A stretch of DNA of 64,000 nt, taken from positions 14,452,191-14,516,190 of the forward strand of contig NC_057753.1 in assembly GCF_004010195.1 (NCBI RefSeq), in the 5' to 3' direction. The stretch comes from Chiloscyllium plagiosum. Taxonomy: Eukaryota. Both the position numbers and the translations under genes were made by a program. The number at the start of each line of letters is the position of its first letter. Positions within the stretch are counted from its first letter, which is position 1. Below are positions 1-64,000 of this stretch, piece after piece. Below the pieces are notes generated by a model. The model was not told the origin of the DNA. It made no database searches and saw only the letters and a list, made by a program, of their open reading frames with translations.

Positions 1-1012
1 ACAATGCTCTCCACCGCTTCCCGCTCCTCTGCCCTTGAATCCCACCCCTCCACTCGCCACCAGGGCAGAACCCCACTGGTCCTCACCTACCACCCCACCA
101 ACCTCCAGATACATCGTATCATCCTTCGTCATTTCCGCCACCTCCAAACAGACCCCACCACCAAAGATATATTTCCCTCCCCTCCCCTATCAGTGTTCCG
201 GAAAGACCACTCCCTCCACAACTCCCTCGTCAGGTCCACTCCCCCCACCAACCCAACCTCCACTCCTGGCACCTTCCCCTGCAACCAAGAAATGCAAAAC
301 TTGAGCCCACACCTCCTCCCTCACTTCCCTCCAAGGTCCCAAGGGATCCTTCCATATCCATCACAAATTCACCTGCACCTCCACACTGCATCCGTGGCAA
401 CCGATGTGGCCGCCTATATACTAGGGAGACAGGACGCCTACTTGCAGAACGTTTCAAAGAAAACCTCTGGGACACCCGCACCAACCAAACCAACTGCCCC
501 GTGGCTGAACACTTTAACTCCCCCTCCCACTCCTCCAAGGACATGCAGGTCCTTGACCTCCTCCATCACCAGACCATGGCAACACGACGCCTGGAGGAAG
601 AGCAACTCATCTTCCGCCTAGGAACCCTCCAACTACAAGGGATGAATGCAGATTTCTCCAGCTTTCTCATTTCCACTCCCCAATTCTTTCCTCAGTCCCA
701 ACCCTTAGACTCAGCACCGCCTTCTTGACCTGCAATCTTCTCCCCAACCTCTCCGCTCCCACCCCCTCTCCGGCCAATCACCCTCACCTTAACCTCCTTC
801 CACCTATCGCATTCCCAACGTCCCTCCCTCAAGTCCCTCCTCCTTGCCTTTTTTCTTAGCCTGCTTGGCACACCGTCCTCATTCCTAAAGAAGGGCTTAT
901 ACCCGAAACGTCGATTCTCCTGTTCCTTTGATGCTGCCTGACCTGCTGCGCTTTTCCAGCAACACATGTATAAGCTCTGATCTCCAGCATCTACAGTCCT
1001 CACTTTCTCCTA
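1..1012 (+). mobile_element. Penelope-like retroelement, 3' part (RT C-terminus/linker, GIY-YIG endonuclease, 3' terminal repeat), frameshifted
   Basis: ORF pieces PLVLTYHPTNLQIHRIILRHFRHLQ..FPSPPL..GTFPC and AEHFNSPSHS..RRLEEEQLIFRLGTLQLQGMN are typical of the vertebrate PLE endonuclease region; 3' tail ...gaagggcttatacccgaaacgtcgattctcctg... is shared with other copies in the window. Confidence 0.85.
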
Positions 1013-1712
1013 CCTATCATTGGGAGGCAACTAATAAAAAGATGGCCAGCATCTTCCAAACGAAAGACTGCTTCCATCTGGAAGGACAAATTAAGAAACT
1101 GAGCAAGTTTTCCAGCATTAGGAAGACAGCTGGAAGGACAAGGGCAGCAGAGAATAAGAAAACTATCAGCAGAACGTACCCATCCAAGTCACTCACATTG
1201 TGATTTGGAAATGCGTCACCTTTCCTTCAGTATCACCGGATCAATATTCTCCCTTCCTGTCCCTAACGATTTCCTGTCTCGGTCTTCACACCAAGTGATA
1301 CAACTGTTTCAAATGACAGGTCACGAGCATTTTCCCCAGGAATATTCGGTTCAAAAACAAACACTACGTAAACTAGAGACGATCACGTGGTCCAAGGGAA
1401 CAAATTAAGCAGTAAATAATATTATCTTTTGCAAGTAAATTTGAGACATTTTTCCAAAGGAATTGTTGAGAATCTCAAACTCTGACACATGGAGGCCTCC
1501 TTGACAAGCAAGGTGATGTGATAGAGCAATCTTCTTTTTCTAACACTAACTTGAATGCACACAGGGTGTATGAATGAATACCAGGGATTTGTCGTTGGAA
1601 TCAACATCCAGTTTCCCCACTGGGAAGTGCAAAGTAATTCCAGGGAGCTGGAAGCTTGCACTTTTTTCTCCTCTCATCCTATCACCCATCAGGGCTCGAT
1701 TTTATGTTAAAG

Positions 1713-2033
1713 AGCTCCTGGCCAAAGAAACTACCACAGATTCTTCTCTGGCACTGGCGGCTGTGAAATGCACCTCATTGAGTATGAACCGCAGCACCAG
1801 TACCTTGCTCAGCTTCGTGAAGTGGTACGGTGGTTGGGCAAATGAGAATCGCAGCTTCTGATCATTGCCTTGGGCAGCGTAGTCAGAACAGGGAGAATTC
1901 AGACGACTCTTCATAGGGAAGATAAATGAAGAACTTTGTCCATCAGCGACATTATAATTAAGGATCTCACCATCTACCTCTGTGCAGTGATCTTCACCAT
2001 CATGCAACCCAATAAGCAAACAATGCAGAAACC
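1713..2033 (+). pseudogene. Decayed TRAV-like V segment, opposite orientation (relic R1), with degenerate 23-RSS
   Basis: Reads ELLAKETTTDSSLALAAVKCTSLSMNRSTSTLLSFVKWY../..LLIIALGSVVRTGRIQTTLHREDK*RTLSISDIIIKDLTIYLCAV; followed by caccatc (1995-2001) + 23 nt + gcagaaacc (2025-2033). Confidence 0.7.
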
Positions 2034-2931
2034 CCCAGGAGACAGGAACCTTACCGACAACCTCGCCATCTCAAGCACAGCAACCCTGCAGAGGAGCAGC
2101 AAGAACAGAAAGAACATGCATTTCGCTGAGCTCCCATGTTCAGTTTAGAAATATTGCATCAATGTTAATTCGTGAGAACGTATACTGTTTCTATTTTCAA
2201 ATCATTTTGAAAAATGATATTATATATCAGCTTAGTAGAGGAACCGGTTGGATTTCACCCAAAGGGACGCACACTACCATTGCACATCAGTAGACCCTCT
2301 GAATGTGGAGTGCAACTCCCCTTCTTCCATTGCATTCGGGACAATGTTAATCAATGTCAATCGCACAGCCATTGGCATGCCCTATTGACAGAAGCAGAAC
2401 ATCAAAATGAACAGCAGCTCTCTGCTTTATGATGCAAAGCAGACCAGAGGAGGAAGTGACTTTGTTATACTTCCATCAACACACTTAACGAAAAACAGAC
2501 TCCCGAGATCTCTTGTATACAACATTCGTTAAAACAAGAGAATGATAATGGAGTGAGTAATGAGAGTAATGAGAGAAATTGCAGCTGAAATAAGTCTCAG
2601 AAAATTGAGATGAAAGACCCGTCGTGTAGTTGGCTTCTTGTTTTTCCATTATGATAGCTCCAATCAAATTCAGGCTGAGTTGACTGAGGAGCATCCAAAA
2701 CAAGGAGAGAATAAACGGGAAACTCACACTAAAGGTAAAGAGATGCCTATAGACAGTGGTGAAGATGACACTGAAGATCCACAGAGAAACGAAGAACTGA
2801 GATCAATAAATGGGAGATGGTTGGCAGTGCTACAGCAAAAACATCAGGAGAGGGATTTTGATTCACGTTCTTGGATTGTTATTGGCAATTAATTGTTGCA
2901 TACTTCACTTAAACAGACCCACATAACAACA

Positions 2932-2947
2932 CAGAGAGAGACGGAGT

Positions 2948-2981
<34 letters not shown>
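2932..2981. repeat. (GA)n microsatellite
   Basis: Interrupted AG run seen directly. Confidence 0.9.
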
Positions 2982-3473
2982 CGATTGCAATAGTGTGTTA
3001 TCAATAGATAGAGCTCTAGGTGATCACATCAATACGCTATTCTGGCAATACAATCAAATCAGCAGCATCATCCTTTCTAATACCTTGTCTTCAGTAATCT
3101 GTGGTCGTGTCGCTAGATGTTTCGCCTAACTCGCATGTATGCACGGTTCGGGAGAGGGTGTTCGTTTGAGTGCTGAGTCTGTGAAACCTGGAAACTGAGA
3201 TCTATCTCCCAGCTAACTGTCTACAAATCACATGACAGGAAATTGTTAACCTTGGGGACTTGCAGTTGAGTGTTCAGACATGACTCTCTTCTGTGTCTGT
3301 GTGAATATTTGGAGCCTTCAGCTGCTTTTCTCAGCAGCTCCGGGAAGCCATTGTGTAACAGCCCGATCGAGGTTATTTTGGTTTCCTCTTGGTGTGAGTT
3401 TGAACAGTATGTTGCGACAGCCCAGGGTCAGAACAACTCTAACCAACAGAGAGCCAATTTATGGTTCAAGGAA

Positions 3474-3512
3474 GTATTTTGTACAGTGGTGAGACTGTTT
3501 CTCATCATTGTA
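3474..3512 (-). other. 23-RSS of V1, defective heptamer
   Basis: Minus strand: TACAATG - 23 bp - ACAAAATAC; the essential first C of the heptamer is lost. Confidence 0.85.
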
Positions 3513-3970
3513 TCATCCAATAAAGCACAGTAATACATGGCAGTGTCAGAGAGCTGCAGCCCGCTTCTAGTCAAACTGGTGAATTTCTTTGAAGTCTGAA
3601 GTTCTACAGAGAAGCGATCTTCTGCAAAACTTGTTTTACTTTCAGAACCATCACTATACTTCCACAGAATAAACTTAGGCTGGCTGTCTCGGCGTTGCTG
3701 GTACCAATAAAATGTATAGCAGCTCCCTGTAGTTTCATAGGTACAGCTTAGAGTCACCTCATCTCCTTTTGTCCGAACAACTGAGGGGAGTGGCTGAGTG
3801 ACAGAATCTCCATGACTCAGATCCGAAGGGTAAAACAGAAATCAATGATAAACTGTCAGGCTGGGGTCAGTTTAAACCATGACTTGATGAAGAAATCGGC
3901 AACACATTTCCTTCACTGTTACCTGTTAACATTGCTGCCCACAGAACACCAAAATGCTGAGTGGCCACAT
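3513..3970 (-). pseudogene. TRAV/DV: TCR alpha/delta V segment V1 (leader 3923-3970, V exon 3513-3822), pseudogene
   Basis: Open V domain (TLSCTY..WYQQ..RFSVEL..DTAMYYCAL), but the leader is 48 nt with an in-frame TAA, the splice acceptor is CGG instead of CAG and the heptamer is TACAATG; paralog of intact V7. Confidence 0.85.
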
Positions 3971-4657
3971 TGTCGCTGTCCTCTGCGTAATACGATGGTC
4001 GGATATTTGAAGACAGTTATTCTCTAAACCCCATGGTAAAATGCTTTCATGTTACTACTGATTCCCACCTCACTGCCTTGTGTGGGTGGTGCTGCTCTAT
4101 TGGCAGAAGGAGGACATTAGACTCTCAGTGAAATGACACATCCCAAGCTGTGTACAGTCACTGGAACACCGAGAGATTTGAAAGATTGACTTCCATCCAT
4201 AATACATCACTATACCAGTTACACTCAATACTCTTCTTGTTTCACTGATTGAATGCCAAAATCTCACCATTTTTACTTCTTATTCAGTTTGCAGGAGCGG
4301 GAGAGGGACGTCATTACCTGATGCTACGCAGAGGATGTCCAACATCCACATAAGTCTTGTGGAGCTACAAATTGTCCAATGAAATATAATCCTGCAAATC
4401 CCACCCTCTATATTAGTTGAACCAATCTGAGACTTCTCCATCATTGTTTCCATTATGACTTTTGCGAAATGTGTATTTATTCTGCCCCTCAATTGCTGTT
4501 CTCTGTTCTCTGTCCTGAGCCTCAACATTGCCAATATGTGCTTCTGTTACTCCTTCTTAGCATACTTCACTGAGCTCAATCTCACCATTCTTCCTCGTTC
4601 AGTGGGTGTTTTCTAACAATTGTGTCACTCACTTTTGCAGTGACAATTTCAGTTCGT

Positions 4658-4755
4658 CTGTGTGTGTGTGTGTGTGTGTCTGTCTGTCTGTCTGTCGGTC
4701 CGTTTGTCACTCTGTCTGGTCTGTGTTTCCGTCTGTCTGTCCGTCTGTCTGTCTG
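4658..4755. repeat. (GT)n/(CTGT)n simple repeat
   Basis: Seen directly. Confidence 0.85.
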
Positions 4756-5814
4756 AGGTTGCTTGCTTGTCTCTCTGGGTGATGGGAGATTTTTATCGGT
4801 GCTTTGAAAGGGTGTGTTGCACCTTAATTTGGCTTAACGAAGTTTCTACAACCACACAGCGAAAATCGCCAGGGAATCACTCAGAGGGCAGCACCAGCAG
4901 AGAGCAGCATTCAATCTTATCCCACTGTCAACACACGCAAACAATCGCACGTGCCCACATACAGAGGGACAGGAAAAGCGTAAGGATAACAACTAGTTTA
5001 GATTTAAGAGAGGTCGCTGTAGGGATCACAGAGATAGTCACTATAGAGGAAACAGTCGTGCTCAGTGCATTGATTACAGAACCTTCAAATCAAGTATTCT
5101 AAGGATTTCTTCTATTTCTGATCAAACATCTAACTCTTGAAATCTCCCAAGAACGCGTGCCCAGGCTATCTAGTCTTTCAATGTGTATCTCAGAATTGAA
5201 CATATTTAGCTCACAGACTCTGTAGTAAATCATTCCACAGATTATTTTCCCTCTAAAAGAATAAATGCTTCCTCATCTCGAGCTCGAATGTTTGACCACA
5301 TTCTCTGAGATTACGCCATCTGCTCCTACATCTTCCATCAAGGTGAAAAGACTTTGCCACTTCTGTCCTATTACGTTTTCATCCCACACCTCTCAATCAC
5401 GTGGCACTTGAAGTTGTTCCTCAAGAATCAGAGTAGGATGCCTCCATCCCGTTTCTATGCAGCTCACTTATGCACTGACGAGATTTCTGATGTTGATAAA
5501 CACAAAGGATGTTTGCACACATTCGTTTCTCTTCAGACCTCCAGCCCTATAACAATACAAAGTATTTTTCTGTTAAGTCAGTTGGGTTTAAAATTCCACA
5601 CTTCAGAGTGCAGGAGTTGAGATGAAGGTCTGGTCTGCTAATTGCCATGTATAAATCAAAAAAGTAAGCTGGAGTTCCAGCATTTGGAAACAGTCGTAGT
5701 ATAACACGGCATTGAGGAGAATCTAAGTTTGAGTCTGTTTTAAGGATCCACCACACTACGTTTTGAGATCTGTCCATTGTGTAAAAACTATCTCTAATCC
5801 AAAACTTCACTCTG

Positions 5815-6143
5815 GTGGGCTCCACGGTGACACAGTGGTTAGCACTGCTGCCTCACAGCGCCAGAGACCCGGGTTCAATTCCCGCCTCAGGCGACTGACT
5901 GTGTGGAGTTTGTGCGTTCTCCCCGTGTCTGCGTGGGTTTCCTCCGGGTGCTCCGGTTTCCTCCCACAATCCAAAAGATGTGCTGGTCAGGTGAATTGGC
6001 CATTCTAAATTGCCCCTAGTGTTAGGGAAGGGGTAAATGTAGGGGTGTGGGTGGGTTGCGCTTCGGCGGGGCGGTGTGGACCTGTTGGGCCAAAGGGCCT
6101 GTTTCCACACTGTATGTAATCTAATCATGTAATCTAATCTAAT
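5815..6143 (+). mobile_element. tRNA-derived SINE (shark HE1/V-SINE type)
   Basis: A/B-box head (cagtggttagcactgctgcctcacagc..gggttcaattccc), core tgtgtggagtttg..ctccccgtgtctgcgtgggtttcctccggg, (taatc)n tail; empty site in the paralog at ~46750. Confidence 0.9.
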
Positions 6144-7730
6144 GAATAAACAGAACCTCTTAATGAACTGCGAGTTGTTCCTCTGGGAAACTAGCATGAG
6201 AGATTTGAAATGGGATGGTCAGAATACCAGAGGGCTAACAAAGGATGATGAAGTAACAAAGGAATCATTAGAATATCGCTAGTGAATTTATGAATGTGTG
6301 AATGAGGAGTACTAGAGGCTGCGAGTTGATGATGCTGTCAGTTAGAATGGTGTTGTGTGCTGCTGCCCCCCTTCTGGTTATAACTCTGCATAGTTTGAAC
6401 CTCCTTTTGTGCATTCATGGACATGGACCTGGAAGGGTCAACATTACATTGCGTTGAACAGAAGGGCGTGAAACACGGAAAGATCGTTTTGATCAATTCA
6501 TTCATTATCATGCCTTCAGTCAAGTTATGCCACAAAGCAACAGCCAGCTGCTTCTGTGCGAACATTACATCCTTGAGACAACTGTCCAGATGAACGTTTC
6601 TGATATTTTGAACATCTTCCCCATCAAACATTGAGACAGACCGAACAATATACAGCACAGCACATCGAAACAAACTCGTAAAGAAGTCAAACAAAATGCA
6701 CAACAAAACTTCCATGCAGACGTATTGATACATACGTTTTAGCACTTGCAGCTACGGTGGAAACCTACGGTGCACCAGTTCGTCGGCGACTGATTAATGT
6801 GTGTAGTTGGAAGTGTCACAACATAATGTCCTGCTCTGTTCTGTTCTGTACTATCAAAAGGAGAACTGCTGTATCTTTCGGTTTTGGACTAGCATCAATA
6901 GGACTGAAATCTGGAGTTGTGATTAACATTGATTATTCTCAAGCTGAATGTAATCACCCCAAGTGTTTCGAGTTGCATCCCTGAACTTCGCGGGACCTAT
7001 TCAAGTTTGGATTTTGAGATAATATTATTGTGATTGAGTCTTTAAAGCTACTCTTTATTTTTGAGTGAACAGTTTTAAGTAAAAATAAATCAGCAGCACC
7101 AACTAAACCAGCGACTATTTCTGCATGTAAAGACAAGGGCAGCAGGAGCATCCTGCAATATCTCCTCCAAATCTCTCTAATGACACTATAATTAGAAGTG
7201 TACCGCCCGTCCTTCAGCGTCTGGATCAATATTCTACCTTCGCCGCCCTAGCTATTTCCTGTGTCCATTTCCCCACTAAGTGATACAGCCATTTGAAAAG
7301 GCAGTTCATCACTAATTACTACAGATGCATTCATGTTGGACACGAAACGTTATGCCAGCCAGCGTCGACAAGATGGTCCAAGGGAAAAAATGATGCAAAG
7401 CTAATAGTGTTATTTGGGAATCAAGTTGACACATTTTCTCATCGTACTTGCTGAGAATTTGACGTTCTAACAAGTTGGTTGGCTAAAATGAACGATGAAA
7501 ATGTCATTTTTTTTTACTGGCAAATATAACAATCACAGGGGTGAGAGGAGAATAATCTTATTTAAGAAATACTTTGAGAAGAAACGGCATGTCAATATGT
7601 TTCAGCGTTTGTCTATTGGGATGAATAACCAGTTTCCCGATTGGAAAATACAATGTGGTTGCAGGGAGTTGGATGCTTGCACATATATTTCCTCCCATCA
7701 TTTCTCCATGGGGTTTGTTCTATGTTGCAG

Positions 7731-8296
7731 AGCTCCTGGCCAAAGAGCGGATTACGTACTCTCACCTCATCATAGTGGCAGCACGGTGGCTCAATGGTTA
7801 GCACTGCTGCCACAGAGAACCAGGGTCCCATGTTCGAATCCAGCCTCAGGTGACCATCTCTGTTGAGTTTGCGTATTCTCCCCGTCTGGGTTTCCGTCCA
7901 AAGATGTGGAGGTCAGGTAATTTGGCTATGCTAAATTGCACGTAGAGTTAGGTGCATTAGTCAGAGGAAAGTGTGTTTAGTTGGGTTACTCTTCAGAGGG
8001 TTGGTATGGACTTGTTGGTCTGAAGGGCCTGTTCCCACACTGTTGTGAATCTAATTACTGGAAGCCTCCCAGTAACTGCAGTACTGACACCTTGCTCAGA
8101 TTTGTGCAATGGGTCCAATGGTGTCACAGGCAGGATGTACTTTGGCAGCGTGTTCAGAGCAGGGAGGTCATTCTAACCTGAAATGAAAATACAGCACTTT
8201 GACCATCAGAGACATTGGGAAAGAGAGTGCTGGAGAGTACCCCAGCGCCGTGACCATCCCTACTATACAACCCAATCAGCAGCCAGTACAGACAGG
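7731..8296 (+). pseudogene. Decayed TRAV-like V segment (relic R2), interrupted by a SINE
   Basis: Acceptor gttgcag|agctcctggcc (ELLAKERITYS), then after the SINE NCSTDTLLRFVQW..STLTIRDIGKESAGEYPSAV; ccctact + 23 nt + acagacagg (8288-8296). Confidence 0.65.
7775..8056 (+). mobile_element. HE1/V-SINE-type SINE, diverged
   Basis: ggcagcacggtggctcaatggttagcactgctgcc head, similar to the 5815 copy. Confidence 0.8.
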
Positions 8297-10232
8297 AGCT
8301 ATGCTGACAGTGCCCAATCTCAACCACACAAGCGAATTTTTTGAAGCGCCACTTGCAATGTTGAACGTCAGACGATGCTGTGGTTTTAAGATGTTGTTTT
8401 CGCCTGGTTTCTTTTCAGAGATAGATTTAATAAGAGGTGCAGAGAAGCCTAGCGAAGATTATTTGAGTAAACAGCTGAGAAAGTCCTGGGGGTGAGGGCG
8501 GAGTTTATCAGCATGAATGTTAGTGACAAGCTCCAAAGGATCAGGATTATTGGGTTTTAGCTTTTCAGCATCATCAGAAGTCGCTGGGGGCTCAACAGAG
8601 TTGAAAGCTGCAGAAACGCCTCGTGGCTGCTACTCTTTCTTTCAATTTTTGCTTGCTTGTTTTGCCCTCCTAGACTGGAGACTGAGACTTTTTCTCTGAA
8701 CTTGCTTTGTCTCCAAAGGGTGTGTTTATGGGTATGTTATTATTTTAAAACTGCATAAGCAATTGTCACTACATCTATAATTCAGATGAGTTATCCAGTG
8801 GAGTAAGTTGTTCTGAATTCTTCTTTTTTATATTTTTGTTTAACTGTAATGTTTCAACAAATTGTCTTTTGCTTAATGTCGAGTAGTTGGACCAATTGAA
8901 TTGCATTTGAAACACAACACGTTGCATCTGTATTTAACATTAGAAAAGAAGATAGGGTCTGGGCTAACTTCTTAAAATACTTTGAGGGGATCTGGTCTGA
9001 TCCACACCAAATATGACATGAATCTTAATCAGTGAGAAGCTAGAATGTATCAATTTCCTTCACAACTTGTTCAGAGATTTCATGCCTATAACTAGAGCAG
9101 GTGAGGCTAGAAATGGGATCTGCTCGACACAACGTGACAATATCACTGCGCATCTGTAGCCCCTACGAATCTCAAGATCTGGGTTGATTATATTCAGGAT
9201 AATGAGGATAATCAATGCTAATTATGTACTATTGACACGAGTGCAAACCGAAATACAAAGCGGCTCTCCTCTTGATTGTGCATAGCAGGCCAGAGCAGGA
9301 AACATAGCTGTCATTCTTCCAGTCACACACTAACTGAAATGCAAAGACACGTGAATTCTTACACACCACATGAGTTAAAACTAGAGAACAATATTGTGGT
9401 CAGCAACGACACCAATCACAGTGAAAATGCAGGTGCAAAGATAAAAAGTTAAACTGAGATTAAATTAACCAGCATGTAGTTGCTTTTCATTCCACGTGAT
9501 GGGATCTCCAATCGCTTTGAGGTTGGGTTCACCGACGATAATCCAAAAGAAGGAGGGACTGAAGGGGAAACTCAGTTTACCAAGACAGAGAGACAACTAC
9601 AGATAGCGATAAAGACAGTGCTAAGGATCAACAGAGATACCAGGAGAGGAGATCAATCATTGCCTGACGGTTGGCAGTGAAATGGAAGAAATGTCAGGCG
9701 AGGGAATTTGTTATTAAAAGTACAATGTGGTACTGATAATTTCACTGTTACATTGAAACTGCATATATTCTGGCTTGCGTTCTCACACTGATACACACAG
9801 TTGGAGATGAAAACACACACACCGGTGAGTATGAGGTGTTTTGGAAACGAGAGCTTTTTCCCAGCTCACCTGTCTACAAATTACATAGAGTCATGGAGTC
9901 ATAGTGATGTACAGCATGGAAACAGACCCTTCGGTCCAACCTATCCATGCCGACCAGACATCCCAACCCAATCTAGTCCCACCTGCCAGCACCCGGCCCA
10001 CATTCCTCCAAAGGGTGAGTATTTGAACGAGTGCATTCAATCATGAATCGGTTCTGTGTCTGTGGGATGCTCGGAATCTGCATTTGATTTTCTCAGAAGA
10101 TCCGGGAAATAATTGCATGACAGTTTGTTCTGAGTTCAATTTGAATTCCTCTCAGCATGAGTTTGAGTTCCGAATAGCACATTGCAATAGCCCGAACGCC
10201 AATAGAAAGAGAGGGCATCTATTTTTCAAGGA

Positions 10233-10271
10233 CATTTTGGTACAGAGGGGAGACAATTTCCCATCACTGTG
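10233..10271 (-). other. 23-RSS of V2
   Basis: CACAGTG - 23 bp - ACCAAAATG (degenerate nonamer). Confidence 0.75.
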
Positions 10272-10713
10272 CAGACTCAGAAAGCGCAGTAAACACGACA
10301 GTCTCAGACAGCTGTAGCCCGCTGGTAGTCAAACTGGTGAATTTCTTCGAGGTCTGATTTTCGACAGAGAAACGACTTTGTACAAAATTAGTTTGATCAT
10401 CATCACCATCGGGAGCTTTCCACAGAATAAACTCGGACTGTGTGTCTGGGTGCTGTCAGCACCAGAATATTTTCTCGTAGCTCAAAGTAGTATCTTGCAT
10501 ACTAGAGTAAGTGCCTCTCCGACTGTCTGAGGGGAGTGATTGTGTGACAGAATCTCAATGACTCTGGGCTGATAGGGTAAATGGACATCAATTGTAAAGT
10601 GTCAGGCTGGGATCAGTTTAATGTGTGATTTAATGAAGAAATGTAAAATGCATGTCCTCACGTGTACATGTTAGAATTGCTCCCCACACAATCCAGATCC
10701 TGAGTAGCCACAT
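10272..10713 (-). pseudogene. TRAV/DV: TCR alpha/delta V segment V2 (leader 10668-10713, V exon 10272-10568), pseudogene
   Basis: Clear homology to the other V exons; FR1 deletion, TGA shortly after the conserved Trp (TTC TGG TGC TGA), 1-nt deletion in the YYC codons, weak donor. Confidence 0.85.
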
Positions 10714-12413
10714 TGTCGAGGTCCTCTGCGTGAAAGGTCAGTTGTATAGTTGAGCAACCCTTTTCAATATCCCGCCCTCAGTGAACTGCTGACGTAGCTG
10801 TGGAAGCGTCTTACGTCCTTGCCTTCTGTGGACGATGATGCAATGTGTCTGGAATGAAGAAAGCAGTTTCATAGTGAACTGGCACATCCCAATCTCAGTT
10901 ACACTCACTGTACATAAAATGGAGCATTGAGAATTGTGATACATTGACTTCCATTTGTGATAAGCAATTGCCCTCTCAAGACTCTGCTCTTTTTCTGTTC
11001 AAAGTCCTCAAACGAACACATTTCTTGTTCTTAAGCAGTTCATACTTTCCTTCAAATTGTCCACCTGGTCCCCAAGATTTCCCCAATGCTTGTGGCCCCA
11101 TAAGCTGTCTCCTCCCAAATTGCAATCACACCTTCCACATCACTGGACTCCATCTCAACCTTATCCAGTAGCATCTCTGATATAACTTTTAACAGATTCT
11201 CCCTATTGCTGTCTCTCTGTCGACAGGCACGAGGTGATCACTCTTTCCCTCTGTTAGTTCCTCCTGGCATTCTTCACTGAGCTCAGTTGCACCTTCCTTC
11301 TTCGCCTCTGTTGAAATCTTTCTCTTACTGAACGCAGACGGTTGACAGAACGGGATTCACTGTGCATCTGAATACTGTTACAGGAGCTGTCGTCGGCTCC
11401 AGGACCTTCAGTGTGTTGTGTGCCTGTCTGTCTCGGTGTCTGTACTTATCTGTGTGTTTCGCTGGAGTGGGGAAGCGTGTCCTACTTCCAATGGGATGTA
11501 TGTACCAGGATGTTCACTGAATTCGGAAGAGGCAAGGCCGCCTTGTGTTTCACTTCAATTACGTTTACAGTGGTGAAATGTCATCCTCTGCTAATGAACT
11601 GAAGCTAATACAATTGAGCATCGTGATAATCACCAAGGAAACAGTCAAAGGATGAGCACAAGCAGACATCAATTTTACACGTGACAACAGTCTCAACACG
11701 AGTGTGCACACATGCAGAGAGAGAGAGAGAGCAAGAGAGACAGAGAGAGAGAGATGGGTGTTATGTTCTGTTCTAAACAGGCAGAACTGTGTGTGATCAC
11801 GTCGATGGGTGAAAAGGTTGATGCGACAGTTCCTCAATATAATCAAATTCGCAAGGTTTGCAATTCCAAACGACTCCCCCAGAACTCTGCTCAGAAAGAA
11901 AAATGGAAATATTTGGAAGCTTACCAGAAACAATCACTGTTCCTGAAACCTAACTCCTATTTCTCTCCAGAGATGCTGTCAGTCCTGCAATTTTCCCAAA
12001 AAAAAAATTCCTTTTTTTGTTCTGATTTCCAGGATCCACAGTTCTTACCGTTTTATTTTGACTCAGTAAACTGCATGCTTTTGCCTCACTGCCTTGTGTG
12101 GGCGTTGAGGATGTAAAACTCCGAGAAGGACCGTTGTCTCCCAGTTCATGAACTAAAAATCATAGGACAGCAAATTGGTTGATGGTGGGCATTAGAATGG
12201 ATGAGGTTACACATTGCTCTGTTCTGTGGAGGTGCGCAAGTTCAGAGTGCACAGTTTACTTTCTCAAGCAGCACAAGAAACAATTCGGTTACAGTTTGAT
12301 GTAAGGTTAGTTTGGTTTCCTCTCGGTATTTGTTCAGGTTCCTGAAAGCACGTAGTAACTTTCCAACACTCTATGAAAACCTCAATAGATGGAACTATCT
12401 GTGGTCCAAAGGC

Positions 12414-12452
12414 AGTTTTTGTACAGTGGAGAGACTGTTTATCATCACTGTG
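12414..12452 (-). other. 23-RSS of V3
   Basis: CACAGTG - 23 bp - ACAAAAACT, near consensus. Confidence 0.92.
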
Positions 12453-12890
12453 TCACTCAGAGCGCAGTAATACACGGCAGAGTCAGTCAGTTCTAGCCCA
12501 GTAATAGTCAAACTGGTGAACTTATTCGAGGTCTGAAGTTCTCCTGAGAAGCGCTTTTTCGCAAAATCTGCTGTATCCTCAGAGCCACCAGTACCTTTCC
12601 CCAGAATATACTCGGGCTGTCTGTCCAGGCGCTGGCGGTACCAGTACAACCAATAGACGCTCCATGTAGTATCATAGGTACAGCGCAGAGTCACTGCCTC
12701 TCCTTCTGTGTGAAAAGCTGAGGACAGTGACTGAGTGACAGAATTTCCGTTGCTCGGATCTGAAAGGGAAAACAGATATCAATTGAAAAGTGTCAGGCTA
12801 GGCTCGTTGAAAACCGATTTTTAAAAGAAACATATATTCGAATTGCTCCACATTTGCACCCCACACAACGCAGATGATGAGTAGGCACAT
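12453..12890 (-). pseudogene. TRAV/DV: TCR alpha/delta V segment V3: intact V exon (12453-12759) and RSS, leader splice donor deleted
   Basis: Open V: TLRCTYDTTWSVYWLYWYRQ..DSAVYYCALSD; leader MCLLIICVVWGA lacks the ~13 nt containing AG|GT found in paralog V8, and read-through ends at TAG in the intron. Confidence 0.8.
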
Positions 12891-13244
12891 TGTCGCTGTC
12901 TTCTGTGCCCGAGTGCTGTCGGTTATTTGAAGACATTCAATCTAATATGCCACCCACAATGAACAGATCACGTGTCTGTGGAAATTCTCACCTCAATGGT
13001 CTGTGTCTGTGTGGGGTGGGCAGGGGGGGGGTGTGTGGAGGGGGTGTATGCTATCGTGTTGGTGGAGAAGAGCAGGTTCTCTGTGAAATATACATCCGGA
13101 TCCGGTCTGCAGTCAGTGCATTAAATAAGGAGTACACAGAATTCCAGTAGATTGACTTGCATTCATGACAAACAACTCCCCTGATTCACTGTACACTTTA
13201 CTGTAGTGAAACCATTTTTTTTTGTTTTTTTTTTCTCCTAGTTG

Positions 13245-15600
13245 TTCCTGTCCTCCATCACGAGGTCTCAGACAAGAGCACTGGGAGAGACTGGACCTGT
13301 TGTTAACTCTGGATGAGCTGACCAAGGCCCTTGAGTCCTTAGAAAACAATGAAACCCGTTGAGGCGACAGCATAACGGCCGAGTTGTATTCAGCTCCGTG
13401 GGACCTGATTGGTAAGGACCTGATGGAGATGTACGACAGGTACCTGGCAGGTACCATCGGCGAATCCATGAGGAAAGTTATCATCATTCTCATCTACAAA
13501 CGGGAGGGGGAGAGGGAGAAAATGAGAAATTGGAAACCAATATCATTGCTGAATGCAGACTACAAAACCCTACCTAAAATCGTCGCCAACCTTGTCAGAT
13601 CTGCTTTGGGTTTAATGATTCACGCCGACCAAACTGTCCTACGCAAACCATCACTGAGAGCCTCGTGCTCCTCGGGTATGCGGTTGCATACGTACCGGAC
13701 AGGTGGGTGAAGGCCTGCCTCATCAGCCTGGAGCAGAAGGCCGTTGACGGGATAATGAGCACCTACACGTGGGACATGCTCTCTTATTTTGGGAGGGACT
13801 ATGTCGTTGAATCAGAATGCTCTAAACCTACATCGTTAGTGCAAGCTCAATTAATGGGTGGGAATCTAAAAGATTCCTGATCAGATCCGCAGTCAGGCAG
13901 GGATTCCCACTCTGTCTTGCCTTGTTTGTGCGTTATGTAGAACCCTTTGCGGAGTCCATCAGAAAGGATTCCAACCTGAGGGGGGGCGACTACTCCAGGC
14001 AGCGGATACCTGCAGGTCAAAGCCACCTTGTACATGAATGACGTCACTATTTTCTGCTGTCAATGCACAAACTCATGAGCAGCTGTGAGCAGGTCAAACT
14101 TACCTCAAGGGGCAAGGTAAATCCAGGCAGGAACGAAGCCATGTTCTTTTGGAACTTCGCAGACAAATCCTTCATTGCTTTCACCTTCAGGACCGATTAC
14201 CTGGACAAACTGGGAATATGATCCATCGGGGCTGGGCCATGGATGAAATCTTGGGAGGACTAAAGCAAAGTAAAGCAGATACTGATCTTTTGGGATCACT
14301 GCTTCCTCCCCACTGTGGGTAAAAACTGACCACAAGTTGTGAGGCACTCTCCCCGTTATTCTACGCTGCACAAGTCTGACCCATCACCCAAAACTGTGCC
14401 TAAGATAGACCAAGTCTGTGGGGAATTCATATACAAATCTCTGAATAAGAGGCCTAAGAACGTAACTAATGTTCCTGTCATCCTGATGGCTACCTTTGTG
14501 TGTGGCTGCACCAAGCTTCGCACAGACCCTCAGCACTCAAACTCCAAATGTCGCTATATACTGAGGTTCTACTGCCCCCTGTGTTACGAAGGACGAAACC
14601 GTGGAACACTCCAAGTAGTTGGTTCACTCGTTTTCCCCAGTCCTGTGTACAGAAATTTACCAACGAAAACATGTTTCATCGCAACTCCATCAGAAGTGGT
14701 CAGCATCGAGTATCCTCGAGAGCCTGAGAGAAAAGGAGATAATGGATCATGTGCGTTTCCCTGAGCAGACTGTCAAAGTTACTTGGCAAACTGCCTCATC
14801 GCCAGAACTTTCCAACAAGCACTAATACATTGCTTGGCTGATGCAGAGAAAGGCACTACCTTTGGTATCCTTCATGAATACCTGGCCAGCCAGCGCCAGC
14901 GCCACCACATGTTTCCCTTGAAGTTGCTACGGGGATTTGTGACTGTCGTACATCTCCTTCTGGAATGTGCCTTTGCAAGTGATGTCTGCAGGAAGATGCA
15001 GCACTTTCTGTCAAGGTTCTTCCCAAGTGGGTGGCACGGTGGCACAGTGGTTAGCCAGGTTCAATTCCCGCCTCAGGCGACTGACTGTGTGGAGTTTGCA
15101 CATTCTCCCCGTGTCTGCGTGGGTTTCCTCCGGGTGCTCCGGTTTCCTTTCCAAAGATGTGCAGGTCAGGTGAATTGGCCATGCTAAATTGCCCGTAGTG
15201 TTAGGTAAGGGGTAAATGTAGGGGTATGGGTGGGTTGCGCTTCGGCGGGTCGGTGTGGACATGTTGGGCCGAAGGGTCTGTTTCCACACTGTAATGTAAT
15301 CTAAATTAATCAAGTAGCTCTGTCATGCGGGATTCTGTGCTCAACTTTGTTTTCATTAGGTGCACACCGAGATAGACATCAGCTGCACCAGGACGGACCA
15401 TCAACGTAGTGAATGTTCGCTCTTCGGTCTGCCAGAACTTTGTTGGCCTTCCAGAACAAGGAGCTGACCTCGACTGAGTGTCGCAAACTGGCAAATTCCA
15501 ACGTCCAGGACAACGTGCTCAGGGATGTACGAAAGACTGGGGCAGTTGCTGCCAAAGCGCATTGGGGAAAGACCACACTGTGAGGTCTTCCTGCTGTAGG
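13245..15600 (+). mobile_element. Tx1/L1-clade LINE, 5'-truncated degenerate ORF2 (RT to C-terminus)
   Basis: NWKPISLLNADYKTLPKIVAN, LISLEQKA, VVHLLLECAFA fragments homologous to the 35.6-41 kb element; inserted upstream of V3. Confidence 0.85.
15029..15308 (+). mobile_element. HE1/V-SINE-type SINE nested in the LINE
   Basis: Highly similar to the 5815 copy; short caagt duplication; absent from the paralogous LINE near 52715. Confidence 0.9.
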
Positions 15601-15699
15601 TAAATGTGTGTTGAGTTATCAGACTCTCCTCGTGAGTAAGAGAGATCTTTGGTTTTGTGGATAGCCAAACTCCGATGTTTTGTGTATTTACTATTCAGC

Positions 15700-16335
15700 A
15701 ACTTCAACTACGCTATCTATTGCTCTCGATGTGGTCTCCTCCATATTGAGGAGACAGAACAGCAACTCTCAGAACATCTCAGGTGTCGTCTGTGGGCCAC
15801 ATTTATCCTCCAACGCCACAGCTATGTGGCCGATTACTTCAACTCCATTCGATCTCCACCCAAGGACATACAAGCCTTGGGCCTCCTCCACGGAAAAATC
15901 AAATCTACCCCACGAGTGGAGGATGAACGCCTTATCCTCCAACTTAGGACCCTTCAAACATATGGCATCCCCTTCTATTTCATCAGTTTCCAAATGTCCC
16001 CTCCCCTATCTCATCAAAACTCCAACCCTCCAACTCAGCACCACCCTCGTTACCTGTGCCAGCTGTACATCCTTCTTCCCACCTATCCCCTCCATCGACG
16101 CCACTGACTTAGCCCCTCCATCGACGCCACTGACTTAGCACAATCAACCACCACCTGCATCCACGTATCACGTTCCCTGCCACCTTCCCTTCAACTACAC
16201 TAACACTCGTAGAACTCTCAGTCCCCTTCAAACTCCCACAAACGTGACGAATGATTTATGCCCAAAACATCGACTTTCCTGCCCCTATGATGCGACCTGA
16301 CCTGCTGTGCTTTTCCAGCGCCACGCTTTCTGAAT
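15700..16335 (+). mobile_element. Penelope-like element 3' fragment (GIY-YIG)
   Basis: IYCSRCGLLHIEETEQQLSEHLR..VADYFN..EDERLILQLRTLQ, followed by the PLE tail. Confidence 0.8.
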
Positions 16336-16569
16336 CTGTCAATGTATACATAAAAAGAGATTTTGTTTTGGTGAACAGAGTAGAGTATTGAAATCAGAAA
16401 AGAAACACTGTTGTTCTCTCTTTTAGTCCCGAATTGACGTCAATTCTTGTTCTTGACAATTTCCGGGCTCCCTCCAAGTTCTCAACATTACCCCTGAGAT
16501 TTCCAATCCATACGTACAACTTGTGAGCCCAAAATCTGTCCCTGCTCAAAGTTCAATCACACCTTCCAC

Positions 16570-17830
16570 GTCTCTGACATCTCCCTCCCCTTCCTGGACC
16601 TCTCCATCTCCATCAACATTGACCGACTAAACACTGCCATTTCATACAAACCCACCGACTCCCACAGCTACCTGGATTATATCACCTCCTCCCTACCTTC
16701 TTCCAAAATGCTATCCCGTATTCCCAATTCCTCCGCCTCAACCCCATCCGCGTCCAGGAGGAGCAGATCCACAACAGAACACACTAGATGTCCTCCTTCT
16801 TCGAAGACCTTCCTCTCACACGTGGTGGAAGATGCCCTTCCACGCATCTCATCCGGCACCTCTGCCCTCAAATGCCAGCCCTAGAGCCACAACAAGGGCA
16901 GAACACCCCTGGTCCTCACCTTCCACTCCACCAATCTCGGTATAAATCACATCATCTGCTGACATTTCCACCACCCCTACCACATCCGATTTCCACAAAG
17001 ACCGTTCCATCCACGACTACCTGGTCAAATCCACGCCCACCCCCACATAAACCCACCCTCCATTCCTGAAAGCTTCTCCTGCCACCGCAGGAATTGCAAA
17101 ACTGCGCCCACACCTCCCCTTTCAGCTCCGTCCAAGGCCCCAAAGGAGCCTTCCACATCCAATAAAGTTTCACCTGCACTTCCACACGTCATTTATTGTA
17201 TCCATTGCTCCCGATGCAGTGTCTTCTACACTGCGGAGACCGGATGCCTTCTCGTGGAATGCTTCAGGGAACAACTCCGGGACACCCACACCAATGACCT
17301 CATCGCCCCATGGCTGAACATTTCAACTCGCGCTCCCACTCTGCCTAAGAGATGTAGGTCATCGGCCTCCTCTACCACCATTCCCTCACCAACCGCACCT
17401 GGAGGAAGAACGTCTCATCTTCCACCCCAGAACGCTTCAACTCCATGGCATCAATGTGGACTTCACCAGTTTCCTCAGTTACCTCCCCCCCACTTTACCC
17501 CAGTTCCAACCTTCCAGCTCAGCACTATCCTCATGACCTGCCCCAGCTGCCAACCTTCCTTCTCACCTCTCTGCTCCACCCTCCTCTCTGACCTATCACT
17601 TTGACCACCATTTCCATTCACCTATTGCATTCTCAGCTACCTTCCCCCCAGTCCCACCAACCTCCCATTTATCTCTCCACCTCTGCGACTCCCAGCCTCA
17701 TTCCTGATGAAGGGCTTTTGTCCGAAACATCGATTTTCCTGCTCCTTGCATGCTGCCTGACCTGCTGTGCTTTTCCATCACCACTCAAATCTACACTAAT
17801 CTCCAGCATCTGCAGTACCCACTACTACCT
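16570..17830 (+). mobile_element. Penelope-like element, RT C-terminus plus GIY-YIG, degenerate
   Basis: LPFLDLSI..YKPTDSHSYLDY..IPYSQFLRL motifs; 3' tail containing ctgatgaagggcttttgtccgaaac. Confidence 0.85.
17704..17731 (+). ncRNA. Minimal hammerhead-ribozyme-like motif in the PLE terminal repeat
   Basis: CUGAUGA-A-GGGC(UUUU)GUCC-GAAAC-AUC; PLEs are known to carry minimal hammerheads; helix I not verified. Confidence 0.5.
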
Positions 17831-18977
17831 AGCTGTGTTAACACACATACACATTCACAACACACACGAACAAATAGGGTACTTGTGAGCGTTAGTGTTG
17901 ACCTGCATAAATAGGATAGAGGGGTGATTACGGGATGTCATGAGAGAGTCAGTGTGGGGAAAACAGACCTGGTCAGCGCATGAATTACAGATCCACCGAA
18001 TCAAATCTTCTAAGGATGTTTCCTGTTTCAATTCAAACTCGTCCGACTCTTGAAACCTCCCGAGAAAACAAATCCAGGCCCTCCACTCTTTCCATGTCTA
18101 TCTCAGGCCTGAATATAATCAGCACCCAAACTCTATGGCAAATGATTCCTTAGATTATTTTCACACTGACAGAAGAAATGCCTTCTCACCCTAACTTCAA
18201 TGTATCATTCCTTATTCTGAGAATACGCATCTGTTCCTTTATTCTCCAACACGGTGATTGTTATTCCAAACTATCTCGTCCTTTTTCAAATTCAAATGCA
18301 GAGACAACATTATTAATGAATTTGTAAAATACGCCTTTCATTATTGAATGTTGGGTGGCAAGCCAACAAAAAAAAAGGCAGCACGTTACAAACCCACGGC
18401 CACTTACATCGAGATGACTCAGGGGAGCAAACAAATGGGAACACCATCAGCTGCATGTTCTCTTCCAAGTCATTCACCATTCTAACTTGGAAATGTAACG
18501 CCATCCCTTCAGTTTCATTTTGTGAAAATCTTGCCATTCCCTCATGTTCCACATGTTCAAATACGCAGAAAGTATGAGAAAAGCTTCAAAAGGCACGTCA
18601 CTATTACCTTCTCCATGTGTATTAAGAGTGAGCAAGCCAGCCGGCGAAGCCCACATCTCCTCAGGGAATTAATCATCCCTCATTGGGGAATCATTGGGGA
18701 ATCGAGTAGACATTTTATAAAAGCAAATGTTGTGAATTTGAGACTCTGTCACATGGCGGGCTAATGTGAGTGTGCAAATGTTTTTTTTTAACTACAACAG
18801 TGTGATGACAATAGACATGTCTTAAAACTTACTTTGAGAACAATCAGATTGTGTGAATATATACTCATATAAAACCGTTGAAATGGACGGCCAATTTCAA
18901 TTGGGGAATATAATGTATTTCCACAAAGTAGGATGCTTGTACCCTTGTTGTCTCTCATAATTTCTCCTACGTTGCAG

Positions 18978-19293
18978 AACTCATGGCCAAACGGCGGATC
19001 ACGCAGTCTTCCCTGGCACTGGTGGGCTATCGAAGGCATTCCAGTGACAATGACTGCAGACCCATACCTTCCTCAACGTCTTATAGTGGGCCGCTGTCGT
19101 GACAGACAGAGCTGCAAATTCTGAGCACTGCATTTGGCAAGGTGGCCAGAGCAGGGAGGATTCGGGCCACTTTTCTCTGGGAGCAGAAACGCAGCGTTTT
19201 TGTTGTCAGGGAAATCAGGAGACCTGATCTCATACATCTCTGTGCTGTGATTATCATCGAGTTACAATTGAATTGGCAGCCAGTACAGAAACT
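18978..19293 (+). pseudogene. Decayed TRAV-like V segment (relic R3, best preserved)
   Basis: Acceptor ctacgttgcag|; with small frameshifts reads ELMAKRRITQSSLALV-AIEGIPVTM-C..QILSTAFGKVARAGRIRATFLWEQKRSVFVVREIRRPDLIHLCAV; catcgag + 23 nt + acagaaact (19285-19293). Confidence 0.75.
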
Positions 19294-20680
19294 CCGGGGA
19301 AACAGGAATGATACATACAGCCTCATCATCTCAATGTCAACAACCGCGTACTGAAAAAATCACCAGTAAGAGAAAGTGAATTTTGTCAAGCTTCCATTTT
19401 CAATTTGGAAATATTCCCCATGATTTGTAATCTAGAGAATATAGAGTGTTTCCATTTCGAAACAATGTGTTCAGAGACTTGATGAGATACTTTTCTGCCT
19501 GTCTCGAACCGGAATCTATTTGAACCAGATTTAGGCACACTGCCGCTGCACATCAATAACTCCTCAGAATCTCAAGTTTAACACACTTGCTTTGAAAGAA
19601 TTCGCTGTAATGGCGACAATCAATGTTAATTGCACCTCTACCTTTATGCCCTCTTGACAGGAATGCAACACAGAAATAAGCAACAATTCTCCTCTTGATG
19701 GTGATTAAGCAGGCCAGCACAGGAAATGAAACTGGTACTCTCCCATTCACACATTAACCAAAGGCAAAGATCTGAGATCACTTACACAACGCTTTGGTTA
19801 AACCCAAAGAATAACAGTGGAATCAGTAATAAGAGCTGTTACACGAAAATGCAGCGGAAAAGAACATTCCTTAAATTGACACTACATGAACCACCACGTG
19901 ACGCATTTTTGTTTCATTATGAGATCTCCCATCAAAGTGAGGTTGATTCCCATGATACGGAAAGAATCTAAAAGAAGGACAGAATGAAGATGAAAAGCAG
20001 ATAAACGGTAGTGGATGCGAATAGAGGGGGCTAAACATACTCAGTGTGGAGATTAAACTAAAGTACTGTGTGGAAGTAGAACTGAAAATGCAACTGTTAC
20101 ATTGAATCTCCACATGCTCAAACATGTTACCACACACATACACACACACACTAATAAACATGCACATGCATTTCATACACGGACACCCAAACACACAGAG
20201 AGCCTGGTGTCTATGTTCTATTCGAAGAAGGTAGAAAACGTTTCATGTGATCACATCAATGATGAAATTATGGAAAAAGCAGTCGAATCAGCATCTTCAG
20301 TGATCCCCCTTCTGAAACTCCACCTCCGTTAAACTGATGTCGTCTCTCTAGATGCTCCCACCTCATTCTTTTGTGGTGGAGATACAGATGTGAAACTTGG
20401 AGAAGGACTGCTGTCTGTAACTGCATTGGCTACAAATTACAACACAGCACACATCTTAGGGCGTCGATTGAAATGGGTGTGACCAAATATATGATGTTCT
20501 CTTTCTGTGTGCAATGTAGGAATCTGCAGTTTATTTTCTCAGCAGCTCCGAGAATCACTGGTTGACAGCCTTATCTTAAAGTGACTTCCTCTCAGTGTGT
20601 GTTTAACTTCCTGAAACACATAGTAGCTTCCAAGATGCTGACAAAACCTCAAAAGATAGATCAATCTCTGATCAAAAAGT

Positions 20681-20719
20681 AGTTTTTGTACAGGGGTGAG
20701 ACAGTTCCTCATCACTGTG
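20681..20719 (-). other. 23-RSS of V4
   Basis: CACAGTG - 23 bp - ACAAAAACT. Confidence 0.92.
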
Positions 20720-21171
20720 TCCCAGAAAGCACAGTAGTACACGAAACTGTCTGTTAGTTGTAGACCAGTGATAGTCAAACTGGTGAATTTATTTGCCGTC
20801 TGAAGGTCTACAGAGAAGCGATCTTGAGCAAAATCTGCTTTATCCTCATTTCCTTCAGAATATTTGCTCAGTATATACTCGAGTTGTGTGCCTGGGCGCT
20901 GTCGGAACCAATATAACCGATAATAGTTGGCTGTCGAATCATAGGTACAACTTAGAGTCACTGCATCGCCTTCTGTCCGAAAATCTGAAGAGAGTAACTG
21001 GGTGATTGAATTTCCATGACTCAGGCCTGAAACGAAAGCAGATATATATTGCAAAATATCAGGCTGACATCAATGCAAAATATGATCATATAAAGGAATA
21101 TGAATGATACTTTCTCCATGCTTACCTATTAGAATTGATCCCCACACTACCCAGATTCTGAGTAGACACAT
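20720..21171 (-). CDS. TRAV/DV: TCR alpha/delta V segment V4, apparently functional (leader 21126-21171, V exon 20720-21026)
   Basis: Leader MCLLRIWVVWGSILI, GTAAGC donor, TTCAG acceptor, open V with Cys, WFRQ and YYCAFW, consensus RSS. Confidence 0.9.
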
Positions 21172-23394
21172 TGTCTCTGTCCTTAATGGAATAGGGCTGC
21201 AGTGCATTTAAAGACAGCCGTTCTATAACTCCTCCCTCAATGCACTGCCGCACTGAACCTGCATGTACACAACTCACTGCCTTTTCTCAGTGATATATTG
21301 GAGAGGTGACTTCCGATTAATTCACATTCGCCAAGTTGGGTTCGAGTAACTGCCCTGAACAAGGGGCCTTGCGCATTCTAAGACTATGGCTTTCATCTAT
21401 GATAAGCAATTTCCAGATTCCGAGTATACTTACTTCCAAGACTCTCGCCTTTTACTGTCACTCATCCCCAGTTGACGCTAATTCTTGTGAAAAGCCAATT
21501 AATGGGTGCACTGAAATTAACCATGTAAGCTGCATGCGAGATTTAGACACCTCGCGCGATTCTTGTGGGCTCAAGAACTGCTCTCTCTCTCTTAAAATAC
21601 AATCCCTCCATCCCAATCTCCCCATCACTGAACCCAATCTGAACCTTATCCAGCAATATCTCTGAAATCAATTTTACTAGATTCCCCTTTATTCTCATCC
21701 TCTGTTGCTGTTTTCTTTCCTCGTGCTCAGGAAAATCGCGCTTCTAGTTTTTGTTTTGTTCCTGTCAGATATCCTCACTGAGCTGTTTCACAATCATTCC
21801 TCCTTCTCTTTGCCTTTCTATCTCTCTGAACACAGAGACTTCACAGAGCAGGATCCATTGTTCTCCAGAACAATCTCACAGATGCTGTCTTAGATTCCAG
21901 CACCCTCATAATCTATGTGTATGTGTGTGTGAGACAGAGGCAGAGACAGAGAGACACAGCGAGACTCTGTATGTATGTGTGTGTGTGCACGCATGCGTGC
22001 GTGTGCTTTTGTTTGCCCATGTTTGTTTAAGTGTGTTTATGTCCATGCGTGCATTCGAGTATGAATGTGTTTCTGTGTATTTCATTCAGTGTGTGCATTG
22101 TGCATGTGTGCATTCTGGTGTAAGTGCTTAAGACAGCGTGTATGATTGTCTGTACGAAGGTTAAGAAGCCCACATTTGTTTTCGCAGACTTACGTCTGTA
22201 TTTGAATGTTTTTGCCGTTCTGCTGTGTGTGTTTTTGTTCTGTCTGTCCCAGTGTCTGATTGGAACCATTTTCAAAACATTATAAAATTTCAGCTAGAGT
22301 GTTGCTTCAGGAGTCTAACACACGGACTGAAAGAATTGGCCATTGCTTTGGAAGGTAAGTTGTTTAGAGAAATGTTAATGAATGGATTAATGAAATAAAA
22401 CGCTGTTTCCAAATTTTCCTGCACATGTTAAAATTCCGCCATCTGTTGGTGTATGTCCGCTACTGCACATCAGGAATGTCAAGCATATCAGGGATTCAAT
22501 CAGAGTGAAGCCAGCAGCTGACAGCACCATTCAATCAGACAGCAGCATCAAATCACACACGGTGTCTGTATGAAATATTTGCTGCTCTCAACTCGCTTGC
22601 CTGTAATTTCTCAGACGAATTTTGTTCTGAACAATCTTTTCTCCATGTAAGATGCCTCCATCTCCTGTAAACACAGTCCACAGTCTATTTAAAGGGTGCA
22701 TTTGCTCAGAGTCACTTTGTGGATGAGGGAACTTTTGTACACATTGGGCAGAACTCCTGATTCAATGAGTTTGCTCATTATAGCAGACAAAAAATTGGAT
22801 TATCCAGAATGTCACGGTATTGTGGGAAAATATTATTTCATTGTTGATTTTTTTTGTGACTGTTAGCAAACCAGACATTCATCCCCACCAGTGGATGCTA
22901 AGATGTGCAACTACTCCGATAGAACAAGACTAAAGTAACACAAAATTAGATGATGTTATTCCAGGATTGCATGTCTGCAGAGAGATGACTGGAACAAATA
23001 TGCTTTGACTTTGTCAGAATGACGACAATATTTCCCTGGAGAAACAGGTGGATTGAAAGGGCTCTTGTGGCGTCGTGGGCAGTGTGCCTCCCTTTGAGTC
23101 AGGAAGCCCACGTTGACATGCCAACTGCTCCAGAGCTGTACAATACTACTGGGCAGCTTAATACAGAAAAATAGTTTTCCCGTGTGGGATAGTCCAAAAC
23201 CAAAGGTTGCAATCTTAGAATAGGGAGTTACGCATTTCAGAGTGAGATTAGGAGAAACTTCTGTTCTCAGAAGTAAATTAATCTTGGGAATTCCTTAACA
23301 GAGAGCTTGGGTTATACAGTACGTTCAAGGCTAAGTTGGGAAATGGAATGGTATTGGGGAAATCGTAATGTGTGGGGGAGTGGTGGGGGTGTTA

Positions 23395-23945
23395 TGGGTC
23401 TCTGTGAGAGAGTGCGTGTATGTGTGAGTGTGAGTGTGAGTGCAAATAGGTGTGAGTCTGTATGTGTGTAGGAATTTGTGTGTGTTTGGAAGTTTGTGTG
23501 TGTATAGGATTGTCAGTGTGTATAGGATTTTATGTGTGGGTGTGAGTGTCTGGCAGTGTGCGTCTGTCTGTGTGTGCGTACAGTGCAATGGGGTCACCTG
23601 TAGTGTGACATGAACGCGCCCAGCCACCCCCCTCCACACACACACAGACAAATATACACATACGTTTGTGGGATGAATCTGTACTTCCAGAATTAAATTT
23701 TACATGTAATTACATGTAAGATTCTGTAAATCCGTTTTTGTTTTAAGATTAGAATCCGTCTGACCATTGTGGCCCAGACAGTCTTACACAGGGAAGCTCA
23801 CACCTTTAATACATTTCCTGGGCCAGCATGACACCAATTGTTAAAGTTCACTTGAGGGTGTAACTTTTTAAAATGTTTTGCAATTTACATACGAAAGAAC
23901 TGAAAACAACATGGACGTTCTAACAGATGAGAGACTTAACAAGTT
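23395..23945. mobile_element. Probable retroelement fragment (PLE-like 3' end with TG/CA repeats) at the position of a missing V gene
   Basis: gttcatgtcacactacagg (FMSHYR*) on the minus strand flanked by TG/CA simple repeats; unrelated to the V cassette. Confidence 0.4.
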
Positions 23946-23957
23946 AATGCACAATCG

Positions 23958-24600
23958 ATAAACTCACCCTCAGTGAAATGCTGACATGTCTCTGGAGATT
24001 CTCACCCCACTGCATTGAGGGAAAATGGAAGTGAGAAGACTCACAGAGAATTGATACATCCTGATCTGGGTTATGGAAACTGCACTTGAAATGTAGCACT
24101 GAGAATTCTGATAAATGAAATCTATCCATGATAAGCCTTTTCCCAGATTCACATGAGCCTTACTCTCGCGACTCATCTTCTTCTGCCGTCTTTCCCAAAT
24201 GAGGCCATTTTATATTTTCAAGCAGTTCATGGTTGCCCCCAATGCCACGCTGTTCCCCAGATATCTGCCGCACCTGCAATCCCTACAAACTGTCACAAAC
24301 AATCCCTTCTCAAATTACAATCTCTCAAAGTCCACCTTGCAGAACACTGAATTTAATCTCAAACTTAACCTGCTAGATATCTGATATTGATTTTATTGTC
24401 GGTTATGATGGTCCTCTCCTTCTGTTTCTTTTTACTCAATCTCAAAACTGGTACTATCCCTCTTTTGGTTTATTTCAAAATTCTCCTGAGCTCAGTCTCA
24501 CCTTCGTTTCACAACTCTGTGGGCGTCTTTCTCTCTCACTGAACAGAGAGGCTTCACAGAACTGGACCCACTGTACATCTGAAAGATGCCACAAGTGATG
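23958..24600 (-). promoter_or_regulatory. Orphan V-gene promoter/upstream region with no leader or V exon
   Basis: ccctcagtgaaatgctgacatgtctctggagattctcacc and the following ~600 bp are colinear with the V10 upstream region (62730-63350). Confidence 0.7.
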
Positions 24601-27251
24601 TCTGAGGTACCAGCACTCGACATGTCAGTCTATTTATGTGAGTTTCCGTATATCTGATAATGTCTGTGCGTGTGTGTGTATGTGTGAGTGTGTATGTGTG
24701 TGTGTCTTTTTGAGCGTGCGCGCATCTGGACAGACAGATTAACTGCTTATGTGTATGCACAGATAGGTCTGTATGAGTGCTTCCGTTTACAAATTCGTTG
24801 GAGGTATTGACCTGTGTGTTTTGGTAGGTGCATTTTCACTGTGTATTATTCTATCTGTCCCAGTCTCTGGAAACATGTTCAAATGATTTTATCTCCGTTC
24901 ATCTGCAGTGGTGTTGTGCAGATCGATCATTAGTTCAGAAGCCGATGGCTGTTGCGTTGGGGAGATAAATTGCAACTGAACTGATAATAAGGAATTCATG
25001 CAAAACAATCTCAGTGTCTTTCACCGGTTTTCCTCCCTGAGTTGAACACTATGAAATGGCACCTGCTACTATTGGTTTCCTACTCACTGCGCAAGTGGAA
25101 AATCAAACGCATCAAGGACTCAAACAGAGGGAGGGCAGAAGCACACTAGAACATTCAAAATGGTAGCAGAATCAGAGGTAGTGTGCTGTCTTTGATGTTC
25201 TCCCTTCACATGTCAACCTGACAAGGAAAAAATCAATATTGATATATTAATATTTATTTTGTTCTTTGTTTCGCTTTGCTCAAGTGGCCACCATTGTGAA
25301 TACCCGTTCCCCATCTCCCATGTCAGTTTCCCAGAATCCACAGTTTGTGAAGAAGGCGTCTTTGCTCAGAGTGAGCTTAAGAATCGGGGACTGTGTTTGG
25401 ATACACATCTCACAATGAAATGGCACGCATCATTAAAACGGATATCAAGTTAAGTTCTCTGCAATTGGGCCTACACTTCAAACTGTCCTCCCTGTGGCTG
25501 GGAAATTGTCCTAAATGATTGATTTGTTCATGGCAACCAGCAGACCAAGCATTCATCGCTATCACTGCACTCTAATGTGTGCAACTACCAACAGAGAGCA
25601 TCACTAATCTTCCTCAAAGATACACTATATTATTGAAAGGCCAGATGTCTGCTGAGAAATGATGGCGAACAAGCTTGTTTTGTGCTTTTCTCAGAATGAG
25701 AGTAATTACTCATTATGTAAGCATGCCGACTGGAGGTCTCTTGTGGCGTCGTGAGATGTATCCAGACTTTTGAGTTAAGAGGTTTGTGTTCCATTCCCAC
25801 CTGTTCTAGAGGTGTGCCATAATACCTTGATAGCGTGATGTGGAAAAGCTTTTACTCACTTTGGGAGTGATTAGGACCAAGTGTGCAATCCTAGAATGAG
25901 ATGTCACCAAATCAAGACAGAGTGGAGGAGAAAGTTCTTCACACAAAGGGAAATGGATATGATCAACAGTTGTGCAGAGGCTAGTTTCGTCAGTGTATTG
26001 AAGGCTGACTTACGCAGATTCATTAGTCGGAAATGAATCAATTGTTATGTGGAAAGTGCAAGAAAGTCGATTAAATGATTATCAGATCAGCAACGATCTC
26101 ATCGAATTCTGGAACTGTTTCGAAGGGCAACATTTCACACTTCTCCTGCCCTGTTTTACGTAATTAAAGCCTTTTGACAGCAGTTAAGTAAGAGAGTAGG
26201 TCTGTGATCATGAAACTTTCTGCAGTGATTTGTTAAAAACTGTTATGACTTGCTGGAGAGGTTAAAAATGACAATATGGTCAGTATGCAAACAGGTAAAT
26301 GAATTGACATAGAAGGTATAAACTGCAGCATGCAGAAATGCCAGTATAAAGGACATCACTGAACAAAATTTTGAAACACACGGTAGATATATGAAGGGAC
26401 GAATGATTGGTTTTTGCTCTTCGCTGTGATTTTCTTATATGACTTGCAAATGGTGGTGGGTGCGTTGGTGCTTTGAGAACAGTGAAAAAGTTTGTATTTT
26501 CTCTTGACAATTTTTGCACTGGTCTGGATTTTATCAGACTAACTGTTTGCCCTTATACAATGGCATTCCATGCTCTCTGACAATGGCTATATCCTGATAT
26601 CAGAAGAGAATGTATGTTTTGAAAAGTGTTTGTGAACAACAGCTCGCTGTTCAACGTCTGGATTGAAACATTTGGTGTATTCATCTAGAAGTAACCGATC
26701 AAATGAACACACACGTACACACACGTACACACACGTATACACAAACACACACACACACACACGTGCCACGTTGTGTTGGAAGCAACACGATAAAGATCAA
26801 AATGATCACAACAATGATGATAGATTCAACATTCTATCAAAGTACTGAAATCATTATTTGCAGTCACACTCTACCTACAACGTGGCCTTCAGTAATGTCC
26901 TGCTGTGTTCCCATATGCTCACGCTTCAATCATTGTCAGCAGTGGGGATGTGAAACTCGGAGAAGGAAAACTTGTTCCCAGCTCACGGTCTGCATCACAT
27001 GCTCCAACAGATTGTTGGTGGTGGGGATTTGAACGGATGTCTTCACGTGTAATTCTGTTCCGTCTCTGTTTGCCTCTCTTGAGAGTGTGCAATTTAGTTT
27101 CCCAGCAGCTCCGATACACAGCAGGGTTAAAGTTTGGTCCAAGGTTGCTTTCGTTTTCTCTTTGTGCTAGTTTGAGCTCGCTGCATCTCATTCTCATTGC
27201 CCGGATGCCAAACAAACTCCAACAGATTGATGTTGAACCACCATCGGAGGT

Positions 27252-27742
27252 CGTTTTCGTACAGGCCTCATGTTGTTGCTCATCACTGAGAGCAGCACTA
27301 AATGCATTAATACACGGCAGAGTCAGTCAGCTGTGGCCCGGTGATAGTCAAACTGGTGAGTTACTTCGAGGTCTGAAATACTGCAGAGATGCAACCTTTA
27401 GCAAAATCAGCTGAATGCTTATAGCCTTCATTGTCATTCTGCAGTGCGGCCTCTGGCTATATGTCTCGGCGCTTCCAGTATTAAAGTATCAAAGTACTCA
27501 ACGTGGTATTGTATGCACAGTTTAGAGTCAATGCCTTACCTTCTTTCTGAGTATCTGAGGAGAGCGACTGAGTGACAGAATTGCCACGACTCAGGTCTGA
27601 AAAGTAAAATAGATATAAATTATAAAACGTCTGGCTGGTGTCTGTTTTGAAGATGATTAAATAAAGGAATGGGAAATGTCCTCACTCTACATTTTTCTGG
27701 AAGAATTTGTCCCAACAAAATCCAGATGCGGAGTTGATGCAC
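27252..27742 (-). pseudogene. TRAV/DV: TCR alpha/delta V segment V5 (V exon 27291-27596), heavily decayed, with defective RSS
   Basis: FR1/FR3 homology (tcaccagtttgactatcaccggg); TAT TAA at the YYC position; heptamer CTCAGTG, nonamer ACGAAAACG; leader ATG changed to GTG. Confidence 0.85.
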
Positions 27743-29434
27743 TTTCACTGTGAACTATTTAACAAAGATGCGAGATATTTGAAGATACCCATTTTGAAAC
27801 CCCGCCCACAATTTTGCCGTGATCCTGGACGTTTCAACCTCGTCAAATGATTGAATGATTTATTCTCACATGTTTTGCGGCCAATCCAGTGAAAAGTGCT
27901 TGTCTTGTGCTTCTGTGAGATGGGAGGAGGTGTGGAGAATCTTGATAAGTTGACAGACCACTAAGTGTGTTACAATTACTGACCTTAAAGAGGAGGATCA
28001 AGCATTCTGATGGATTGACTTTCCTCCATGAGAAGCAATTCATCATATTCCTAGTGCCCTTAATTTCACGTCTCTATCATTTTTCTGCCCCAACAAACGA
28101 CCAGATTTACGAGCAAATAGTTAATGGATGGCGCTAAATTACCCGGGTACTTCATCTCCTGGCTTTCCACCCAACGCATAATCCTTGTGGCACCATTAAA
28201 CTCAAACTCAAACTTATCCAGCGGGATCTTGGATGTTAATTCAGAAGCTGATGACTATTGCTTTGGCAGACAAGTTATCTGTAAGAATGAAAACGAATTA
28301 ATTGATTAAAAGTCCTCACAGTCGTTTTTTTTCCATATTTTTCTTATCTTCAGCTGGATACAATACCACGTCAGCTGGCAGATCAGTGCTACTGCAGAAG
28401 AGGAAGGTCAAACTCATCGAAGATTCAATTAGAGGGAGACCAAACAACACACAGCAGCCTTCAAACTTGATAGCAGCAATAACTCGCACACAGTAACTCA
28501 CACCAGCAATCTCTGCTGGTCTCAACCCGCATGTCCAGCTGATAGTCATAAATTCACTCGTGATATCTTAACGTTTATTTTATCCTTGTTTCACATTCCT
28601 CGCCGACATACAATGCTGAACAGTCATTCCCCCATCTCCTATGTAATTCTTTTACTGAAGTGATGGAGCACAGTTTGTTAAAAGGTTGGTGATACTCGAA
28701 ATAAGTTCATGAGTAAACGATACTTGCCTTACACTGGATAAAGTGTCCAATGTGATGCGTTTGATCATTAAAACATGCAAAAAAATGCATTCTCCTCAAC
28801 GTTAGTTGCACTTCAGACTGTCCTCCCTCTTCCTGGAAAATATTCTTTAATCATTGATTTGTTGGTGACAATTAACAGAACAGACACTCTTCACGAGACC
28901 TGACACAAAAAAACATATCACCAATGATATAATAGAAAAATCGATCCTGGTATTTCAGGGCTGGATAGCTGCTCAGAAATGAATGTGAACAAATATGCTT
29001 TCTGTTCATCATCATGAGAATAAATCTTTGGTATCTAAGCGTGGTCGTAATTTCCCATCTTTTGAGTTGGGTTGCCCAAGTTCAGGTTCCACCTGCTTCA
29101 GAGTGAAAACTAGGCAAGGTAGTGCAGAAAGGTTGTTGTCCCTGTGCAAGAGCCGAAGACAAGACAGCAGAATCTTGGCATAATGGTTCATATGTTTAAA
29201 CTGAGATTAACAGCAATTTCTTCTCTCGAACGGAAGTAAGTCTGAGGAAATCTTTACCACAGAGGTTGGGTTGCTAAGTTAAATGCTGAGACAGACGACT
29301 GTATTCACAGTAGAGAAACCAAGCGTACTGTGAATTTGATACTTACCAGACTTCATGCTTCGTTAGGATGACTGGTCATCTAATACTTCTATGTCTTACG
29401 TTGCTAAGGCTTTATGATTGAGGTGTTGACGACA

Positions 29435-29980
29435 GGAGATGCTGAAACGTCAGAGCGGATGTAGAGTTGGATTGGAAGAAGGACAGAAGGTCAAGTAATA
29501 TCGTAGGAGAAAGGGTGTTGACGTTTCAGGTCGGAACCTTTCATCAGGACAGGAGTAGGGGAAGGGGGCTGCAAAAAAAAGAGTGAATTGATGGGACTGG
29601 GGGAGGTAGGTGGTATCAAGTAGGGATTGGCTGTGATTGCTCATTGGGAAGGGTGGAGCCAATGAGTGGGAAGGAATATGGACAGGTCGGGTCAGGATAT
29701 AGGGGCAGAGTGCAGCGGCAGAACTGAGCTTAGAATGGCATAAGGGAGTGGGAGATTTAGAAGCTGGCTAATACTCTGCTCAGGCCCTATGATTGCAACT
29801 AAATGACAGAGTAGGCCGTTCGGTGCGTATGTTCATGCAGAGACGTGTTAGCAACTGCGATAAGGAATAAGGGAAATGAGCTTGTAGTGCACAGCGAAGT
29901 TGGCAGGTATCATGGAGTCGCGTCTGCCAAGACATCAGGATTGGGAGGTGAATATTGAAGCTCGTGCATCCGAACAAAAA
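29435..29980 (-). mobile_element. Penelope-like element 3' fragment with hammerhead-like motif
   Basis: Minus strand tcctgatgaaaggttccgacctgaaacgtc (29520-29549) within PLE-like pyrimidine-rich 3' sequence. Confidence 0.6.
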
Positions 29981-29984
29981 GATA

Positions 29985-31500
29985 GGCCAGTGGGTAGAGG
30001 GGGTGGGCTTGCCTGATGAGTAAGAAACGAAATTAAATCAATAGTAAGAAATGAAGCAAGTTCAGATAGTTTAGAATCTCTGTGGGTAGAATTGAAGAAC
30101 AACAACGGTTAAAAAAAGTAGAGTTGGTTATGTACAGTAGTACAGGAACCGGGACACAAAATGTAGCAGGTAATAGAAAATGTTTATTGGAAAGGCAAAG
30201 TTCGAGTGATCATGAGTGATTTCAATATGCAGGTGGACTGGGAAAGTCACAGTCATAGTGGAGTTCAAGGAAAGGAATTTGTGGGATGTCAACGAGATGG
30301 CGTTTTGGAACAGCTTGTGTGGGAGCTGATTAGGGAACACGCAATACTGGACTTCGTGCTGTGCAATGAGGCAGACCTGATATAGGACAATAAGGTGAAC
30401 GAAACCTTGGGAGGCAATGATCATAATATGATTGCATTTACTCTACAATTTGGTATGGAGTTGATAGAATCAGAGGTAACTGTATTACAGCTGAATAAAG
30501 GCAACTACAGAGGCATAAGGAAGGGGCATAAGGAAGGGTAGATTTGACTGTGCGAGGAGCCATGCAAGAAAGACAGTGGAACAGCAACGACTGGAGTTTC
30601 TGAAAGTTATTCAGGAGGCACATCTGAGGTTCATCTCGACGATAAAGAAACTTGGATTAGAGAGGAGGAGGCAACTATGGCTGACTTGGGAAGCCAGGGA
30701 TATCATAAAAGCCATAAAGAAAGTATATAGTGTGGGGAAGGGCAGAAACCAAAGGATTGGGAAACCTGCAAAGGCCAACAAAGAGGAACAAATAAATAAG
30801 TAAGGAGGGAACAGGTTACATGTGAGGGTAAGCCGGCCAATAATGTACAGGAAGACTGTGAGAGTTTCTTTAAAAACATAAAAGGCAAAAGTGGATACTG
30901 GGCCATTGGAAAATGATGATGGAGAGATAGTTGTAAGGAACAAGGAACTGGCTGAGGGACTGAATAATTATTTTTCATCATTCTGCACGTAGACCACTCG
31001 AGGAATCTCCCAAAAGTTCAAGAAGGAGTTGGCAGTGCTGAGGATGTTGGCCATAACCAAGGAGAAACGGCTAGAAAAACTGAACGGCCTGAGGTGGAAA
31101 AACAACATTTAAAGGTAGCGATCTGAAGAAATAGCGGAGATGTTAGTGGTGGTCTTTCAGTAATCACTAGAATTGGGGAGGGTCCAATAGGAGTGGCTGT
31201 CTGGAAGAAAGCAGTGAGTGGGGATAAAAGGGTCCTTCTCACGCTGGCAACCAGTGACAAGTAGTGTTCCACAAGGTTCGATGTTGAGAATGCAATTTTT
31301 CACATTTTGCATGAACAATCTCGAGGAAGGAACTGATGGCATTCCGGTTACATTTTCAGACGGTGCAAAGGTAGGCAGAGGGCCCAGTAGCATTGAGGAG
31401 TTGGGAAAGCTGCAGAAGCTTTTGGACAGGTTAGGAGAGTGGGCATTTAGAGTACAACGTGGGGAAGTGTGAGATCATGCACTTTATTAAGAAGAATTAA
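29985..31500 (+). mobile_element. CR1 LINE, degenerate and internally deleted
   Basis: EN-like SLWVELKN, LDFVLCNE and RT-like SSVPQGSML..TFSDGAKVG fragments. Confidence 0.8.
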
Positions 31501-31527
31501 AGCATGGAATTAAAGAATTAAAGCATA

Positions 31528-31646
31528 CGCCCAGAACAGAAATGCAGCACCTTGAACATCAGAGACAATGGAAGGGAGGATCCTGCCGTCGACCTCACCT
31601 ATAGTGATCATCAAATTGATACAATCAGTAACAAGACAGATACCCG
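31528..31646 (+). pseudogene. 3' remnant of a TRAV-like V segment (relic R4), truncated by CR1
   Basis: RPEQKCSTLNIRDNGREDPAV matches FR3 of relics R1-R3; followed by acagatacc and the shared downstream sequence. Confidence 0.55.
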
Positions 31647-32532
31647 GTACAGACAGGAGCACAGCGTCACCATATCAGCAACAGGAATCTTACAGAAGAC
31701 CAGCAATGACTGAGTGAAAATGAATGTTCTTACGTTCAATTTGGAAATATCACATGAATCATAATCGGTCAGAATTTAGAGTACATCCATTTTCTAACTG
31801 ACCTGTTCAGAGGTGTTATGCATACCTTTAGAACAGCTGATTCATTATACCGGATTTTTTGACCAAGATGCAAGGACATTACCACTCCATATCAGTACCC
31901 CCTAAGAATTTCAAGTGAAACTCTCCACATTGATTTCATTCAGGATAATGAGGATAATCAATGTTATTTGTGCCTACACCTTCACGTCCTTTGTACAGAA
32001 GTACAATACTGAAATCTTATGAAGAGGCAAGCCAGAGCAATAAGTACAGTTGTTATACTGCCACCTTTACATTAACCTAAATACAATTCCCAGAACGTCT
32101 CACCCATCATATTAGATATAGATAGAACAGTGGAGTGGGGGAAGAAAGTAACCACTGTAAAAACGCAGCTGCAAAGAGACTTGATGACTTGAGAATAAAG
32201 ACACCATCATGTACTTCTTTACTTTTCCATTATGGTCTCTCCAACAAAATTCAGGCTGGGATCACTGAAGAAAATTCTCCTCACTGTCTAATGGATCACA
32301 CGAAGGTGGTGATTTGAATGTGATTGCTCAAATATTAATCTTTTCTGTGTCTATTCGAGTGCTCCGTGTCTGTAGTTCATTTTCTCAGCGGCTCTGGGAA
32401 ACAATTGAGTGACAGTTTGTTCCAAAGTTAATTTGATTTCCTCTTGGTGCAAGTTTGAACATCTGACAGTTAATTCTATCAGCCTTCCATTTGCACAAAC
32501 TCCAATCGAGAGCCCATCCAATGATTCAAGGA

Positions 32533-32571
32533 AGTTTTTGGACAGGGGCGAGACTGGTTATCAATACTGTG
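32533..32571 (-). other. 23-RSS of V6
   Basis: CACAGTA - 23 bp - CCAAAAACT. Confidence 0.75.
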
Positions 32572-33024
32572 CTGTCCCAGAAAGCTCAGTAATACATGGC
32601 AACATCAGACAGCTGTAGCCCGGCGACAGTCAAACTGGTGAATTTCGCCAAATTCTGAAGATCCATAGAGAAACGACCTTGCACAAAATTTGCTTTATGA
32701 TCATCACCAAAAGGATCTTCCAACAAAATAAATTCAGGCTGTGAGCCTTGGTGCAGTCGGGTACCAGAACAGTGTATCATAGATGTAGTATCATAGGTAC
32801 AGGTTAGTGTCACCACATCGCCTTCTGTCCGAACATCTGAGGGGAGTGACTGATTGACAGAATCTCCGTTAGTCGGGTCTGAAAGGGAAAACAGATATCA
32901 AATGTAAAGAGCCAGACTGCGCTCGGTTTATCCTATGAGTTAATAACAACATGTGAAATGCATTTCCTCCATGCTTACCTGTTAGAATTGCTCCCAACAC
33001 AACCCAAATGCTGATTAGCCGCAT
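32572..33024 (-). pseudogene. TRAV/DV: TCR alpha/delta V segment V6 (leader 32979-33024, V exon 32572-32878), pseudogene
   Basis: Intact leader MRLISIWVVLGAILT and splice sites, but local frameshifts remove the WY motif and the second Cys codon is TGA (TAT TAC TGA). Confidence 0.88.
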
Positions 33025-33723
33025 TGTCACTACCATCTGTACAGAATGGCACTCGAATACTTGAAGACACTCATTCTATAAACTCCGCTCCCACGTAAAA
33101 TGGTGAGGTGTCTGTAGATGTTTGCACATCTCTGGCCTTATGTGAATGATGATGCTGTGTGGGCGGGAGGAAGACAGCCCACTCTCAATGAATGGACACA
33201 TCCACAAGATGGGTGACAGTCACTGCACCGAAAGTTCTGACAGATTATGGTCTATGCTCGATAAGCTCTTCCCCAGAATCAGGATATCGTTTACTCTCAC
33301 AATTACTTTTCACCACCTATATCCTCAAATGACACCAAATTTTGTCCTTTACAATTTAGCAGAGGGGATTGCAAAAAGACCCACACCACCCCTGGATTTC
33401 TACCCTAAATGTACTGTCCCTCCTGAAATTACAAACCTTCAAGTACCCTGCTTCTACATTACTGAAACCTTTCTCAAAGTTATCCAACAACATCTTTATT
33501 ATCACTTTAGCCAAATTACTCCTTTATTCGATTCCTCTTGTTGCTCCTCTGCCCTAAGATTCAACATTATAATTTTCTCCCTGTGTTAGTTCCTTTCATC
33601 ATTGGTCACTCAGCTCAATCTCACTTACCTTCTGCTCCTCTACAAGTGTTTTCTGACTTACTGAAAGCAGAAACCTCACACAGTAGGACCCGCTGTATGT
33701 CTAAATAATTTTACAGTCACTTT

Positions 33724-33882
33724 NNNNNNNNNNNNNNNNNNNNNNNNNNNNNNNNNNNNNNNNNNNNNNNNNNNNNNNNNNNNNNNNNNNNNNNNNNNNN
33801 NNNNNNNNNNNNNNNNNNNNNNNNNNNNNNNNNNNNNNNNNNNNNNNNNNNNNNNNNNNNNNNNNNNNNNNNNNNNNNNNNN
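33724..33882. other. Assembly gap (N run)
   Basis: 159 N. Confidence 1.
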
Positions 33883-34012
33883 TGCTCGCCTGTCTCTCTC
33901 TGTGCAAACGGAGATCCTTGTCAAGGTTTTGTTAGGGCCAAAGCCCACATGCGTTGCACTTCAACTTGCCTTGAATTGATGCCATGTCACTCTCTGCTGG
34001 CAACTCAGAGTT

Positions 34013-35558
34013 TTTTTTTAATTTCAAAATATACTTGATTCATAGAAATAAATCTTTGGTACCTCTACAATTGGTCATGCAGTTCATATATATACATTGC
34101 ATGTCTTAACATTACAGAGAACAGATTGAGTTATTCGAGTTTACAGTTAATGTATTTACAGTTCTGTTTGTTGTACAGTTCTTAGTATTTAGCTGAGGCT
34201 TTAGCGGAACCCAACTACTGAGTGGGCCCCTTGTTATACGATAGCAAAGGAACCTTCTTTAACCCCCAGGTTATGGGGTTACCATTGTCCATTTGACTGT
34301 CCTGTCTGTAGGGTAGCTGTCTGCATCCCCATGGTGAGCACGAACTGCTGGACCCTCGCTGGGCTGAGGTAACTGTCCAGATCCTCACTGGAGTCATTTA
34401 CCTGCTCTGGTGTCATTGAGCCAAGGCAAGGGTCCACACCGTCCAGTTCTGTGTCTGACAATGGGACTGTCAGAGAATCACGACTCTCAATTACCTGTAG
34501 CTGTGGGGCAGTGGGTACCCCCTGGTTCTCATTGGATGGAGGGTGGACTTCGGGGCGTCCGTTGTTTCCTGGTTGGGAGGAAATGCCCTCCTCTTTATCT
34601 ACGGCGCTCTATCTCTTCTGGTGATGGCCCTCCTTGCGCCTGTCTTCACCATCCGAAGAGCTGGCTATCCCTCCCTCGTGCAGCTGTCTTTTCCCCCTTT
34701 GCTGGGAGACGTGGCCGGATTTTCTTTTCCTGTTTTTAACAGGTATCCACTCCTCTGCCTGCTCGATTACCTCCTCCTCCATTGCTTCCATCTGCCCAGC
34801 TAGAGCTAGGATCAGCTGCTGTGTCTCTCCACTGTCTGCCGCCTCCTCCACTCCAGTCTGTTGGTCTTTCTGGGTGCCACCATACTCCGTTTCCCTGTTG
34901 TCTTGGTGGACCTTGCTGGTCTTTGGGGGTCCACGGCTCACATTGCCACCTCCAGCCATCTGTGCGTAAGTGGGGCCGTCCGTCTTGGGCAGGTCTTGTA
35001 CATGTGGCCCGCCTCTACGCACAGTTTGCAGCTCTTTGCTTCCTGATAGTCCTTGGTCAGGTGACCCTCCTGTTTGCAGTTCTTGCAAATGGTCACCTTG
35101 CAATCTGCTGCCATGTGTCCTGACTTCCCGCAGGTTCGGCACACTTTCGGCTGCCCTGCATATGTCAGGTAACCTCTGCTCCCTCCAATTGCAAAGCTCG
35201 AGGGTGGGTGGAAGATGTGCCCGTTGTCATTGACCCTCAGGTTTACCCTGACCTGCCGCTTTCTGGTCCAGATCCCGAAAGGGCCGACCACATTGGTGCT
35301 TTCTCCCTAGACTTGGACGTACCTTCCCAGGAAGTCAGGACATCAACCGCTGGAACATAGGGGTTGTACATATGGATTGTAACAACCCGACTCCTCTGTG
35401 CAGGAAGCACACACAACGGGACTGCTGACAGGATGGAGAACAAAGGCTCCCCTTCCTTCTCCTTGAAGTCCTTCAGGAGCTGCTCGCACTGCTTCACACT
35501 CCTGAAGGTCACGTGGAAATAGCCTGCCCCAGGGAAATCCTGCAGGCAGTACACGTCG
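34013..35558 (-). mobile_element. ORF1-only, 5'-truncated Tx1-clade derivative with its own 3' UTR and A-tail
   Basis: ORF1 YCLQDFPGAGYFHVTF..QPKVCRTCGKSGHMAADC..CKNCKQEGH..CKLCVEAGH (three CCHC knuckles), joined near 34270 directly to a 3' end resembling 35560-35770; no ORF2. Confidence 0.8.
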
Positions 35559-36233
35559 TTTTTTTAATTTCAAAAATATACTTTATTCATAAAATAATTT
35601 GATGGTGTGTACAGTTGGTCATGCCATACATACGTGAACATTTGCATGCAGAGATCAGAATTTATCAATTGTATATACAAGTCTGTTCGTTTATCAATCG
35701 TATGTCCATCTATTTAGCTGAGGCGTCAGCAGAGCCCAAATGACTGCGTGGGCCCCCTGTTCTTCTTAGGCAGGCAGATGTTACACGGTGGTATTTCCCC
35801 ACCACGCCTTGGCAGCAGCTGCCCCAAGCTTCAGCACGTCCCTCAACATGTAGTCTTGGACCTGGAATGTGCCAATCTGCAACACTCAGTCGGGGTCAAC
35901 TCCTTCAGCTGGAAGATCAACAGGTTTCGGACGGCCCAGAGAGCGTCCTTCACCGAGTTGATGATCCTCCAGGCACAGTTGATCTTCGTCTCGGTGTGCG
36001 TCCGGGGGAACAGGCTGTAGAGCACGGAGTCCCACGTCACGGCGCTGCTCGGGACGAACCTCGACAAACACCACTGCATTCCTCTCCAGTCTTCTTCTGC
36101 GTAGGCACATTCCAGAAGGAGGTGTGTGACAGTCTCGTGCCCCCCGCAGCCGCTTCGAGGGCAGCGTGCGGTGTGGCTGAGAGTCCAGGAGTGCATAAAG
36201 GATCTCACCGGCAGAGCCCTTCTCACCACCAGC

Positions 36234-36434
36234 ACTGAAAAGGTGTTGCTGAAAGAGCGCAGCAGGTCAGGAAGCATCCAAGGAGCAGGAGAATCGACGT
36301 TTCGGGCATGATCCCTTCTTCAGGAATTCCCGAAACTTCGATTCTCCTGCTCCTTGGATGCTGCCTGACCTGCTGCGCTTTTCCAGCAACACATTTTCAG
36401 CTCTGATCTCCAGCATCTGCAGTCCTCACTTTCT
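36234..36434. mobile_element. Palindromic Penelope-terminal-repeat mini-insertion within the Tx1 ORF2
   Basis: Inverted copies of the PLE tail (gcaggtcaggaagcatccaaggagcaggagaatcg / cgattctcctgctccttggatgctgcctgacctgc); 16-bp TSD ccttctcaccaccagc at 36218-36233 and 36435-36450. Confidence 0.85.
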
Positions 36435-39400
36435 CCTTCTCACCACCAGCCAAGCCATGTCTCGGTGCTTGTTGGAAAGTTCTGGCGATGAGGCATTCTG
36501 CCAAATGGCTTTGACAGTCTGCTCAGGGAACCGCTCAATAGGATCTGCCGTCTCGTTTTCCCGAAGGGTGCCTATGACACTACGTGCTGACCACTTCCTG
36601 ATGGACTTGTGATCAAAGGTGTTTTTCTTCATAAATTTCTCCACGAAGGACAGGTGATACGGAACGGTCTGTGTTCTGCGGCAGCGAGGCCAGGCACATC
36701 CTTCGCTACACCGGGAACAGGTAGAACCTCAGTACGTAGTGACACTTGGTGTTTGCGTACTGGGGATCCATACACAGCTTGATGCAGCCACACACAATGG
36801 TGGCCATCAGGGTGAGGGTGACATTGGGTGCGTTTATTCCCCCATTGCCCAGATCTTTATACATCGAGTCCCTTTGGACCCGGTTCATCTTTGATCTCCA
36901 TATAAATTGGAAGATGGCCCGGGTGACTGCAGCAGCACAGATTCTGGGAATAGGCCAGACCTGCGCCATGTATAACAGCAATGAGCGACTGTAGCTTCCA
37001 TCTGCCCAGTTTCTGCCTCACTTTGCTGATACGCTCCTCCCAAGACTTGGCGTACGCCCCAGACCTCCCCCCCCCCCCCCCACCCGCCCCGAACCAAATA
37101 CCCAGCACCTTCAGGTGGTCGGTCCTGATGATGAAGGGGATCGAGGATTGGTCGGCCCAGTTCCCGAAGAGCATAGGCTCGCTCTTGCCTCGGTTTGCTT
37201 TGGCCCCCGAGGCCCGTTTGAACTGGTCACATATGCACATGATTCTGTGCACGGACAGCGGATCCGAGCAGAAAACGGCAACGTCATCTATGTACAGGGA
37301 GGCCTTGACTTGTAGGGCCCTGCTGCCAGGAATAGTGACCTCTCTCAGGCTCGCATCCTTCCTGATGGACTCGGCAAGTGGCTCTACGCAGCACATAAAC
37401 AAGGCAGGAGAGAGAGGGCAGCCCTGCCTGACTCCAGATCTGACTGGGAAGCTGTCTGATTCACACCCATTGATTGAGACTGTACTGGCAATGTTGGTGT
37501 AGAGCAATCTGATCCAATTGCAGATTCCCTCCCCAAAGCCCATTTTGGAGAGAACATCTCTCATATACGTGTGTGATATCCTGTCAAATGCTTTCTCCTG
37601 GTCCAGGCTGATCAGGCAGGTGCCCAACCCTCTGTCCTGCACACAGGCGATCATATCCCTGAGGAGTGCGAGACTCTCAGTGATCTTCCTGCCCGGTACA
37701 GCACAGCTTTGGTCAGGGTAAGTCACTGACCCCAGAGCAGACCTGACCCAGTTGGCGATAACCTTTGACAGAATTTTGTAATCCACATTCAACAGTGGGA
37801 TGGGTCTCCAGTTTTTGAGTTCCTCCCTCTCCCCCTTCCGCTTGTAGATGAGGGTAATGATGCCGTTCCTCATGGATTCACTCATGGTACCTGCCCGAAG
37901 CATACTGACATACGCCTCCAGCAGGTCCTGGCCAATCAAGTCCCACAGAGCAGAATAGAGCTCGACCAGTAAGCCGTCACTTCCGGGAGTTTTATTCTTT
38001 TCGAAGGACTCGAGGGCCTTGGTTAGCTCGTCCAGAGATAGCGGCTGCTCCAGCCTCTCCCGTGTTCTGTCGTCTAAGACCTCCGTTGTAGAGGACAGGA
38101 ACAACTGGGAGGCCGCGCTGTCGGTCGGCTTCGCGTCATACAGACTGGCATAGAAGGATTTACTGATTCTCATGACGTCAGCCTGAGATGACATTATCGA
38201 GCCATCTTCTTCCTTCAGGCTGCTGAGCATGGAGCTCTCTTTGTGCACCTTCTGGAAGAAGAAACGTGAGCACGTCTCGTCCTGCTCCACCGAGCGGACC
38301 CCAGACCAGAAGATTATCTTGGAGGCCTCCGAGGCAAAGAGCGAGGCTTGCTGGCCCTTCACCTCCTTGTGGTCCTCGGTGACATCGACCCCAATCGTCT
38401 GCAGCAGGAGCATGTTCTGCATACCTTCCTGGAGCTGGGACAGTTTTCTCCGTCTCTCTCTCTCACCTCCTGAACACCTTTGAGGATGAAGGACCTCTTG
38501 ATGTTCCCTTTTACTATTTCCCACCAGTCCACATGGGACTCAAAGAGGGGCTTCACGGTTCTCCAACCTGAGTAGTCCCTCTTGAGCTCTACAATGTTTC
38601 TCGGGGTCAACAGCTTTGTGTTCAGCTTCCACGTTCCCTTACCAGCCCGCTGCTCGTCCTGTAGGTGACACAGTCGGCCAGCAGGAGGCAGTGGTCAGAG
38701 AAGAACACCGGCTTGACGTCGGTGTATCTGACCAAGAGATTTCGGGACACAAATAGGTAATCTATCCTTGAGCAGATAGACCCGTCTGCCCGTGACCAGG
38801 TGTATCTACGCTGCCTTCGGTCTGCAGGGATACTGAAGACATCGTGCAGCTTGGCATCTTTTACCGTTTCCATCAGGGCTCTGGACATGGCGTCCAGTTT
38901 ACTGTCCCTCCCGCCGAATCGCCCATCTGTATCAATGATACAGTTGAAGTCTCCGGCCAGAATGACCGGCCTGGACCTAGTCAGCAACAGTGGAAGCTGC
39001 TGCAGGACGGCCAACCGTTCCCTCTTCCCCACTGGGGCGTACGCATTAATCAGTCTCAGGCGAGCATTCCTGTACATGACGTCGGTGACGAGGAGGCGCC
39101 CGCCCACCACCTCCTTAACCTCGGAGATGGTGAAGTTGCCTCCTCGCAACAGGATACCCAGGCCGGAGGCACGGCTATCGTTGCCCCTCGACCAAACTGA
39201 TGGCCCATGAGCCCACAAGCTCGACCATCTCCTGTCGCTGCTGAGGTGTGGTATCCCACACTCCTGCAGAAACAGGACATCGGCTTTAACGTTGGCCAGG
39301 AAGGCCATCGTAGAAACACATCACGTAGCCGATTTGATGCCAAGCACATTGATGCTGGCAAATCTTATCCCCATTTTAACAGTTTATGAGGTTACCAGTG

Positions 39401-40906
39401 TCCATTTGCTGCTGGTCTTGCCTCTCCGGGGTAGCTGTGTGCATCCCCGTGGTGATGGCAAACTGCTGGACCCTCCCAGGGCTGAGGTAGCTGTCCGGCT
39501 CCAGTTGGAGCCGTTTCCCCGCTCTGGTGTCTTCGCGTTGGGCCCTGGGTCCGCACAGCCCAGTTCTCTGTATGACAGCGGGGCTGTTACAGAACCGCTG
39601 CTCCCAGTTACCTGGAGCTGTCGGCCGGTGGGTACGCCTTAGATCTCACTGTGTGGGGACTAGTCTTTACCCATCCCCTCAGAGGGATCGTCTTTTCCTG
39701 CTTGGGCGGTGCTGCCCTCCTTTTTCCCCACGGCGCTTTGTCTCTTCCTCTGGTGACGACCCTCCTTGTGCCCGTCCTCACCGTCGGAAGACCTGCCTGT
39801 ATCCTCGTCGTGTAGGTGTCGTTTCCCCCTTTGCTATGTGGCTTTGGGAGGTTTCCTCTTCCTGCTTTTGACAGTAATCCAATCCTCTGCCTCCTTTGTT
39901 CCCTCCTCTTCCATTTCCTCCGTCTGTCTTGAAGGAGCTTGGATCGGCTGCTGCACCTCCCCGCTGTCTGCCGTCTCATCCATTCCAGCCTGCCCTTTCT
40001 TCTGGGTGTCCCCAGACACTGATCCCATGCTGTTTCGTGGTACCTTTCTGGTCTTATACGGTCCACGGCTCGTGTTGCCACCTCTGGCCATCTGTGCATA
40101 GGTGGTGGCCCTCGTCTTGGGCAGGCCTTGTACATGTGGCCCGCCTCTCCGCACAGATTACAGTTCTTGGCCTCTTTACATTCCTTGGTCGGGTGGCCTT
40201 CCTGCTTGCAGTTTCGACAGACGGTCATCTTCCAATCCGCCGCCATGTGGCCTGACCTCCCGCAGGTTCGGCACACTTTTGGCTGCCCTGTATGTCAGGT
40301 AACCTCTGCTTCCTCCGATGGCAAAGCTGGAGGATGGGTGGAGGATGTTCCCACTGGCATCGACCCTCAGGGTTACCCTGACCTGTCGTTTGCTGGTCCA
40401 GATCCAGAAAGGATCGTCCACATCAGTGCTTTCTCCCTTGACTTGGACGTATCCTCTCAGGTAGGTCAGGACATCTGCTGCTGGGACGTGGGGATTGTAC
40501 ATATGGATTGTAACAACCCAACTTCCCTGCGCAGGAAGAACACACAACAGGACCGCCAACAAGGTGGAGAACAGAGGTTCCCCTTCCTTTGCCTTATACA
40601 TGTCCGCTGCTGCAAACCCACAACATCCCAACAGTACCTTCTTGATGAACAGGGTCCGATCGACCTGTGTACGATCCTCCACCTTCTTCACCTGTTTGAA
40701 AACCCCCTGTCCGGGGCTGCGGGCGGCTGCTGAGGCCATAGCTCTGAGGTTGGCTGGTACCTGAATTGGTGTTAGGCCGAAGCCAGCATGAAGATCCACC
40801 AAGAGCAGGTCAGCACAACCAAACGACCCTCCAACGTCCAATCACGTTCCAGCGACGATCTCAACGCTCTCGACTGGCTCTAACAACTCGCCACTCGTCA
40901 CCTGTT

Positions 40907-40998
40907 CTGATAAGAACAAGCACTTGATCTTTGCCAAAAGGCCTAGAAGCGATTTAAACTGATAAGTAAACATATTCGGAGCGAAAAGGCCGAGAAGC
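40907..40998 (-). pseudogene. RNU2: Two tandem U2 snRNA 5' fragments at the 5' end of the Tx1 element
   Basis: Minus strand gcttctcggccttttcgct..cttatcagtttaa then atcgcttctaggccttttggcaaagatcaagtg-cttgttcttatcag, compared from memory with U2 ATCGCTTCTCGGCCTTTTGGCTAAGATCAAGTGTAGTATCTGTTCTTATCAGTTTAA. Confidence 0.85.
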
Positions 40999-42771
40999 TG
41001 GCGGCTCAGAGTTACTGCAGCTGTGACCAGACATACGGCAGCAACTGACAGCAGCATCCAATCTGACAGAACCGTCATAACGCATACACAGACAAATAAG
41101 ATCAGTGTGGTTATTAGAGAGCTGGCCCATGTGAAAATTACAGAATGGTTAATGTGGGGATCACAAAGATGATCAGACTGGGAAAAAAACAGGCATGGTG
41201 AAGGTGTGGATTACAGATTCTCCTAACCAAGTCCTCTCTGGACTTTATATGCTTCATTCAACCATGTGTATATCTTGCAACCTCCAGAAGATACAAGGCC
41301 AGGCTGCATAGTCTTCCATATCTATCTCAGACTTGTGCATATTTTGCACAAAATCTCTGTCGTAAACATTTCCACAGATTCTTCTCTATTTGAGAGAACA
41401 AATGTCTCCTCATTTTGATCTTAAACGTGTGCCTCCTTATTCTGAGCTTATGCCACTGCTCCTGGATTCTTCCACGGTACAACAAGCTTTCTGTGTTGAT
41501 TCTGTCAATTTTTCATTTCACACCACTACAGCATACGACAGTTGAATGTGAGCCTGCTGACACAAATCGGGAAACTACCACACTGTCACAAGATCTCTCC
41601 ATGCTGCTGGCATATATGCAGATGAATTATGCAGACATTGATAAGCAGAAAGTATGTTTAATCCTATTGATCCATTTGCAGAACTCCAGATCTGCATTAA
41701 CACAAACGAATTATGTGCTATGTTAGTGGGATTCGGACAGGAATGCTTTCACACTTTAACATGCTGGAGTGAAAATGGATTGCCGTTATTGGACACGAAC
41801 AAATCAAGAAACTGAGCAAGTGTTTCAGCATTAGGAAGACAGCTGACGTACAACCTGCCATGTAATGGGATCTAACTTTGATTCTGTTTTAAGGATTCGC
41901 TCCATCACATTGTGAGATCTGTCTGTTGTGCACAATGCAGCCTTGATCCAAAAATTAACCTTGAACAAACGCATCCCCTAATCAACCTGTGGATTGTTAC
42001 TCCGAGAAACTGACATGAGAGATGTGGAAAGATCGGTCCGGAGTGACAGGCGTGTATAACAAGAGAAACAGTGGACAAAACAAATGTTAAAATGTCTCCA
42101 GTGAATTTATGAATGTCAGCTGTACATAGGAGTTGAGATCAACAAAAACTGCACATTGTCGCCATGTGGGCGCGTTGTTGATGCTGTCAGTTTGAATTGT
42201 ACTGCAAGTTGCTGATCTGTAGTGTATGTTACTCTCTGATTGAACCATTGATTGGTTTGACGACTCTCTTGTACAGTAACGGGCATCCATCAACAGAGGG
42301 TGGCATTATATCTAGATGAAGGGAAGGTCATGAAGCGAGGGAAAAGATTTAGTTTTTTTTTAAATCTAGTCATTCACAATCACTCCTCTAATCAATTTAT
42401 CTCAAAAATGCGCCAGTCTGCAGCTTATGTGCTGACATTAGATCCGTGATGAAACGCTCCAGATTAACGTTTCTAAATTTTGAGCATGTTTCCCATCAGG
42501 CAATAAGACAGACAGAACAATACACAGCACAACCGTTGAAACACTCACATAAAGGTATCAAATCAAACATACACAACGAAACGTTCTTATACACAAATAC
42601 ATATTTGCACTAACACGTGAAAACTCAGATAAATGAATACCAGGGATTGGTGGTTGGAATCAACGTCCAGTTTCCCTACTGGGAAGTCCAATGTGCTTCT
42701 AGGGAGCTGGAAGCTTGCACTCTTATCTCCTCTCATCAGTTCGTCAACCGGGATTTGAATTCGTGTTCGCG

Positions 42772-43092
42772 AGCTCCTGTCCAAAGAAACGATCACGCAT
42801 TCTTCTCTGGTACTGCCAGCTGTGAAGTGCACGTCGTTGAGAATGAAACGCAGCACCTCTACCTTGCTCAGCTTCATGAAGTGGGGCGGTAGCGTGGCAA
42901 ACGACGATCACACCTTCTGATTGTTGCCTTGGGCAGCCTAGTCAGAACAGGGAGGAATCTTACCACTCTTCACAGGGAAGAGAAATGCAACACTTCATCC
43001 ATCAGCGACATCAGGAGTAAGGCTCTCAATATTTATCTCTGCCCAGTGATCTTCACCACCATGCAACCCAATAAGCAAACAATACAGAAACA
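42772..43092 (+). pseudogene. Decayed TRAV-like V segment (relic R5, paralog of R1)
   Basis: ELLSKETITHSSLVLPAVK..STSTLLSFMKW../..LLIVALGSLVRTGRNLTTLHREEKCNTSSISDIRSKALNIYLCPV; caccacc + 23 nt + acagaaaca. Confidence 0.7.
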
Positions 43093-44364
43093 CCTAGGAG
43101 ATAGGAATCTTACCGACAGCCTCGCCATCTCAAGCACAACAACCCTGCAGAAGAGCAGCAAGAACAGAATGAACATGCATTTTGCGGAGCTCCCACGTCC
43201 AATTCAGAAATGTTGCATCAGTATTAATTGGTGAGAACTTATATTGTTTCTATTTCCAAATCATTCTGAAAGATGATATTATTAATCTCTAGATCAGCTA
43301 AGTAGAGAAACCGGGAAGATTTTACCCAAAGGGATGCACACTACCATTGCATATCAGTACCCCGTCTGAATGTTAAGTGTGACTCCCCTTCTTCCATTTC
43401 ATTTGGGACAATGAGGAATAACCAATGTTAATCGCACATCCATCGACATGTCCTATTGACAAGAATACAACATCAAATTGAACAGCAGCGCTCTGCTTTA
43501 TGATGCAAAGCAGACCAGAGGAGGAAGTGATTTTGTTAAACTTCCATCACACACTTAATGAAAAGCAAAATCACGGGACCTCTCGTATACCATATTAGTT
43601 AAAACGAGAGAAAGATATAGGAATGAGTAATGAGAGTAATCTCCGTAAAATTGCAGCTGAAAAGAAGTCTCAAAAAATTGAGATGAAAGACCCCGTGGTG
43701 TAACTGGTTTCTTTTTTTACGTATGATACCGCCAATCAAACTGAGGCTAGAGAGGGATTTTGATTCACGTTCTGGGATTGTTATTGATTAATAAATTGTT
43801 GCATATTTCACTTAAACAGGCCCACATAACAACACAGAGAGAGAGAGAGAAAGAGAGATGGTTGCAATGGTGTGTACTCAATAGATACAGTTCAATGTGA
43901 TCACATCGATGATGGGAAAACAGATACACTATTCTGGCAATACAATCAAATCAGCATCACCAGCCTTTCGAATAACTTGTCTTCAATAATCTGTGGTCGT
44001 GTCGCTAGATGTTTCTCCTTACTCGCATGTAAGCGCAGTTAGGGGGAGGGTGTTTGTGTGAGTGCTGAGTCTGTGAAACTTGGAAACTGAGATCTTTCTC
44101 CCAGCGGACCGTCTACAAACCACATGACAGGAAATTGTTAACCATGGGGCTTGCAGTTGAGTGTTCAGACATGACTCTCTTCCGTATACTGTGTGAGTGT
44201 TTGGAGTCTTCAGCTTATTTTCTCAGAAGCTCCAGGAAGCCATTGTGTAACAGCCCGATCGAGGTTATTTTGGTTTCCTCTTGGTGCAAGTTTAAACAGT
44301 ACGTTACAACAGCCCAGGATCAGACCAACTCCAACCAACAGAGAGCCAATTTATGGTTCAAGGA

Positions 44365-44403
44365 AGTTTTTGTACAGGGGCAAGACTGTTTCTCATCATT
44401 GTG
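44365..44403 (-). other. 23-RSS of V7
   Basis: CACAATG - 23 bp - ACAAAAACT. Confidence 0.9.
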
Positions 44404-44859
44404 TCATCCAATAAAGCACAGTAATACATGGCAGTGTCAGAGAGCTGCAGCCCGCTTATAGTCAAACTGGTGAATTTCTTTGAGGTCTGAAGTTCTGCAG
44501 AGAAACGATCTTCCGCGAAACTTGCTTTACTTTCAGAACCATCGCTATACTTCCACAGAATAAATTCCGGCTGGGTGTCTCGGCGTTGCTGGTACCAATA
44601 AAATGTATAGTAACTCACTGTAGTTTCATAGGTACAGCTTAGAGTCACCTCATCTCCTTTTGTCCGAACAACCGAGGGGAGTGACTGAGTGACGGAATCT
44701 CCATGACTCAGATCTGAAAGGTAAAACAGAAATCAATTGCAAACTATCAGGTTGGTGTCAATTTAAACCATGAGTTGATAAAGAAATGTGCAATGCATTT
44801 CCTTCGCTGTTACCTGTTAATATTGCTACCAATAGAAACAAAATGCTGAGTGGCCTCAT
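44404..44859 (-). CDS. TRAV/DV: TCR alpha/delta V segment V7, apparently functional (leader 44814-44859, V exon 44404-44713)
   Basis: Leader MRPLSILFLLVAILT, GTAACA donor, TTCAG acceptor, open V DSVTQ..TLSCTY..WYQQ..YYCALLD. Confidence 0.9.
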
Positions 44860-45584
44860 TGTCGCTGTCCTCTGCGTAATATGGTAGTCGGGTATTTGAA
44901 GACATCCATTATATAAACCCCGCCCATGGGAAGAAATAGTCCTGTTATTGCTGATTCCCACCTCACTGCCTTGTGTGGGCGGTGATGCTCTGTGGGCGGA
45001 ACGAAGACAGCAGACTCTCAGAAAAATGATACACCCAAGCTGCGCACAGTCAATGAAACACTGAGAATTCTGAAAGATTGACTTCCATCTATAATATAAT
45101 CACTGTACCAGTTACACACAATGCTCATATTCTTTCACTGATTTAATTCTAAATTCATGCCAGTTTATTCTTATTCAGTTAGCGGGAGCGGGAGAGGGAA
45201 GTCATTACCTGATGTTACACCCAGAATTTCCAACATTCACGTAAGTCCTGTGGAACCACAAACTGTTCACTCAAATATAATCCTTCTGATCCCACCTTCT
45301 ACATGAATGGAACCAATCTCAGTCTTATCCAGCGTCATCTCCATTCTGACTTTTGCCAAATTTGCCTTTATTCTGCTCTTCAGTTGTTATTCTCTGTTCT
45401 CTGTCCTCAGCCTCAACATGGCCAATCTGTGCTTCTGTTACTCCCTCTCAGCATTCTCCACTGAGCTCAGTCTAACCATTCTTATTCCTTCTGTGGGTGC
45501 TTTCTAACTAACTGAACATGCTGACCTCACAGCACGTTACCCGATATGTGTCTGAATAATTTTGCAGTAACTATTTCAGTTCGG

Positions 45585-45587
<3 letters not shown>

Positions 45588-45646
<59 letters not shown>
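45588..45646. repeat. (GT)n microsatellite
   Basis: Perfect dinucleotide run. Confidence 0.95.
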
Positions 45647-47907
45647 TGTGCTCAATTGTCTCTCTGGGTGATGGGAGATTTATCTTCATGCTTTGACGGG
45701 GTCATAACCATTTTGTGCTGCACTTCAACTTGTCTTGAAGTAATAATGTGCCACCCTGTACTGGCGGCGTGACGTTTCTACAACCAAAAACCAAAATCGC
45801 CAGGAAATCACTCAGAGGGCAGCACCAGCAGACAGCAGCATTCAATCTGATCGCACCATCAGCACACACAAACAATCGCACGGTACAATACACAGAGAGA
45901 GGAAAAGTGACGTTATAACAGTTAGCCAGTGTGAAGATTTAAGAGAAATCACTTTGGGGATTACAGAGATAGTTACTATAGAGAAAACAGGCATGTTCAG
46001 GGCATGAATTACAGAACTTCAAATCAAGTCTTGTAAGGATCTCTTACTATTTCTGATCAAACACATCTGACTCTTGGAATCTCCCGAGAGCACAAGCCAA
46101 TGCTATCTAGTCTTTCAACGTTTATCTCAGCCTTGAGCATATTTGGCTCCCAGGTTCTGTGGCAAATCATTCAACAGATTATTTTCCCTCTGAGAAAAGA
46201 AATGCCTCCTCACCTCGAGCTTCGATGTGTGATTACTTCCTCTCACATTACATCATCTGCTCCTACATCCGCCATCAGAGCGAAACAACTTTGCCACGTC
46301 TGCTCTGTTACGTTGTTATTCCATACCTCTCAAACATGTGGGACTGGAAGTTGTTCCTCAAGAATCAGAGTAGGATGCCACCATCCCGCTTATATGCAAC
46401 TCGCTTTTGCACTGACGAAATTTCCGATGTTGATAAATACAAAGGATGTTTGCACACATTCATTCCCCTTCAGACCTTCAGCCGTGTAACAATGCAATGT
46501 ATTTTTCTGTTAAATGAGTGGGGTTGTAATTCCACATTTTAGAGTGCAGGAGTGGAGATGAATGTCTGGTCTGCTAATCGTCATGAACAAATTAGGAAAT
46601 TAAGCAGGACTTCCAGCATTTGGAAACACATGAAATACAACACGCTCTTGAAGAGAATCTAAGTTTGAGTTCGTTTTAAGAATCAGACACACTACATTTT
46701 GAAGTCTATCCATTGTGTACAAACTGTCTCGAATCCAGAAATTCACTCTGAATAAATAGAATTTCTTAATAAACTGGGAATTGTCTTGCTGGGAAACTGG
46801 CATGAGAGATTTAGAAAGGGCTGTTCAGAATGACAGGCGGGTGAACATAGGGTAGTGAAGGAAAAAATGAATCATTAGAATATCGCCAGTGAATTTATGA
46901 ATGTCGGCTAGACATGCGAAGGCTGTGAGTTGATGATGCTGTCAGTTAGAATAGTGCTGTGTGTTGCTGTTCCTCCTTCTGATTAAATTTCTGCATAGTT
47001 TGAACTTTCTTTTGTGCACTCTTGGGCATGCACCTGGAAGGGTCAACGTTGTTTGCGTTGAACAGAAGGGGGCGAAACACAGAATGATCTTTTTGATCAA
47101 TTCATTCATTATCATGCCTGCAGTCAACATATGCCACAAAGCAACAGCCAGTTGCTTCTGTGCGAACATTAGATCCGTGAGAGAACTGTCCAGGTGAACG
47201 TTTCTGATATTTTGAACATTTTCCCATCAAACATTAAGGCAGACCGAATAATATATAGTACAGCACATCGAAACACACTCGTAAAGAACTCAAACAAATA
47301 TGCACAACAAAACTTTCATGCAGACATATGATGCACACACTTTAGCACTTGCAGCTAAATGCATAGATGGAAACCGATGATGCACCAGTTCGTCGGCTAC
47401 TGATTACTGTGTGTAGTTGGAAATATCACAACTACACACAGCATTTCCTGCTGTCTCCTGATGTGTACCATAAGAAGGGGAATTGGTGTTTCTTTTGGAT
47501 TTGGACATCCATCAATAGGACATTAATCTGGAGTTGTGATTAGCATTGATTATACTCAAGCTGAATGCAATCACCCCAAGTGTTTCGAATCACGTCCCTT
47601 ATCTTCGTGGGACCTACACAAATCTTGATTTTGCGATAATATTATTGTGACTGAGTTTTGAAAGCTACTGTTAATTATTGAGAAAAGTGGTAAGCAAAAT
47701 GAAATCAGCAGCACCGACCAAACGAGCCACTATTTCCACCTGTAAGAATAAGAGCGGAAAAAAACATCTTGCAATATCTCCTCCAAGTCACTCAGAAGAA
47801 TCCAGAATTGGAAATGCATCACCCTTTCTTCAGTGTCTCTGGATCAATATTCTACCTTCGCCACCTATCTCCCCGCCAAATGATACAGCCACGTGAAAGG
47901 ACAGTTT

Positions 47908-48217
47908 TAGATTAGATTACCTCTGTGTGGAAACAGGCCCTTCAGCCGAACATGTCCAGACTGACCCTCCGAAGAGCAACCCACCCATTCCCCTACATTT
48001 ACCCCTGAAAAATCCACCTACCACTATGGGCAGTTTAGCATGGCCAATTCACCTGACCTGCATGTCTTTGGACTTTGAGAGGAAACTGGAGCACCCAGAG
48101 AAAACCGACGCAGGCACGGGGAAAATGTGCAAACTCCACACAGACAGTTGCCCGAGCCAGGAATTGAAACCGGGTCCCTGGCGCTGTGAGGCAGCAGTGC
48201 TAACCAATGAGCCACCG
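47908..48217 (-). mobile_element. HE1/V-SINE-type SINE, reverse orientation
   Basis: Reverse complement of the SINE head, core and tail; abuts a plus-strand SINE 3' half (48222-48380). Confidence 0.85.
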
Positions 48218-48389
48218 TTTCGTCCCACAGACCAAAGATGTGCAGGTCAGATGATTTGGCCGTGCTAAACTGCGCATAGTGTTAGGTGCATCATTCAGAC
48301 GGGAATGGGTTACTCTTCGGAGGGTTGGTGTGGACTTGTTGGGCTAAACGGCCTGTTTCCACACAGTAGGGAATCTAATCATTCTGCCT

Positions 48390-48618
48390 CTGGAAGCCTC
48401 GAACTAACTGCAGTACCGATACCTTGCTCAGATTTGTGCAATGGTTCGGTTGGTGTCACAGACAGGATATATTTTGGCAGCTTGTTCAGAGCAGGGAGGA
48501 TTCGGGTCATTCTTACCTGAAATGAAAATACAGCACTTTGACCATCAGAGACATTGGGAGAGAATGTGCTGCAGAGTACCCCTTCTATACAACCTAATCA
48601 GCCGCAAGTGCAGAAACC
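48390..48618 (+). pseudogene. Decayed TRAV-like V segment (relic R6, paralog of R2), 5' part lost
   Basis: NCSTDTLLRFVQWF..FGSLFRAGRIRVILT*..STLTIRDIGREC; nonamer-like gcagaaacc at 48610-48618. Confidence 0.6.
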
Positions 48619-49455
48619 CCGGTGGAGACAGTAGCAACAAGCGAATGCAAATGAATTTTTTGGAGTTCCCACGTGCAATGTTGAACTTCAGACGTTGCTG
48701 TGGCTTTGAGAAGTTGTTTTGTCCTGATTTCTTTTCAGAGAAACATTTAATAAGAGGTGCAGAGATGTCCAGCGAAGATTACTTGAGTAAATATCCGGGG
48801 AAGTCCTGGGTGGCTGGTTAACAGCATGAATGGTTATGACAAGCTCAAGAGGATCAGAAGTATTGGATTTTAGCGTTTCCGCAGTATCGGAAGTCGCTGG
48901 GGGTCACACCACAGTTGAAAGCGGCAGAAACGCCTCCTGGCTGCTACTCTCTCTAAATGTTCCCTTTTATCCCCTCCTGGATTGGAGAACTGCATGTGAG
49001 ACTTTTCTCTCTGAATTTGCTTTGTCTCCACAGGGTGCGTTTATGGTATGTTATTATATTGAAACTATATGAGTAATTGTCAATGCATCGATCATTCAGA
49101 TGAATTATCCAGTTGAGGTAAGTTATTCCAAACGCCTCTTTCTTGAATGCATTTTAATTGTAGCGTTTGAACAAATTGTCTTTTGCTTAATGTCGAGTAG
49201 TTGAATCAGTTGAATTGCAATCTGAAACACAACACATTACATCTGTCTTTAATACTGGAAAAAAATAGAGTCTGGACTAGCTGACTAAAATACTTTGAGA
49301 GGATCTGGTCTGATCTATACCAATTATTACATAAACCTGAATCTGTGAGAAGATAGAGTATATCAATTTTCTACACAACTTGTTCAGAGGTGTTCTACCT
49401 ACAACTGGACCAGGTGAGGCTAGAACTGGGATCTACTTGACACAAAGTGACAATA

Positions 49456-49652
49456 GTCGACAGTGTGGTGCTGAAAACGTACAGCAGGTCAGGCAGCATC
49501 CGAGGAGCGGGAGAATCGACGTTTCGGGCATAAGCCCTTCATCCTAAAACGTCGATTCTCCTGCTCCTCGGATGCTGCCTGACCTGCTGTTCTCTTCCAT
49601 CAGCACACTCTCGTCTCTGATCTCCAGCATCTGCAGTCCTCACTTGCTCCAA
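49456..49652. mobile_element. Palindromic Penelope-terminal-repeat mini-insertion
   Basis: Inverted PLE tails; 12-bp TSD aaagtgacaata (49444-49455, 49653-49664); empty paralogous site at ~9131-9150. Confidence 0.88.
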
Positions 49653-50133
49653 AAAGTGACAATATCACTGCACATCTGTAGCTCCTACGAATCTCAAGTG
49701 GGCAACTGGTTTCGGTGGATTATATACAGGATAATGTTCTGATTTCCAGCATCCATAGTTCTGTCCGTTTTTTTTTTTAACTCAGTTAACTGCTGTGGTG
49801 TCCCTGCATGCGTGTGTGGGCGTTGAGGATGTAAAGCTCCGTGCTGTCTCTCAGTTCATGAACTACAAATCACAGGACAGCAAATTGTTTGGTGTTGGGG
49901 AGTACAACGGGGGGGGGGGGGGGTCACACATCAGTCTGTTCTGTGTCTGTGCGCAAGCTCAGGGTTCACAGTTTGTTTTTCTCAAGCAGCTCAGGGAAAC
50001 ATTTCGGTGACAGTTTGTCGCAAGGTTAGTTTGGTTTTCTATCGGTGTTTGTTTAGACTCCTGAAAGCACGTAGTAACTTTCCAACAAACTGTGAAAACC
50101 CCAATAGATGGAACTATCTGTGGTCTAAAAGGC

Positions 50134-50172
50134 AGTTTTTGTACAGTGGAGAGTCTGTTTATCATCACTGTG
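50134..50172 (-). other. 23-RSS of V8
   Basis: CACAGTG - 23 bp - ACAAAAACT. Confidence 0.92.
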
Positions 50173-50625
50173 TCACTCAGAGCGCAGTAATACACGGCAG
50201 AGTCAGTCAGTTCTAGCCCAGTGATAGTCAAACTGGTGAATTTATTCGAGGTCTGAAGTTCTCCTGAGAAGCGACTTTTCGCGAAGTCTGCTTTATGATC
50301 AAAGCCACCATTAGATTTCAACAGTATATACTCAGGCTGTGTACCCAGCTGCTGTCGGTACCAGTATAACCAATAGTTGCTCCATGTAGTATCATAGGTA
50401 CAGCTTAGAGTCACCACCTCTCCTTCTGCCCAAACAGCTGAGGACAGTGACTGAGTGACAGAATTTCCATGGCTCGGATCTGAAAGGGAAAGCAGATATC
50501 AATTGTAAGGTGTTAGGCTCGGCTGGTTTTAAATTGCGTTTTAAATAAGAAATATATCTTCGATTTCCTCCACATTTACCTGCTAGAATGGTGCTCCACA
50601 CAACCCAAATGCTGAATAGCCGCAT
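50173..50625 (-). CDS. TRAV/DV: TCR alpha/delta V segment V8, apparently functional (leader 50580-50625, V exon 50173-50479)
   Basis: Leader MRLFSIWVVWSTILA, GTAAAT donor, open V TLSCTYDTTWSNYWLYWYRQ..DSAVYYCALSD, consensus RSS. Confidence 0.92.
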
Positions 50626-50939
50626 TGTCACTGTCTTCTGTGTAAAGATGCAGTCGGATATTTGAAGACACCCATTCTATTACCCTGCCCTCGGTAAACT
50701 GCTGACGTGTCTCTGGAGATTCCCACCTCACTGCTCTGTGGGGGTGATGGGAGGGGATATGCTATTCGTGTGGGTGGAGAAAAGCAGATTCTCTGTGAAT
50801 TGTACATCTGGATCTGCACTTAACAAGGAGCGTCGAGAATTCCATTAACTTTCATTCATGATCAGCAACTTCCCACTTTCATTGTGCCCTTTACTCTAAA
50901 GACACTGTTTTTTTTTTTGTTTTGTTTTCTTTCTACCCG

Positions 50940-53005
50940 TTGTTCCTATCCTCTATCACGAGGTCTGACACAAAGCACGTGGGAGAGACTGGAGCTGTCG
51001 TTAATTCTGGATGAGATTACCAAAGCCCTTTAGTCCTTACAAAAGAATGAAAGTCCTGGAAGCGACAGTATACTGGTCGAGTTGTATTCAGCGCTGAGTG
51101 ACCTGATTGGCCAGGACCTGCTGGAGATGTGCGAAAGGTACGAGGCAGGTGCCATTCGCGGCTCCATGAGGAAAGGCATCATCATTCTCATCTACGAACC
51201 GAAGGGGGAGTGGGACTAAGTTAGAAATTGGAAACCAATATCATTGCTGAATGCAGACTACAAAGTCCTGCCGAAAGTCATCTCCAATCTTGTCAGGTCT
51301 GCTCTGGGTTTGATGACTCACGCCAACTAAACTGTAATAGACAGACAATCTCTAAGAGCCTCGTGCTCCTCTGGATATGTGCAGGATACGTGGGTGGACG
51401 CCTGCCTCATCAGCCTGGAGCCGTTGACACGATAATGCACACGTACGGGTGAGCATCCTCTCCAAACTGAGGAGGGAATCTGTAGTTGGATCCGAATACT
51501 CTACACCAACATCATTAGAGCAGTCTCAATCAATGAGTCAGAATCTGAAAGGTTCCTGATCAGATTCGCTGTCAGGCAGGGCTGCCCAGTATCTCTTGCC
51601 TTGTTTGTGCGTTATGTAGAGCACATCGCTGAATCCATCAGGAACGATACACGCATGAAGGGGAGTGACTGGTCCAGGCAGCAGAGGCCTGCAGGTCAAA
51701 GCCATCTTGTACATGAATGACATCGCTATTTTCTGCTCAGATTCGCTGTCAATACACCGACTCATGAGGCAAGGTAAATAGAAGCAAGGGCGAGGTCATG
51801 TTCCTTGGGAACTCAGCCGACTACTACTTAATTGCATTTACCGTCAGGACAGGCTACCTGGTGGTGCTGAGAGTATGGTGCAGTGGAGTCGGGCCGTGCA
51901 CAAACTCCTGGGAGGAGGGCATCACCAAAGTAAAGTAGAAAGTGGCCTTTTGGGATCACCTCTTCCTCTCTATTGTGGGTAAAACTGATCATCAGGTGTG
52001 AGACACTCTCCCTGCTACTGTACACAGGACAGGTCTGACCTGTCCCCCAAAACTGTCCTGTTCCACTCACCAGAGACACCTTTCATCCAGAGGCCTAAGG
52101 TAGACGGAGTCTGCAGGGAATTCATATAAAAAACTCTGAATATGGGACTGAAGAACGTACCCAATGTTCCCCTCATCCTGTTGGCTACCTTTGTGTGTGG
52201 ATGCACTAAGCTTTGCATAGACCCTCAGCACTGAAACACCAAATGTCACCATATACTGAGATTCCACTGCCCCCCGTGTTACGAAGGATGAAACCGTGGA
52301 ACACTCCAAGTACTTGGTCCACTCATTTTCCCCTGTCCTGTGTACAGAAATTTACAAAGGAAAACACGTTTCATCTCAAGTCCATCAGAAAGTGGTCAGC
52401 ATGGACCGTCCTCGAGACGCTGATGGAAAAGGAGAGAATGGATCATGTTGTGTTTTTTTTTCCCTGAGCAGACTGTCAAAACTATTTGACCGACTGCCTC
52501 ATCACCAGAACTTTCCAAAAACCGCTAAGACATCGCTTGACTCGTGCCGAGAAGGGCAGGACCTGTGGTATTCTTCATTCATACCTGGTCAGCCTGCACC
52601 AACGCATGCTGAATTGGTCGCAGAGGGGTTGAATCTGTCATACATCTCCCTCTGGAATGTGCCTTTGCATGAGAAGGCCGCTGGAAGATGCAGTACTTTA
52701 TGCCGAATTACTTCCTGAGCAGCTCCATACCACAGGGCTATGTGCTCTACATTGTGTTTCCTGGGGTGTGCACCAAGGCAGACATCATTGGCGCCTGGTG
52801 CAGCTTCAACTCAGTGAATGACGCTCTTTGGTCTGCCCGAATTTTGTTGGTCTTCCAGAACAAGGATTTGACCCTGACCGAGTGTCGCAGACTGGCACAT
52901 CACAACGAGCAGGTCTACGTGCCGAGGGATGTACTAAAGCCTGGGGCAACTGCTGCCCAGAAGCAGTGGGGAAAGACCACGCTGTGAGGTCTTCCTGCTG
53001 AAGAA
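50940..53005 (+). mobile_element. Tx1/L1-clade LINE, degenerate ORF2 (paralog of 13245-15600)
   Basis: Same insertion point upstream of V8 as upstream of V3; ends QKQWGKTTL*. Confidence 0.85.
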
Positions 53006-53147
53006 AAATGGGATCCTGTTCAGTTATCTGATCCTCCTAGTAAGTAAGAGAGATATTTGGTTTTGTGGATAGCCAAACTCCGATGTTTTGTGTATTTATT
53101 GATATGCTACCTGCACAGACGCAAACTGCTTTCGTTTCAATGTAAGT

Positions 53148-53928
53148 AGAGAGAAAGCGAGGACTGCAGATGCTGCAGAGTCAGAATCGAAAATTGTGGC
53201 GCTGGAAGGGCACAGTAGGTCAGGCACCATCCGGGTCTTTTCACCTCCACAGACATTTACCTGCGCATCTATCCACCTCATCTACAGTGTCTGTTGCTCT
53301 CGATGCGATCTCCTCCATATCGGAGCGACCGGACACCAACTCTCTGAACATTTCAGGGAATATCTCTGGGACACACGCACCCTACATACCTACAGCCCTG
53401 TGGCCGAACACTTCAACTACTTCTCCCACTCCACCAAGGAGATACAAGCCCTGGGCCTCCTCACTGCCAAATCCCACAAAGATTTTCATTGTGCCTCAGT
53501 ACACGTGACAATAAATTCAATTCAATTCAATCCACCCGATGACTGGAGAAAGAATATCTTATCCTCCGCCTTAGGAACCCTCAAACACACGACATCAACT
53601 TCGACTTCACTAGTTCCTAAATTTCCCCTCCTCCCATCTCACCCCAGTTCTAAACTTCCAACTCAGCACCCCCCTCTTGACCTGTGCCACCTGTCCATCT
53701 TCCTTCCCACCTACCCAGGCCAGCGACTATTACAATCAACCATAATTTGCATCCACCTACCACTTTCCCTGCTACCTCCCGTCAACCCACTCACCCTCCT
53801 ATTAGCTCTCAGCCCCCTTTCTCTTCGCTACAAACATGATAAATGGCATATGCCCAAAACGTCGATTCTCCTGCTCCTATAATGTTACCTGACCTGCTGT
53901 ACTTTTCCAGCACCACGCGATCTGACCC
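53148..53928 (+). mobile_element. Penelope-like element 3' fragment with inverted terminal piece
   Basis: FTCASIHLIYSVCCSRCDLLHIGATGHQLSEHFREYL..VAEHFN; inverted tail at 53148-53230. Confidence 0.8.
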
Positions 53929-55574
53929 TGTCAATGCATACCTAAAAAGAGATTTATTTTCCTTGTGAACAAAATAGATAATTGAAATCAGAAAAGAAAC
54001 ACTGTTCTCTCTTTTTTTTCTGTTGTTCTGCTGTTTTTCTCTCTACCCTTGAGATTTACAACCCACATGTGTGACTTTTGAGCCCAAAATCTGTCCCGTC
54101 TCAAATTGCAATCAGCTTCCATAGCACAGGACTCAACCTCAACCTTATCCAGCAAAAGCTCTGTTATCAATTTTACCAAATACCTCTTTATTCTGCAACT
54201 TCTCTGTCCTTCCGGTTCAAAATTATCTCTCTCACCCTCTGTTAGTTACTCACAGAATTATTCATTCATCTAAACACCATCTTTCTTCATTGCCTCAGAG
54301 ACCAGGATACACTGTATATATGAATAATCTTACAGTCGCTACCTTCTATTGAAACACACTCAGTGCTTGCATGTGTGTGTTTGTTGTGTGTGTGTGTGAG
54401 CACGTGTGCGTCTTTTTTACACAATAGAAGAGTTTACAAGGCTTTCACTGAATTTTAAAGAGTCAAATCCTCTCTGGTTGCACTTCAATCCGTGTTTAAA
54501 GTAATACAACGTCACCCTTTGCTAGAGCATGATGGTACTACACTGTCCATAACGAAAATCGTTAAGAGCATAAACTCAGTGGGAGAACATCAGCACACCG
54601 TAGCAACCAATCTGACAGCAGCATCAGCACGTATATACAAGGTAAGTGTGGGGATTTGTGATGGCCAGTGTAAATATCACAGAGGGGTCAGTGGGGGATT
54701 TTAAAAAGTGGATAAGTTTACGAGAGCAAACGTGGACACCACATGGATTACAGATTCAACAAATCAAATCCTCTCGGGATTTTCTATGTTTCGCTTCGAT
54801 CACATCAGACTTGCAATTTCCACAGAGTACAGTCTCAGACCATCTCGCCTCTCCAGGTCTATCTCACACGTGAACAGATTTATCACCCAGACTCTGCGAA
54901 AGATATTCCCTCTGAAAGAAGAATTCCATCCTCATTTCTAACTTCAAGGTGTGATGCATTATTCTGAGAATCTGAATCTAGATTCTGCAAATGGAAAAAT
55001 GACTTTTCTGCGTCTGTTCTGTCAAGATTTCATGACAAACATCGACACTTGAAGGTGTGCCTCTTAACTTAGGTAGGGAGCTACCAAAAAGTCACAGTTG
55101 TCTCCATGCAGCTCGCTTTATACACTTACGAATTATTCTGATGCGGATAAGCTCAAAGAATGTTTGCTCACGGAGATACCTCTCCTGACCTCCAGCCTTG
55201 GAAGAACAGAAATTGGTTTTTCATTGTGTTGATGCATCCTGATGGGAATGTTAAGGAACTTGAGACTTTAAGATTGGAGATGAATGGCTGGTTTGTTAAT
55301 TGTCAAGTACGTAGCAAGAAAATGCGTTTCACGGCATTAGTGGGACAGCTGAACTTTAACATGAAATTCTGGCATGAATATCCTCTGTGTCAGTGCACAT
55401 GCTCAGAATCTGCTGTAGATTTTCTCAGCAGCTCAGGGAAACAGTTGCATGACAGTTTGAAGCGAGGTTAGTTTGGTTTCCTCTCGGTCTGAGATGGAAC
55501 TCCTGAAAGCACATCATAACTGACTGAGGCTCTGTAAAAGCACCAATAAATGAATGAATCTATGGTCCAGAAGC

Positions 55575-55613
55575 GGTTCTTGTACAGAGGGGAGGTTTTT
55601 TATCATCACTGTG
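55575..55613 (-). other. 23-RSS of V9
   Basis: CACAGTG - 23 bp - ACAAGAACC. Confidence 0.9.
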
Positions 55614-56068
55614 AGGTCCTGAAAGCGCAGTAATAAACGGCAGTGTCAGTCAGCTGTAGCCCAGAAATAGTCAAACTGGTGAATTTCCTCTCAGACTGAA
55701 GATCTACAGAGAAGCGACTTTTAGTAAAATCAGCTTCGTCTCCATACCCAGCATTACTTTTCCAGAGTATGTGCTCGGGCTGTGTGTCTGGGTGCTGTCG
55801 GTGCCAGGATAATATGTAGTAGCTAGATGCAGTATCATAGGTACAGTTTAGAATAACCGCCTCTCCTTCTGTCCGAACATCCGAGAAGAGTGACTGAGTG
55901 ACAGAATCTCCTTGACACAGGTCTGAAAAGGAAAAGAAGCATCAATTCTAAAGTATCGGGCTGCCCTCGGTTTAAACTGTGATTTGAAAAAGTAATAGAA
56001 ATTGGATTTCCTCCACATCTACCTGCTAGAATTGGACCCCACACAATCCAGATGCTGAATAACTTCAT
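55614..56068 (-). CDS. TRAV/DV: TCR alpha/delta V segment V9, apparently functional (leader 56023-56068, V exon 55614-55922); V exon not in ORF track
   Basis: Hand translation: MKLFSIWIVWGPILA|DLCQGDSVTQSLFSDVRTEGEAVILNCTYDTASSYYILSWHRQHPDTQPEHILWKSNAGYGDEADFTKSRFSVDLQSERKFTSLTISGLQLTDTAVYYCAFRT, no stops; donor GTAGAT. Confidence 0.88.
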
Positions 56069-56655
56069 TATCACTGTCCTCTGTGTAACAAGACACTCAA
56101 ACATTTGAAGACAGCCATTCAAATACATGGCTTCCCGTAAACTGCTGAAGTGTCTTTGGAGCTACCCACCGCACGGCCTTCTGGGTGCAATGATGCTGTG
56201 CACGGAGGAGGAACAGAGCAGACTCTCAGTGTATTAATACATACCGATCTGGGTTGCAGTCGCTGCACTTAAAGTGAAGGACTGAAAATTCTGATCGACT
56301 GGCCTACATTCATCATAAGCAATTCCTCAGATTCATTGTACCATTTACTTTCAAGGCTCTGCTCCTTTTCTGCCAAAATTCCTCAACTGATGCCATATTT
56401 GTAAATAAGCAGTTTAGGATTACCCCAAATTTATCCACACCGCCCACACCGATAATTCCACATCACACATTCTCCTTACAGCCCGACAACGGTCCCCTCT
56501 CAAATTACAATCCTACCTTCCACATCACTGGACTCAATCTCAAACATATCCAGCGTTATCTCTGATATGACTTTTACACGATTTTCCTATTTAGTTGTTT
56601 TTTTTTCTGTCCCCAGGCTCAAGGCTCTCTCTTTCTCTATCTCTCTCCCTCTGTC

Positions 56656-56656
<1 letters not shown>

Positions 56657-56714
<58 letters not shown>

Positions 56715-56715
56715 C
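56657..56715. repeat. (TCTA)n microsatellite
   Basis: Seen directly. Confidence 0.95.
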
Positions 56716-56894
56716 CTTCTTCTCCCTCCCTCTCTCTGTCATCTATCTTTCGTCCACCGCTCTCTTTCTCTGTCTCCTCTGTCTTTCTTCGCCACCATTC
56801 CCCCCCCCCCCCCTCCACCAGCTCTTCCCCCCAACTCCCCGCCTCTCTGCTCTGTCAGTTCCTCTCAGAATTCTTCACTGAGCTCCATCTTATG

Positions 56895-58418
56895 TTACTG
56901 GGGATAAATCCCCAGGACCTGATCAAGTGTGCCAGAGAACTCTGTGGGAAGCTAGAGAAGTGATTGCAGGGCCTCTTGCTGAGATATTTGTATCATCGAT
57001 AGTCACAGGTGAGTTGCTGGAAGACTGGAGGTTGGCAAACGTGGTGCCACTGTTTATGAAGGGTGGTAAAGACAAGCCAGGGAACTATAGACCTTTGAGC
57101 CTGACCTCGGTGGTGGGCAAGTTGTTGGAGGGAATCCTGAGGGACAGGATGTACATGTATTTGGAAAGGCAAGGATTGATTCGTGATAGTCAACATGGCT
57201 TTGCGCGTGGGAAATCATGTCTCACAAACTTCATTGAGCTTTTTGAAGAAGTAATAAAGAAGATTGATGAGGGCAGAGCAGTAGATGTGATCTATATGGA
57301 CTTCAGTAAGGCATTCGAAAAGGTTCCCCATGGGAGACCGGTTAGCAAGGTTAGATCTCATGGAAAAAAAAGGAGAACTAGCCATTTGGATACAGAACTG
57401 GCTCAAAGGTAGAAGACAGAGGGTGTTGGTGGAGGGTTGTTTTTCAGACTGGAGGCCTGTGACCAGTGTAGTGCCACAAAGATCAGTGCTGGGTCCTCTA
57501 CTTTTTGCCATTTACATAAATGATTTGAATGCGAGCATAAGAGGTAAGTTTGCAGATGACACCAAAATTGGAGGTGTAGTGGACAGCGAAGAGGGTTACC
57601 TCAGATTACAACAGGATCTGGACCAGGTGGGCCAATGGGCTGAGAAGTGGCAGATGGGAGTTTATTTCAGATAAATGCGAGGTGCTGCATTTTGGGAAAG
57701 CAAATCTTAGCAGGACTTATACACTTAATGGTAAGGTCCGAGGGAGACATTAGAGTGCAGGTTCATAGTTCTTTGAAGGTGGAGTCGCAGGTGGATAGGA
57801 TAGTGACGAAGGCGTTTGGTATGCTTTCCTTTATTGGTCAGAGTATTGAGTACAGGAGTTGCGAGGTCATGTTGCGGCTACGCAGGACATTGGTTAGGCC
57901 ACTGTTGGAATTCTAGTCTCCTTTCTATCGGAAAGGTGCTGTGAAACTTGAAAGGGTTCAGAAAATGTTTACAAGGATGTTGCCAGGGTTGGAGCATTTG
58001 AGCTATAGGGAGAGGCTGAACAGGCTGGGGCTGTTTTCCCTAGAACGTCGGAGGCTGATGGGTGACCCTATAGATGTTTACAAAATTATGAGGCCATGGA
58101 TAGGATAAATAGACAATGTATTTTCCCTGGGATCGGGGAGCATAGGTTTAGGGTGAGAGGGGAAAGATATAAAAGAGACCTAAGGGACAAGGTTTTCATG
58201 CAGAGGGTGGTACGAGTATGGAATGAGCTGCCAGAGAATGTGGTGGAGGCTGGTACAATTGCAACATTTAAGAGGCATTTGGATGAGTATATGAATAGGA
58301 AGGGTTTGGAGGGATATGGGCCGGGTGCTGGCAGGTGGGACTAGATTGGATTGGGATATCTGGGTCAGCGTGGACGGGTTGGAAGGATCTGTTTCCGTGC
58401 TGTACATCTCTATGACTT
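56895..58418 (+). mobile_element. CR1 LINE, 5'-truncated (RT and 3' UTR)
   Basis: GNYRPLSLTSVVGKLLE, SQHGF, YMDFSKAF, VPQRSVLGP, KFADDTK; typical CR1 C-terminus. Confidence 0.92.
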
Positions 58419-58854
58419 CTTCTTCCTTGTTGGCGTTTTTCTTTTGACTCACTGAACACAGAGGCCTCACAGAATAGGATCTGCTGTATATCCGAATAAC
58501 GTTACAGTGGCAATCCTTAAGCAACCTCAGCAACTGTGTTCATGTCTGTGTGTGCTTTTCTCTGTGCAATGGGTGATATTTTTCCACGTTTTGAATTTTA
58601 ATCATTTCACTCCTCTGCAGTTGCACTCGATTTGACGTTTTAAGTAATAAAACGTCAATCTCTGCTGTTGGCCAGAAGCTACTACAGCTGTGAATTGTGA
58701 AAATCGCCAGGGAATCAGTCAGACAGAGAGCAGCAGCAGACAGCAGCCTGCAATCTGACGGGTGCAACAACACTCATTGAGTGGAAGGTGTTTCTTGATT
58801 CATTGGATGAGTGGCATCGCTGTGAAGGCAGCATTTATTGCCTGTAACTGCCCA

Positions 58855-61540
58855 AAGAACAGTACAGCACAGAACAGGCCCTTCAGCCTGTTGTGCCCAC
58901 CACTGATCCCCATGTATGCACCCTCAAATTTCTGACACCATATGCATGTCCAGCAGGCTCTTAAATGTCCCCAGTGATCTTGCTTCCACAGCTGCTGCTG
59001 GCAACGCATTCCATGCTCTCACAACTCTCTGTGTGAAGAACCCGCCTCTGACATCTCCTCTATACTTTCCTCCAACCAGCTTAAAACTATGACCCCTCGT
59101 GTTAGCCATTTCTGCCCTGGGATATAATCTCTGGCTATCGACTCTATCTATGCCTCTCATTATCTTGTATACCTCAATTAGGTCCCCTCTCCTCCTCCTT
59201 TTCTCCAATGAAAAAAGTCCGCGTTCAGTCAACCTGTCTTCATAAGGTAAGCCCTCCAGTCCAGGCAGCATCCTAGTAAACCTCCTCTGATCCCTCTCCA
59301 AAGCATCCACATCTTTCCTATAATAGGGCGGCCAGAACTGGACGCAGTTTTCAAAGTTTTATAGAGTTGAAACAAGATCTCACGACTCTTAAACTCAATC
59401 CCCCTGTTAATGAAAGCCAAAACACCATACGCTTTCTTAACAACCCTGTCCACTTGGATGGCCATTTAAGGGATCTATGTACCTGCACACCAAGATCCCT
59501 CTGTTCCTCCACACTGCCAAGAATCCTATCCTTAATCCTGTACTCAGCCTTCAAATTCGACCTTCCAAAATGCATCACCTCGCATTTATCCAGGTTGAAC
59601 TCCATCTGCGACCTCTCAGCCCATCTCGGCATCCTGTCAATGTTCCGCTGCAGCCTACAACAGCCCTCTATACTGTCAACGACACCTCCAACCTTTGTGT
59701 CGTCTGCAAACTTGCGGACCCATCCTTCAATCCCTTCATCCAAGTCATTAATAAAAATTACAAACAGTAGAGGCCCAAGGACAGAGCCCTGTGGCACACC
59801 ACTCACCACAGACTTCCAGGCAGAATATATTCCTTCTACTACCACTCACTGCCTTCTGTTGGCCAGCCAATTCTCTATCCAGACAGCTAAATTCCCCTGT
59901 ATCCCATTCCTCCTGATCTTCTGGATGAGTCTACCATGGGGAACCTTATCAAATGCCTTGCTGAAGCCCATATACACTACATCCACAGCTCAACCCTCAT
60001 CAACTTTTCTAGTCACATCCTTAAAGAACACGATAAGGTTTGTGAGGCATGACCTGCCCCTCACAAAGCCGTGTTGACTGCATTTAATCAAGCCATGGTC
60101 TTCTAGATGGTCATCACTCCTATCCCTCAGAATCCTTTCTAACACCTTGCAGACCACAGACGTGAGACTTACTGGTCTGTAATTGCCGGGGATTCCCCAA
60201 TTTCTTTTCTTGAAGAGAGGAATTACATTTGCCTCTCTGCAGTCCTCAGGTACGACTCCAGTGGAGACCGAGCAAGCAAAGATCCTCACAAGTGGCGAAG
60301 CAATTGCATTTCTCGTTTCCCAAAGCAGCCGTGGACAAATCTGGTCTGGGCCTGGCGACTTGTCAATCTTAATGTTTGACAAAATTTTCAGCACATCAGC
60401 TTCCTCTATCTCTTATCCATTCCAGCATGCACACCTGCTCTTCAAAGGTTTCATTCACTACAAAGTTCTTTTCATTCGTAAAGACAGAAGCAAAAAACTC
60501 ATTTAGGGCTTCCCCTACCTCCTCAGACTCCACACACAAGTTCCCTATGTTATCCCTGATTGGTCCTACTCTTTCTTTGACCATTCTCTTATTCCTCACA
60601 TAAGTGCAAAATGCCTTTGTGTTCTCCCTAATCCGTTCTGCCAAGCCTTTCTCGTGCCCCCTCCTCGCTCTCCTCAGATCATTTTTGAGCTCCTTCCTCA
60701 CCTGACTGTAATCCTCTAGAGCTGAGCTTGACCCTTGCTTCCTCCATCTTATGTAAGCTAGCTTCTTCATTTTGACGAGAAGCTCCACCGCTCTCATCAT
60801 CCAAGGTTCCTTTATCTTACCCCTTCCTGCTTGTCTCAGAGGGACATATTTATTCATCACTCACAACAACTGTTCCTTTAACAGTCTCCACGTGTCTATA
60901 GTGCCTTTACCATGGAACAATTGCTCCCAGTCCATACTTCCTAACTCATGTCTAATCGCATCATGGTTTCCCCTTCCCCAATTAAATATCGTCCCATTTT
61001 GCCTAATCCTCTCCTTCTCCATAGCTATGTAGAATGTAGGGCAGTTGTGGTCACTATCTCCAAAATGCTCTCCCACCACAAGATCTGAGCACCAAGTCGA
61101 GAATGACCTCTCCTTCGTCGGCCTGTCAACGTATTGAGTTAGGAAACTCTCCTGAACACACCTTGCATAAACAGCTCCATTCAAATCTTCTGCTCGAAGG
61201 AGCTTCCAATCAATATTGGGAAAGTTAAAGTCACCCATTACAACAACCCTACTACGTCCACACCTCTCCAAAATCTGCTGACCTATGCTTTCTTCAATCT
61301 CGCTGCTGCTATTGGGGGGCCTGTAGTAAACCCCTAACGAGGTGACTGCTCCCTTGCTGTTCCTAATTTTCACCCATACTGACTCAGTAGGGAGATCTTC
61401 CTCGACAATGGAAGCTTCTGTAGTTGTGATACCCTCTCTGATTAGTAGTGCCACAGTCCCTCCTCTTTTCCCCTCTCCCTATTCTTTTTAAATGCTCTAA
61501 ACCCTGGAACATCCAGCAACCATTCCTGCCCCTGAGAACC
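58855..61540 (-). mobile_element. CR1 LINE (endonuclease + RT), frameshifted
   Basis: GVYYRPP, MGDFNFPNIDW, GDSDHN, KSPGPD, NYRPVSLTS, GVPQGSVLGP, KFADDTK. Confidence 0.92.
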
Positions 61541-62175
61541 CCATGTGAGTATACAGAATACCGTTTTTTTCAGTTGAATTCAGATTTCACTATCTTCCTT
61601 AACAGAACCTCAAACCCAGTTTCCCTGAATATGACTGGTTACCTGCGTCAATAATCCAGCGAAAATACCATGAGACCATCGCCTCCCCTAAAAAGTTAGC
61701 CAGCACGAAGACTACAGAGTGGTAAGTATGAGGATTGCAATGAGGATGAGTGTAGAGAAAACAGACATTGTCATGCTTGGATGACTGTTTTAAGATGTGG
61801 GTGTACTGTACTTTTAAGAAAGTTAAAAGCATCCAGAACTATCTGACAGCACCAAATGTTCTCAATAAGGTAACGATGTAACACTTGCTCAAAAGCTAGA
61901 TCTGTCTCCCAGCTCACTGTCTACAACTCACAGGGCACCACATTGTTGGTGGTGGGGATTAGAACGTTGCGCTCACACAGGATTCTGCTTTGTGTCTGTG
62001 TACATGCTTGGTGCCTGCATTTCATTCTCCCAACAACTGCTAGAAACAGTTGGATGGCAGTTTCATGCGTGGCAAGTTTGGTTTCCTCTCGGTGTCTATC
62101 TAAGCTCCTGAAAGCACATAGTAACTTCCCAAGACTCGGCAAAGGGCCCAATAAATCAACTTACGGTCTCAAGGC

Positions 62176-62214
62176 AGTTCTTGTAAGGGGAAGATACTGT
62201 TTATCATCACTGTG
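62176..62214 (-). other. 23-RSS of V10
   Basis: CACAGTG - 23 bp - ACAAGAACT. Confidence 0.9.
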
Positions 62215-62665
62215 CCCCTGATAGCACAGTAATACATGGCTGTGTCAGTCAGCTCTAGTCTGATGATCGTCAGACTGATGGATGTTCTCCAGGTCTGAAG
62301 CCCTGCAGAGAAGCGACTTTGAGCAAAATCTGCTTTATCCGTACCACCACCATTAGTTTTCAAGAGTATGTATTCGGGCCGTGAGCCTGGGTGCTGTCGG
62401 TACCAGTATAATGTATAGCTGGTCCATGACGTGTCATAGGTACAGCTTAGAGACGCCACACTTCCATCTTTCTGAACAACTGAGGAGTGTGACTGAGTGA
62501 CAGAATCTCCAAGACTCAGCTCTGAAAGGGAACATAGACATCATATGTAAAGTGTCACGCTGGGCTGCTTACATTATGATTTGTTGAAGAAATTTGAATT
62601 GCACTTCCTCCACACTTACCTGTTAGAATTGCTCCGCACACAACCCAGATGCTGAGTAGCTGCAT
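62215..62665 (-). CDS. TRAV/DV: TCR alpha/delta V segment V10, apparently functional (leader 62620-62665, V exon 62215-62521)
   Basis: Leader MQLLSIWVVCGAILT, GTAAGT donor, open V SLSCTYDTSWTSYTLYWYRQ..DTAMYYCAIRG. Confidence 0.9.
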
Positions 62666-62713
62666 TATCGACTTCCCCTGTGTGTCAGGGCATTCAGATA
62701 CTTGAAGACACCC

Positions 62714-62760
62714 ATTCCATAAACCCCGCCCCCTCAGTAAACTGCTGACGTGTCTCTGGA
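62714..62760 (-). promoter_or_regulatory. V10 core promoter: TATA-like element, GC box, CRE half-site
   Basis: ataaaccccgcccc..ctgctgacgtg 50-90 bp upstream of the ATG; related motifs at 10771-10796, 44908-44925 and 50683-50718. Confidence 0.55.
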
Positions 62761-63723
62761 TGTCCTCACCTCACCGCCATGTGTGGGCAGTGATGCACAG
62801 AGAGTAGGAGGAAGAGTGCAGACTCTTTGATTTGTCACATCCAGAGCCGGGATGCAGTCACTGCACTTAAAATGGAGAACTGAGATTTCAGATAGATTGA
62901 CCTCAATCCACGATAATCAATTCCCCAGATCCATCGTATATTTTTCTTGGAATTATCTCTTCGTTTTCCGTCCAATTTCTTCAATTGACCCCATTTCCTG
63001 CTCTTTGCCATTAAAGGCGTCCCCTAAATTTGCCTACATGACTCTGAGATTTCCGCCACTTCACGTAATCCATAAATTGTCACCACTCAATTCCACTCAC
63101 AGTATTCCATCACTCAACTCAATCGCAACCTCTGATATCACTTTCACCAGATTCTCCTTTATTCTGTTCCTCTATTGGTGTTTCCCTGGCCTCGGGCTCA
63201 AAATTATCTTTCTCTCTCTGTTCGTTCTTTTCAACAGTCGCCACTGAGCTCAGTCTTCCCTTCCTCCCAGCATTTTCTGACTCACTGAACACAGAGTCCT
63301 CATAAAACAGGATCCATTACACGTCTGACTGATAATACAGAAGCTATCTTCGGTGCCAGCACCCTGGGAGATGGATGGATAGGGAGAGAGACAGACAGAG
63401 AAAGAGAGAGGGGGAAATGTTCAAATCCTCTCTTCGTTGGTAGTCACCTTGTGTTGATTTGATACAGTGTCCTCCTCTTCTTGAGACCTGAAACTACCAC
63501 ACTTGCGCAGAGCAAAAATATCCGGGAAATCAGTCAAAGGAAGAGGAACGGCAGCCACCTAAATTCAATATGACAGCAGCATCAACACACACACAGGTTA
63601 AATGTGGAAATTAGACATGGCGTGTCTGAAGAGTATATAGGGGTCAGTGTGGTGAAAACAGACGTGGTCAGTGCGTGTATTACAGATTCACGTTATTAAA
63701 CCCTCTCAGGTTCTTTTATGTTA

Positions 63724-63772
63724 TGTCATATTGAATTTAGGTGGCTGCCGTTCCTCTTCCTTTGACTGATTT
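63724..63772. repeat. Perfect 49-bp inverted copy of 63527-63575
   Basis: Exact reverse complement, flanked by an 11-bp direct repeat ttttatgttat. Confidence 0.92.
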
Positions 63773-64000
63773 TATGTTATATTTCACAGCTGACTCTTGC
63801 AAATTCTAGAGTAGACAAGCCCAGATTATCTCGCCTTTCTATGTCTACCTCACATTTAGGCATGTTTAGCTCACGTTTCCGTGTCTGTTCTGTCAGGCTG
63901 ACATCTCACACCTTTGGATTATGTGGGACTTCAATGTCTGCCTCCTGACTCAGGTAGGGACGCTACCACAACGTCACAAGAACCCTCCATGCTGCTCGCT

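Follow-up and report, generated by a model that had tools for sequence, protein, structure and literature searches.

Homology units containing V genes have been duplicated in the human TRB and IGH loci, and the genes within these units, like those of bovine TRB and ruminant TRG, are co-oriented. The two V genes of NAR-TCR are co-oriented as well, and both enter one chain. For bovine TRB (PMC2685407) and ruminant TRG (PMC2270265), the available parts of the reports describe duplication of V blocks or homology units with pseudogene passengers. These units and the human ones resemble the locus described here in that multi-gene units were duplicated in tandem, copies arose and died, and deletions and retroelement insertions followed; in contrast, here two V families in opposite orientation alternate every 1-4 kb. 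In teleost TRA/TRD (PMC8559430), V genes occur in both orientations, and 13 of the 14 functional genes in an inverted block of Atlantic salmon are expressed, so being inverted is not by itself fatal to a V gene. That inversion comprises one block of 29 genes, whereas orientation alternates gene by gene in the present locus. The shark NAR-TCR cassette (PMC12227049) pairs a NAR V with a TCR delta V that supports it and is also a duplicated two-V unit in a shark TCR alpha/delta locus. However, the V genes studied here lie on opposite strands, the relic member is nearer to TCR alpha V than to VNAR (TCR alpha ranking above VNAR in the relic profile), and the partners carry their own leaders; identity with that cassette was rejected.

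Elasmobranch TCR alpha/delta arrays have V genes on both strands (PMC12227049), as does our locus. Counting Table S1 of that paper by hand, with NARTCR and Ig-TCR rows left out, we obtained 15 plus and 9 minus TCR alpha/delta V models in epaulette shark (24 rows) and 13 plus and 8 minus in great white shark (21 rows), including one convergent pair 828 bp apart. The table holds annotated models only, and relics as decayed as those below are likely missing from it. The main text does not use the word "orientation", and its available part contained no description of a repeated alternating unit. The unit reported here is a variant of known V-block duplication, and mixed V orientation in sharks is known from published tables; the layout of opposed dead and living genes is unusual, yet the product of an ordinary process. 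No description of such an opposed-V unit was found in the literature searched, which did not extend to nurse shark locus work (Deiss 2019, Ott 2021) that may map V orientation.

The window, that is, the whole stretch analysed, comprises 64,000 nt of Chiloscyllium plagiosum (GCF_004010195.1, NC_057753.1, forward-strand 14,452,191-14,516,190) and, judged by its sequence, appears to be a shark TCR alpha/delta V array. It holds six plus-strand relics (R1-R6) and ten minus-strand V genes (V1-V10). We consider it probable that the array consists of a ~6.5-kb tandem unit with one minus-strand V gene and one opposed V gene from another family, likely of alpha type, and that the opposed gene was already a dead passenger at amplification. 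The relics are as follows.

1574..2033, plus strand: R1, probable alpha-type V relic; leader 1574-1622, intron 1623-1712 (GG donor), exon 1713-1994; heptamer CACCATC 1995-2001, 23-nt spacer, nonamer 2025-2033; first Cys gone, one frameshift, stops.
7589..8296, plus strand: R2; GA donor at 7644; exon with a repeat insertion (~7767-8057) and deletions; heptamer CCCTACT 8258-8264.
18850..19293, plus strand: R3; GG donor at 18904, exon 18978-19254; heptamer CATCGAG 19255-19261, 23-nt spacer, nonamer 19285-19293.
31534..31644, plus strand: R4, 3' end only, the upstream part cut off by LINE-like sequence; heptamer CAAATTG 31612-31618, 17-nt spacer.
42633..43092, plus strand: R5, sister of R1; GG donor at 42682, acceptor lost, exon 42772-43053; heptamer CACCACC 43054-43060, 23-nt spacer, nonamer 43084-43092.
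48385..48618, plus strand: R6, sister of R2; leader and 5' exon missing, second Cys and heptamer deleted; nonamer 48610-48618.

Every relic is affected by frameshifts, stops, or truncation, and none of the six passed the RSS scan. The GT splice donor is absent from all four relics with a surviving leader, the T at donor +2 being missing (GG, GA, GG, GG). The relics are pseudogenes. A nonamer-like motif is nevertheless well preserved in all six. The introns of R1, R2, and R5 have lengths that are multiples of three and are nearly open; a retained-intron reading was dropped, as no clear codon pattern was found. A DNA profile of the six relics matched the plus strand at those six sites and no other below E 0.17; being made from the same relics, the profile tests for further copies and not for the six themselves. 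The relic profile and the V profile failed to match each other, and the idea that the relics are recently inverted neighbouring V genes was rejected.

The V profile found exactly ten V genes, all on the minus strand and all alignable to V7.

3474..3970, minus strand: V1, pseudogene, partner of R1; 2-nt leader insertion, acceptor AG lost, heptamer TACAATG.
10233..10713, minus strand: V2, pseudogene, partner of R2; donor lost, stops, frameshifts.
12414..12890, minus strand: V3; V exon open, 23-RSS good, leader donor hit by a 13-nt deletion; no relic of its own.
20681..21171, minus strand: V4, intact V gene, partner of R3; consensus 23-RSS.
27252-27741, minus strand: V5, pseudogene inside a relic-free sub-array.
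32533..33024, minus strand: V6, pseudogene, partner of R4; frameshifts, second Cys codon replaced by TGA.
44365..44859, minus strand: V7, intact V gene, partner of R5 and sister of V1; heptamer CACAATG.
50134..50625, minus strand: V8, intact V gene, sister of V3; V-alpha signature at its end.
55575..56068, minus strand: V9, intact V gene; block A joined straight to the 3' flank at ~55370, relic absent.
62176..62665, minus strand: V10, intact V gene; a piece of block a0 just before the 3' flank, relic absent.

A split leader and intron are present in all ten genes, some of them defective, and seven passed a strict RSS scan; three of the five true partners are pseudogenes (V1, V2, V6). When two of the ten were scanned against Pfam, both matched V-set (V4, E 2e-15; V7, E 2e-17). 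V4 had three matches in protein databases, which are poor in shark V: two unnamed V-J-C proteins, whose constant part we take to be shark TCR delta, match it at 71% and 66% identity, and a Heterodontus model does so at 66%. No relatives of V4 were present in the metagenome contigs searched. Sequencing-run comparisons covered 4 of 24 listed runs and 3.65 kb of the window; two single-cell RNA runs with the same species label gave five reads on 18250-21900 (all less than 90% alike and on a repeat) versus none, about 2% and 6% of the two runs, respectively, being covered.

The relics belong to another V family than their partners, likely an alpha-type one as judged from modest profile scores and the shape of the V end. 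With a profile of five relic 3' halves, TCR alpha chains took the first four places among 177,635 PDB sequences (E 0.0023-0.0079), compared with E 0.06 for VNAR; the relic 5' halves reached a best E of only 0.49. Among the PDB matches listed, nearly all were Ig-type V domains. None of the 60 listed was a conventional antibody heavy chain by name, and a few scFv or nanobody entries stood lower; on these listed matches, assignment to a TAILV or IgH-like V was rejected. Translations of single relics had no match in Pfam or PDB, and the best E against a profile of the local V proteins was 0.43. The V-alpha pattern consists of TG at positions 8-9 and the RSS at position 15 from the Cys codon, position 15 being reported for zebrafish and TG also for cartilaginous fish (PMC10322711). 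R1, R2, R3, and R5 have TG at 8-9 and the heptamer at 15 directly and R4 when counted back from its heptamer, the region being deleted in R6; none of the five true partners carries this end signature. That the two members of a pair differ in V family was a point absent from the earlier note. Searches for living shark members of the relic family were negative: R3 gave two matches by HMMER over 1.84 billion representatives (the one inspected was a repetitive unrelated protein), a relic profile search among longer proteins found no relative, and the parts examined of the supplements of PMC10322711 and PMC5931798 contained no shark V sequences.

The earlier note had claimed that each relic lies 0.9-2 kb from a downstream minus-strand V gene and that the intervening spacers are homologous, and both statements held. 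Heptamer-to-heptamer distances were 0.96-2.0 kb in all six pairs (R1-V1, ~1.52 kb; R2-V2, 2.01; R3-V4, 1.46; R4-V6, 0.96; R5-V7, 1.35; R6-V8, 1.59). When six points were placed at random, 130 of 100,000 trials satisfied the distance rule, a figure to be read with the mutual non-independence of the relics in mind. No relic was found away from minus-strand V genes within the window. The R1-R5 spacers are collinear, 62-67% alike between lineages and 85% alike between R1 and R5, and the blocks named in the note recur near 2340, 9200, 19610, 31950, and 43410. The placing of V8 behind R6 by loss of a V2 equivalent was also borne out: the junction joins the equivalent of 9204 to that of 12018, with ~2.8 kb gone, and R6-V8 is a secondary neighbour pair rather than a pair of true partners. 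The 23-nt spacer of the facing 23-RSSs is kept in R1, R2, R3, and R5, but R4 has 17 nt. A 23-RSS-like match at 23771, outside any V homology, was set aside. The intervals and larger blocks are listed below.

2034..3473: tail-to-tail spacer of unit 1, homologous to the spacers of units 2-5.
4030..7560: head-to-head interval with V 5' flank, blocks a0, A, B, and x, and relic 5' flank; whole or truncated in other units.
22103..29297: relic-free sub-array with three inverted-orientation copies of blocks B-A, a V 5' flank without V (~23970-24600), and pseudogene V5 (27252-27741).
42629..54121, plus strand: younger block duplicate, a copy of 1570-16568, ~77-83% alike, which gave R5/R1, V7/V1, R6/R2, and V8/V3.
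49700..49760: deletion junction that removed the V2 equivalent (~2.8 kb) and set V8 behind R6.

Homology of the head-to-head interval between copies is 58-68%, equal to that of the tail-to-tail spacer, and units 1 and 3 form a continuous 3.5-kb alignment (60.5%) across relic flank, relic, spacer, V, and V flank. With both intervals homologous to the same degree, what was duplicated is the complete ~6.5-kb period and not specifically the convergent pair, which would be just one way of cutting a tandem repeat. The proposal that the array grew by repeated duplication of a two-V cassette thus stands as regards co-duplication of relic, spacer, and partner V, which are collinear, but the unit is larger, and the V4-to-V5 stretch is relic-free and expanded via a unit lacking the relic. 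For five of the ten V genes there is no true relic partner. V3, V9, and V10 directly follow truncated a0/A pieces of the relic-bearing interval and therefore likely lost their relic by deletion, which strengthens the co-duplication idea. Four adjacent contigs from a second sample of the same species, each ~98% or more alike, tile R3, spacer, and V4, none of them bridging relic and V; the stretch is partly matched in a second species, and other contigs, 83-87% alike to unit 3, suggest that one more copy exists beyond the window sequence.

The earlier note had suggested comparing relic and partner trees. The best topology was common to the relic, V, and V-flank trees, but the spacer preferred the runner-up (UFBoot 93; AU p 0.10 for the relic topology), and the AU test rejected neither topology in any of the four partitions. 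Duplication breakpoints could not be placed from the trees. The sequence itself shows that the two kinds of gene alternate, that both intervals are collinear from copy to copy, that a ~15-kb block was duplicated later, and that a deletion produced R6-V8. The unit may have multiplied through a burst of unequal crossing-over, from which at least four lineages at nearly equal mutual distances (62-67% alike in non-coding DNA) would descend. The relic would have been disabled at or near the start, possibly through loss of the GT splice donor; some minus-strand genes would have been kept by selection, and the relic would later have been deleted from several copies.

Codon positions 1+2 diverged like the spacer in all six pairs among R1, R2, R3, and R5 (p 0.13-0.91), and partner V exons were slower than the spacer in six of six pairs (p below 0.03). 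The passenger reading fits because relic 1+2 sites track the spacer, the partners are conserved, and all four surviving donors lack GT; these data support the view that the relics behave as neutral passengers. The earlier note had argued from the degenerate heptamers that the plus-strand partner probably died early and was carried along; neutral divergence fits the passenger part, but degenerate heptamers alone show neither early death nor selection. An inactivating change common to all relics was sought in the heptamer, and no single heptamer lesion occurs in all copies. The splice donor may be the better candidate for a shared lesion, a candidate resting on an alignment of decayed sequence in which the R2 base differs.

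Alternatively, both genes may have been working while the two-gene unit was amplified into an alternating alpha-type/delta-type array, the alpha-type copies dying separately later. This would account for a third-position excess between R1 and R5 (26/93 vs 27/189, p 0.005, one of 15 comparisons; dN/dS 0.49, unexplained) and a weaker one between R1 and R3 (p 0.015), which are what selection on the frame for a while after copying would give, as well as for the lineage-specific nature of most frameshifts, deletions, and heptamer changes. However, R1 and R5 have a frameshift and the first-Cys loss in common, and their dN of 0.17 is at the level of flanking DNA. The great white shark models 828 bp apart (Table S1, PMC12227049) form an annotated convergent TCR alpha/delta pair, which may or may not include the relic family; however, the 21 TCR V rows contain no second pair so close. 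Positions 1+2 were more conserved than spacer in none of the six pairs, the third-position excess was absent from 13 of 15 relic comparisons, and none of the four donors has GT. We therefore regard early working pairs as unlikely. A broader version appears quite improbable: the array would once have been built of opposed alpha-type/delta-type pairs with chain type tied to strand, one family used by deletion and the other by inversion; the alpha partner would then have been silenced, preferentially in the heptamer, since facing 23-RSSs invite partner-destroying 23/23 joins, and living pairs, such as the 828-bp one, would survive in other sharks.

The heptamers are degenerate, as the earlier note had stated: all five surviving ones are off consensus (CACCATC, CCCTACT, CATCGAG, CAAATTG, CACCACC), and that of R6 is deleted. 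They are somewhat more eroded than their surroundings, with 11 mismatches to the majority over 7 columns in four lineages, a number reached by 15 of 458 overlapping 7-column windows. Active selection against the relic RSS, also raised in the note, would fit this excess and the well-kept nonamer-like motif, as facing 23-RSSs at 1-2 kb would allow rare 23/23 joins deleting the partner's signal or divert rearrangement into a dead gene. However, the hint comes from one post hoc test (~3%) with uncertain R2 and R4 alignment near the heptamer, CAC is retained in R1 and R5, no inspected deletion junction lies at a heptamer border, and pseudogenes V2 and V6 have good heptamers, so that we hold such selection to be highly improbable. 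Under the 12/23 rule, facing 23-RSSs are not joined to each other; they are therefore likely a by-product with no function today. Counts of the CTCF consensus (4 matches vs 3.5 expected; 39 vs 40.8) led us to reject a CTCF-like motif. The notion that the relics are decayed repeat fragments riding in the tandem unit, which could draw on the lack of Ig-family matches for single translations and the weak score against the local V profile, is largely refuted and hardly credible in view of the leader, the 74-90-nt intron, the V-domain Cys/Trp/Cys spacing in a near-open majority frame, the nonamer 23 nt behind the heptamer position, the V-alpha end signature, and the Ig-type V matches in PDB.

As things stand, the relics have no evident function, and their interest lies chiefly with specialists in antigen-receptor locus evolution. 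They reveal a V family, likely alpha-type, that automatic annotation likely overlooks and that may be extinct in the lineage. An opposed pair, once formed, can be carried through an array by plain tandem duplication, which accounts for some of the mixed V orientation of shark TCR alpha/delta loci. Should other sharks have living opposed pairs, these would provide a natural test of RAG on short-range facing 23-RSSs and of whether strand decides alpha/delta use.

Six decayed V genes (relics R1–R6) were recovered on the plus strand of the 64-kb window by relic-profile search, with no seventh copy, and a V profile search found ten V genes on the minus strand:

V4, V7, V8, V9, V10, minus strand, apparently intact
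V1, V2, V5, V6, minus strand, pseudogenes
V3, minus strand, exon open, leader donor lost

As the earlier note had proposed, every relic was opposed to a nearby minus-strand V gene, its heptamer 0.96–2.0 kb away (6/6). The spacers between R1–R5 and their partners (V1, V2, V4, V6, and V7, respectively) proved homologous and collinear, 62–67% alike between lineages and 85% alike between R1 and R5. The segment 1570–16568 recurred at 42629–54121, about 77–83% alike, and a 2.8-kb deletion in this young copy had taken out the V2 equivalent and left V8 behind R6, likewise as proposed. The six relics thus represent four old lineages (R1/R5, R2/R6, R3, and R4) and five original pairs. Contigs of a second sample of the same species tiled R3, its spacer, and V4 at about 98% or more, and those of a second species covered much of this stretch at about 95%; no contig of either spanned R3 and V4 in one piece. 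Both also had contigs, 83–87% alike, that matched no other unit of the window. A V4-like copy without 350 bases of the V exon (joint 20686–21037) was present in contigs of both species (runs X3 and X11), its break lying inside the RSS spacer, away from the heptamer.

One period was mapped against the whole window. The convergent pair had been taken as the duplicated unit, and relic, spacer, and V gene were indeed copied together; however, the head-to-head interval (V 5′ flank, blocks a0, A, B, and x, relic 5′ flank) was equally homologous. It recurred whole from V1 to R2 and from V7 to R6, and partly before R1, R3, and R5, and its blocks were 58–68% alike between old lineages, comparable to the spacer, indicating by homology that the repeat is the entire ~6.5-kb period. 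That duplications cut within the interval, as a convergent-pair unit would require, was shown at a single breakpoint, where the young block ends on its right side in the V3/V8 5′ flank. Before V3, V9, and V10, the interval was truncated and joined to the V gene's own 3′ flank, implying that these genes likely lost their relics by deletion. Behind V4, behind V5, and behind a V 5′ flank that has no V gene, blocks A and B were inverted and followed by no relic; the array from after V4 to beyond V5 evidently grew by a relic-free unit. Relic, V, and V flank had the same best tree topology, the spacer favored another, and the AU test rejected neither topology in any of the four partitions, so that the trees neither uphold nor refute the proposed congruence.

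Part of block B (6143–6750) repeated the beginning of block a0 in inverted orientation, with seven matches (E 1e-13 to 6e-3):

4870–4920, inverted, a0-start match
11543–11706, inverted, a0-start match
41026–41091, inverted, a0-start match
45710–45870, inverted, a0-start match
54454–54662, inverted, a0-start match
58644–58777, inverted, a0-start match
63421–63605, inverted, a0-start match

The head-to-head interval thus contains old inverted repeats, through which blocks A–B could have flipped, as observed at 22103–29297. The best-conserved spacer block had inverted copies on the minus strand at 6774–6982, about 600–800 bp upstream of R2, and at 47399–47572, in the corresponding place before R6. 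Two opposed LINE-like fragments (57077–57695 versus 59565–60190, 69% alike) lay between V9 and V10. An assembly gap (159 N, 33724–33882) followed just past the V6 5′ flank and lies within the link from V6 to the interval preceding R5.

The layout is probably the fossil of a single opposed pair spread by tandem duplication. Amplification while both genes still lived is a considerably less likely course. In pairs drawn from R1, R2, R3, and R5 (R4 and R6 were excluded as too short or redundant), relic exon divergence at codon positions 1 and 2 was about that of the spacer (6/6), and partner V exons were more conserved than the spacer (6/6). GT was absent from all four surviving relic leader donors, and its loss is the best candidate for a lesion predating amplification. 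Against early death stands a third-position excess in R1/R5 (p 0.005, one of 15 comparisons; dN/dS 0.49) and, more weakly, in R1/R3. R1 and R5 have a frameshift and the loss of the first Cys in common, so their ancestor was already broken; their dN of 0.17 matches the flanking-DNA level, the dS being high. Early death of a passenger relic, as first suggested, is likely. The suggested alternative, selection against the facing relic RSS, is improbable. Relic heptamers carried 11 mismatches over seven columns in the four lineages, and 15 of 458 overlapping windows had at least as many, at most a hint of selection. No single heptamer lesion was common to all relics.

That the relics are something other than V genes is very hard to maintain: single relics gave no Pfam or PDB match, but read jointly they showed a leader, an intron of 74–90 nt, and an exon whose majority sequence was open except for one stop and had V-domain Cys, Trp, Cys spacing; in four copies a nonamer followed the heptamer position at 23 nt, and TCR alpha chains took PDB ranks 1–4 (E 0.0023–0.0079) for a profile of five 3′ halves. 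Among the best 60 of the 175 matches of this profile to E 10, nearly all were Ig-type V domains; the 5′ halves reached E 0.49 at best.

A V-set domain was scored in V4 and V7, and V4 was 66–71% identical to one horn shark model and two unnamed V-J-C proteins, whose constant part we take to be shark TCR delta. PMC10322711 describes a V-alpha end signature with two elements: TG at positions 8–9 counted from the Cys codon, a motif that cartilaginous fish conserve, and an RSS at position 15, stated for zebrafish. Both were present in R1, R2, R3, and R5, and in R4 if counted from the heptamer; R6 has lost the region. TG was found in none of the five true partners, four of which had the RSS at position 18. 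An alpha-type relic thus likely faces a delta-type V gene, an assignment based on similarity and signature, not rearranged transcripts. Among the ten V genes, the full signature ended only V3 (12414–12890) and V8 (50134–50625), which are of the minus-strand family all the same and are candidates for use by both alpha and delta chains. V1 and V7 with their 3′ flanks (3169–3770 versus 44070–44660) were 92–93% alike, against 80–88% for the remainder of the duplicated block, suggesting gene conversion. A ~110-bp piece of V 3′ flank (about 3070–3185) resembled the V promoter region (50668–50780, 62723–62831) in direct orientation and is perhaps a leftover of a vanished co-oriented V gene.

By our count of Table S1 (PMC12227049), TCR alpha/delta V models number 15 plus and 9 minus in 24 rows for epaulette shark and 13 plus and 8 minus in 21 rows for great white shark; one convergent pair 828 bp apart is listed for the latter. 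Salmon has inverted V genes in normal use (PMC8559430), nurse shark V genes carry the name alpha/delta (PMC5931798), and V-gene block duplication is already known (PMC2685407, PMC2270265). No description of a repeated opposed two-family V unit was found in the literature searched, which did not extend to subscription articles about this locus in nurse shark. The observation is confirmed and its earlier interpretation partly supported. Two 23-RSSs are not joined to each other under the 12/23 rule. Given this rule and their broken RSSs and splice sites, the relics are most likely non-functional today; the intact minus-strand V genes would recombine with D or J segments at a distance.

What the first reader, a model, noticed from the sequence alone, without database searches (positions are those of the whole stretch)
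1713..48618. Hidden second V family on the opposite strand: six decayed TRAV-like relics
Seen: six homologous plus-strand segments (1713, 7731, 18978, 31528, 42772, 48390) that look intergenic. Their by-eye consensus is a V domain: splice acceptor, then ELLAKE.ITQSSLALVA.EG.PVTMNCST.TLL.FVQW...QLLI.A.G.V.RAGRI..TL..E.K.STLTIRDI..ED..IYLCAV. In R1, R2, R3 and R5 a nonamer-like (a/g)caga(a)ac(c/t/a) or acagacagg lies exactly 23 bp after a degenerate heptamer. Knowledge: a short C'' region, GRxxATL and YLCAV resemble TRAV families distinct from the YYCAL-type TRAV/DV genes on the minus strand. Inference: this is an inverted, probably unannotated V lineage that would have rearranged in the opposite mode (inversion vs deletion) to its neighbours.
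Basis: partly seen in the sequence, partly recalled or inferred. Interest (0 to 1): 0.85.

Follow-up and report, generated by a model that had tools for sequence, protein, structure and literature searches.

The report
Dead second V family, opposite strand
Six broken copies of a second type of T-cell-receptor variable gene lie tail-to-tail beside the working variable genes of a shark, carried along as dead passengers each time the gene pair was duplicated; this is an ordinary kind of gene fossil.

Summary
Six homologous plus-strand segments sit at the stated places and nowhere else in the window. They are pseudogenes of a real V family. A profile of their C-terminal halves found one intact relative among 1.84 billion proteins: P0005, Chiloscyllium punctatum chiPu_0019012 (Pfam V-set 7.4e-11). 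It matches R1 at 1.5e-29 and the minus-strand Vs at only about 25% identity. All six copies are broken by frameshifts, stops, loss of Cys23, a SINE insertion or truncation. Five of six keep a 23-bp spacer and a good nonamer behind a decayed heptamer. Each lies tail-to-tail 0.9-1.5 kb (R2: 4.1 kb, across an inserted stretch) from a minus-strand V, in a roughly 2.4-kb two-V cassette copied as a whole. Between cassettes the relic is no better conserved than the non-coding spacer, so it was mostly a dead passenger. Which family is "inverted" cannot be told from the window. Unchecked scan notes place the delta D/J beyond the window's end, which would make the relics deletional and the intact Vs inversional. 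The scan noted pseudogenised Vs in both orientations elsewhere in this genome (s1-886037, unchecked). The assembly gap touches no relic. This is a new member of a known kind, of modest interest.

The parts
1570..1711 (+). R1 upstream homology (candidate leader exon and leader intron; leader not defined)
   Evidence: Aligned among R1, R5, R3 and R2. 79.6% identical to R5.
1712..1992 (+). R1 V exon pseudogene: 1 frameshift after Trp41-Tyr, 2 stops, Cys23 replaced by Arg
   Evidence: Frameshift-aware alignment to P0005: 51 of 94 residues identical. tblastn E 1.5e-29.
1995..2033 (+). R1 RSS relic: heptamer CACCATC, 23-bp spacer, nonamer GCAGAAACC
7730..7780 (+). R2 V exon, 5' part (end of leader and FR1), cut off by a SINE insertion at about 7781-8058
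   Evidence: nhmmer hit 7584-7781
8059..8257 (+). R2 V exon, 3' part (Cys23 to FR3), with a 16-nt and a 7-nt deletion, a stop and Cys104 lost
8258..8296 (+). R2 RSS relic: CCCTACT, 23-bp spacer, ACAGACAGG
18977..19252 (+). R3 V exon pseudogene: 5 frameshifts, 1 stop; Cys23, Trp41 and Cys104 codons still present
   Evidence: 39 of 94 residues identical to P0005. tblastn E 2.5e-12.
19255..19293 (+). R3 RSS relic: CATCGAG, 23-bp spacer, ACAGAAACT
31525..31611 (+). R4: only the FR3 third of the V exon is left; the 5' part is missing next to retroelement-like sequence
   Evidence: nhmmer hit 31501-31761; tblastn E 0.046
31612..31644 (+). R4 RSS relic: CAAATTG, 17-bp spacer (shortened), ACAGATACC
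42771..43051 (+). R5 V exon pseudogene (paralogue of R1): the same 1-nt frameshift, Cys23 replaced by Arg, acceptor AG mutated
   Evidence: 50 of 94 residues identical to P0005. 81% identical to R1 with no gaps. Present at about 94% identity, with no indel inside the exon, in contigs of a related species.
43054..43092 (+). R5 RSS relic: CACCACC, 23-bp spacer identical to that of R1, ACAGAAACA
48391..48579 (+). R6 V exon, 3' part (paralogue of R2): 5' part lost at the SINE, same 16-nt deletion, a stop, and the region around Cys104 deleted
   Evidence: E 1.2e-6
48580..48618 (+). R6 RSS relic: CCCTTCT, 23-bp spacer, GCAGAAACC
3431..3841 (-). Partner V of R1 (YYCAL type, open V exon; heptamer reads TACAATG)
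12398..12778 (-). Partner V of R2 (open). A 2.9-kb stretch with a V pseudogene (about 10190-10770) lies between them and is absent from the paralogous block.
20542..21069 (-). Partner V of R3 (open V exon)
32589..32897 (-). Partner V of R4, itself a pseudogene (4 frameshifts, stop at the Cys104 codon)
44361..44732 (-). Partner V of R5 (open; Pfam V-set 4e-18)
49962..50498 (-). Partner V of R6 (open V exon)
33724..33882 (.). Assembly gap. It lies outside every relic and partner V; continuity across it is unknown.

Best explanation
The six segments are non-functional remains of a second, TRAV-like V gene family. Its intact representative is Chiloscyllium punctatum chiPu_0019012. In an ancestral locus one such V (+ strand, 23-RSS at its 3' end) lay tail-to-tail, RSS facing RSS, a little over 1 kb from a YYCAL-type V (- strand). 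This two-V cassette of about 2.4 kb was then copied in tandem, and later a block of about 12 kb holding two cassettes was duplicated again. The plus-strand member lost function early. One branch (R1/R5, R3 and perhaps R4) carries a 1-nt deletion after Trp41. The other (R2/R6) carries a SINE insertion and deletions. It then drifted like the spacer DNA while selection kept the minus-strand partner. Shown here: homology to a V-set gene, the lesions, the RSS anatomy, the cassette structure, and drift at the rate of the spacer. Inferred: the order of events; that an intact ancestor once joined to a 12-RSS partner; and that it did so by the topological mode (deletion or inversion) opposite to its partner's. 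The last point follows from the established rule that V orientation relative to J-C decides the mode.
For: Homology to a V gene:
- The profile of relic C-halves (A1) finds P0005 at E 8.6e-14 over profile positions 2-50. P0005 is the only hit that looks like a single V gene, among 9 hits with E <= 1e-3 in 1.84e9 proteins.
- P0005 is GCC20452.1. It scores Pfam V-set at 7.4e-11, 42.7 bits against a cut-off of 26.
- P0005 against the window by tblastn: R1 1.5e-29, R5 1.4e-22, R3 2.5e-12, R6 1.2e-6, R2 1e-5, R4 0.046. The minus-strand Vs score 6e-8 to 1e-3 at 22-28% identity.
- A1 against the PDB: 19 of the 20 best matches are TCR alpha and 1 is TCR delta, all aligned on FR3; best E 1.6e-4.

Lesions.

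RSS: 23-bp spacer in 5 of 6 copies.

Cassette structure:
- 6 of 10 minus-strand Vs have a relic 0.9-1.5 kb beyond their RSS (R2: 4.1 kb, with an inserted stretch).
- Units U1 and U3 align end to end: 2497 columns for units of 2454 and 2381 nt.
- Block 1570-16500 is about 80% identical to block 42629-54100.
- The trees pair (R1,R5) and (R2,R6) just as (V3431,V44361) and (V12398,V49962).

Drift:
- Between U1 and U3 or U4, the relic is 0.53-0.66 identical, the spacer 0.50-0.69 and the V exon 0.68-0.78.
- The related species B carries R5 at about 94% identity, like its flanks, with no indel in the exon.

Pair conserved in another shark: P0003 (chiPu_0019013, the next locus tag, recorded on a contig of the same length, 272,995 bp) is a YYCAL-type V.
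Against: None of 8 stop-free relic pieces reached Pfam V-set at E <= 1. hhalign of the relic FR3 profile against the minus Vs gave only 18% probability, E 1.3e-3. No lesion is common to all six copies. R2 and R6 keep the frame where R1, R5 and R3 have the deletion, so early cassette copies may still have been functional. Differences between R1 and R5 fall 10/13/25 on codon positions 1/2/3 (binomial p 0.006). Their in-frame dN/dS is 0.59 and 0.40, against 1.15-2.5 in the other frames. That is not expected of two copies that were dead when they were duplicated. The placement of the shared 1-nt deletion depends on an alignment of diverged sequence. Whole-protein PDB matches of P0005 are as good for kappa light chains as for TCR alpha. 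RNA runs gave 0 reads on any part of the stretch, which is no test.
Confidence: 0.85

Rival explanations
1. Independent decay. Each copy was a working V gene when its cassette was duplicated, and the six died separately and recently. On this reading the family was a true second, functional repertoire of this region.
For: No lesion is shared by all six. The lineage-weighted consensus of the C-terminal half carries no stop or frameshift. R1-R5 differences are enriched at third codon positions (10/13/25, p 0.006), and in-frame dN/dS is 0.4-0.6 against more than 1 off frame.
Against: R1 and R5 align without any gap, so the 1-nt frameshift is shared; the Cys23-to-Arg change is shared too. R3 lacks a base at the same spot. 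R2 and R6 share the SINE insertion and the 16-nt deletion. Relic identity between U1, U3 and U4 equals that of the non-coding spacer. The listed differences between species A and B in R5 show no codon periodicity: my hand count of 17 listed differences is 2/9/6, and the list is incomplete.
Confidence: 0.1
2. The family is an immunoglobulin light-chain-type V that was caught in the TCR locus, not a TRAV/TRDV-type V.
For: The best whole-protein PDB matches of P0005 are kappa light-chain domains: 33.5 bits for the best single domain, and 47 bits for single light chains against 44 bits for the best TCR alpha chain. FR2 has a KLLI motif.
Against: The FR3 profile matches TCR alpha in 19 of the 20 best PDB rows. 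The RSS spacer is 23 bp, as in the neighbouring Vs; kappa-type V segments carry 12-bp spacers (recalled). The copies sit inside a cluster of V segments that the scan's notes call TCR alpha/delta (unchecked).
Confidence: 0.05
3. The segments are copies of a dispersed repeat or transposon that happens to look like a V domain.
For: They are repeated, and two copies adjoin SINE sequence.
Against: Copies occur only next to V genes, always on the + strand and always in the same place within a collinear cassette. They match a V-set protein at E 1.5e-29. They carry an RSS at the position expected after Cys104.
Confidence: 0.01

Closest known systems
Chiloscyllium punctatum hypothetical protein chiPu_0019012 (GCC20452.1; P0005)
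   Same: Same V family. It is 44-50% identical in translation to R1 and R5 across the whole V exon. The similarity runs on through the RSS and about 45 codons of 3' flank. Cys23, Trp41 and Cys104 are present and it scores as V-set. The next locus tag is a YYCAL-type V.
   Different: Its V exon is open, whereas the six window copies are broken. It is a computed single-ORF model that reads through the RSS. Its DNA, orientation and expression could not be seen here.
V pseudogenes and V remnants of T-cell-receptor loci (for example the V remnants of the catfish TRB locus, one of them downstream of TRBC2 in the opposite orientation; PMC8656973, passages read)
   Same: Decayed V exons with or without an RSS, lying among working V genes, some in the opposite transcriptional orientation.
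   Different: Here the dead V is a fixed part of a repeated two-V cassette and always converges on a V of another family.
Inverted V segments that rearrange by inversion (teleost TRA/TRD loci in which all V genes lie in the opposite orientation to TRDC and TRAC, PMC8656973 abstract and passages; the inverted V behind the C exon of the beta and delta loci, PMC12227049 passage)
   Same: V orientation relative to D-J-C decides whether joining is by deletion or by inversion. Both orientations coexist in one locus.
   Different: Those inverted Vs are functional. Here one orientation is all dead within the window, and the window cannot show which orientation is the inverted one.
Mammalian TCR alpha V domains (for example 2B4 TCR alpha, PDB 3qib chain C)
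   Same: An FR3 of the GR..T......STL.I.D....D...Y.CA type; best E 1.6e-4 with a 50-position profile.
   Different: Distant similarity only. The N-terminal half resembles kappa V about as much.

Membership tests
Antigen-receptor V gene segment (Ig V-set domain exon) | Sequence homology to the V-set domain | tested here: met
   Met indirectly. The relics match P0005 at E 1.5e-29 to 0.046, and P0005 scores Pfam V-set at 7.4e-11. The FR3 profile finds TCR alpha chains in the PDB. The direct test failed: none of 8 stop-free pieces hit V-set at E <= 1.
Antigen-receptor V gene segment (Ig V-set domain exon) | Cys23, Trp41 and Cys104 at the canonical places | tested here: inconclusive
   The Trp41 codon is present in R1, R2, R3, R5 and R6. 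Cys23 is present in R2, R3 and R6 and is Arg in R1 and R5. Cys104 is present in R1, R3 and R5 and is lost in R2, R4 and R6. The family has all three (P0005); no single relic keeps all three in one frame.
Antigen-receptor V gene segment (Ig V-set domain exon) | RSS (heptamer, 12- or 23-bp spacer, nonamer) right after the V exon | tested here: met
   The spacer is 23 bp in 5 of 6 copies. Four of the six nonamers (R1, R3, R5, R6) match the recalled consensus ACAAAAACC at 7 of 9 positions, R4 at 6 and R2 at 5. The heptamers are decayed, with CAC kept in 2 of 6. The neighbouring Vs have CACAGTG or CACAATG, a 23-bp spacer and ACAAAAACT.
Antigen-receptor V gene segment (Ig V-set domain exon) | Leader exon, short intron and splice acceptor in front of the V exon | tested here: inconclusive
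   An AG preceded by a pyrimidine-rich stretch is seen in R1, R2 and R3, and 140 nt of upstream homology is shared by four copies. No convincing leader exon was found. The P0005 model is a single ORF.
Functional V gene | Open reading frame through the V exon | tested here: not met
   R1 has 1 frameshift and 2 stops. R5 has 1 frameshift. R3 has 5 frameshifts and 1 stop. R2 has a SINE insertion and deletions. R6 and R4 are truncated.
Functional V gene | Use in rearranged transcripts | not testable with these tools
   The two RNA runs of the species gave 0 reads on the whole 2.5-kb stretch, the intact V included, so they are no test.
TRAV/TRDV type (as against the Ig light-chain type) | 23-bp spacer RSS, a place inside the TCR alpha/delta V cluster, and a TRAV-like FR3 | tested here: inconclusive
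   The spacer is 23 bp. The FR3 profile matches TCR alpha in 19 of the 20 best rows. The copies are flanked by V segments on both sides. However, whole-protein matches of P0005 are equally good for kappa chains. The locus identity rests on unchecked scan notes. No phylogeny with shark reference Vs was possible.
Dispersed repeat / transposon | Copies scattered without regard to neighbouring genes, in both orientations | tested here: not met
   Within the window there are 7 nhmmer hits, all on the + strand and all at the same position of the V cassette. Spread across the genome was not testable.

The most novel reading that the evidence does not exclude
The convergent two-V cassette is an old architecture of the elasmobranch TCR alpha/delta locus. 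It is kept in the bamboo shark, where its plus-type member still has an open V exon. If the delta D/J cluster really lies on the high-coordinate side, as unchecked scan notes say, then in this D-proximal region the surviving Vs work by inversion. The six relics would then be fossils of the family that sat in the deletional orientation, and so a record of a shift in rearrangement mode within one locus.
Probability: 0.2. Interest if true: 0.6.

Novelty: new member of a known kind. Interest (0 to 1): 0.3.

Why it matters
The finding adds a second V family, and a repeated two-V cassette, to the germline map of a shark TCR V cluster. The papers I could reach leave that germline incomplete: the nurse-shark study (PMC5931798, passages read) says it lacked a complete germline sequence for the locus. 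It also shows that the cluster grew by copying units that carried a dead gene along. Annotation should therefore expect one opposite-strand pseudogene per cassette. The intact bamboo-shark relative offers a way to ask whether this family is still used anywhere. The orientation question (which family joins by inversion) would interest comparative immunologists, but it is not settled here. Otherwise these are ordinary pseudogenes.

Tried and rejected
Pfam on single stop-free pieces gave no V-set hit for any of the 8 relic pieces. They are too short and too decayed. I did not treat this as disproof once an intact relative had been found.

The word-index protein search with the R5 piece found nothing. 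With P0005 as query it found only P0005 itself among 14 candidates. With the V at 62172 it found 4 proteins, none of them encoded by the window, so I could not reach DNA beyond the window that way.

I therefore could not read the bamboo-shark locus, its RSS or the orientation of the gene pair.

The PDB search with a minus-strand V is dominated by two-domain scFv chains. It does not separate TCR from Ig V, so I dropped it as a classifier.

My lineage-weighted consensus is unreliable in its N-terminal half, because SINE remnants of R2 and R6 were misaligned there. I use only its C-terminal half.

I looked by eye for a CTCF-like motif behind the relic RSS. It is not conserved in R3, so I make no claim.

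The RSS region of R1 and R5 is 44 of 48 identical, against 81% for the exon. The sample is too small to argue for constraint.

Literature searches listed no paper on opposite-strand V pseudogenes in a shark TCR alpha/delta locus. The library misses most subscription journals, so this is weak evidence that nothing is in print.

Papers and what I saw of them:
- PMC12227049: 3 passages.
- PMC10322711: 4 passages.
- PMC8656973: 3 passages, including part of the abstract.
- PMC5931798: 12 passages.
- All other papers: search listing only.

I did not ask for supplementary files. Those of PMC10322711 (bamboo-shark TRA repertoire) might show whether the P0005-type V is expressed.

Full report
**What is there.**
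- With R1 plus flanks as query, blastn hits R2 (75% over 142 nt), R3 (64.7% over 502 nt), R5 (83.4% over 631 nt) and R6. With R3 as query it also reaches R4.
- A MAFFT alignment, turned into an nhmmer profile, finds 7 hits with E <= 3.7e-49. These are the six relics, with R2 split in two by an insertion, all on the + strand. The next hit has E 0.48.
- So the window holds exactly these copies and none on the other strand.

**Assembly gap.** The only run of N is 33724-33882.
- The nearest relic homology ends at 31761.
- The homology of R4's partner V unit with other units ends at 33246.
- The next relic starts at 42622.
- No paralogous alignment spans the gap. No relic, RSS or partner V touches it.
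- Continuity across the gap is unknown. It bears only on the distance, and on the number of units, between R4 and R5. I did not try to fill it.

**Are they V genes?** Single stop-free pieces were too weak. None of 8 relic pieces reached Pfam V-set at E <= 1, while two minus-strand Vs scored 4e-18 and 4e-16.

Profiles did better.
- I aligned nine stop-free pieces of the C-terminal halves by reference (A1).
- Against the PDB, the 20 best matches to this profile were 19 TCR alpha chains and 1 TCR delta chain. All aligned on FR3 at the proper place; the best E was 1.6e-4.
- Against the minus-strand Vs, hhalign gave E 1.3e-3 with probability 18%.

The decisive result came from scoring A1 against 1.84 billion representative proteins.
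- Nine proteins had E <= 1e-3.
- The best was P0005, at 8.6e-14, matched over profile positions 2-50.
- P0005 is GCC20452.1, hypothetical protein chiPu_0019012 of Chiloscyllium punctatum.
- It is a 164-residue single-ORF model with an open V domain holding Cys23, Trp41 and Cys104.
- It scores Pfam V-set at 7.4e-11, 42.7 bits against a cut-off of 26.
- Its model reads on through what is plainly an RSS and the 3' flank.

tblastn of P0005 against the window gave:

| Target | E-value | Note |
|---|---|---|
| R1 | 1.5e-29 | two pieces, 50% and 44% identical |
| R5 | 1.4e-22 | |
| R3 | 2.5e-12 | |
| R6 | 1.2e-6 | |
| R2 | 1e-5 | |
| R4 | 0.046 | |
| minus-strand Vs | 6e-8 to 1e-3 | 22-28% identical, with gaps in CDR1 and in the C'-C'' region |

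I could not submit a consensus itself to Pfam.

**State of the copies.** I used a frameshift-aware alignment to the V region of P0005, the DNA alignment and the frame read-outs.
- R1: 51 of 94 residues identical, one frameshift right after Trp41-Tyr, two stops, Cys23 replaced by Arg.
- R5: 50 of 94 identical, with the same frameshift and the same Cys23 change. Its acceptor AG is mutated.
- R3: 39 of 94 identical, five frameshifts and one stop.
- R2: interrupted in FR1 by a SINE at about 7781-8058. It also has a 16-nt and a 7-nt deletion.
- R6: shares the SINE junction and the 16-nt deletion, and has lost its 5' part.
- R4: keeps only FR3 and the RSS.

All six are pseudogenes.

**RSS.**

| Copy | Heptamer | Spacer (bp) | Nonamer |
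|---|---|---|---|
| R1 | CACCATC | 23 | GCAGAAACC |
| R5 | CACCACC | 23 | ACAGAAACA |
| R3 | CATCGAG | 23 | ACAGAAACT |
| R2 | CCCTACT | 23 | ACAGACAGG |
| R6 | CCCTTCT | 23 | GCAGAAACC |
| R4 | CAAATTG | 17 | ACAGATACC |

- The spacer is 23 bp in 5 of 6 copies.
- The intact neighbours carry CACAGTG or CACAATG, a 23-bp spacer, and ACAAAAACT or a close variant.
- So the relics have the same RSS type as their neighbours, with good nonamers and decayed heptamers.
- The P0005 residues after Cys104 are compatible with a heptamer ending CCATG, 23 bases and a nonamer ending CAGAAACC. This is inferred from the protein only.

**Surroundings.**
- The minus strand holds ten YYCAL-type V units.
- Seven have open V exons (3431, 12398, 20542, 44361, 49962, 55609, 62172). 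Three are pseudogenes (about 10.2 kb, about 27.3 kb, and 32589).
- Six of the ten have a relic beyond their RSS in convergent orientation, RSS facing RSS. The RSSs lie 0.9-1.5 kb apart in five pairs.
- R2 is separated from its partner at 12398 by an extra 2.9 kb that contains the 10.2-kb pseudogene. This stretch is missing from the paralogous block.
- Neither nhmmer nor tblastn found a relic next to the other four Vs. LINE-like sequence lies 3' of two of them.

**Duplication history.**
- A block at about 1570-16500 is repeated at about 42629-54100 with roughly 80% identity. Hence R1 and R5, and R2 and R6, are pairs.
- Trees of relics and of partner Vs both recover these pairs with full support. 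Deeper forks are unresolved.
- Whole units align end to end: U1 (1570-4023) against U3 (18845-21225) gives 2497 columns for 2454 and 2381 nt.
- In that alignment, identity in 100-nt bins is 0.56-0.66 over the relic, 0.58-0.67 over much of the spacer, and 0.68-0.78 over the V exon. Shuffled spacers give 0.25-0.38.
- U1 and U3 against U4 behave alike, apart from a deletion of about 0.5 kb. In the U2/U6 lineage the spacer is not alignable.
- So the cassette was copied as a whole. Since U1, U3 and U4 split, the relic has drifted like non-coding DNA, while the partner V was conserved.
- R1, R5 and R3 all lack one base within a few bases after the Trp41 codon, where R2, R6 and P0005 keep the frame. 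Together with the drift, this means that at least this branch was dead before it multiplied.
- R2 and R6 were disabled by other lesions, which they share.

**Evidence that does not fit neatly.**
- Differences between R1 and R5 fall 10, 13 and 25 on codon positions 1, 2 and 3 (binomial p 0.006).
- In-frame dN/dS is 0.59 and 0.40, against 1.15-2.5 in the other two frames.
- CpG sites explain only part of this: non-CpG differences fall 7, 12 and 18.
- This hints at some purifying selection, or gene conversion from live relatives, after the block duplication. Yet the two copies share a frameshift and the loss of Cys23.
- The whole exon is not conserved: it is 81% identical, against 80-85% in the flanks.
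- I leave this unexplained.

**Other species.**
- Contigs of a related, coded species B cover R5 and its flanks: 42600-43819 with 66 other letters and 28 gap letters in one run, and 42794-43819 with 61 other letters and 5 gap letters in another.
- No insertion or deletion is listed inside the V exon. The frameshift is therefore shared, and the relic predates the split of the two species.
- I counted by hand the 17 listed differences that lie in a defined frame. They fall 2, 9 and 6 on codon positions 1, 2 and 3. The list is incomplete (83 rows not shown).
- In the bamboo shark, the next locus tag after P0005 (chiPu_0019013, P0003) is a YYCAL-type V, 53% identical to the V at 62172. It is recorded on a contig of the same length, 272,995 bp.
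- So the pair seems older than the split from Chiloscyllium.

**Expression.** Two single-cell RNA runs of the species gave 0 reads on the whole 2.5-kb stretch, the intact V included. This is no test.

**Orientation and mode of joining.**
- A V in the opposite orientation to its neighbours must join by the opposite topological mode. This follows from established knowledge. In catfish, for example, all 140 TRA/TRD V genes lie opposite to TRDC and TRAC (PMC8656973, abstract and passages).
- The window holds no D, J or C, so it cannot show which family is inverted.
- First-stage notes of this scan, which I could not check, place the TCR delta D and J segments about 36 kb beyond the window's end. 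They place V-cluster findings up to 2.3 Mb before its start.
- If D-J-C reads on the + strand there, the relics are in the deletional orientation and the intact minus-strand Vs are the inversional ones.
- A lone opposite-strand V noted 5.9 kb beyond the end (s1-886228) might be a live member of this family. This is untested.

**Family name.**
- The FR3 is TRAV-like and the RSS has a 23-bp spacer.
- Whole-protein PDB matches of P0005 are about equally good for kappa light chains and TCR alpha. A PDB search with a minus-strand V does not discriminate either.
- I therefore call the family TRAV-like and leave TRAV versus TRDV open.
- The word-index search found no other close relative of P0005; only P0005 itself passed among 14 candidates.

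**Literature.**
- Five searches listed no paper on opposite-strand V pseudogenes or two-V cassettes in a shark TCR alpha/delta locus.
- The nurse-shark paper says it lacked a complete germline sequence for the locus (PMC5931798, passages).
- Supplements were not consulted.

**Verdict.** These are old V pseudogenes of a real second V family, carried as passengers in a repeated two-V cassette. This is a new member of a known kind, of modest interest (0.3). The orientation question is the one point that could raise it.

Noticed in passing
window 1712-1992 versus 42771-43051: Differences between the two dead paralogues R1 and R5 are enriched at third codon positions (10/13/25, p 0.006). In-frame dN/dS is 0.4-0.6, against more than 1 in the other frames. 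Yet both share a frameshift and the loss of Cys23. Possible causes are past gene conversion from live relatives or mutational bias.
   Followed up: partly
window 3473-3520 (minus strand): The V at 3431-3841 has an open V exon, but its heptamer reads TACAATG and its nonamer ACAAAATAC. Its paralogue at 44361 has CACAATG and ACAAAAACT. So the RSS is probably weakened on an otherwise intact V.
   Followed up: no
window about 10190-10770, 27250-27680 and 32520-32960 (minus strand): Three YYCAL-type Vs are pseudogenes: 1 stop and 1 frameshift; 4 stops; and 4 frameshifts with a stop at the Cys104 codon. The first lies in a 2.9-kb stretch that is absent from the paralogous block.
   Followed up: partly
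window about 7781-8058 and 47906-48390: A tRNA-like SINE is inserted in FR1 of R2. R6 keeps the 3' half of the same SINE and has a second SINE copy in the opposite orientation where its 5' part should be. Further copies lie at about 5824-6126 and 15055-15305.
   Followed up: partly
window 44718-44759: Contigs of the related species B replace 40 nt just upstream of the V exon at 44361 with 3 letters, in both runs.
   Followed up: no
P0005 (Chiloscyllium punctatum GCC20452.1): The deposited protein is a single-ORF model. It starts 19 codons upstream of the V exon and reads through the RSS into about 45 codons of 3' flank. That flank is still alignable in translation with the flank of R1. So the model is not a real protein end to end.
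   Followed up: partly
window 33996-41013: Large retroelement-like ORFs, with an internal repeat (34267-35464 is about 77% identical to 39380-40595), lie just after the assembly gap. This fits the scan's note of a composite retro-insertion.
   Followed up: no

What the first reader, a model, noticed from the sequence alone, without database searches (positions are those of the whole stretch)
40907..40998. Tandem U2 snRNA 5' fragments, both lacking the branch-point-recognition sequence, cap the Tx1 element
Seen: two consecutive U2-like pieces (about U2 nt 4-57 and 1-52) in the same orientation as the element. Each matches U2 on both sides of, but not across, the GUAGUA region. Knowledge: the Tx1-clade Keno family targets U2 genes near this position, and snRNA-LINE chimeras arise by template switching. 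Inference: a Keno-related element that absorbed defused U2 sequence as a 5' leader, or carried cleavage-scarred target sequence, and now inserts outside U2 genes, here in a TCR locus.
Basis: partly seen in the sequence, partly recalled or inferred. Interest (0 to 1): 0.7.

Follow-up and report, generated by a model that had tools for sequence, protein, structure and literature searches.

The report
Shark LINE with doubled U2 head
A broken jumping gene in a shark-type T-cell-receptor gene cluster begins with two damaged pieces of the U2 splicing RNA, most likely leftovers of its ancestors' landing sites in U2 genes; U2-headed relatives are already described in crocodilians, so this is a tidy new example, not a new kind.

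Summary
Confirmed. On the minus strand, 40998-40954 is U2 nt 4-35 plus 45-57, and 40953-40907 is U2 nt 1-33 plus 41-52. Both lie inside the 17-bp target-site duplication of a decayed full-length Tx1 LINE, so they travelled with it. Its RT and endonuclease group with shark and amphibian elements, next to a Keno verified here by its U2 flanks. Both lesions span U2 38/39, the published Keno insertion point. The missing branch-point sequence is therefore best read as old 5' junctions (upstream plus duplicated downstream target), as described for R2 in 28S genes, and not as selected 'defusing'. In sequencing contigs the outer 29 nt are high-copy (about 240-480 times single-copy depth) and join the Tx1 5' UTR in two other species. 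The inner piece is low-copy, so the full doubled leader is not shown to be family-wide. The new site weakly resembles the U2 target (about 1% by chance, one site). U2-headed Tx1 families and stacked U1/U2 heads are published (Kojima 2015). This scan earlier noted U2-headed Keno-type copies in this genome and in another. New member of a known kind.

The parts
40997..41013 (-). 5' copy of the target-site duplication (17 bp at most; 14 bp, 41012-40999, if one A goes to the poly(A) tail and the last 2 letters to the U2 head)
   Evidence: 15 of 17 identical to 33996-34012. A paralogous contig without the head matches the flank up to 40997 (X1 record 7).
40954..40998 (-). Outer U2-derived head A: U2 4-35 (diverged at 19-33) joined to U2 45-57
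   Evidence: First 29 nt (40998-40970) are high-copy in contigs.
40907..40953 (-). Inner U2-derived head B: U2 1-33, two other letters, U2 41-52
   Evidence: Low-copy in contigs.
40740..40906 (-). 5' UTR of the Tx1 element
   Evidence: Lies between head B and the ORF1 ATG at 40739. High-copy from 40862 downward.
39380..40739 (-). ORF1, broken (ZCCHC3-type RNA-binding domain, zinc knuckles); 3' limit approximate
   Evidence: Pfam PF23058 E 1.8e-22, PF00098 E 5.5e-9. Best hits are shark proteins, 50-69%.
35781..39374 (-). ORF2, broken (AP endonuclease, RT, zinc-binding domain)
   Evidence: Pfam PF03372, PF00078, PF13966. Six pieces in changing frames against an intact relative.
36234..36434 (.). 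Later 201-bp palindromic repeat inserted in ORF2 with its own 16-bp duplication
35559..35780 (-). 3' UTR, poly(A) signal and poly(A) tail of the full-length element
   Evidence: Sequence.
34013..35558 (-). Second, 5'-truncated Tx1 relative (ORF1 part joined to a 3' UTR and poly(A), no ORF2), directly behind the first poly(A) and inside the same duplication
   Evidence: 77% to 39380-40595 and 68% to the 3' UTR. No duplication copy at the middle junction.
33996..34012 (-). 3' copy of the target-site duplication
44358..44732 (-). Neighbouring T-cell-receptor-type V segment with a 23-bp-spacer recombination signal (host context; such units repeat through the window)
   Evidence: Pfam V-set E 4e-18. 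Signals found with a recalled motif.

Best explanation
This is a dead full-length Tx1 LINE of the Keno group whose 5' end carries two U2-derived heads, which are likely old 5' junctions from insertions into U2 genes that were then copied along with the element. Steps: (1, shown) both heads lie inside the duplication and in the element's orientation. (2, shown) each head is U2 sequence from upstream of the 38/39 Keno insertion point joined to U2 sequence from downstream of it, with 7-9 nt around that point missing. (3, inferred) an ancestor sat in a U2 gene, was transcribed from the U2 promoter and so carried its own 5' junction as the start of its RNA: upstream target trimmed near the nick plus a duplicated stretch of downstream target. 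(4, inferred) a second head was stacked on, either by end-to-end re-insertion into another U2 gene or by template jump to the RNA of a sister subfamily. (5, partly shown) the outer head is now a conserved, non-U2 5' end of many copies. (6, inferred) the endonuclease lost strict specificity and put this copy into a loosely U2-like site between V segments. The branch-point sequence is lost because it abuts the nick, not because it had to be disarmed.
For: Duplication of 15/17 brackets heads and element. Keno inserts in front of U2 nt 39 (passages of PMC6136364; section 6 of PMC4640811). L001 shows this directly: U2 1-26 before the element, poly(A) plus U2 39 onward behind it. Both lesions (U2 34-40 and 36-44) cover 38/39; chance for two independent lesions of that size is about 0.02. 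Head B ends at U2 52, 14 nt past the nick, and the present duplication is 14-16 bp in the register that matches the Keno nick. R2 elements give the precedent: fixed small target deletions, downstream target sequence at the 5' end, and tandem target duplications that are propagated and then diverge (passages of PMC3774820). RT tree: window plus Heterodontus (SH-aLRT 99) plus amphibians (94) is sister to the clade holding L001 (99); joint node 91. The endonuclease gives the same grouping (0.95, 0.81). Contig depth on 40970-40998 is 6325 (X1) and 541 (X9) against 27 and 40 in the next bin, and these contigs keep the non-U2 letters. One contig each in organisms B and C joins this motif to the Tx1 5' UTR. 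The present site matches U2 33-44 at 8 of 12, reached by 0.35% of window positions.
Against: The RT is sister to, not inside, the verified teleost Keno clade, and node support of 91 from a quick search is moderate. The two genuine U2 5' junctions I could read end at U2 26 (L001, L002) and 40 (L007), not 52, so a 14-nt stagger in U2 is not shown for Keno. Depth over head B is only 23-61 (X1) and 35-166 (X9), so most copies do not carry this version at 80% identity or better; a human-DNA filter could also hide U2-like contigs. No copy of this family was seen in a U2 gene. The target resemblance rests on one site and three possible registers (about 1% overall), and falls to 4-7% with longer windows. 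Head A matches U2 at only 6 of 12 letters over nt 19-30, which a junction model alone does not explain.
Confidence: 0.6

Rival explanations
1. SINEU-style stacking: the heads were added by template switching of the RT onto U2 snRNA or onto other U2-headed RNAs. The intact U2 target in them was later nicked by the element's own endonuclease and repaired with small deletions, or such losses were favoured because they stop self-insertion.
For: Recurrent 5' addition of U1/U2 pieces, including heads of sister subfamilies, is documented for SINEU (PMC4494074). Head A is shared with copies whose 5' UTR differs from this one upstream of 40862 (loose ends). The second Tx1 piece behind the poly(A), with no duplication between, also suggests template jumping.
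Against: Needs two steps per head. Both heads end 14 and 19 nt past the Keno nick, the size of a duplication, though template switches could end anywhere in U2.
Confidence: 0.25
2. Selected defusing: the heads do a job for the element RNA (promoter, cap or processing, stability), and the branch-point and U6-pairing bases were lost because a working U2 5' end on a LINE transcript would disturb splicing.
For: The first 15 nt of head A equal U2 while nt 19-30 have changed in a way shared by many copies. U2 nt 19-30 pair with U6 (recalled).
Against: The lesions coincide with the Keno nick, a simpler cause. Head B keeps U2 1-33 almost intact. No internal promoter is reported for snRNA genes (PMC4494074). 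Crocodilian Tx1 heads are described without any such claim in the text read.
Confidence: 0.1
3. One-off chimera: both U2 pieces were captured at this one insertion and decayed in place.
For: Head B is low-copy, and the deletion in A is seen only in own-locus contigs. The copy is old and heavily broken.
Against: The 29-nt non-U2 version of head A is 15 to several hundred times single-copy depth and linked to the Tx1 5' UTR in two other species. Contigs with 8-14 other letters also run into head B with no indel listed there (X1 record 4; X9 records 22, 23).
Confidence: 0.05

Closest known systems
U2- or U1-headed Tx1-Mar families of crocodilians (Tx1-11_Crp with a U2 head; Tx1-2_Crp, Tx1-2B_Crp and Tx1-4_AMi with U1 heads) and SINEU (Kojima 2015, PMC4494074; main text read, figures and supplements not seen)
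   Same: Tx1 LINE co-clustering with Keno, U2-derived 5' head, inserted outside U2 genes. Stacked U1/U2 heads and internally deleted U2 occur in SINEU.
   Different: Here a cartilaginous-fish lineage; two U2 heads on an autonomous-type LINE, both broken across U2 38/39; the site is a V-segment spacer, not Mariner-N4. I could not compare letters with Fig. 1B.
Keno (U2-gene-specific Tx1-clade LINE; Kojima and Fujiwara 2004, not read, as cited in PMC4494074, PMC4640811, PMC6136364); comparator L001
   Same: AP endonuclease plus RT, poly(A) tail, 41% RT identity to L001, sister clade, U2 5' sequence in front, weak likeness of the target to the U2 site.
   Different: Not in a U2 gene; no U2 39-onward behind the poly(A); the head is part of the inserted DNA and includes U2 bases from downstream of the nick.
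R2 elements with 28S-derived 5' ends (PMC3774820, passages read)
   Same: Target-gene sequence carried at the 5' end, fixed small deletions at the junction, downstream target duplicated upstream, tandem duplications that diverge.
   Different: R2 has a restriction-like endonuclease and a ribozyme and stays in 28S genes. No ribozyme was found at this 5' end by Rfam.

Membership tests
Tx1 clade non-LTR retrotransposon | ORF1 with zinc knuckles; ORF2 with AP endonuclease, RT and C-terminal zinc domain | tested here: met
   Pfam hits on all parts, though broken
Tx1 clade non-LTR retrotransposon | Poly(A) 3' end and target-site duplication | tested here: met
Keno | RT phylogeny with Keno | tested here: inconclusive
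   Sister to the clade holding the flank-verified Keno L001, joint support SH-aLRT 91, not nested in it. Named Repbase families were not available; Takifugu BAD04856 and Danio BAC82621 carry no family name.
Keno | Inserted in a U2 gene with U2 nt 39 onward as the 3' flank | tested here: not met
   The 3' flank is V-segment spacer DNA; 8 of 12 likeness only
Keno | Most family copies sit in U2 genes | not testable with these tools
   No genome held
U2-headed Tx1 (Tx1-11_Crp type) | U2-derived sequence at the element's own 5' end, inside the duplication | tested here: met
U2-headed Tx1 (Tx1-11_Crp type) | Head shared by many copies | tested here: met
   Met for the outer 29 nt (high depth in 2 of 2 DNA-sized runs; joints to the 5' UTR in X9 and X16); not shown for the inner head
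Tx1-Mar | Preference for Mariner-N4_AMi-like targets | not tested
   No repeat library; the flank here is homologous to other V-unit spacers
SINEU | Short (under about 500 bp), non-coding retroposon | tested here: not met
   5.4-kb element with ORF1 and ORF2
Utopia | Restriction-like endonuclease | tested here: not met
   AP-type endonuclease PF03372 at the ORF2 N-terminus

The most novel reading that the evidence does not exclude
Sharks carry a large Keno-derived LINE lineage caught in the act of leaving U2 genes. It took its old target along as a 5' head, stacked heads over successive U2 insertions, lost the nick site in each head so that it cannot cut itself, turned the outer U2 piece into a conserved functional 5' element on hundreds of copies, and still picks U2-like sites. 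That would be a readable record of how a site-specific LINE that depends on a host promoter becomes free-living, and a possible origin for SINEU-type heads.
Probability: 0.2. Interest if true: 0.65.

Novelty: new member of a known kind. Interest (0 to 1): 0.35.

Why it matters
How snRNA-headed retroelements arise and are transcribed is left open in Kojima 2015, which favours template switching. Heads broken exactly at the Keno insertion point offer another, testable origin: inherited 5' junctions from U2-gene insertions, as in R2. It also extends U2-headed Tx1 elements to cartilaginous fish; I found no such report in 8 completed paper searches, which do not cover Repbase or subscription journals. 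The copy itself is dead, and no effect on the receptor locus was examined.

Tried and rejected
No genome is held, so other full-length copies could not be read directly. An exact scan for the 29-nt outer head found 0 matches in metagenome contigs and 0 in viral contigs; these collections are unlikely to hold shark DNA, so this says nothing. The RT alignment found no relative in viral contigs (31 pattern matches, 0 confirmed). No RNA holder was listed. The raw single-cell RNA run X21 (about 2% read) gave 4 reads, none on the leader: no evidence either way on expression. X16 is only guessed to be RNA. Folding the heads gave nothing distinctive: B keeps the U2-like 5' fold, A is nearly unstructured (-2.7 kcal/mol). 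The two other Tx1 fragments in the window (about 13235-15690 and 50933-53098) are 5'-truncated and carry no U2. Rejected: the element sits in a U2 gene or pseudogene (flanks are V-unit spacer and the duplication encloses the U2 pieces). Rejected: head A is a tandem copy of head B (A keeps U2 nt 10 where B has changed, and the lesions differ). Rejected: the high-depth contigs are true U2 genes (the only change listed in 40970-40998 is at 40978, and the non-U2 letters at 40983, 40979, 40975, 40974 and 40972 are not listed as changed; 65 weaker rows were hidden). The careful IQ-TREE run did not finish; the quick tree is reported. Look-ups in the scan's notes by sequence, by relatives and by two word sets were empty. 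A bioRxiv paper on LINE-1 chimeras had 0 hits for U2 snRNA, Tx1, shark and Keno.

Full report
Observation. The two U2-like pieces are real and lie on the minus strand, as does the element. I compared them with a complete U2 gene fetched here (L006; Rfam 190.5 bits). The inner piece B is U2 1-33 (31 of 33), two other letters in place of U2 34-40, then U2 41-52 (12 of 12). The outer piece A is U2 4-35 without gaps (25 of 32; differences at 19, 23, 24, 27, 28, 30, 33), then U2 45-57, with 36-44 missing. Alignment scores were 71.5 and 50.5 against a best of 28 elsewhere among 2546 window segments. Rfam finds B at E 0.0017 in 1 kb, under the gathering score.

Anatomy. Behind the heads come a 167-nt 5' UTR, ORF1 (ATG at 40739; ZCCHC3-type domain and zinc knuckles), ORF2 (AP endonuclease, RT, zinc domain), a 3' UTR and poly(A) at 35559. 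ORF2 falls into six pieces in changing frames and holds a later 201-bp insertion, so the copy is dead. A second, 5'-truncated Tx1 relative without ORF2 follows directly. One duplication of up to 17 bp (15 identical; 33996-34012 and 40997-41013) encloses heads and both pieces. The heads are therefore inserted DNA, not a resident U2 gene. The flanks are spacer DNA of a repeated V-segment unit with 23-bp recombination signals. ORF1's best hits are shark proteins; I infer a cartilaginous fish.

Relationship to Keno. A scan of metagenome contigs kept 80 of 547 confirmed loci, from 9 of 64 parts of the collection. Four of the 80 hold U2 sequence at the contig's 5' side, and one (L001) is a full Keno with U2 1-26 in front and poly(A) plus U2 39 onward behind. 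A FastTree of 194 RT rows (the window, 74 of 80 loci, 119 of 120 proteins; shorter hits dropped) and a quick IQ-TREE of 45 rows that I chose from them agree. The window groups with Heterodontus (SH-aLRT 99) and amphibians (94), sister to the clade with L001 and teleost sequences (99), joint node 91. In the FastTree the joint node had only 0.56, and the enclosing 58-row node 0.92. The endonuclease (132 rows) gives the same grouping at 0.95 and 0.81. So it is Keno-group, but not shown to be Keno proper, and it fails Keno's defining target.

Is the leader a family trait? No genome was held, so I laid 4 of 24 listed runs on 40600-41200 at 80% identity. The tool warns that summed contig depth is no copy number; I use it for orders of magnitude. 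In X1 the own-locus contig has depth 13 and the flank 27. The 5' UTR reaches 10,000-18,600. The stretch 40970-40998 has 6325, and the bin arithmetic puts its inner edge at 40970; depth is back to 27 from 40999, the edge of the duplication. In X9 (another species) the values are 35, up to 33,000, and 541. These contigs keep the non-U2 letters of head A. One contig in X9 and one in X16 (a third species) join this motif to the Tx1 5' UTR. Head A's first 29 nt are thus a family-level 5' end. Head B is different: depth 23-61 in X1 and 35-166 in X9, a few contigs' worth. Three of these contigs differ from the window by 8-14 letters and show no listed indel within B, so B's lesion is likely shared by a few copies. 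Most copies diverge from this one upstream of 40862, so their full heads are unseen, and contigs close to true U2 may have been filtered out as human-like. An X9 contig spanning flank and head (20 other letters in 219) suggests the insertion predates the split of the two species. The 4 RNA reads laid miss the leader and say nothing.

Mechanism. Keno and Utopia insert in front of U2 nt 39 (passages of PMC6136364; section 6 of PMC4640811; seen in L001). Both lesions span 38/39 (chance about 0.02), and both heads stop 14 and 19 nt past it, the size range of a duplication. Each head thus looks like a 5' junction: upstream target trimmed near the nick plus duplicated downstream target. R2 elements do this with 28S: fixed small deletions, downstream target at the 5' end, and tandem duplications that are carried in the RNA, propagated and eroded (12 of 28 passages of PMC3774820). 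I infer that an ancestor in a U2 gene was read from the U2 promoter, took its junction along, gained a second head, and later inserted outside U2. The present site matches U2 33-44 at 8 of 12 in one of three possible registers (0.35% of positions, about 1% overall; 1% for a 16-nt window and 4-7% for 22 nt). That is one site, scored after the fact. Against the model: real U2 junctions here end at nt 26 and 40, not 52; no U2-resident copy of this clade was seen; and the shared changes at U2 19-30 in head A are unexplained. Template-switch stacking with later self-nicking is the main rival (0.25). Selected defusing (0.1) and a one-off chimera (0.05) are weaker.

Comparison with what is known. Kojima 2015 (PMC4494074; parts 1-4 of 5 read, that is the whole main text) reports crocodilian Tx1-Mar families that cluster with Keno, insert outside U2 genes and carry U1 or U2 heads (Tx1-11_Crp has a U2 head). 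It also reports SINEU families with repeatedly stacked U1/U2 heads and an internally deleted U2. Its Fig. 1B and supplements could not be seen and may show whether those heads also lack the 38/39 region; this bears on the novelty claim. I found no report for cartilaginous fish; a vertebrate review mentions snRNA heads only for crocodilians (passages). The scan's own notes, unchecked AI text, list a U2-headed Keno-type copy and a U2-headed chimera on other pieces of this genome, and a head of exactly U2 1-52 in another genome. They fit my reading but are not counted as support.

Verdict. Real, and a new member of a known kind. The parts worth keeping are the position of both lesions on the Keno nick, the high-copy diverged outer head, and the hint of residual U2-like targeting. 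Interest 0.35; the bolder reading has probability 0.2 and would deserve 0.65.

Noticed in passing
window 34013-35558 (-): A 5'-truncated, ORF2-less Tx1 relative (ORF1 part plus 3' UTR and poly(A)) follows the full-length element's poly(A) directly. One duplication encloses both, with none between: template jump or 3' transduction. It suggests a non-autonomous ORF1-only family.
   Followed up: partly
window 36234-36434; also 17704 and related repeats near 881-1011, 49465-49650, 53850-53916: Palindromic 200-bp repeat with a 16-bp duplication inside ORF2. It holds a minimal hammerhead-like core (recalled motif, 2 matches in the window), as known for Penelope-derived repeats (recalled).
   Followed up: partly
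L006 72-263 and 6094-6146: A Tx1-like element (RT match 3369-4679) lies between a complete U2 gene and the start of a U1 gene, not at the Keno site: possibly a spacer-targeting family in a U1/U2 cluster. Its RT groups with coral-type sequences.
   Followed up: no
L007 15-54: U2 nt 1-40 directly precedes an element whose RT falls outside the vertebrate Keno clade: a second U2-associated lineage.
   Followed up: no
L001 74-99, 5808, 6549-6665: Complete Keno in a U2/U5 repeat unit; the 5' flank stops at U2 26, so nt 27-38 of the target are deleted on insertion.
   Followed up: partly
proteins P0003/P0007 clusters: The closest amphibian relatives (Pleurodeles) have many near-consecutive locus numbers, suggesting tandem arrays, as expected for insertion into a multicopy gene cluster.
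   Followed up: no
window 40690-40700: ORF1 of this copy lacks internal stretches present in relatives (joints and loose ends at 40691-40705; also shorter than the second piece in the first RNA-binding domain).
   Followed up: no
window 33724-33882: A 159-base assembly gap lies 114 bases from the 3' duplication; it does not touch the element.
   Followed up: no
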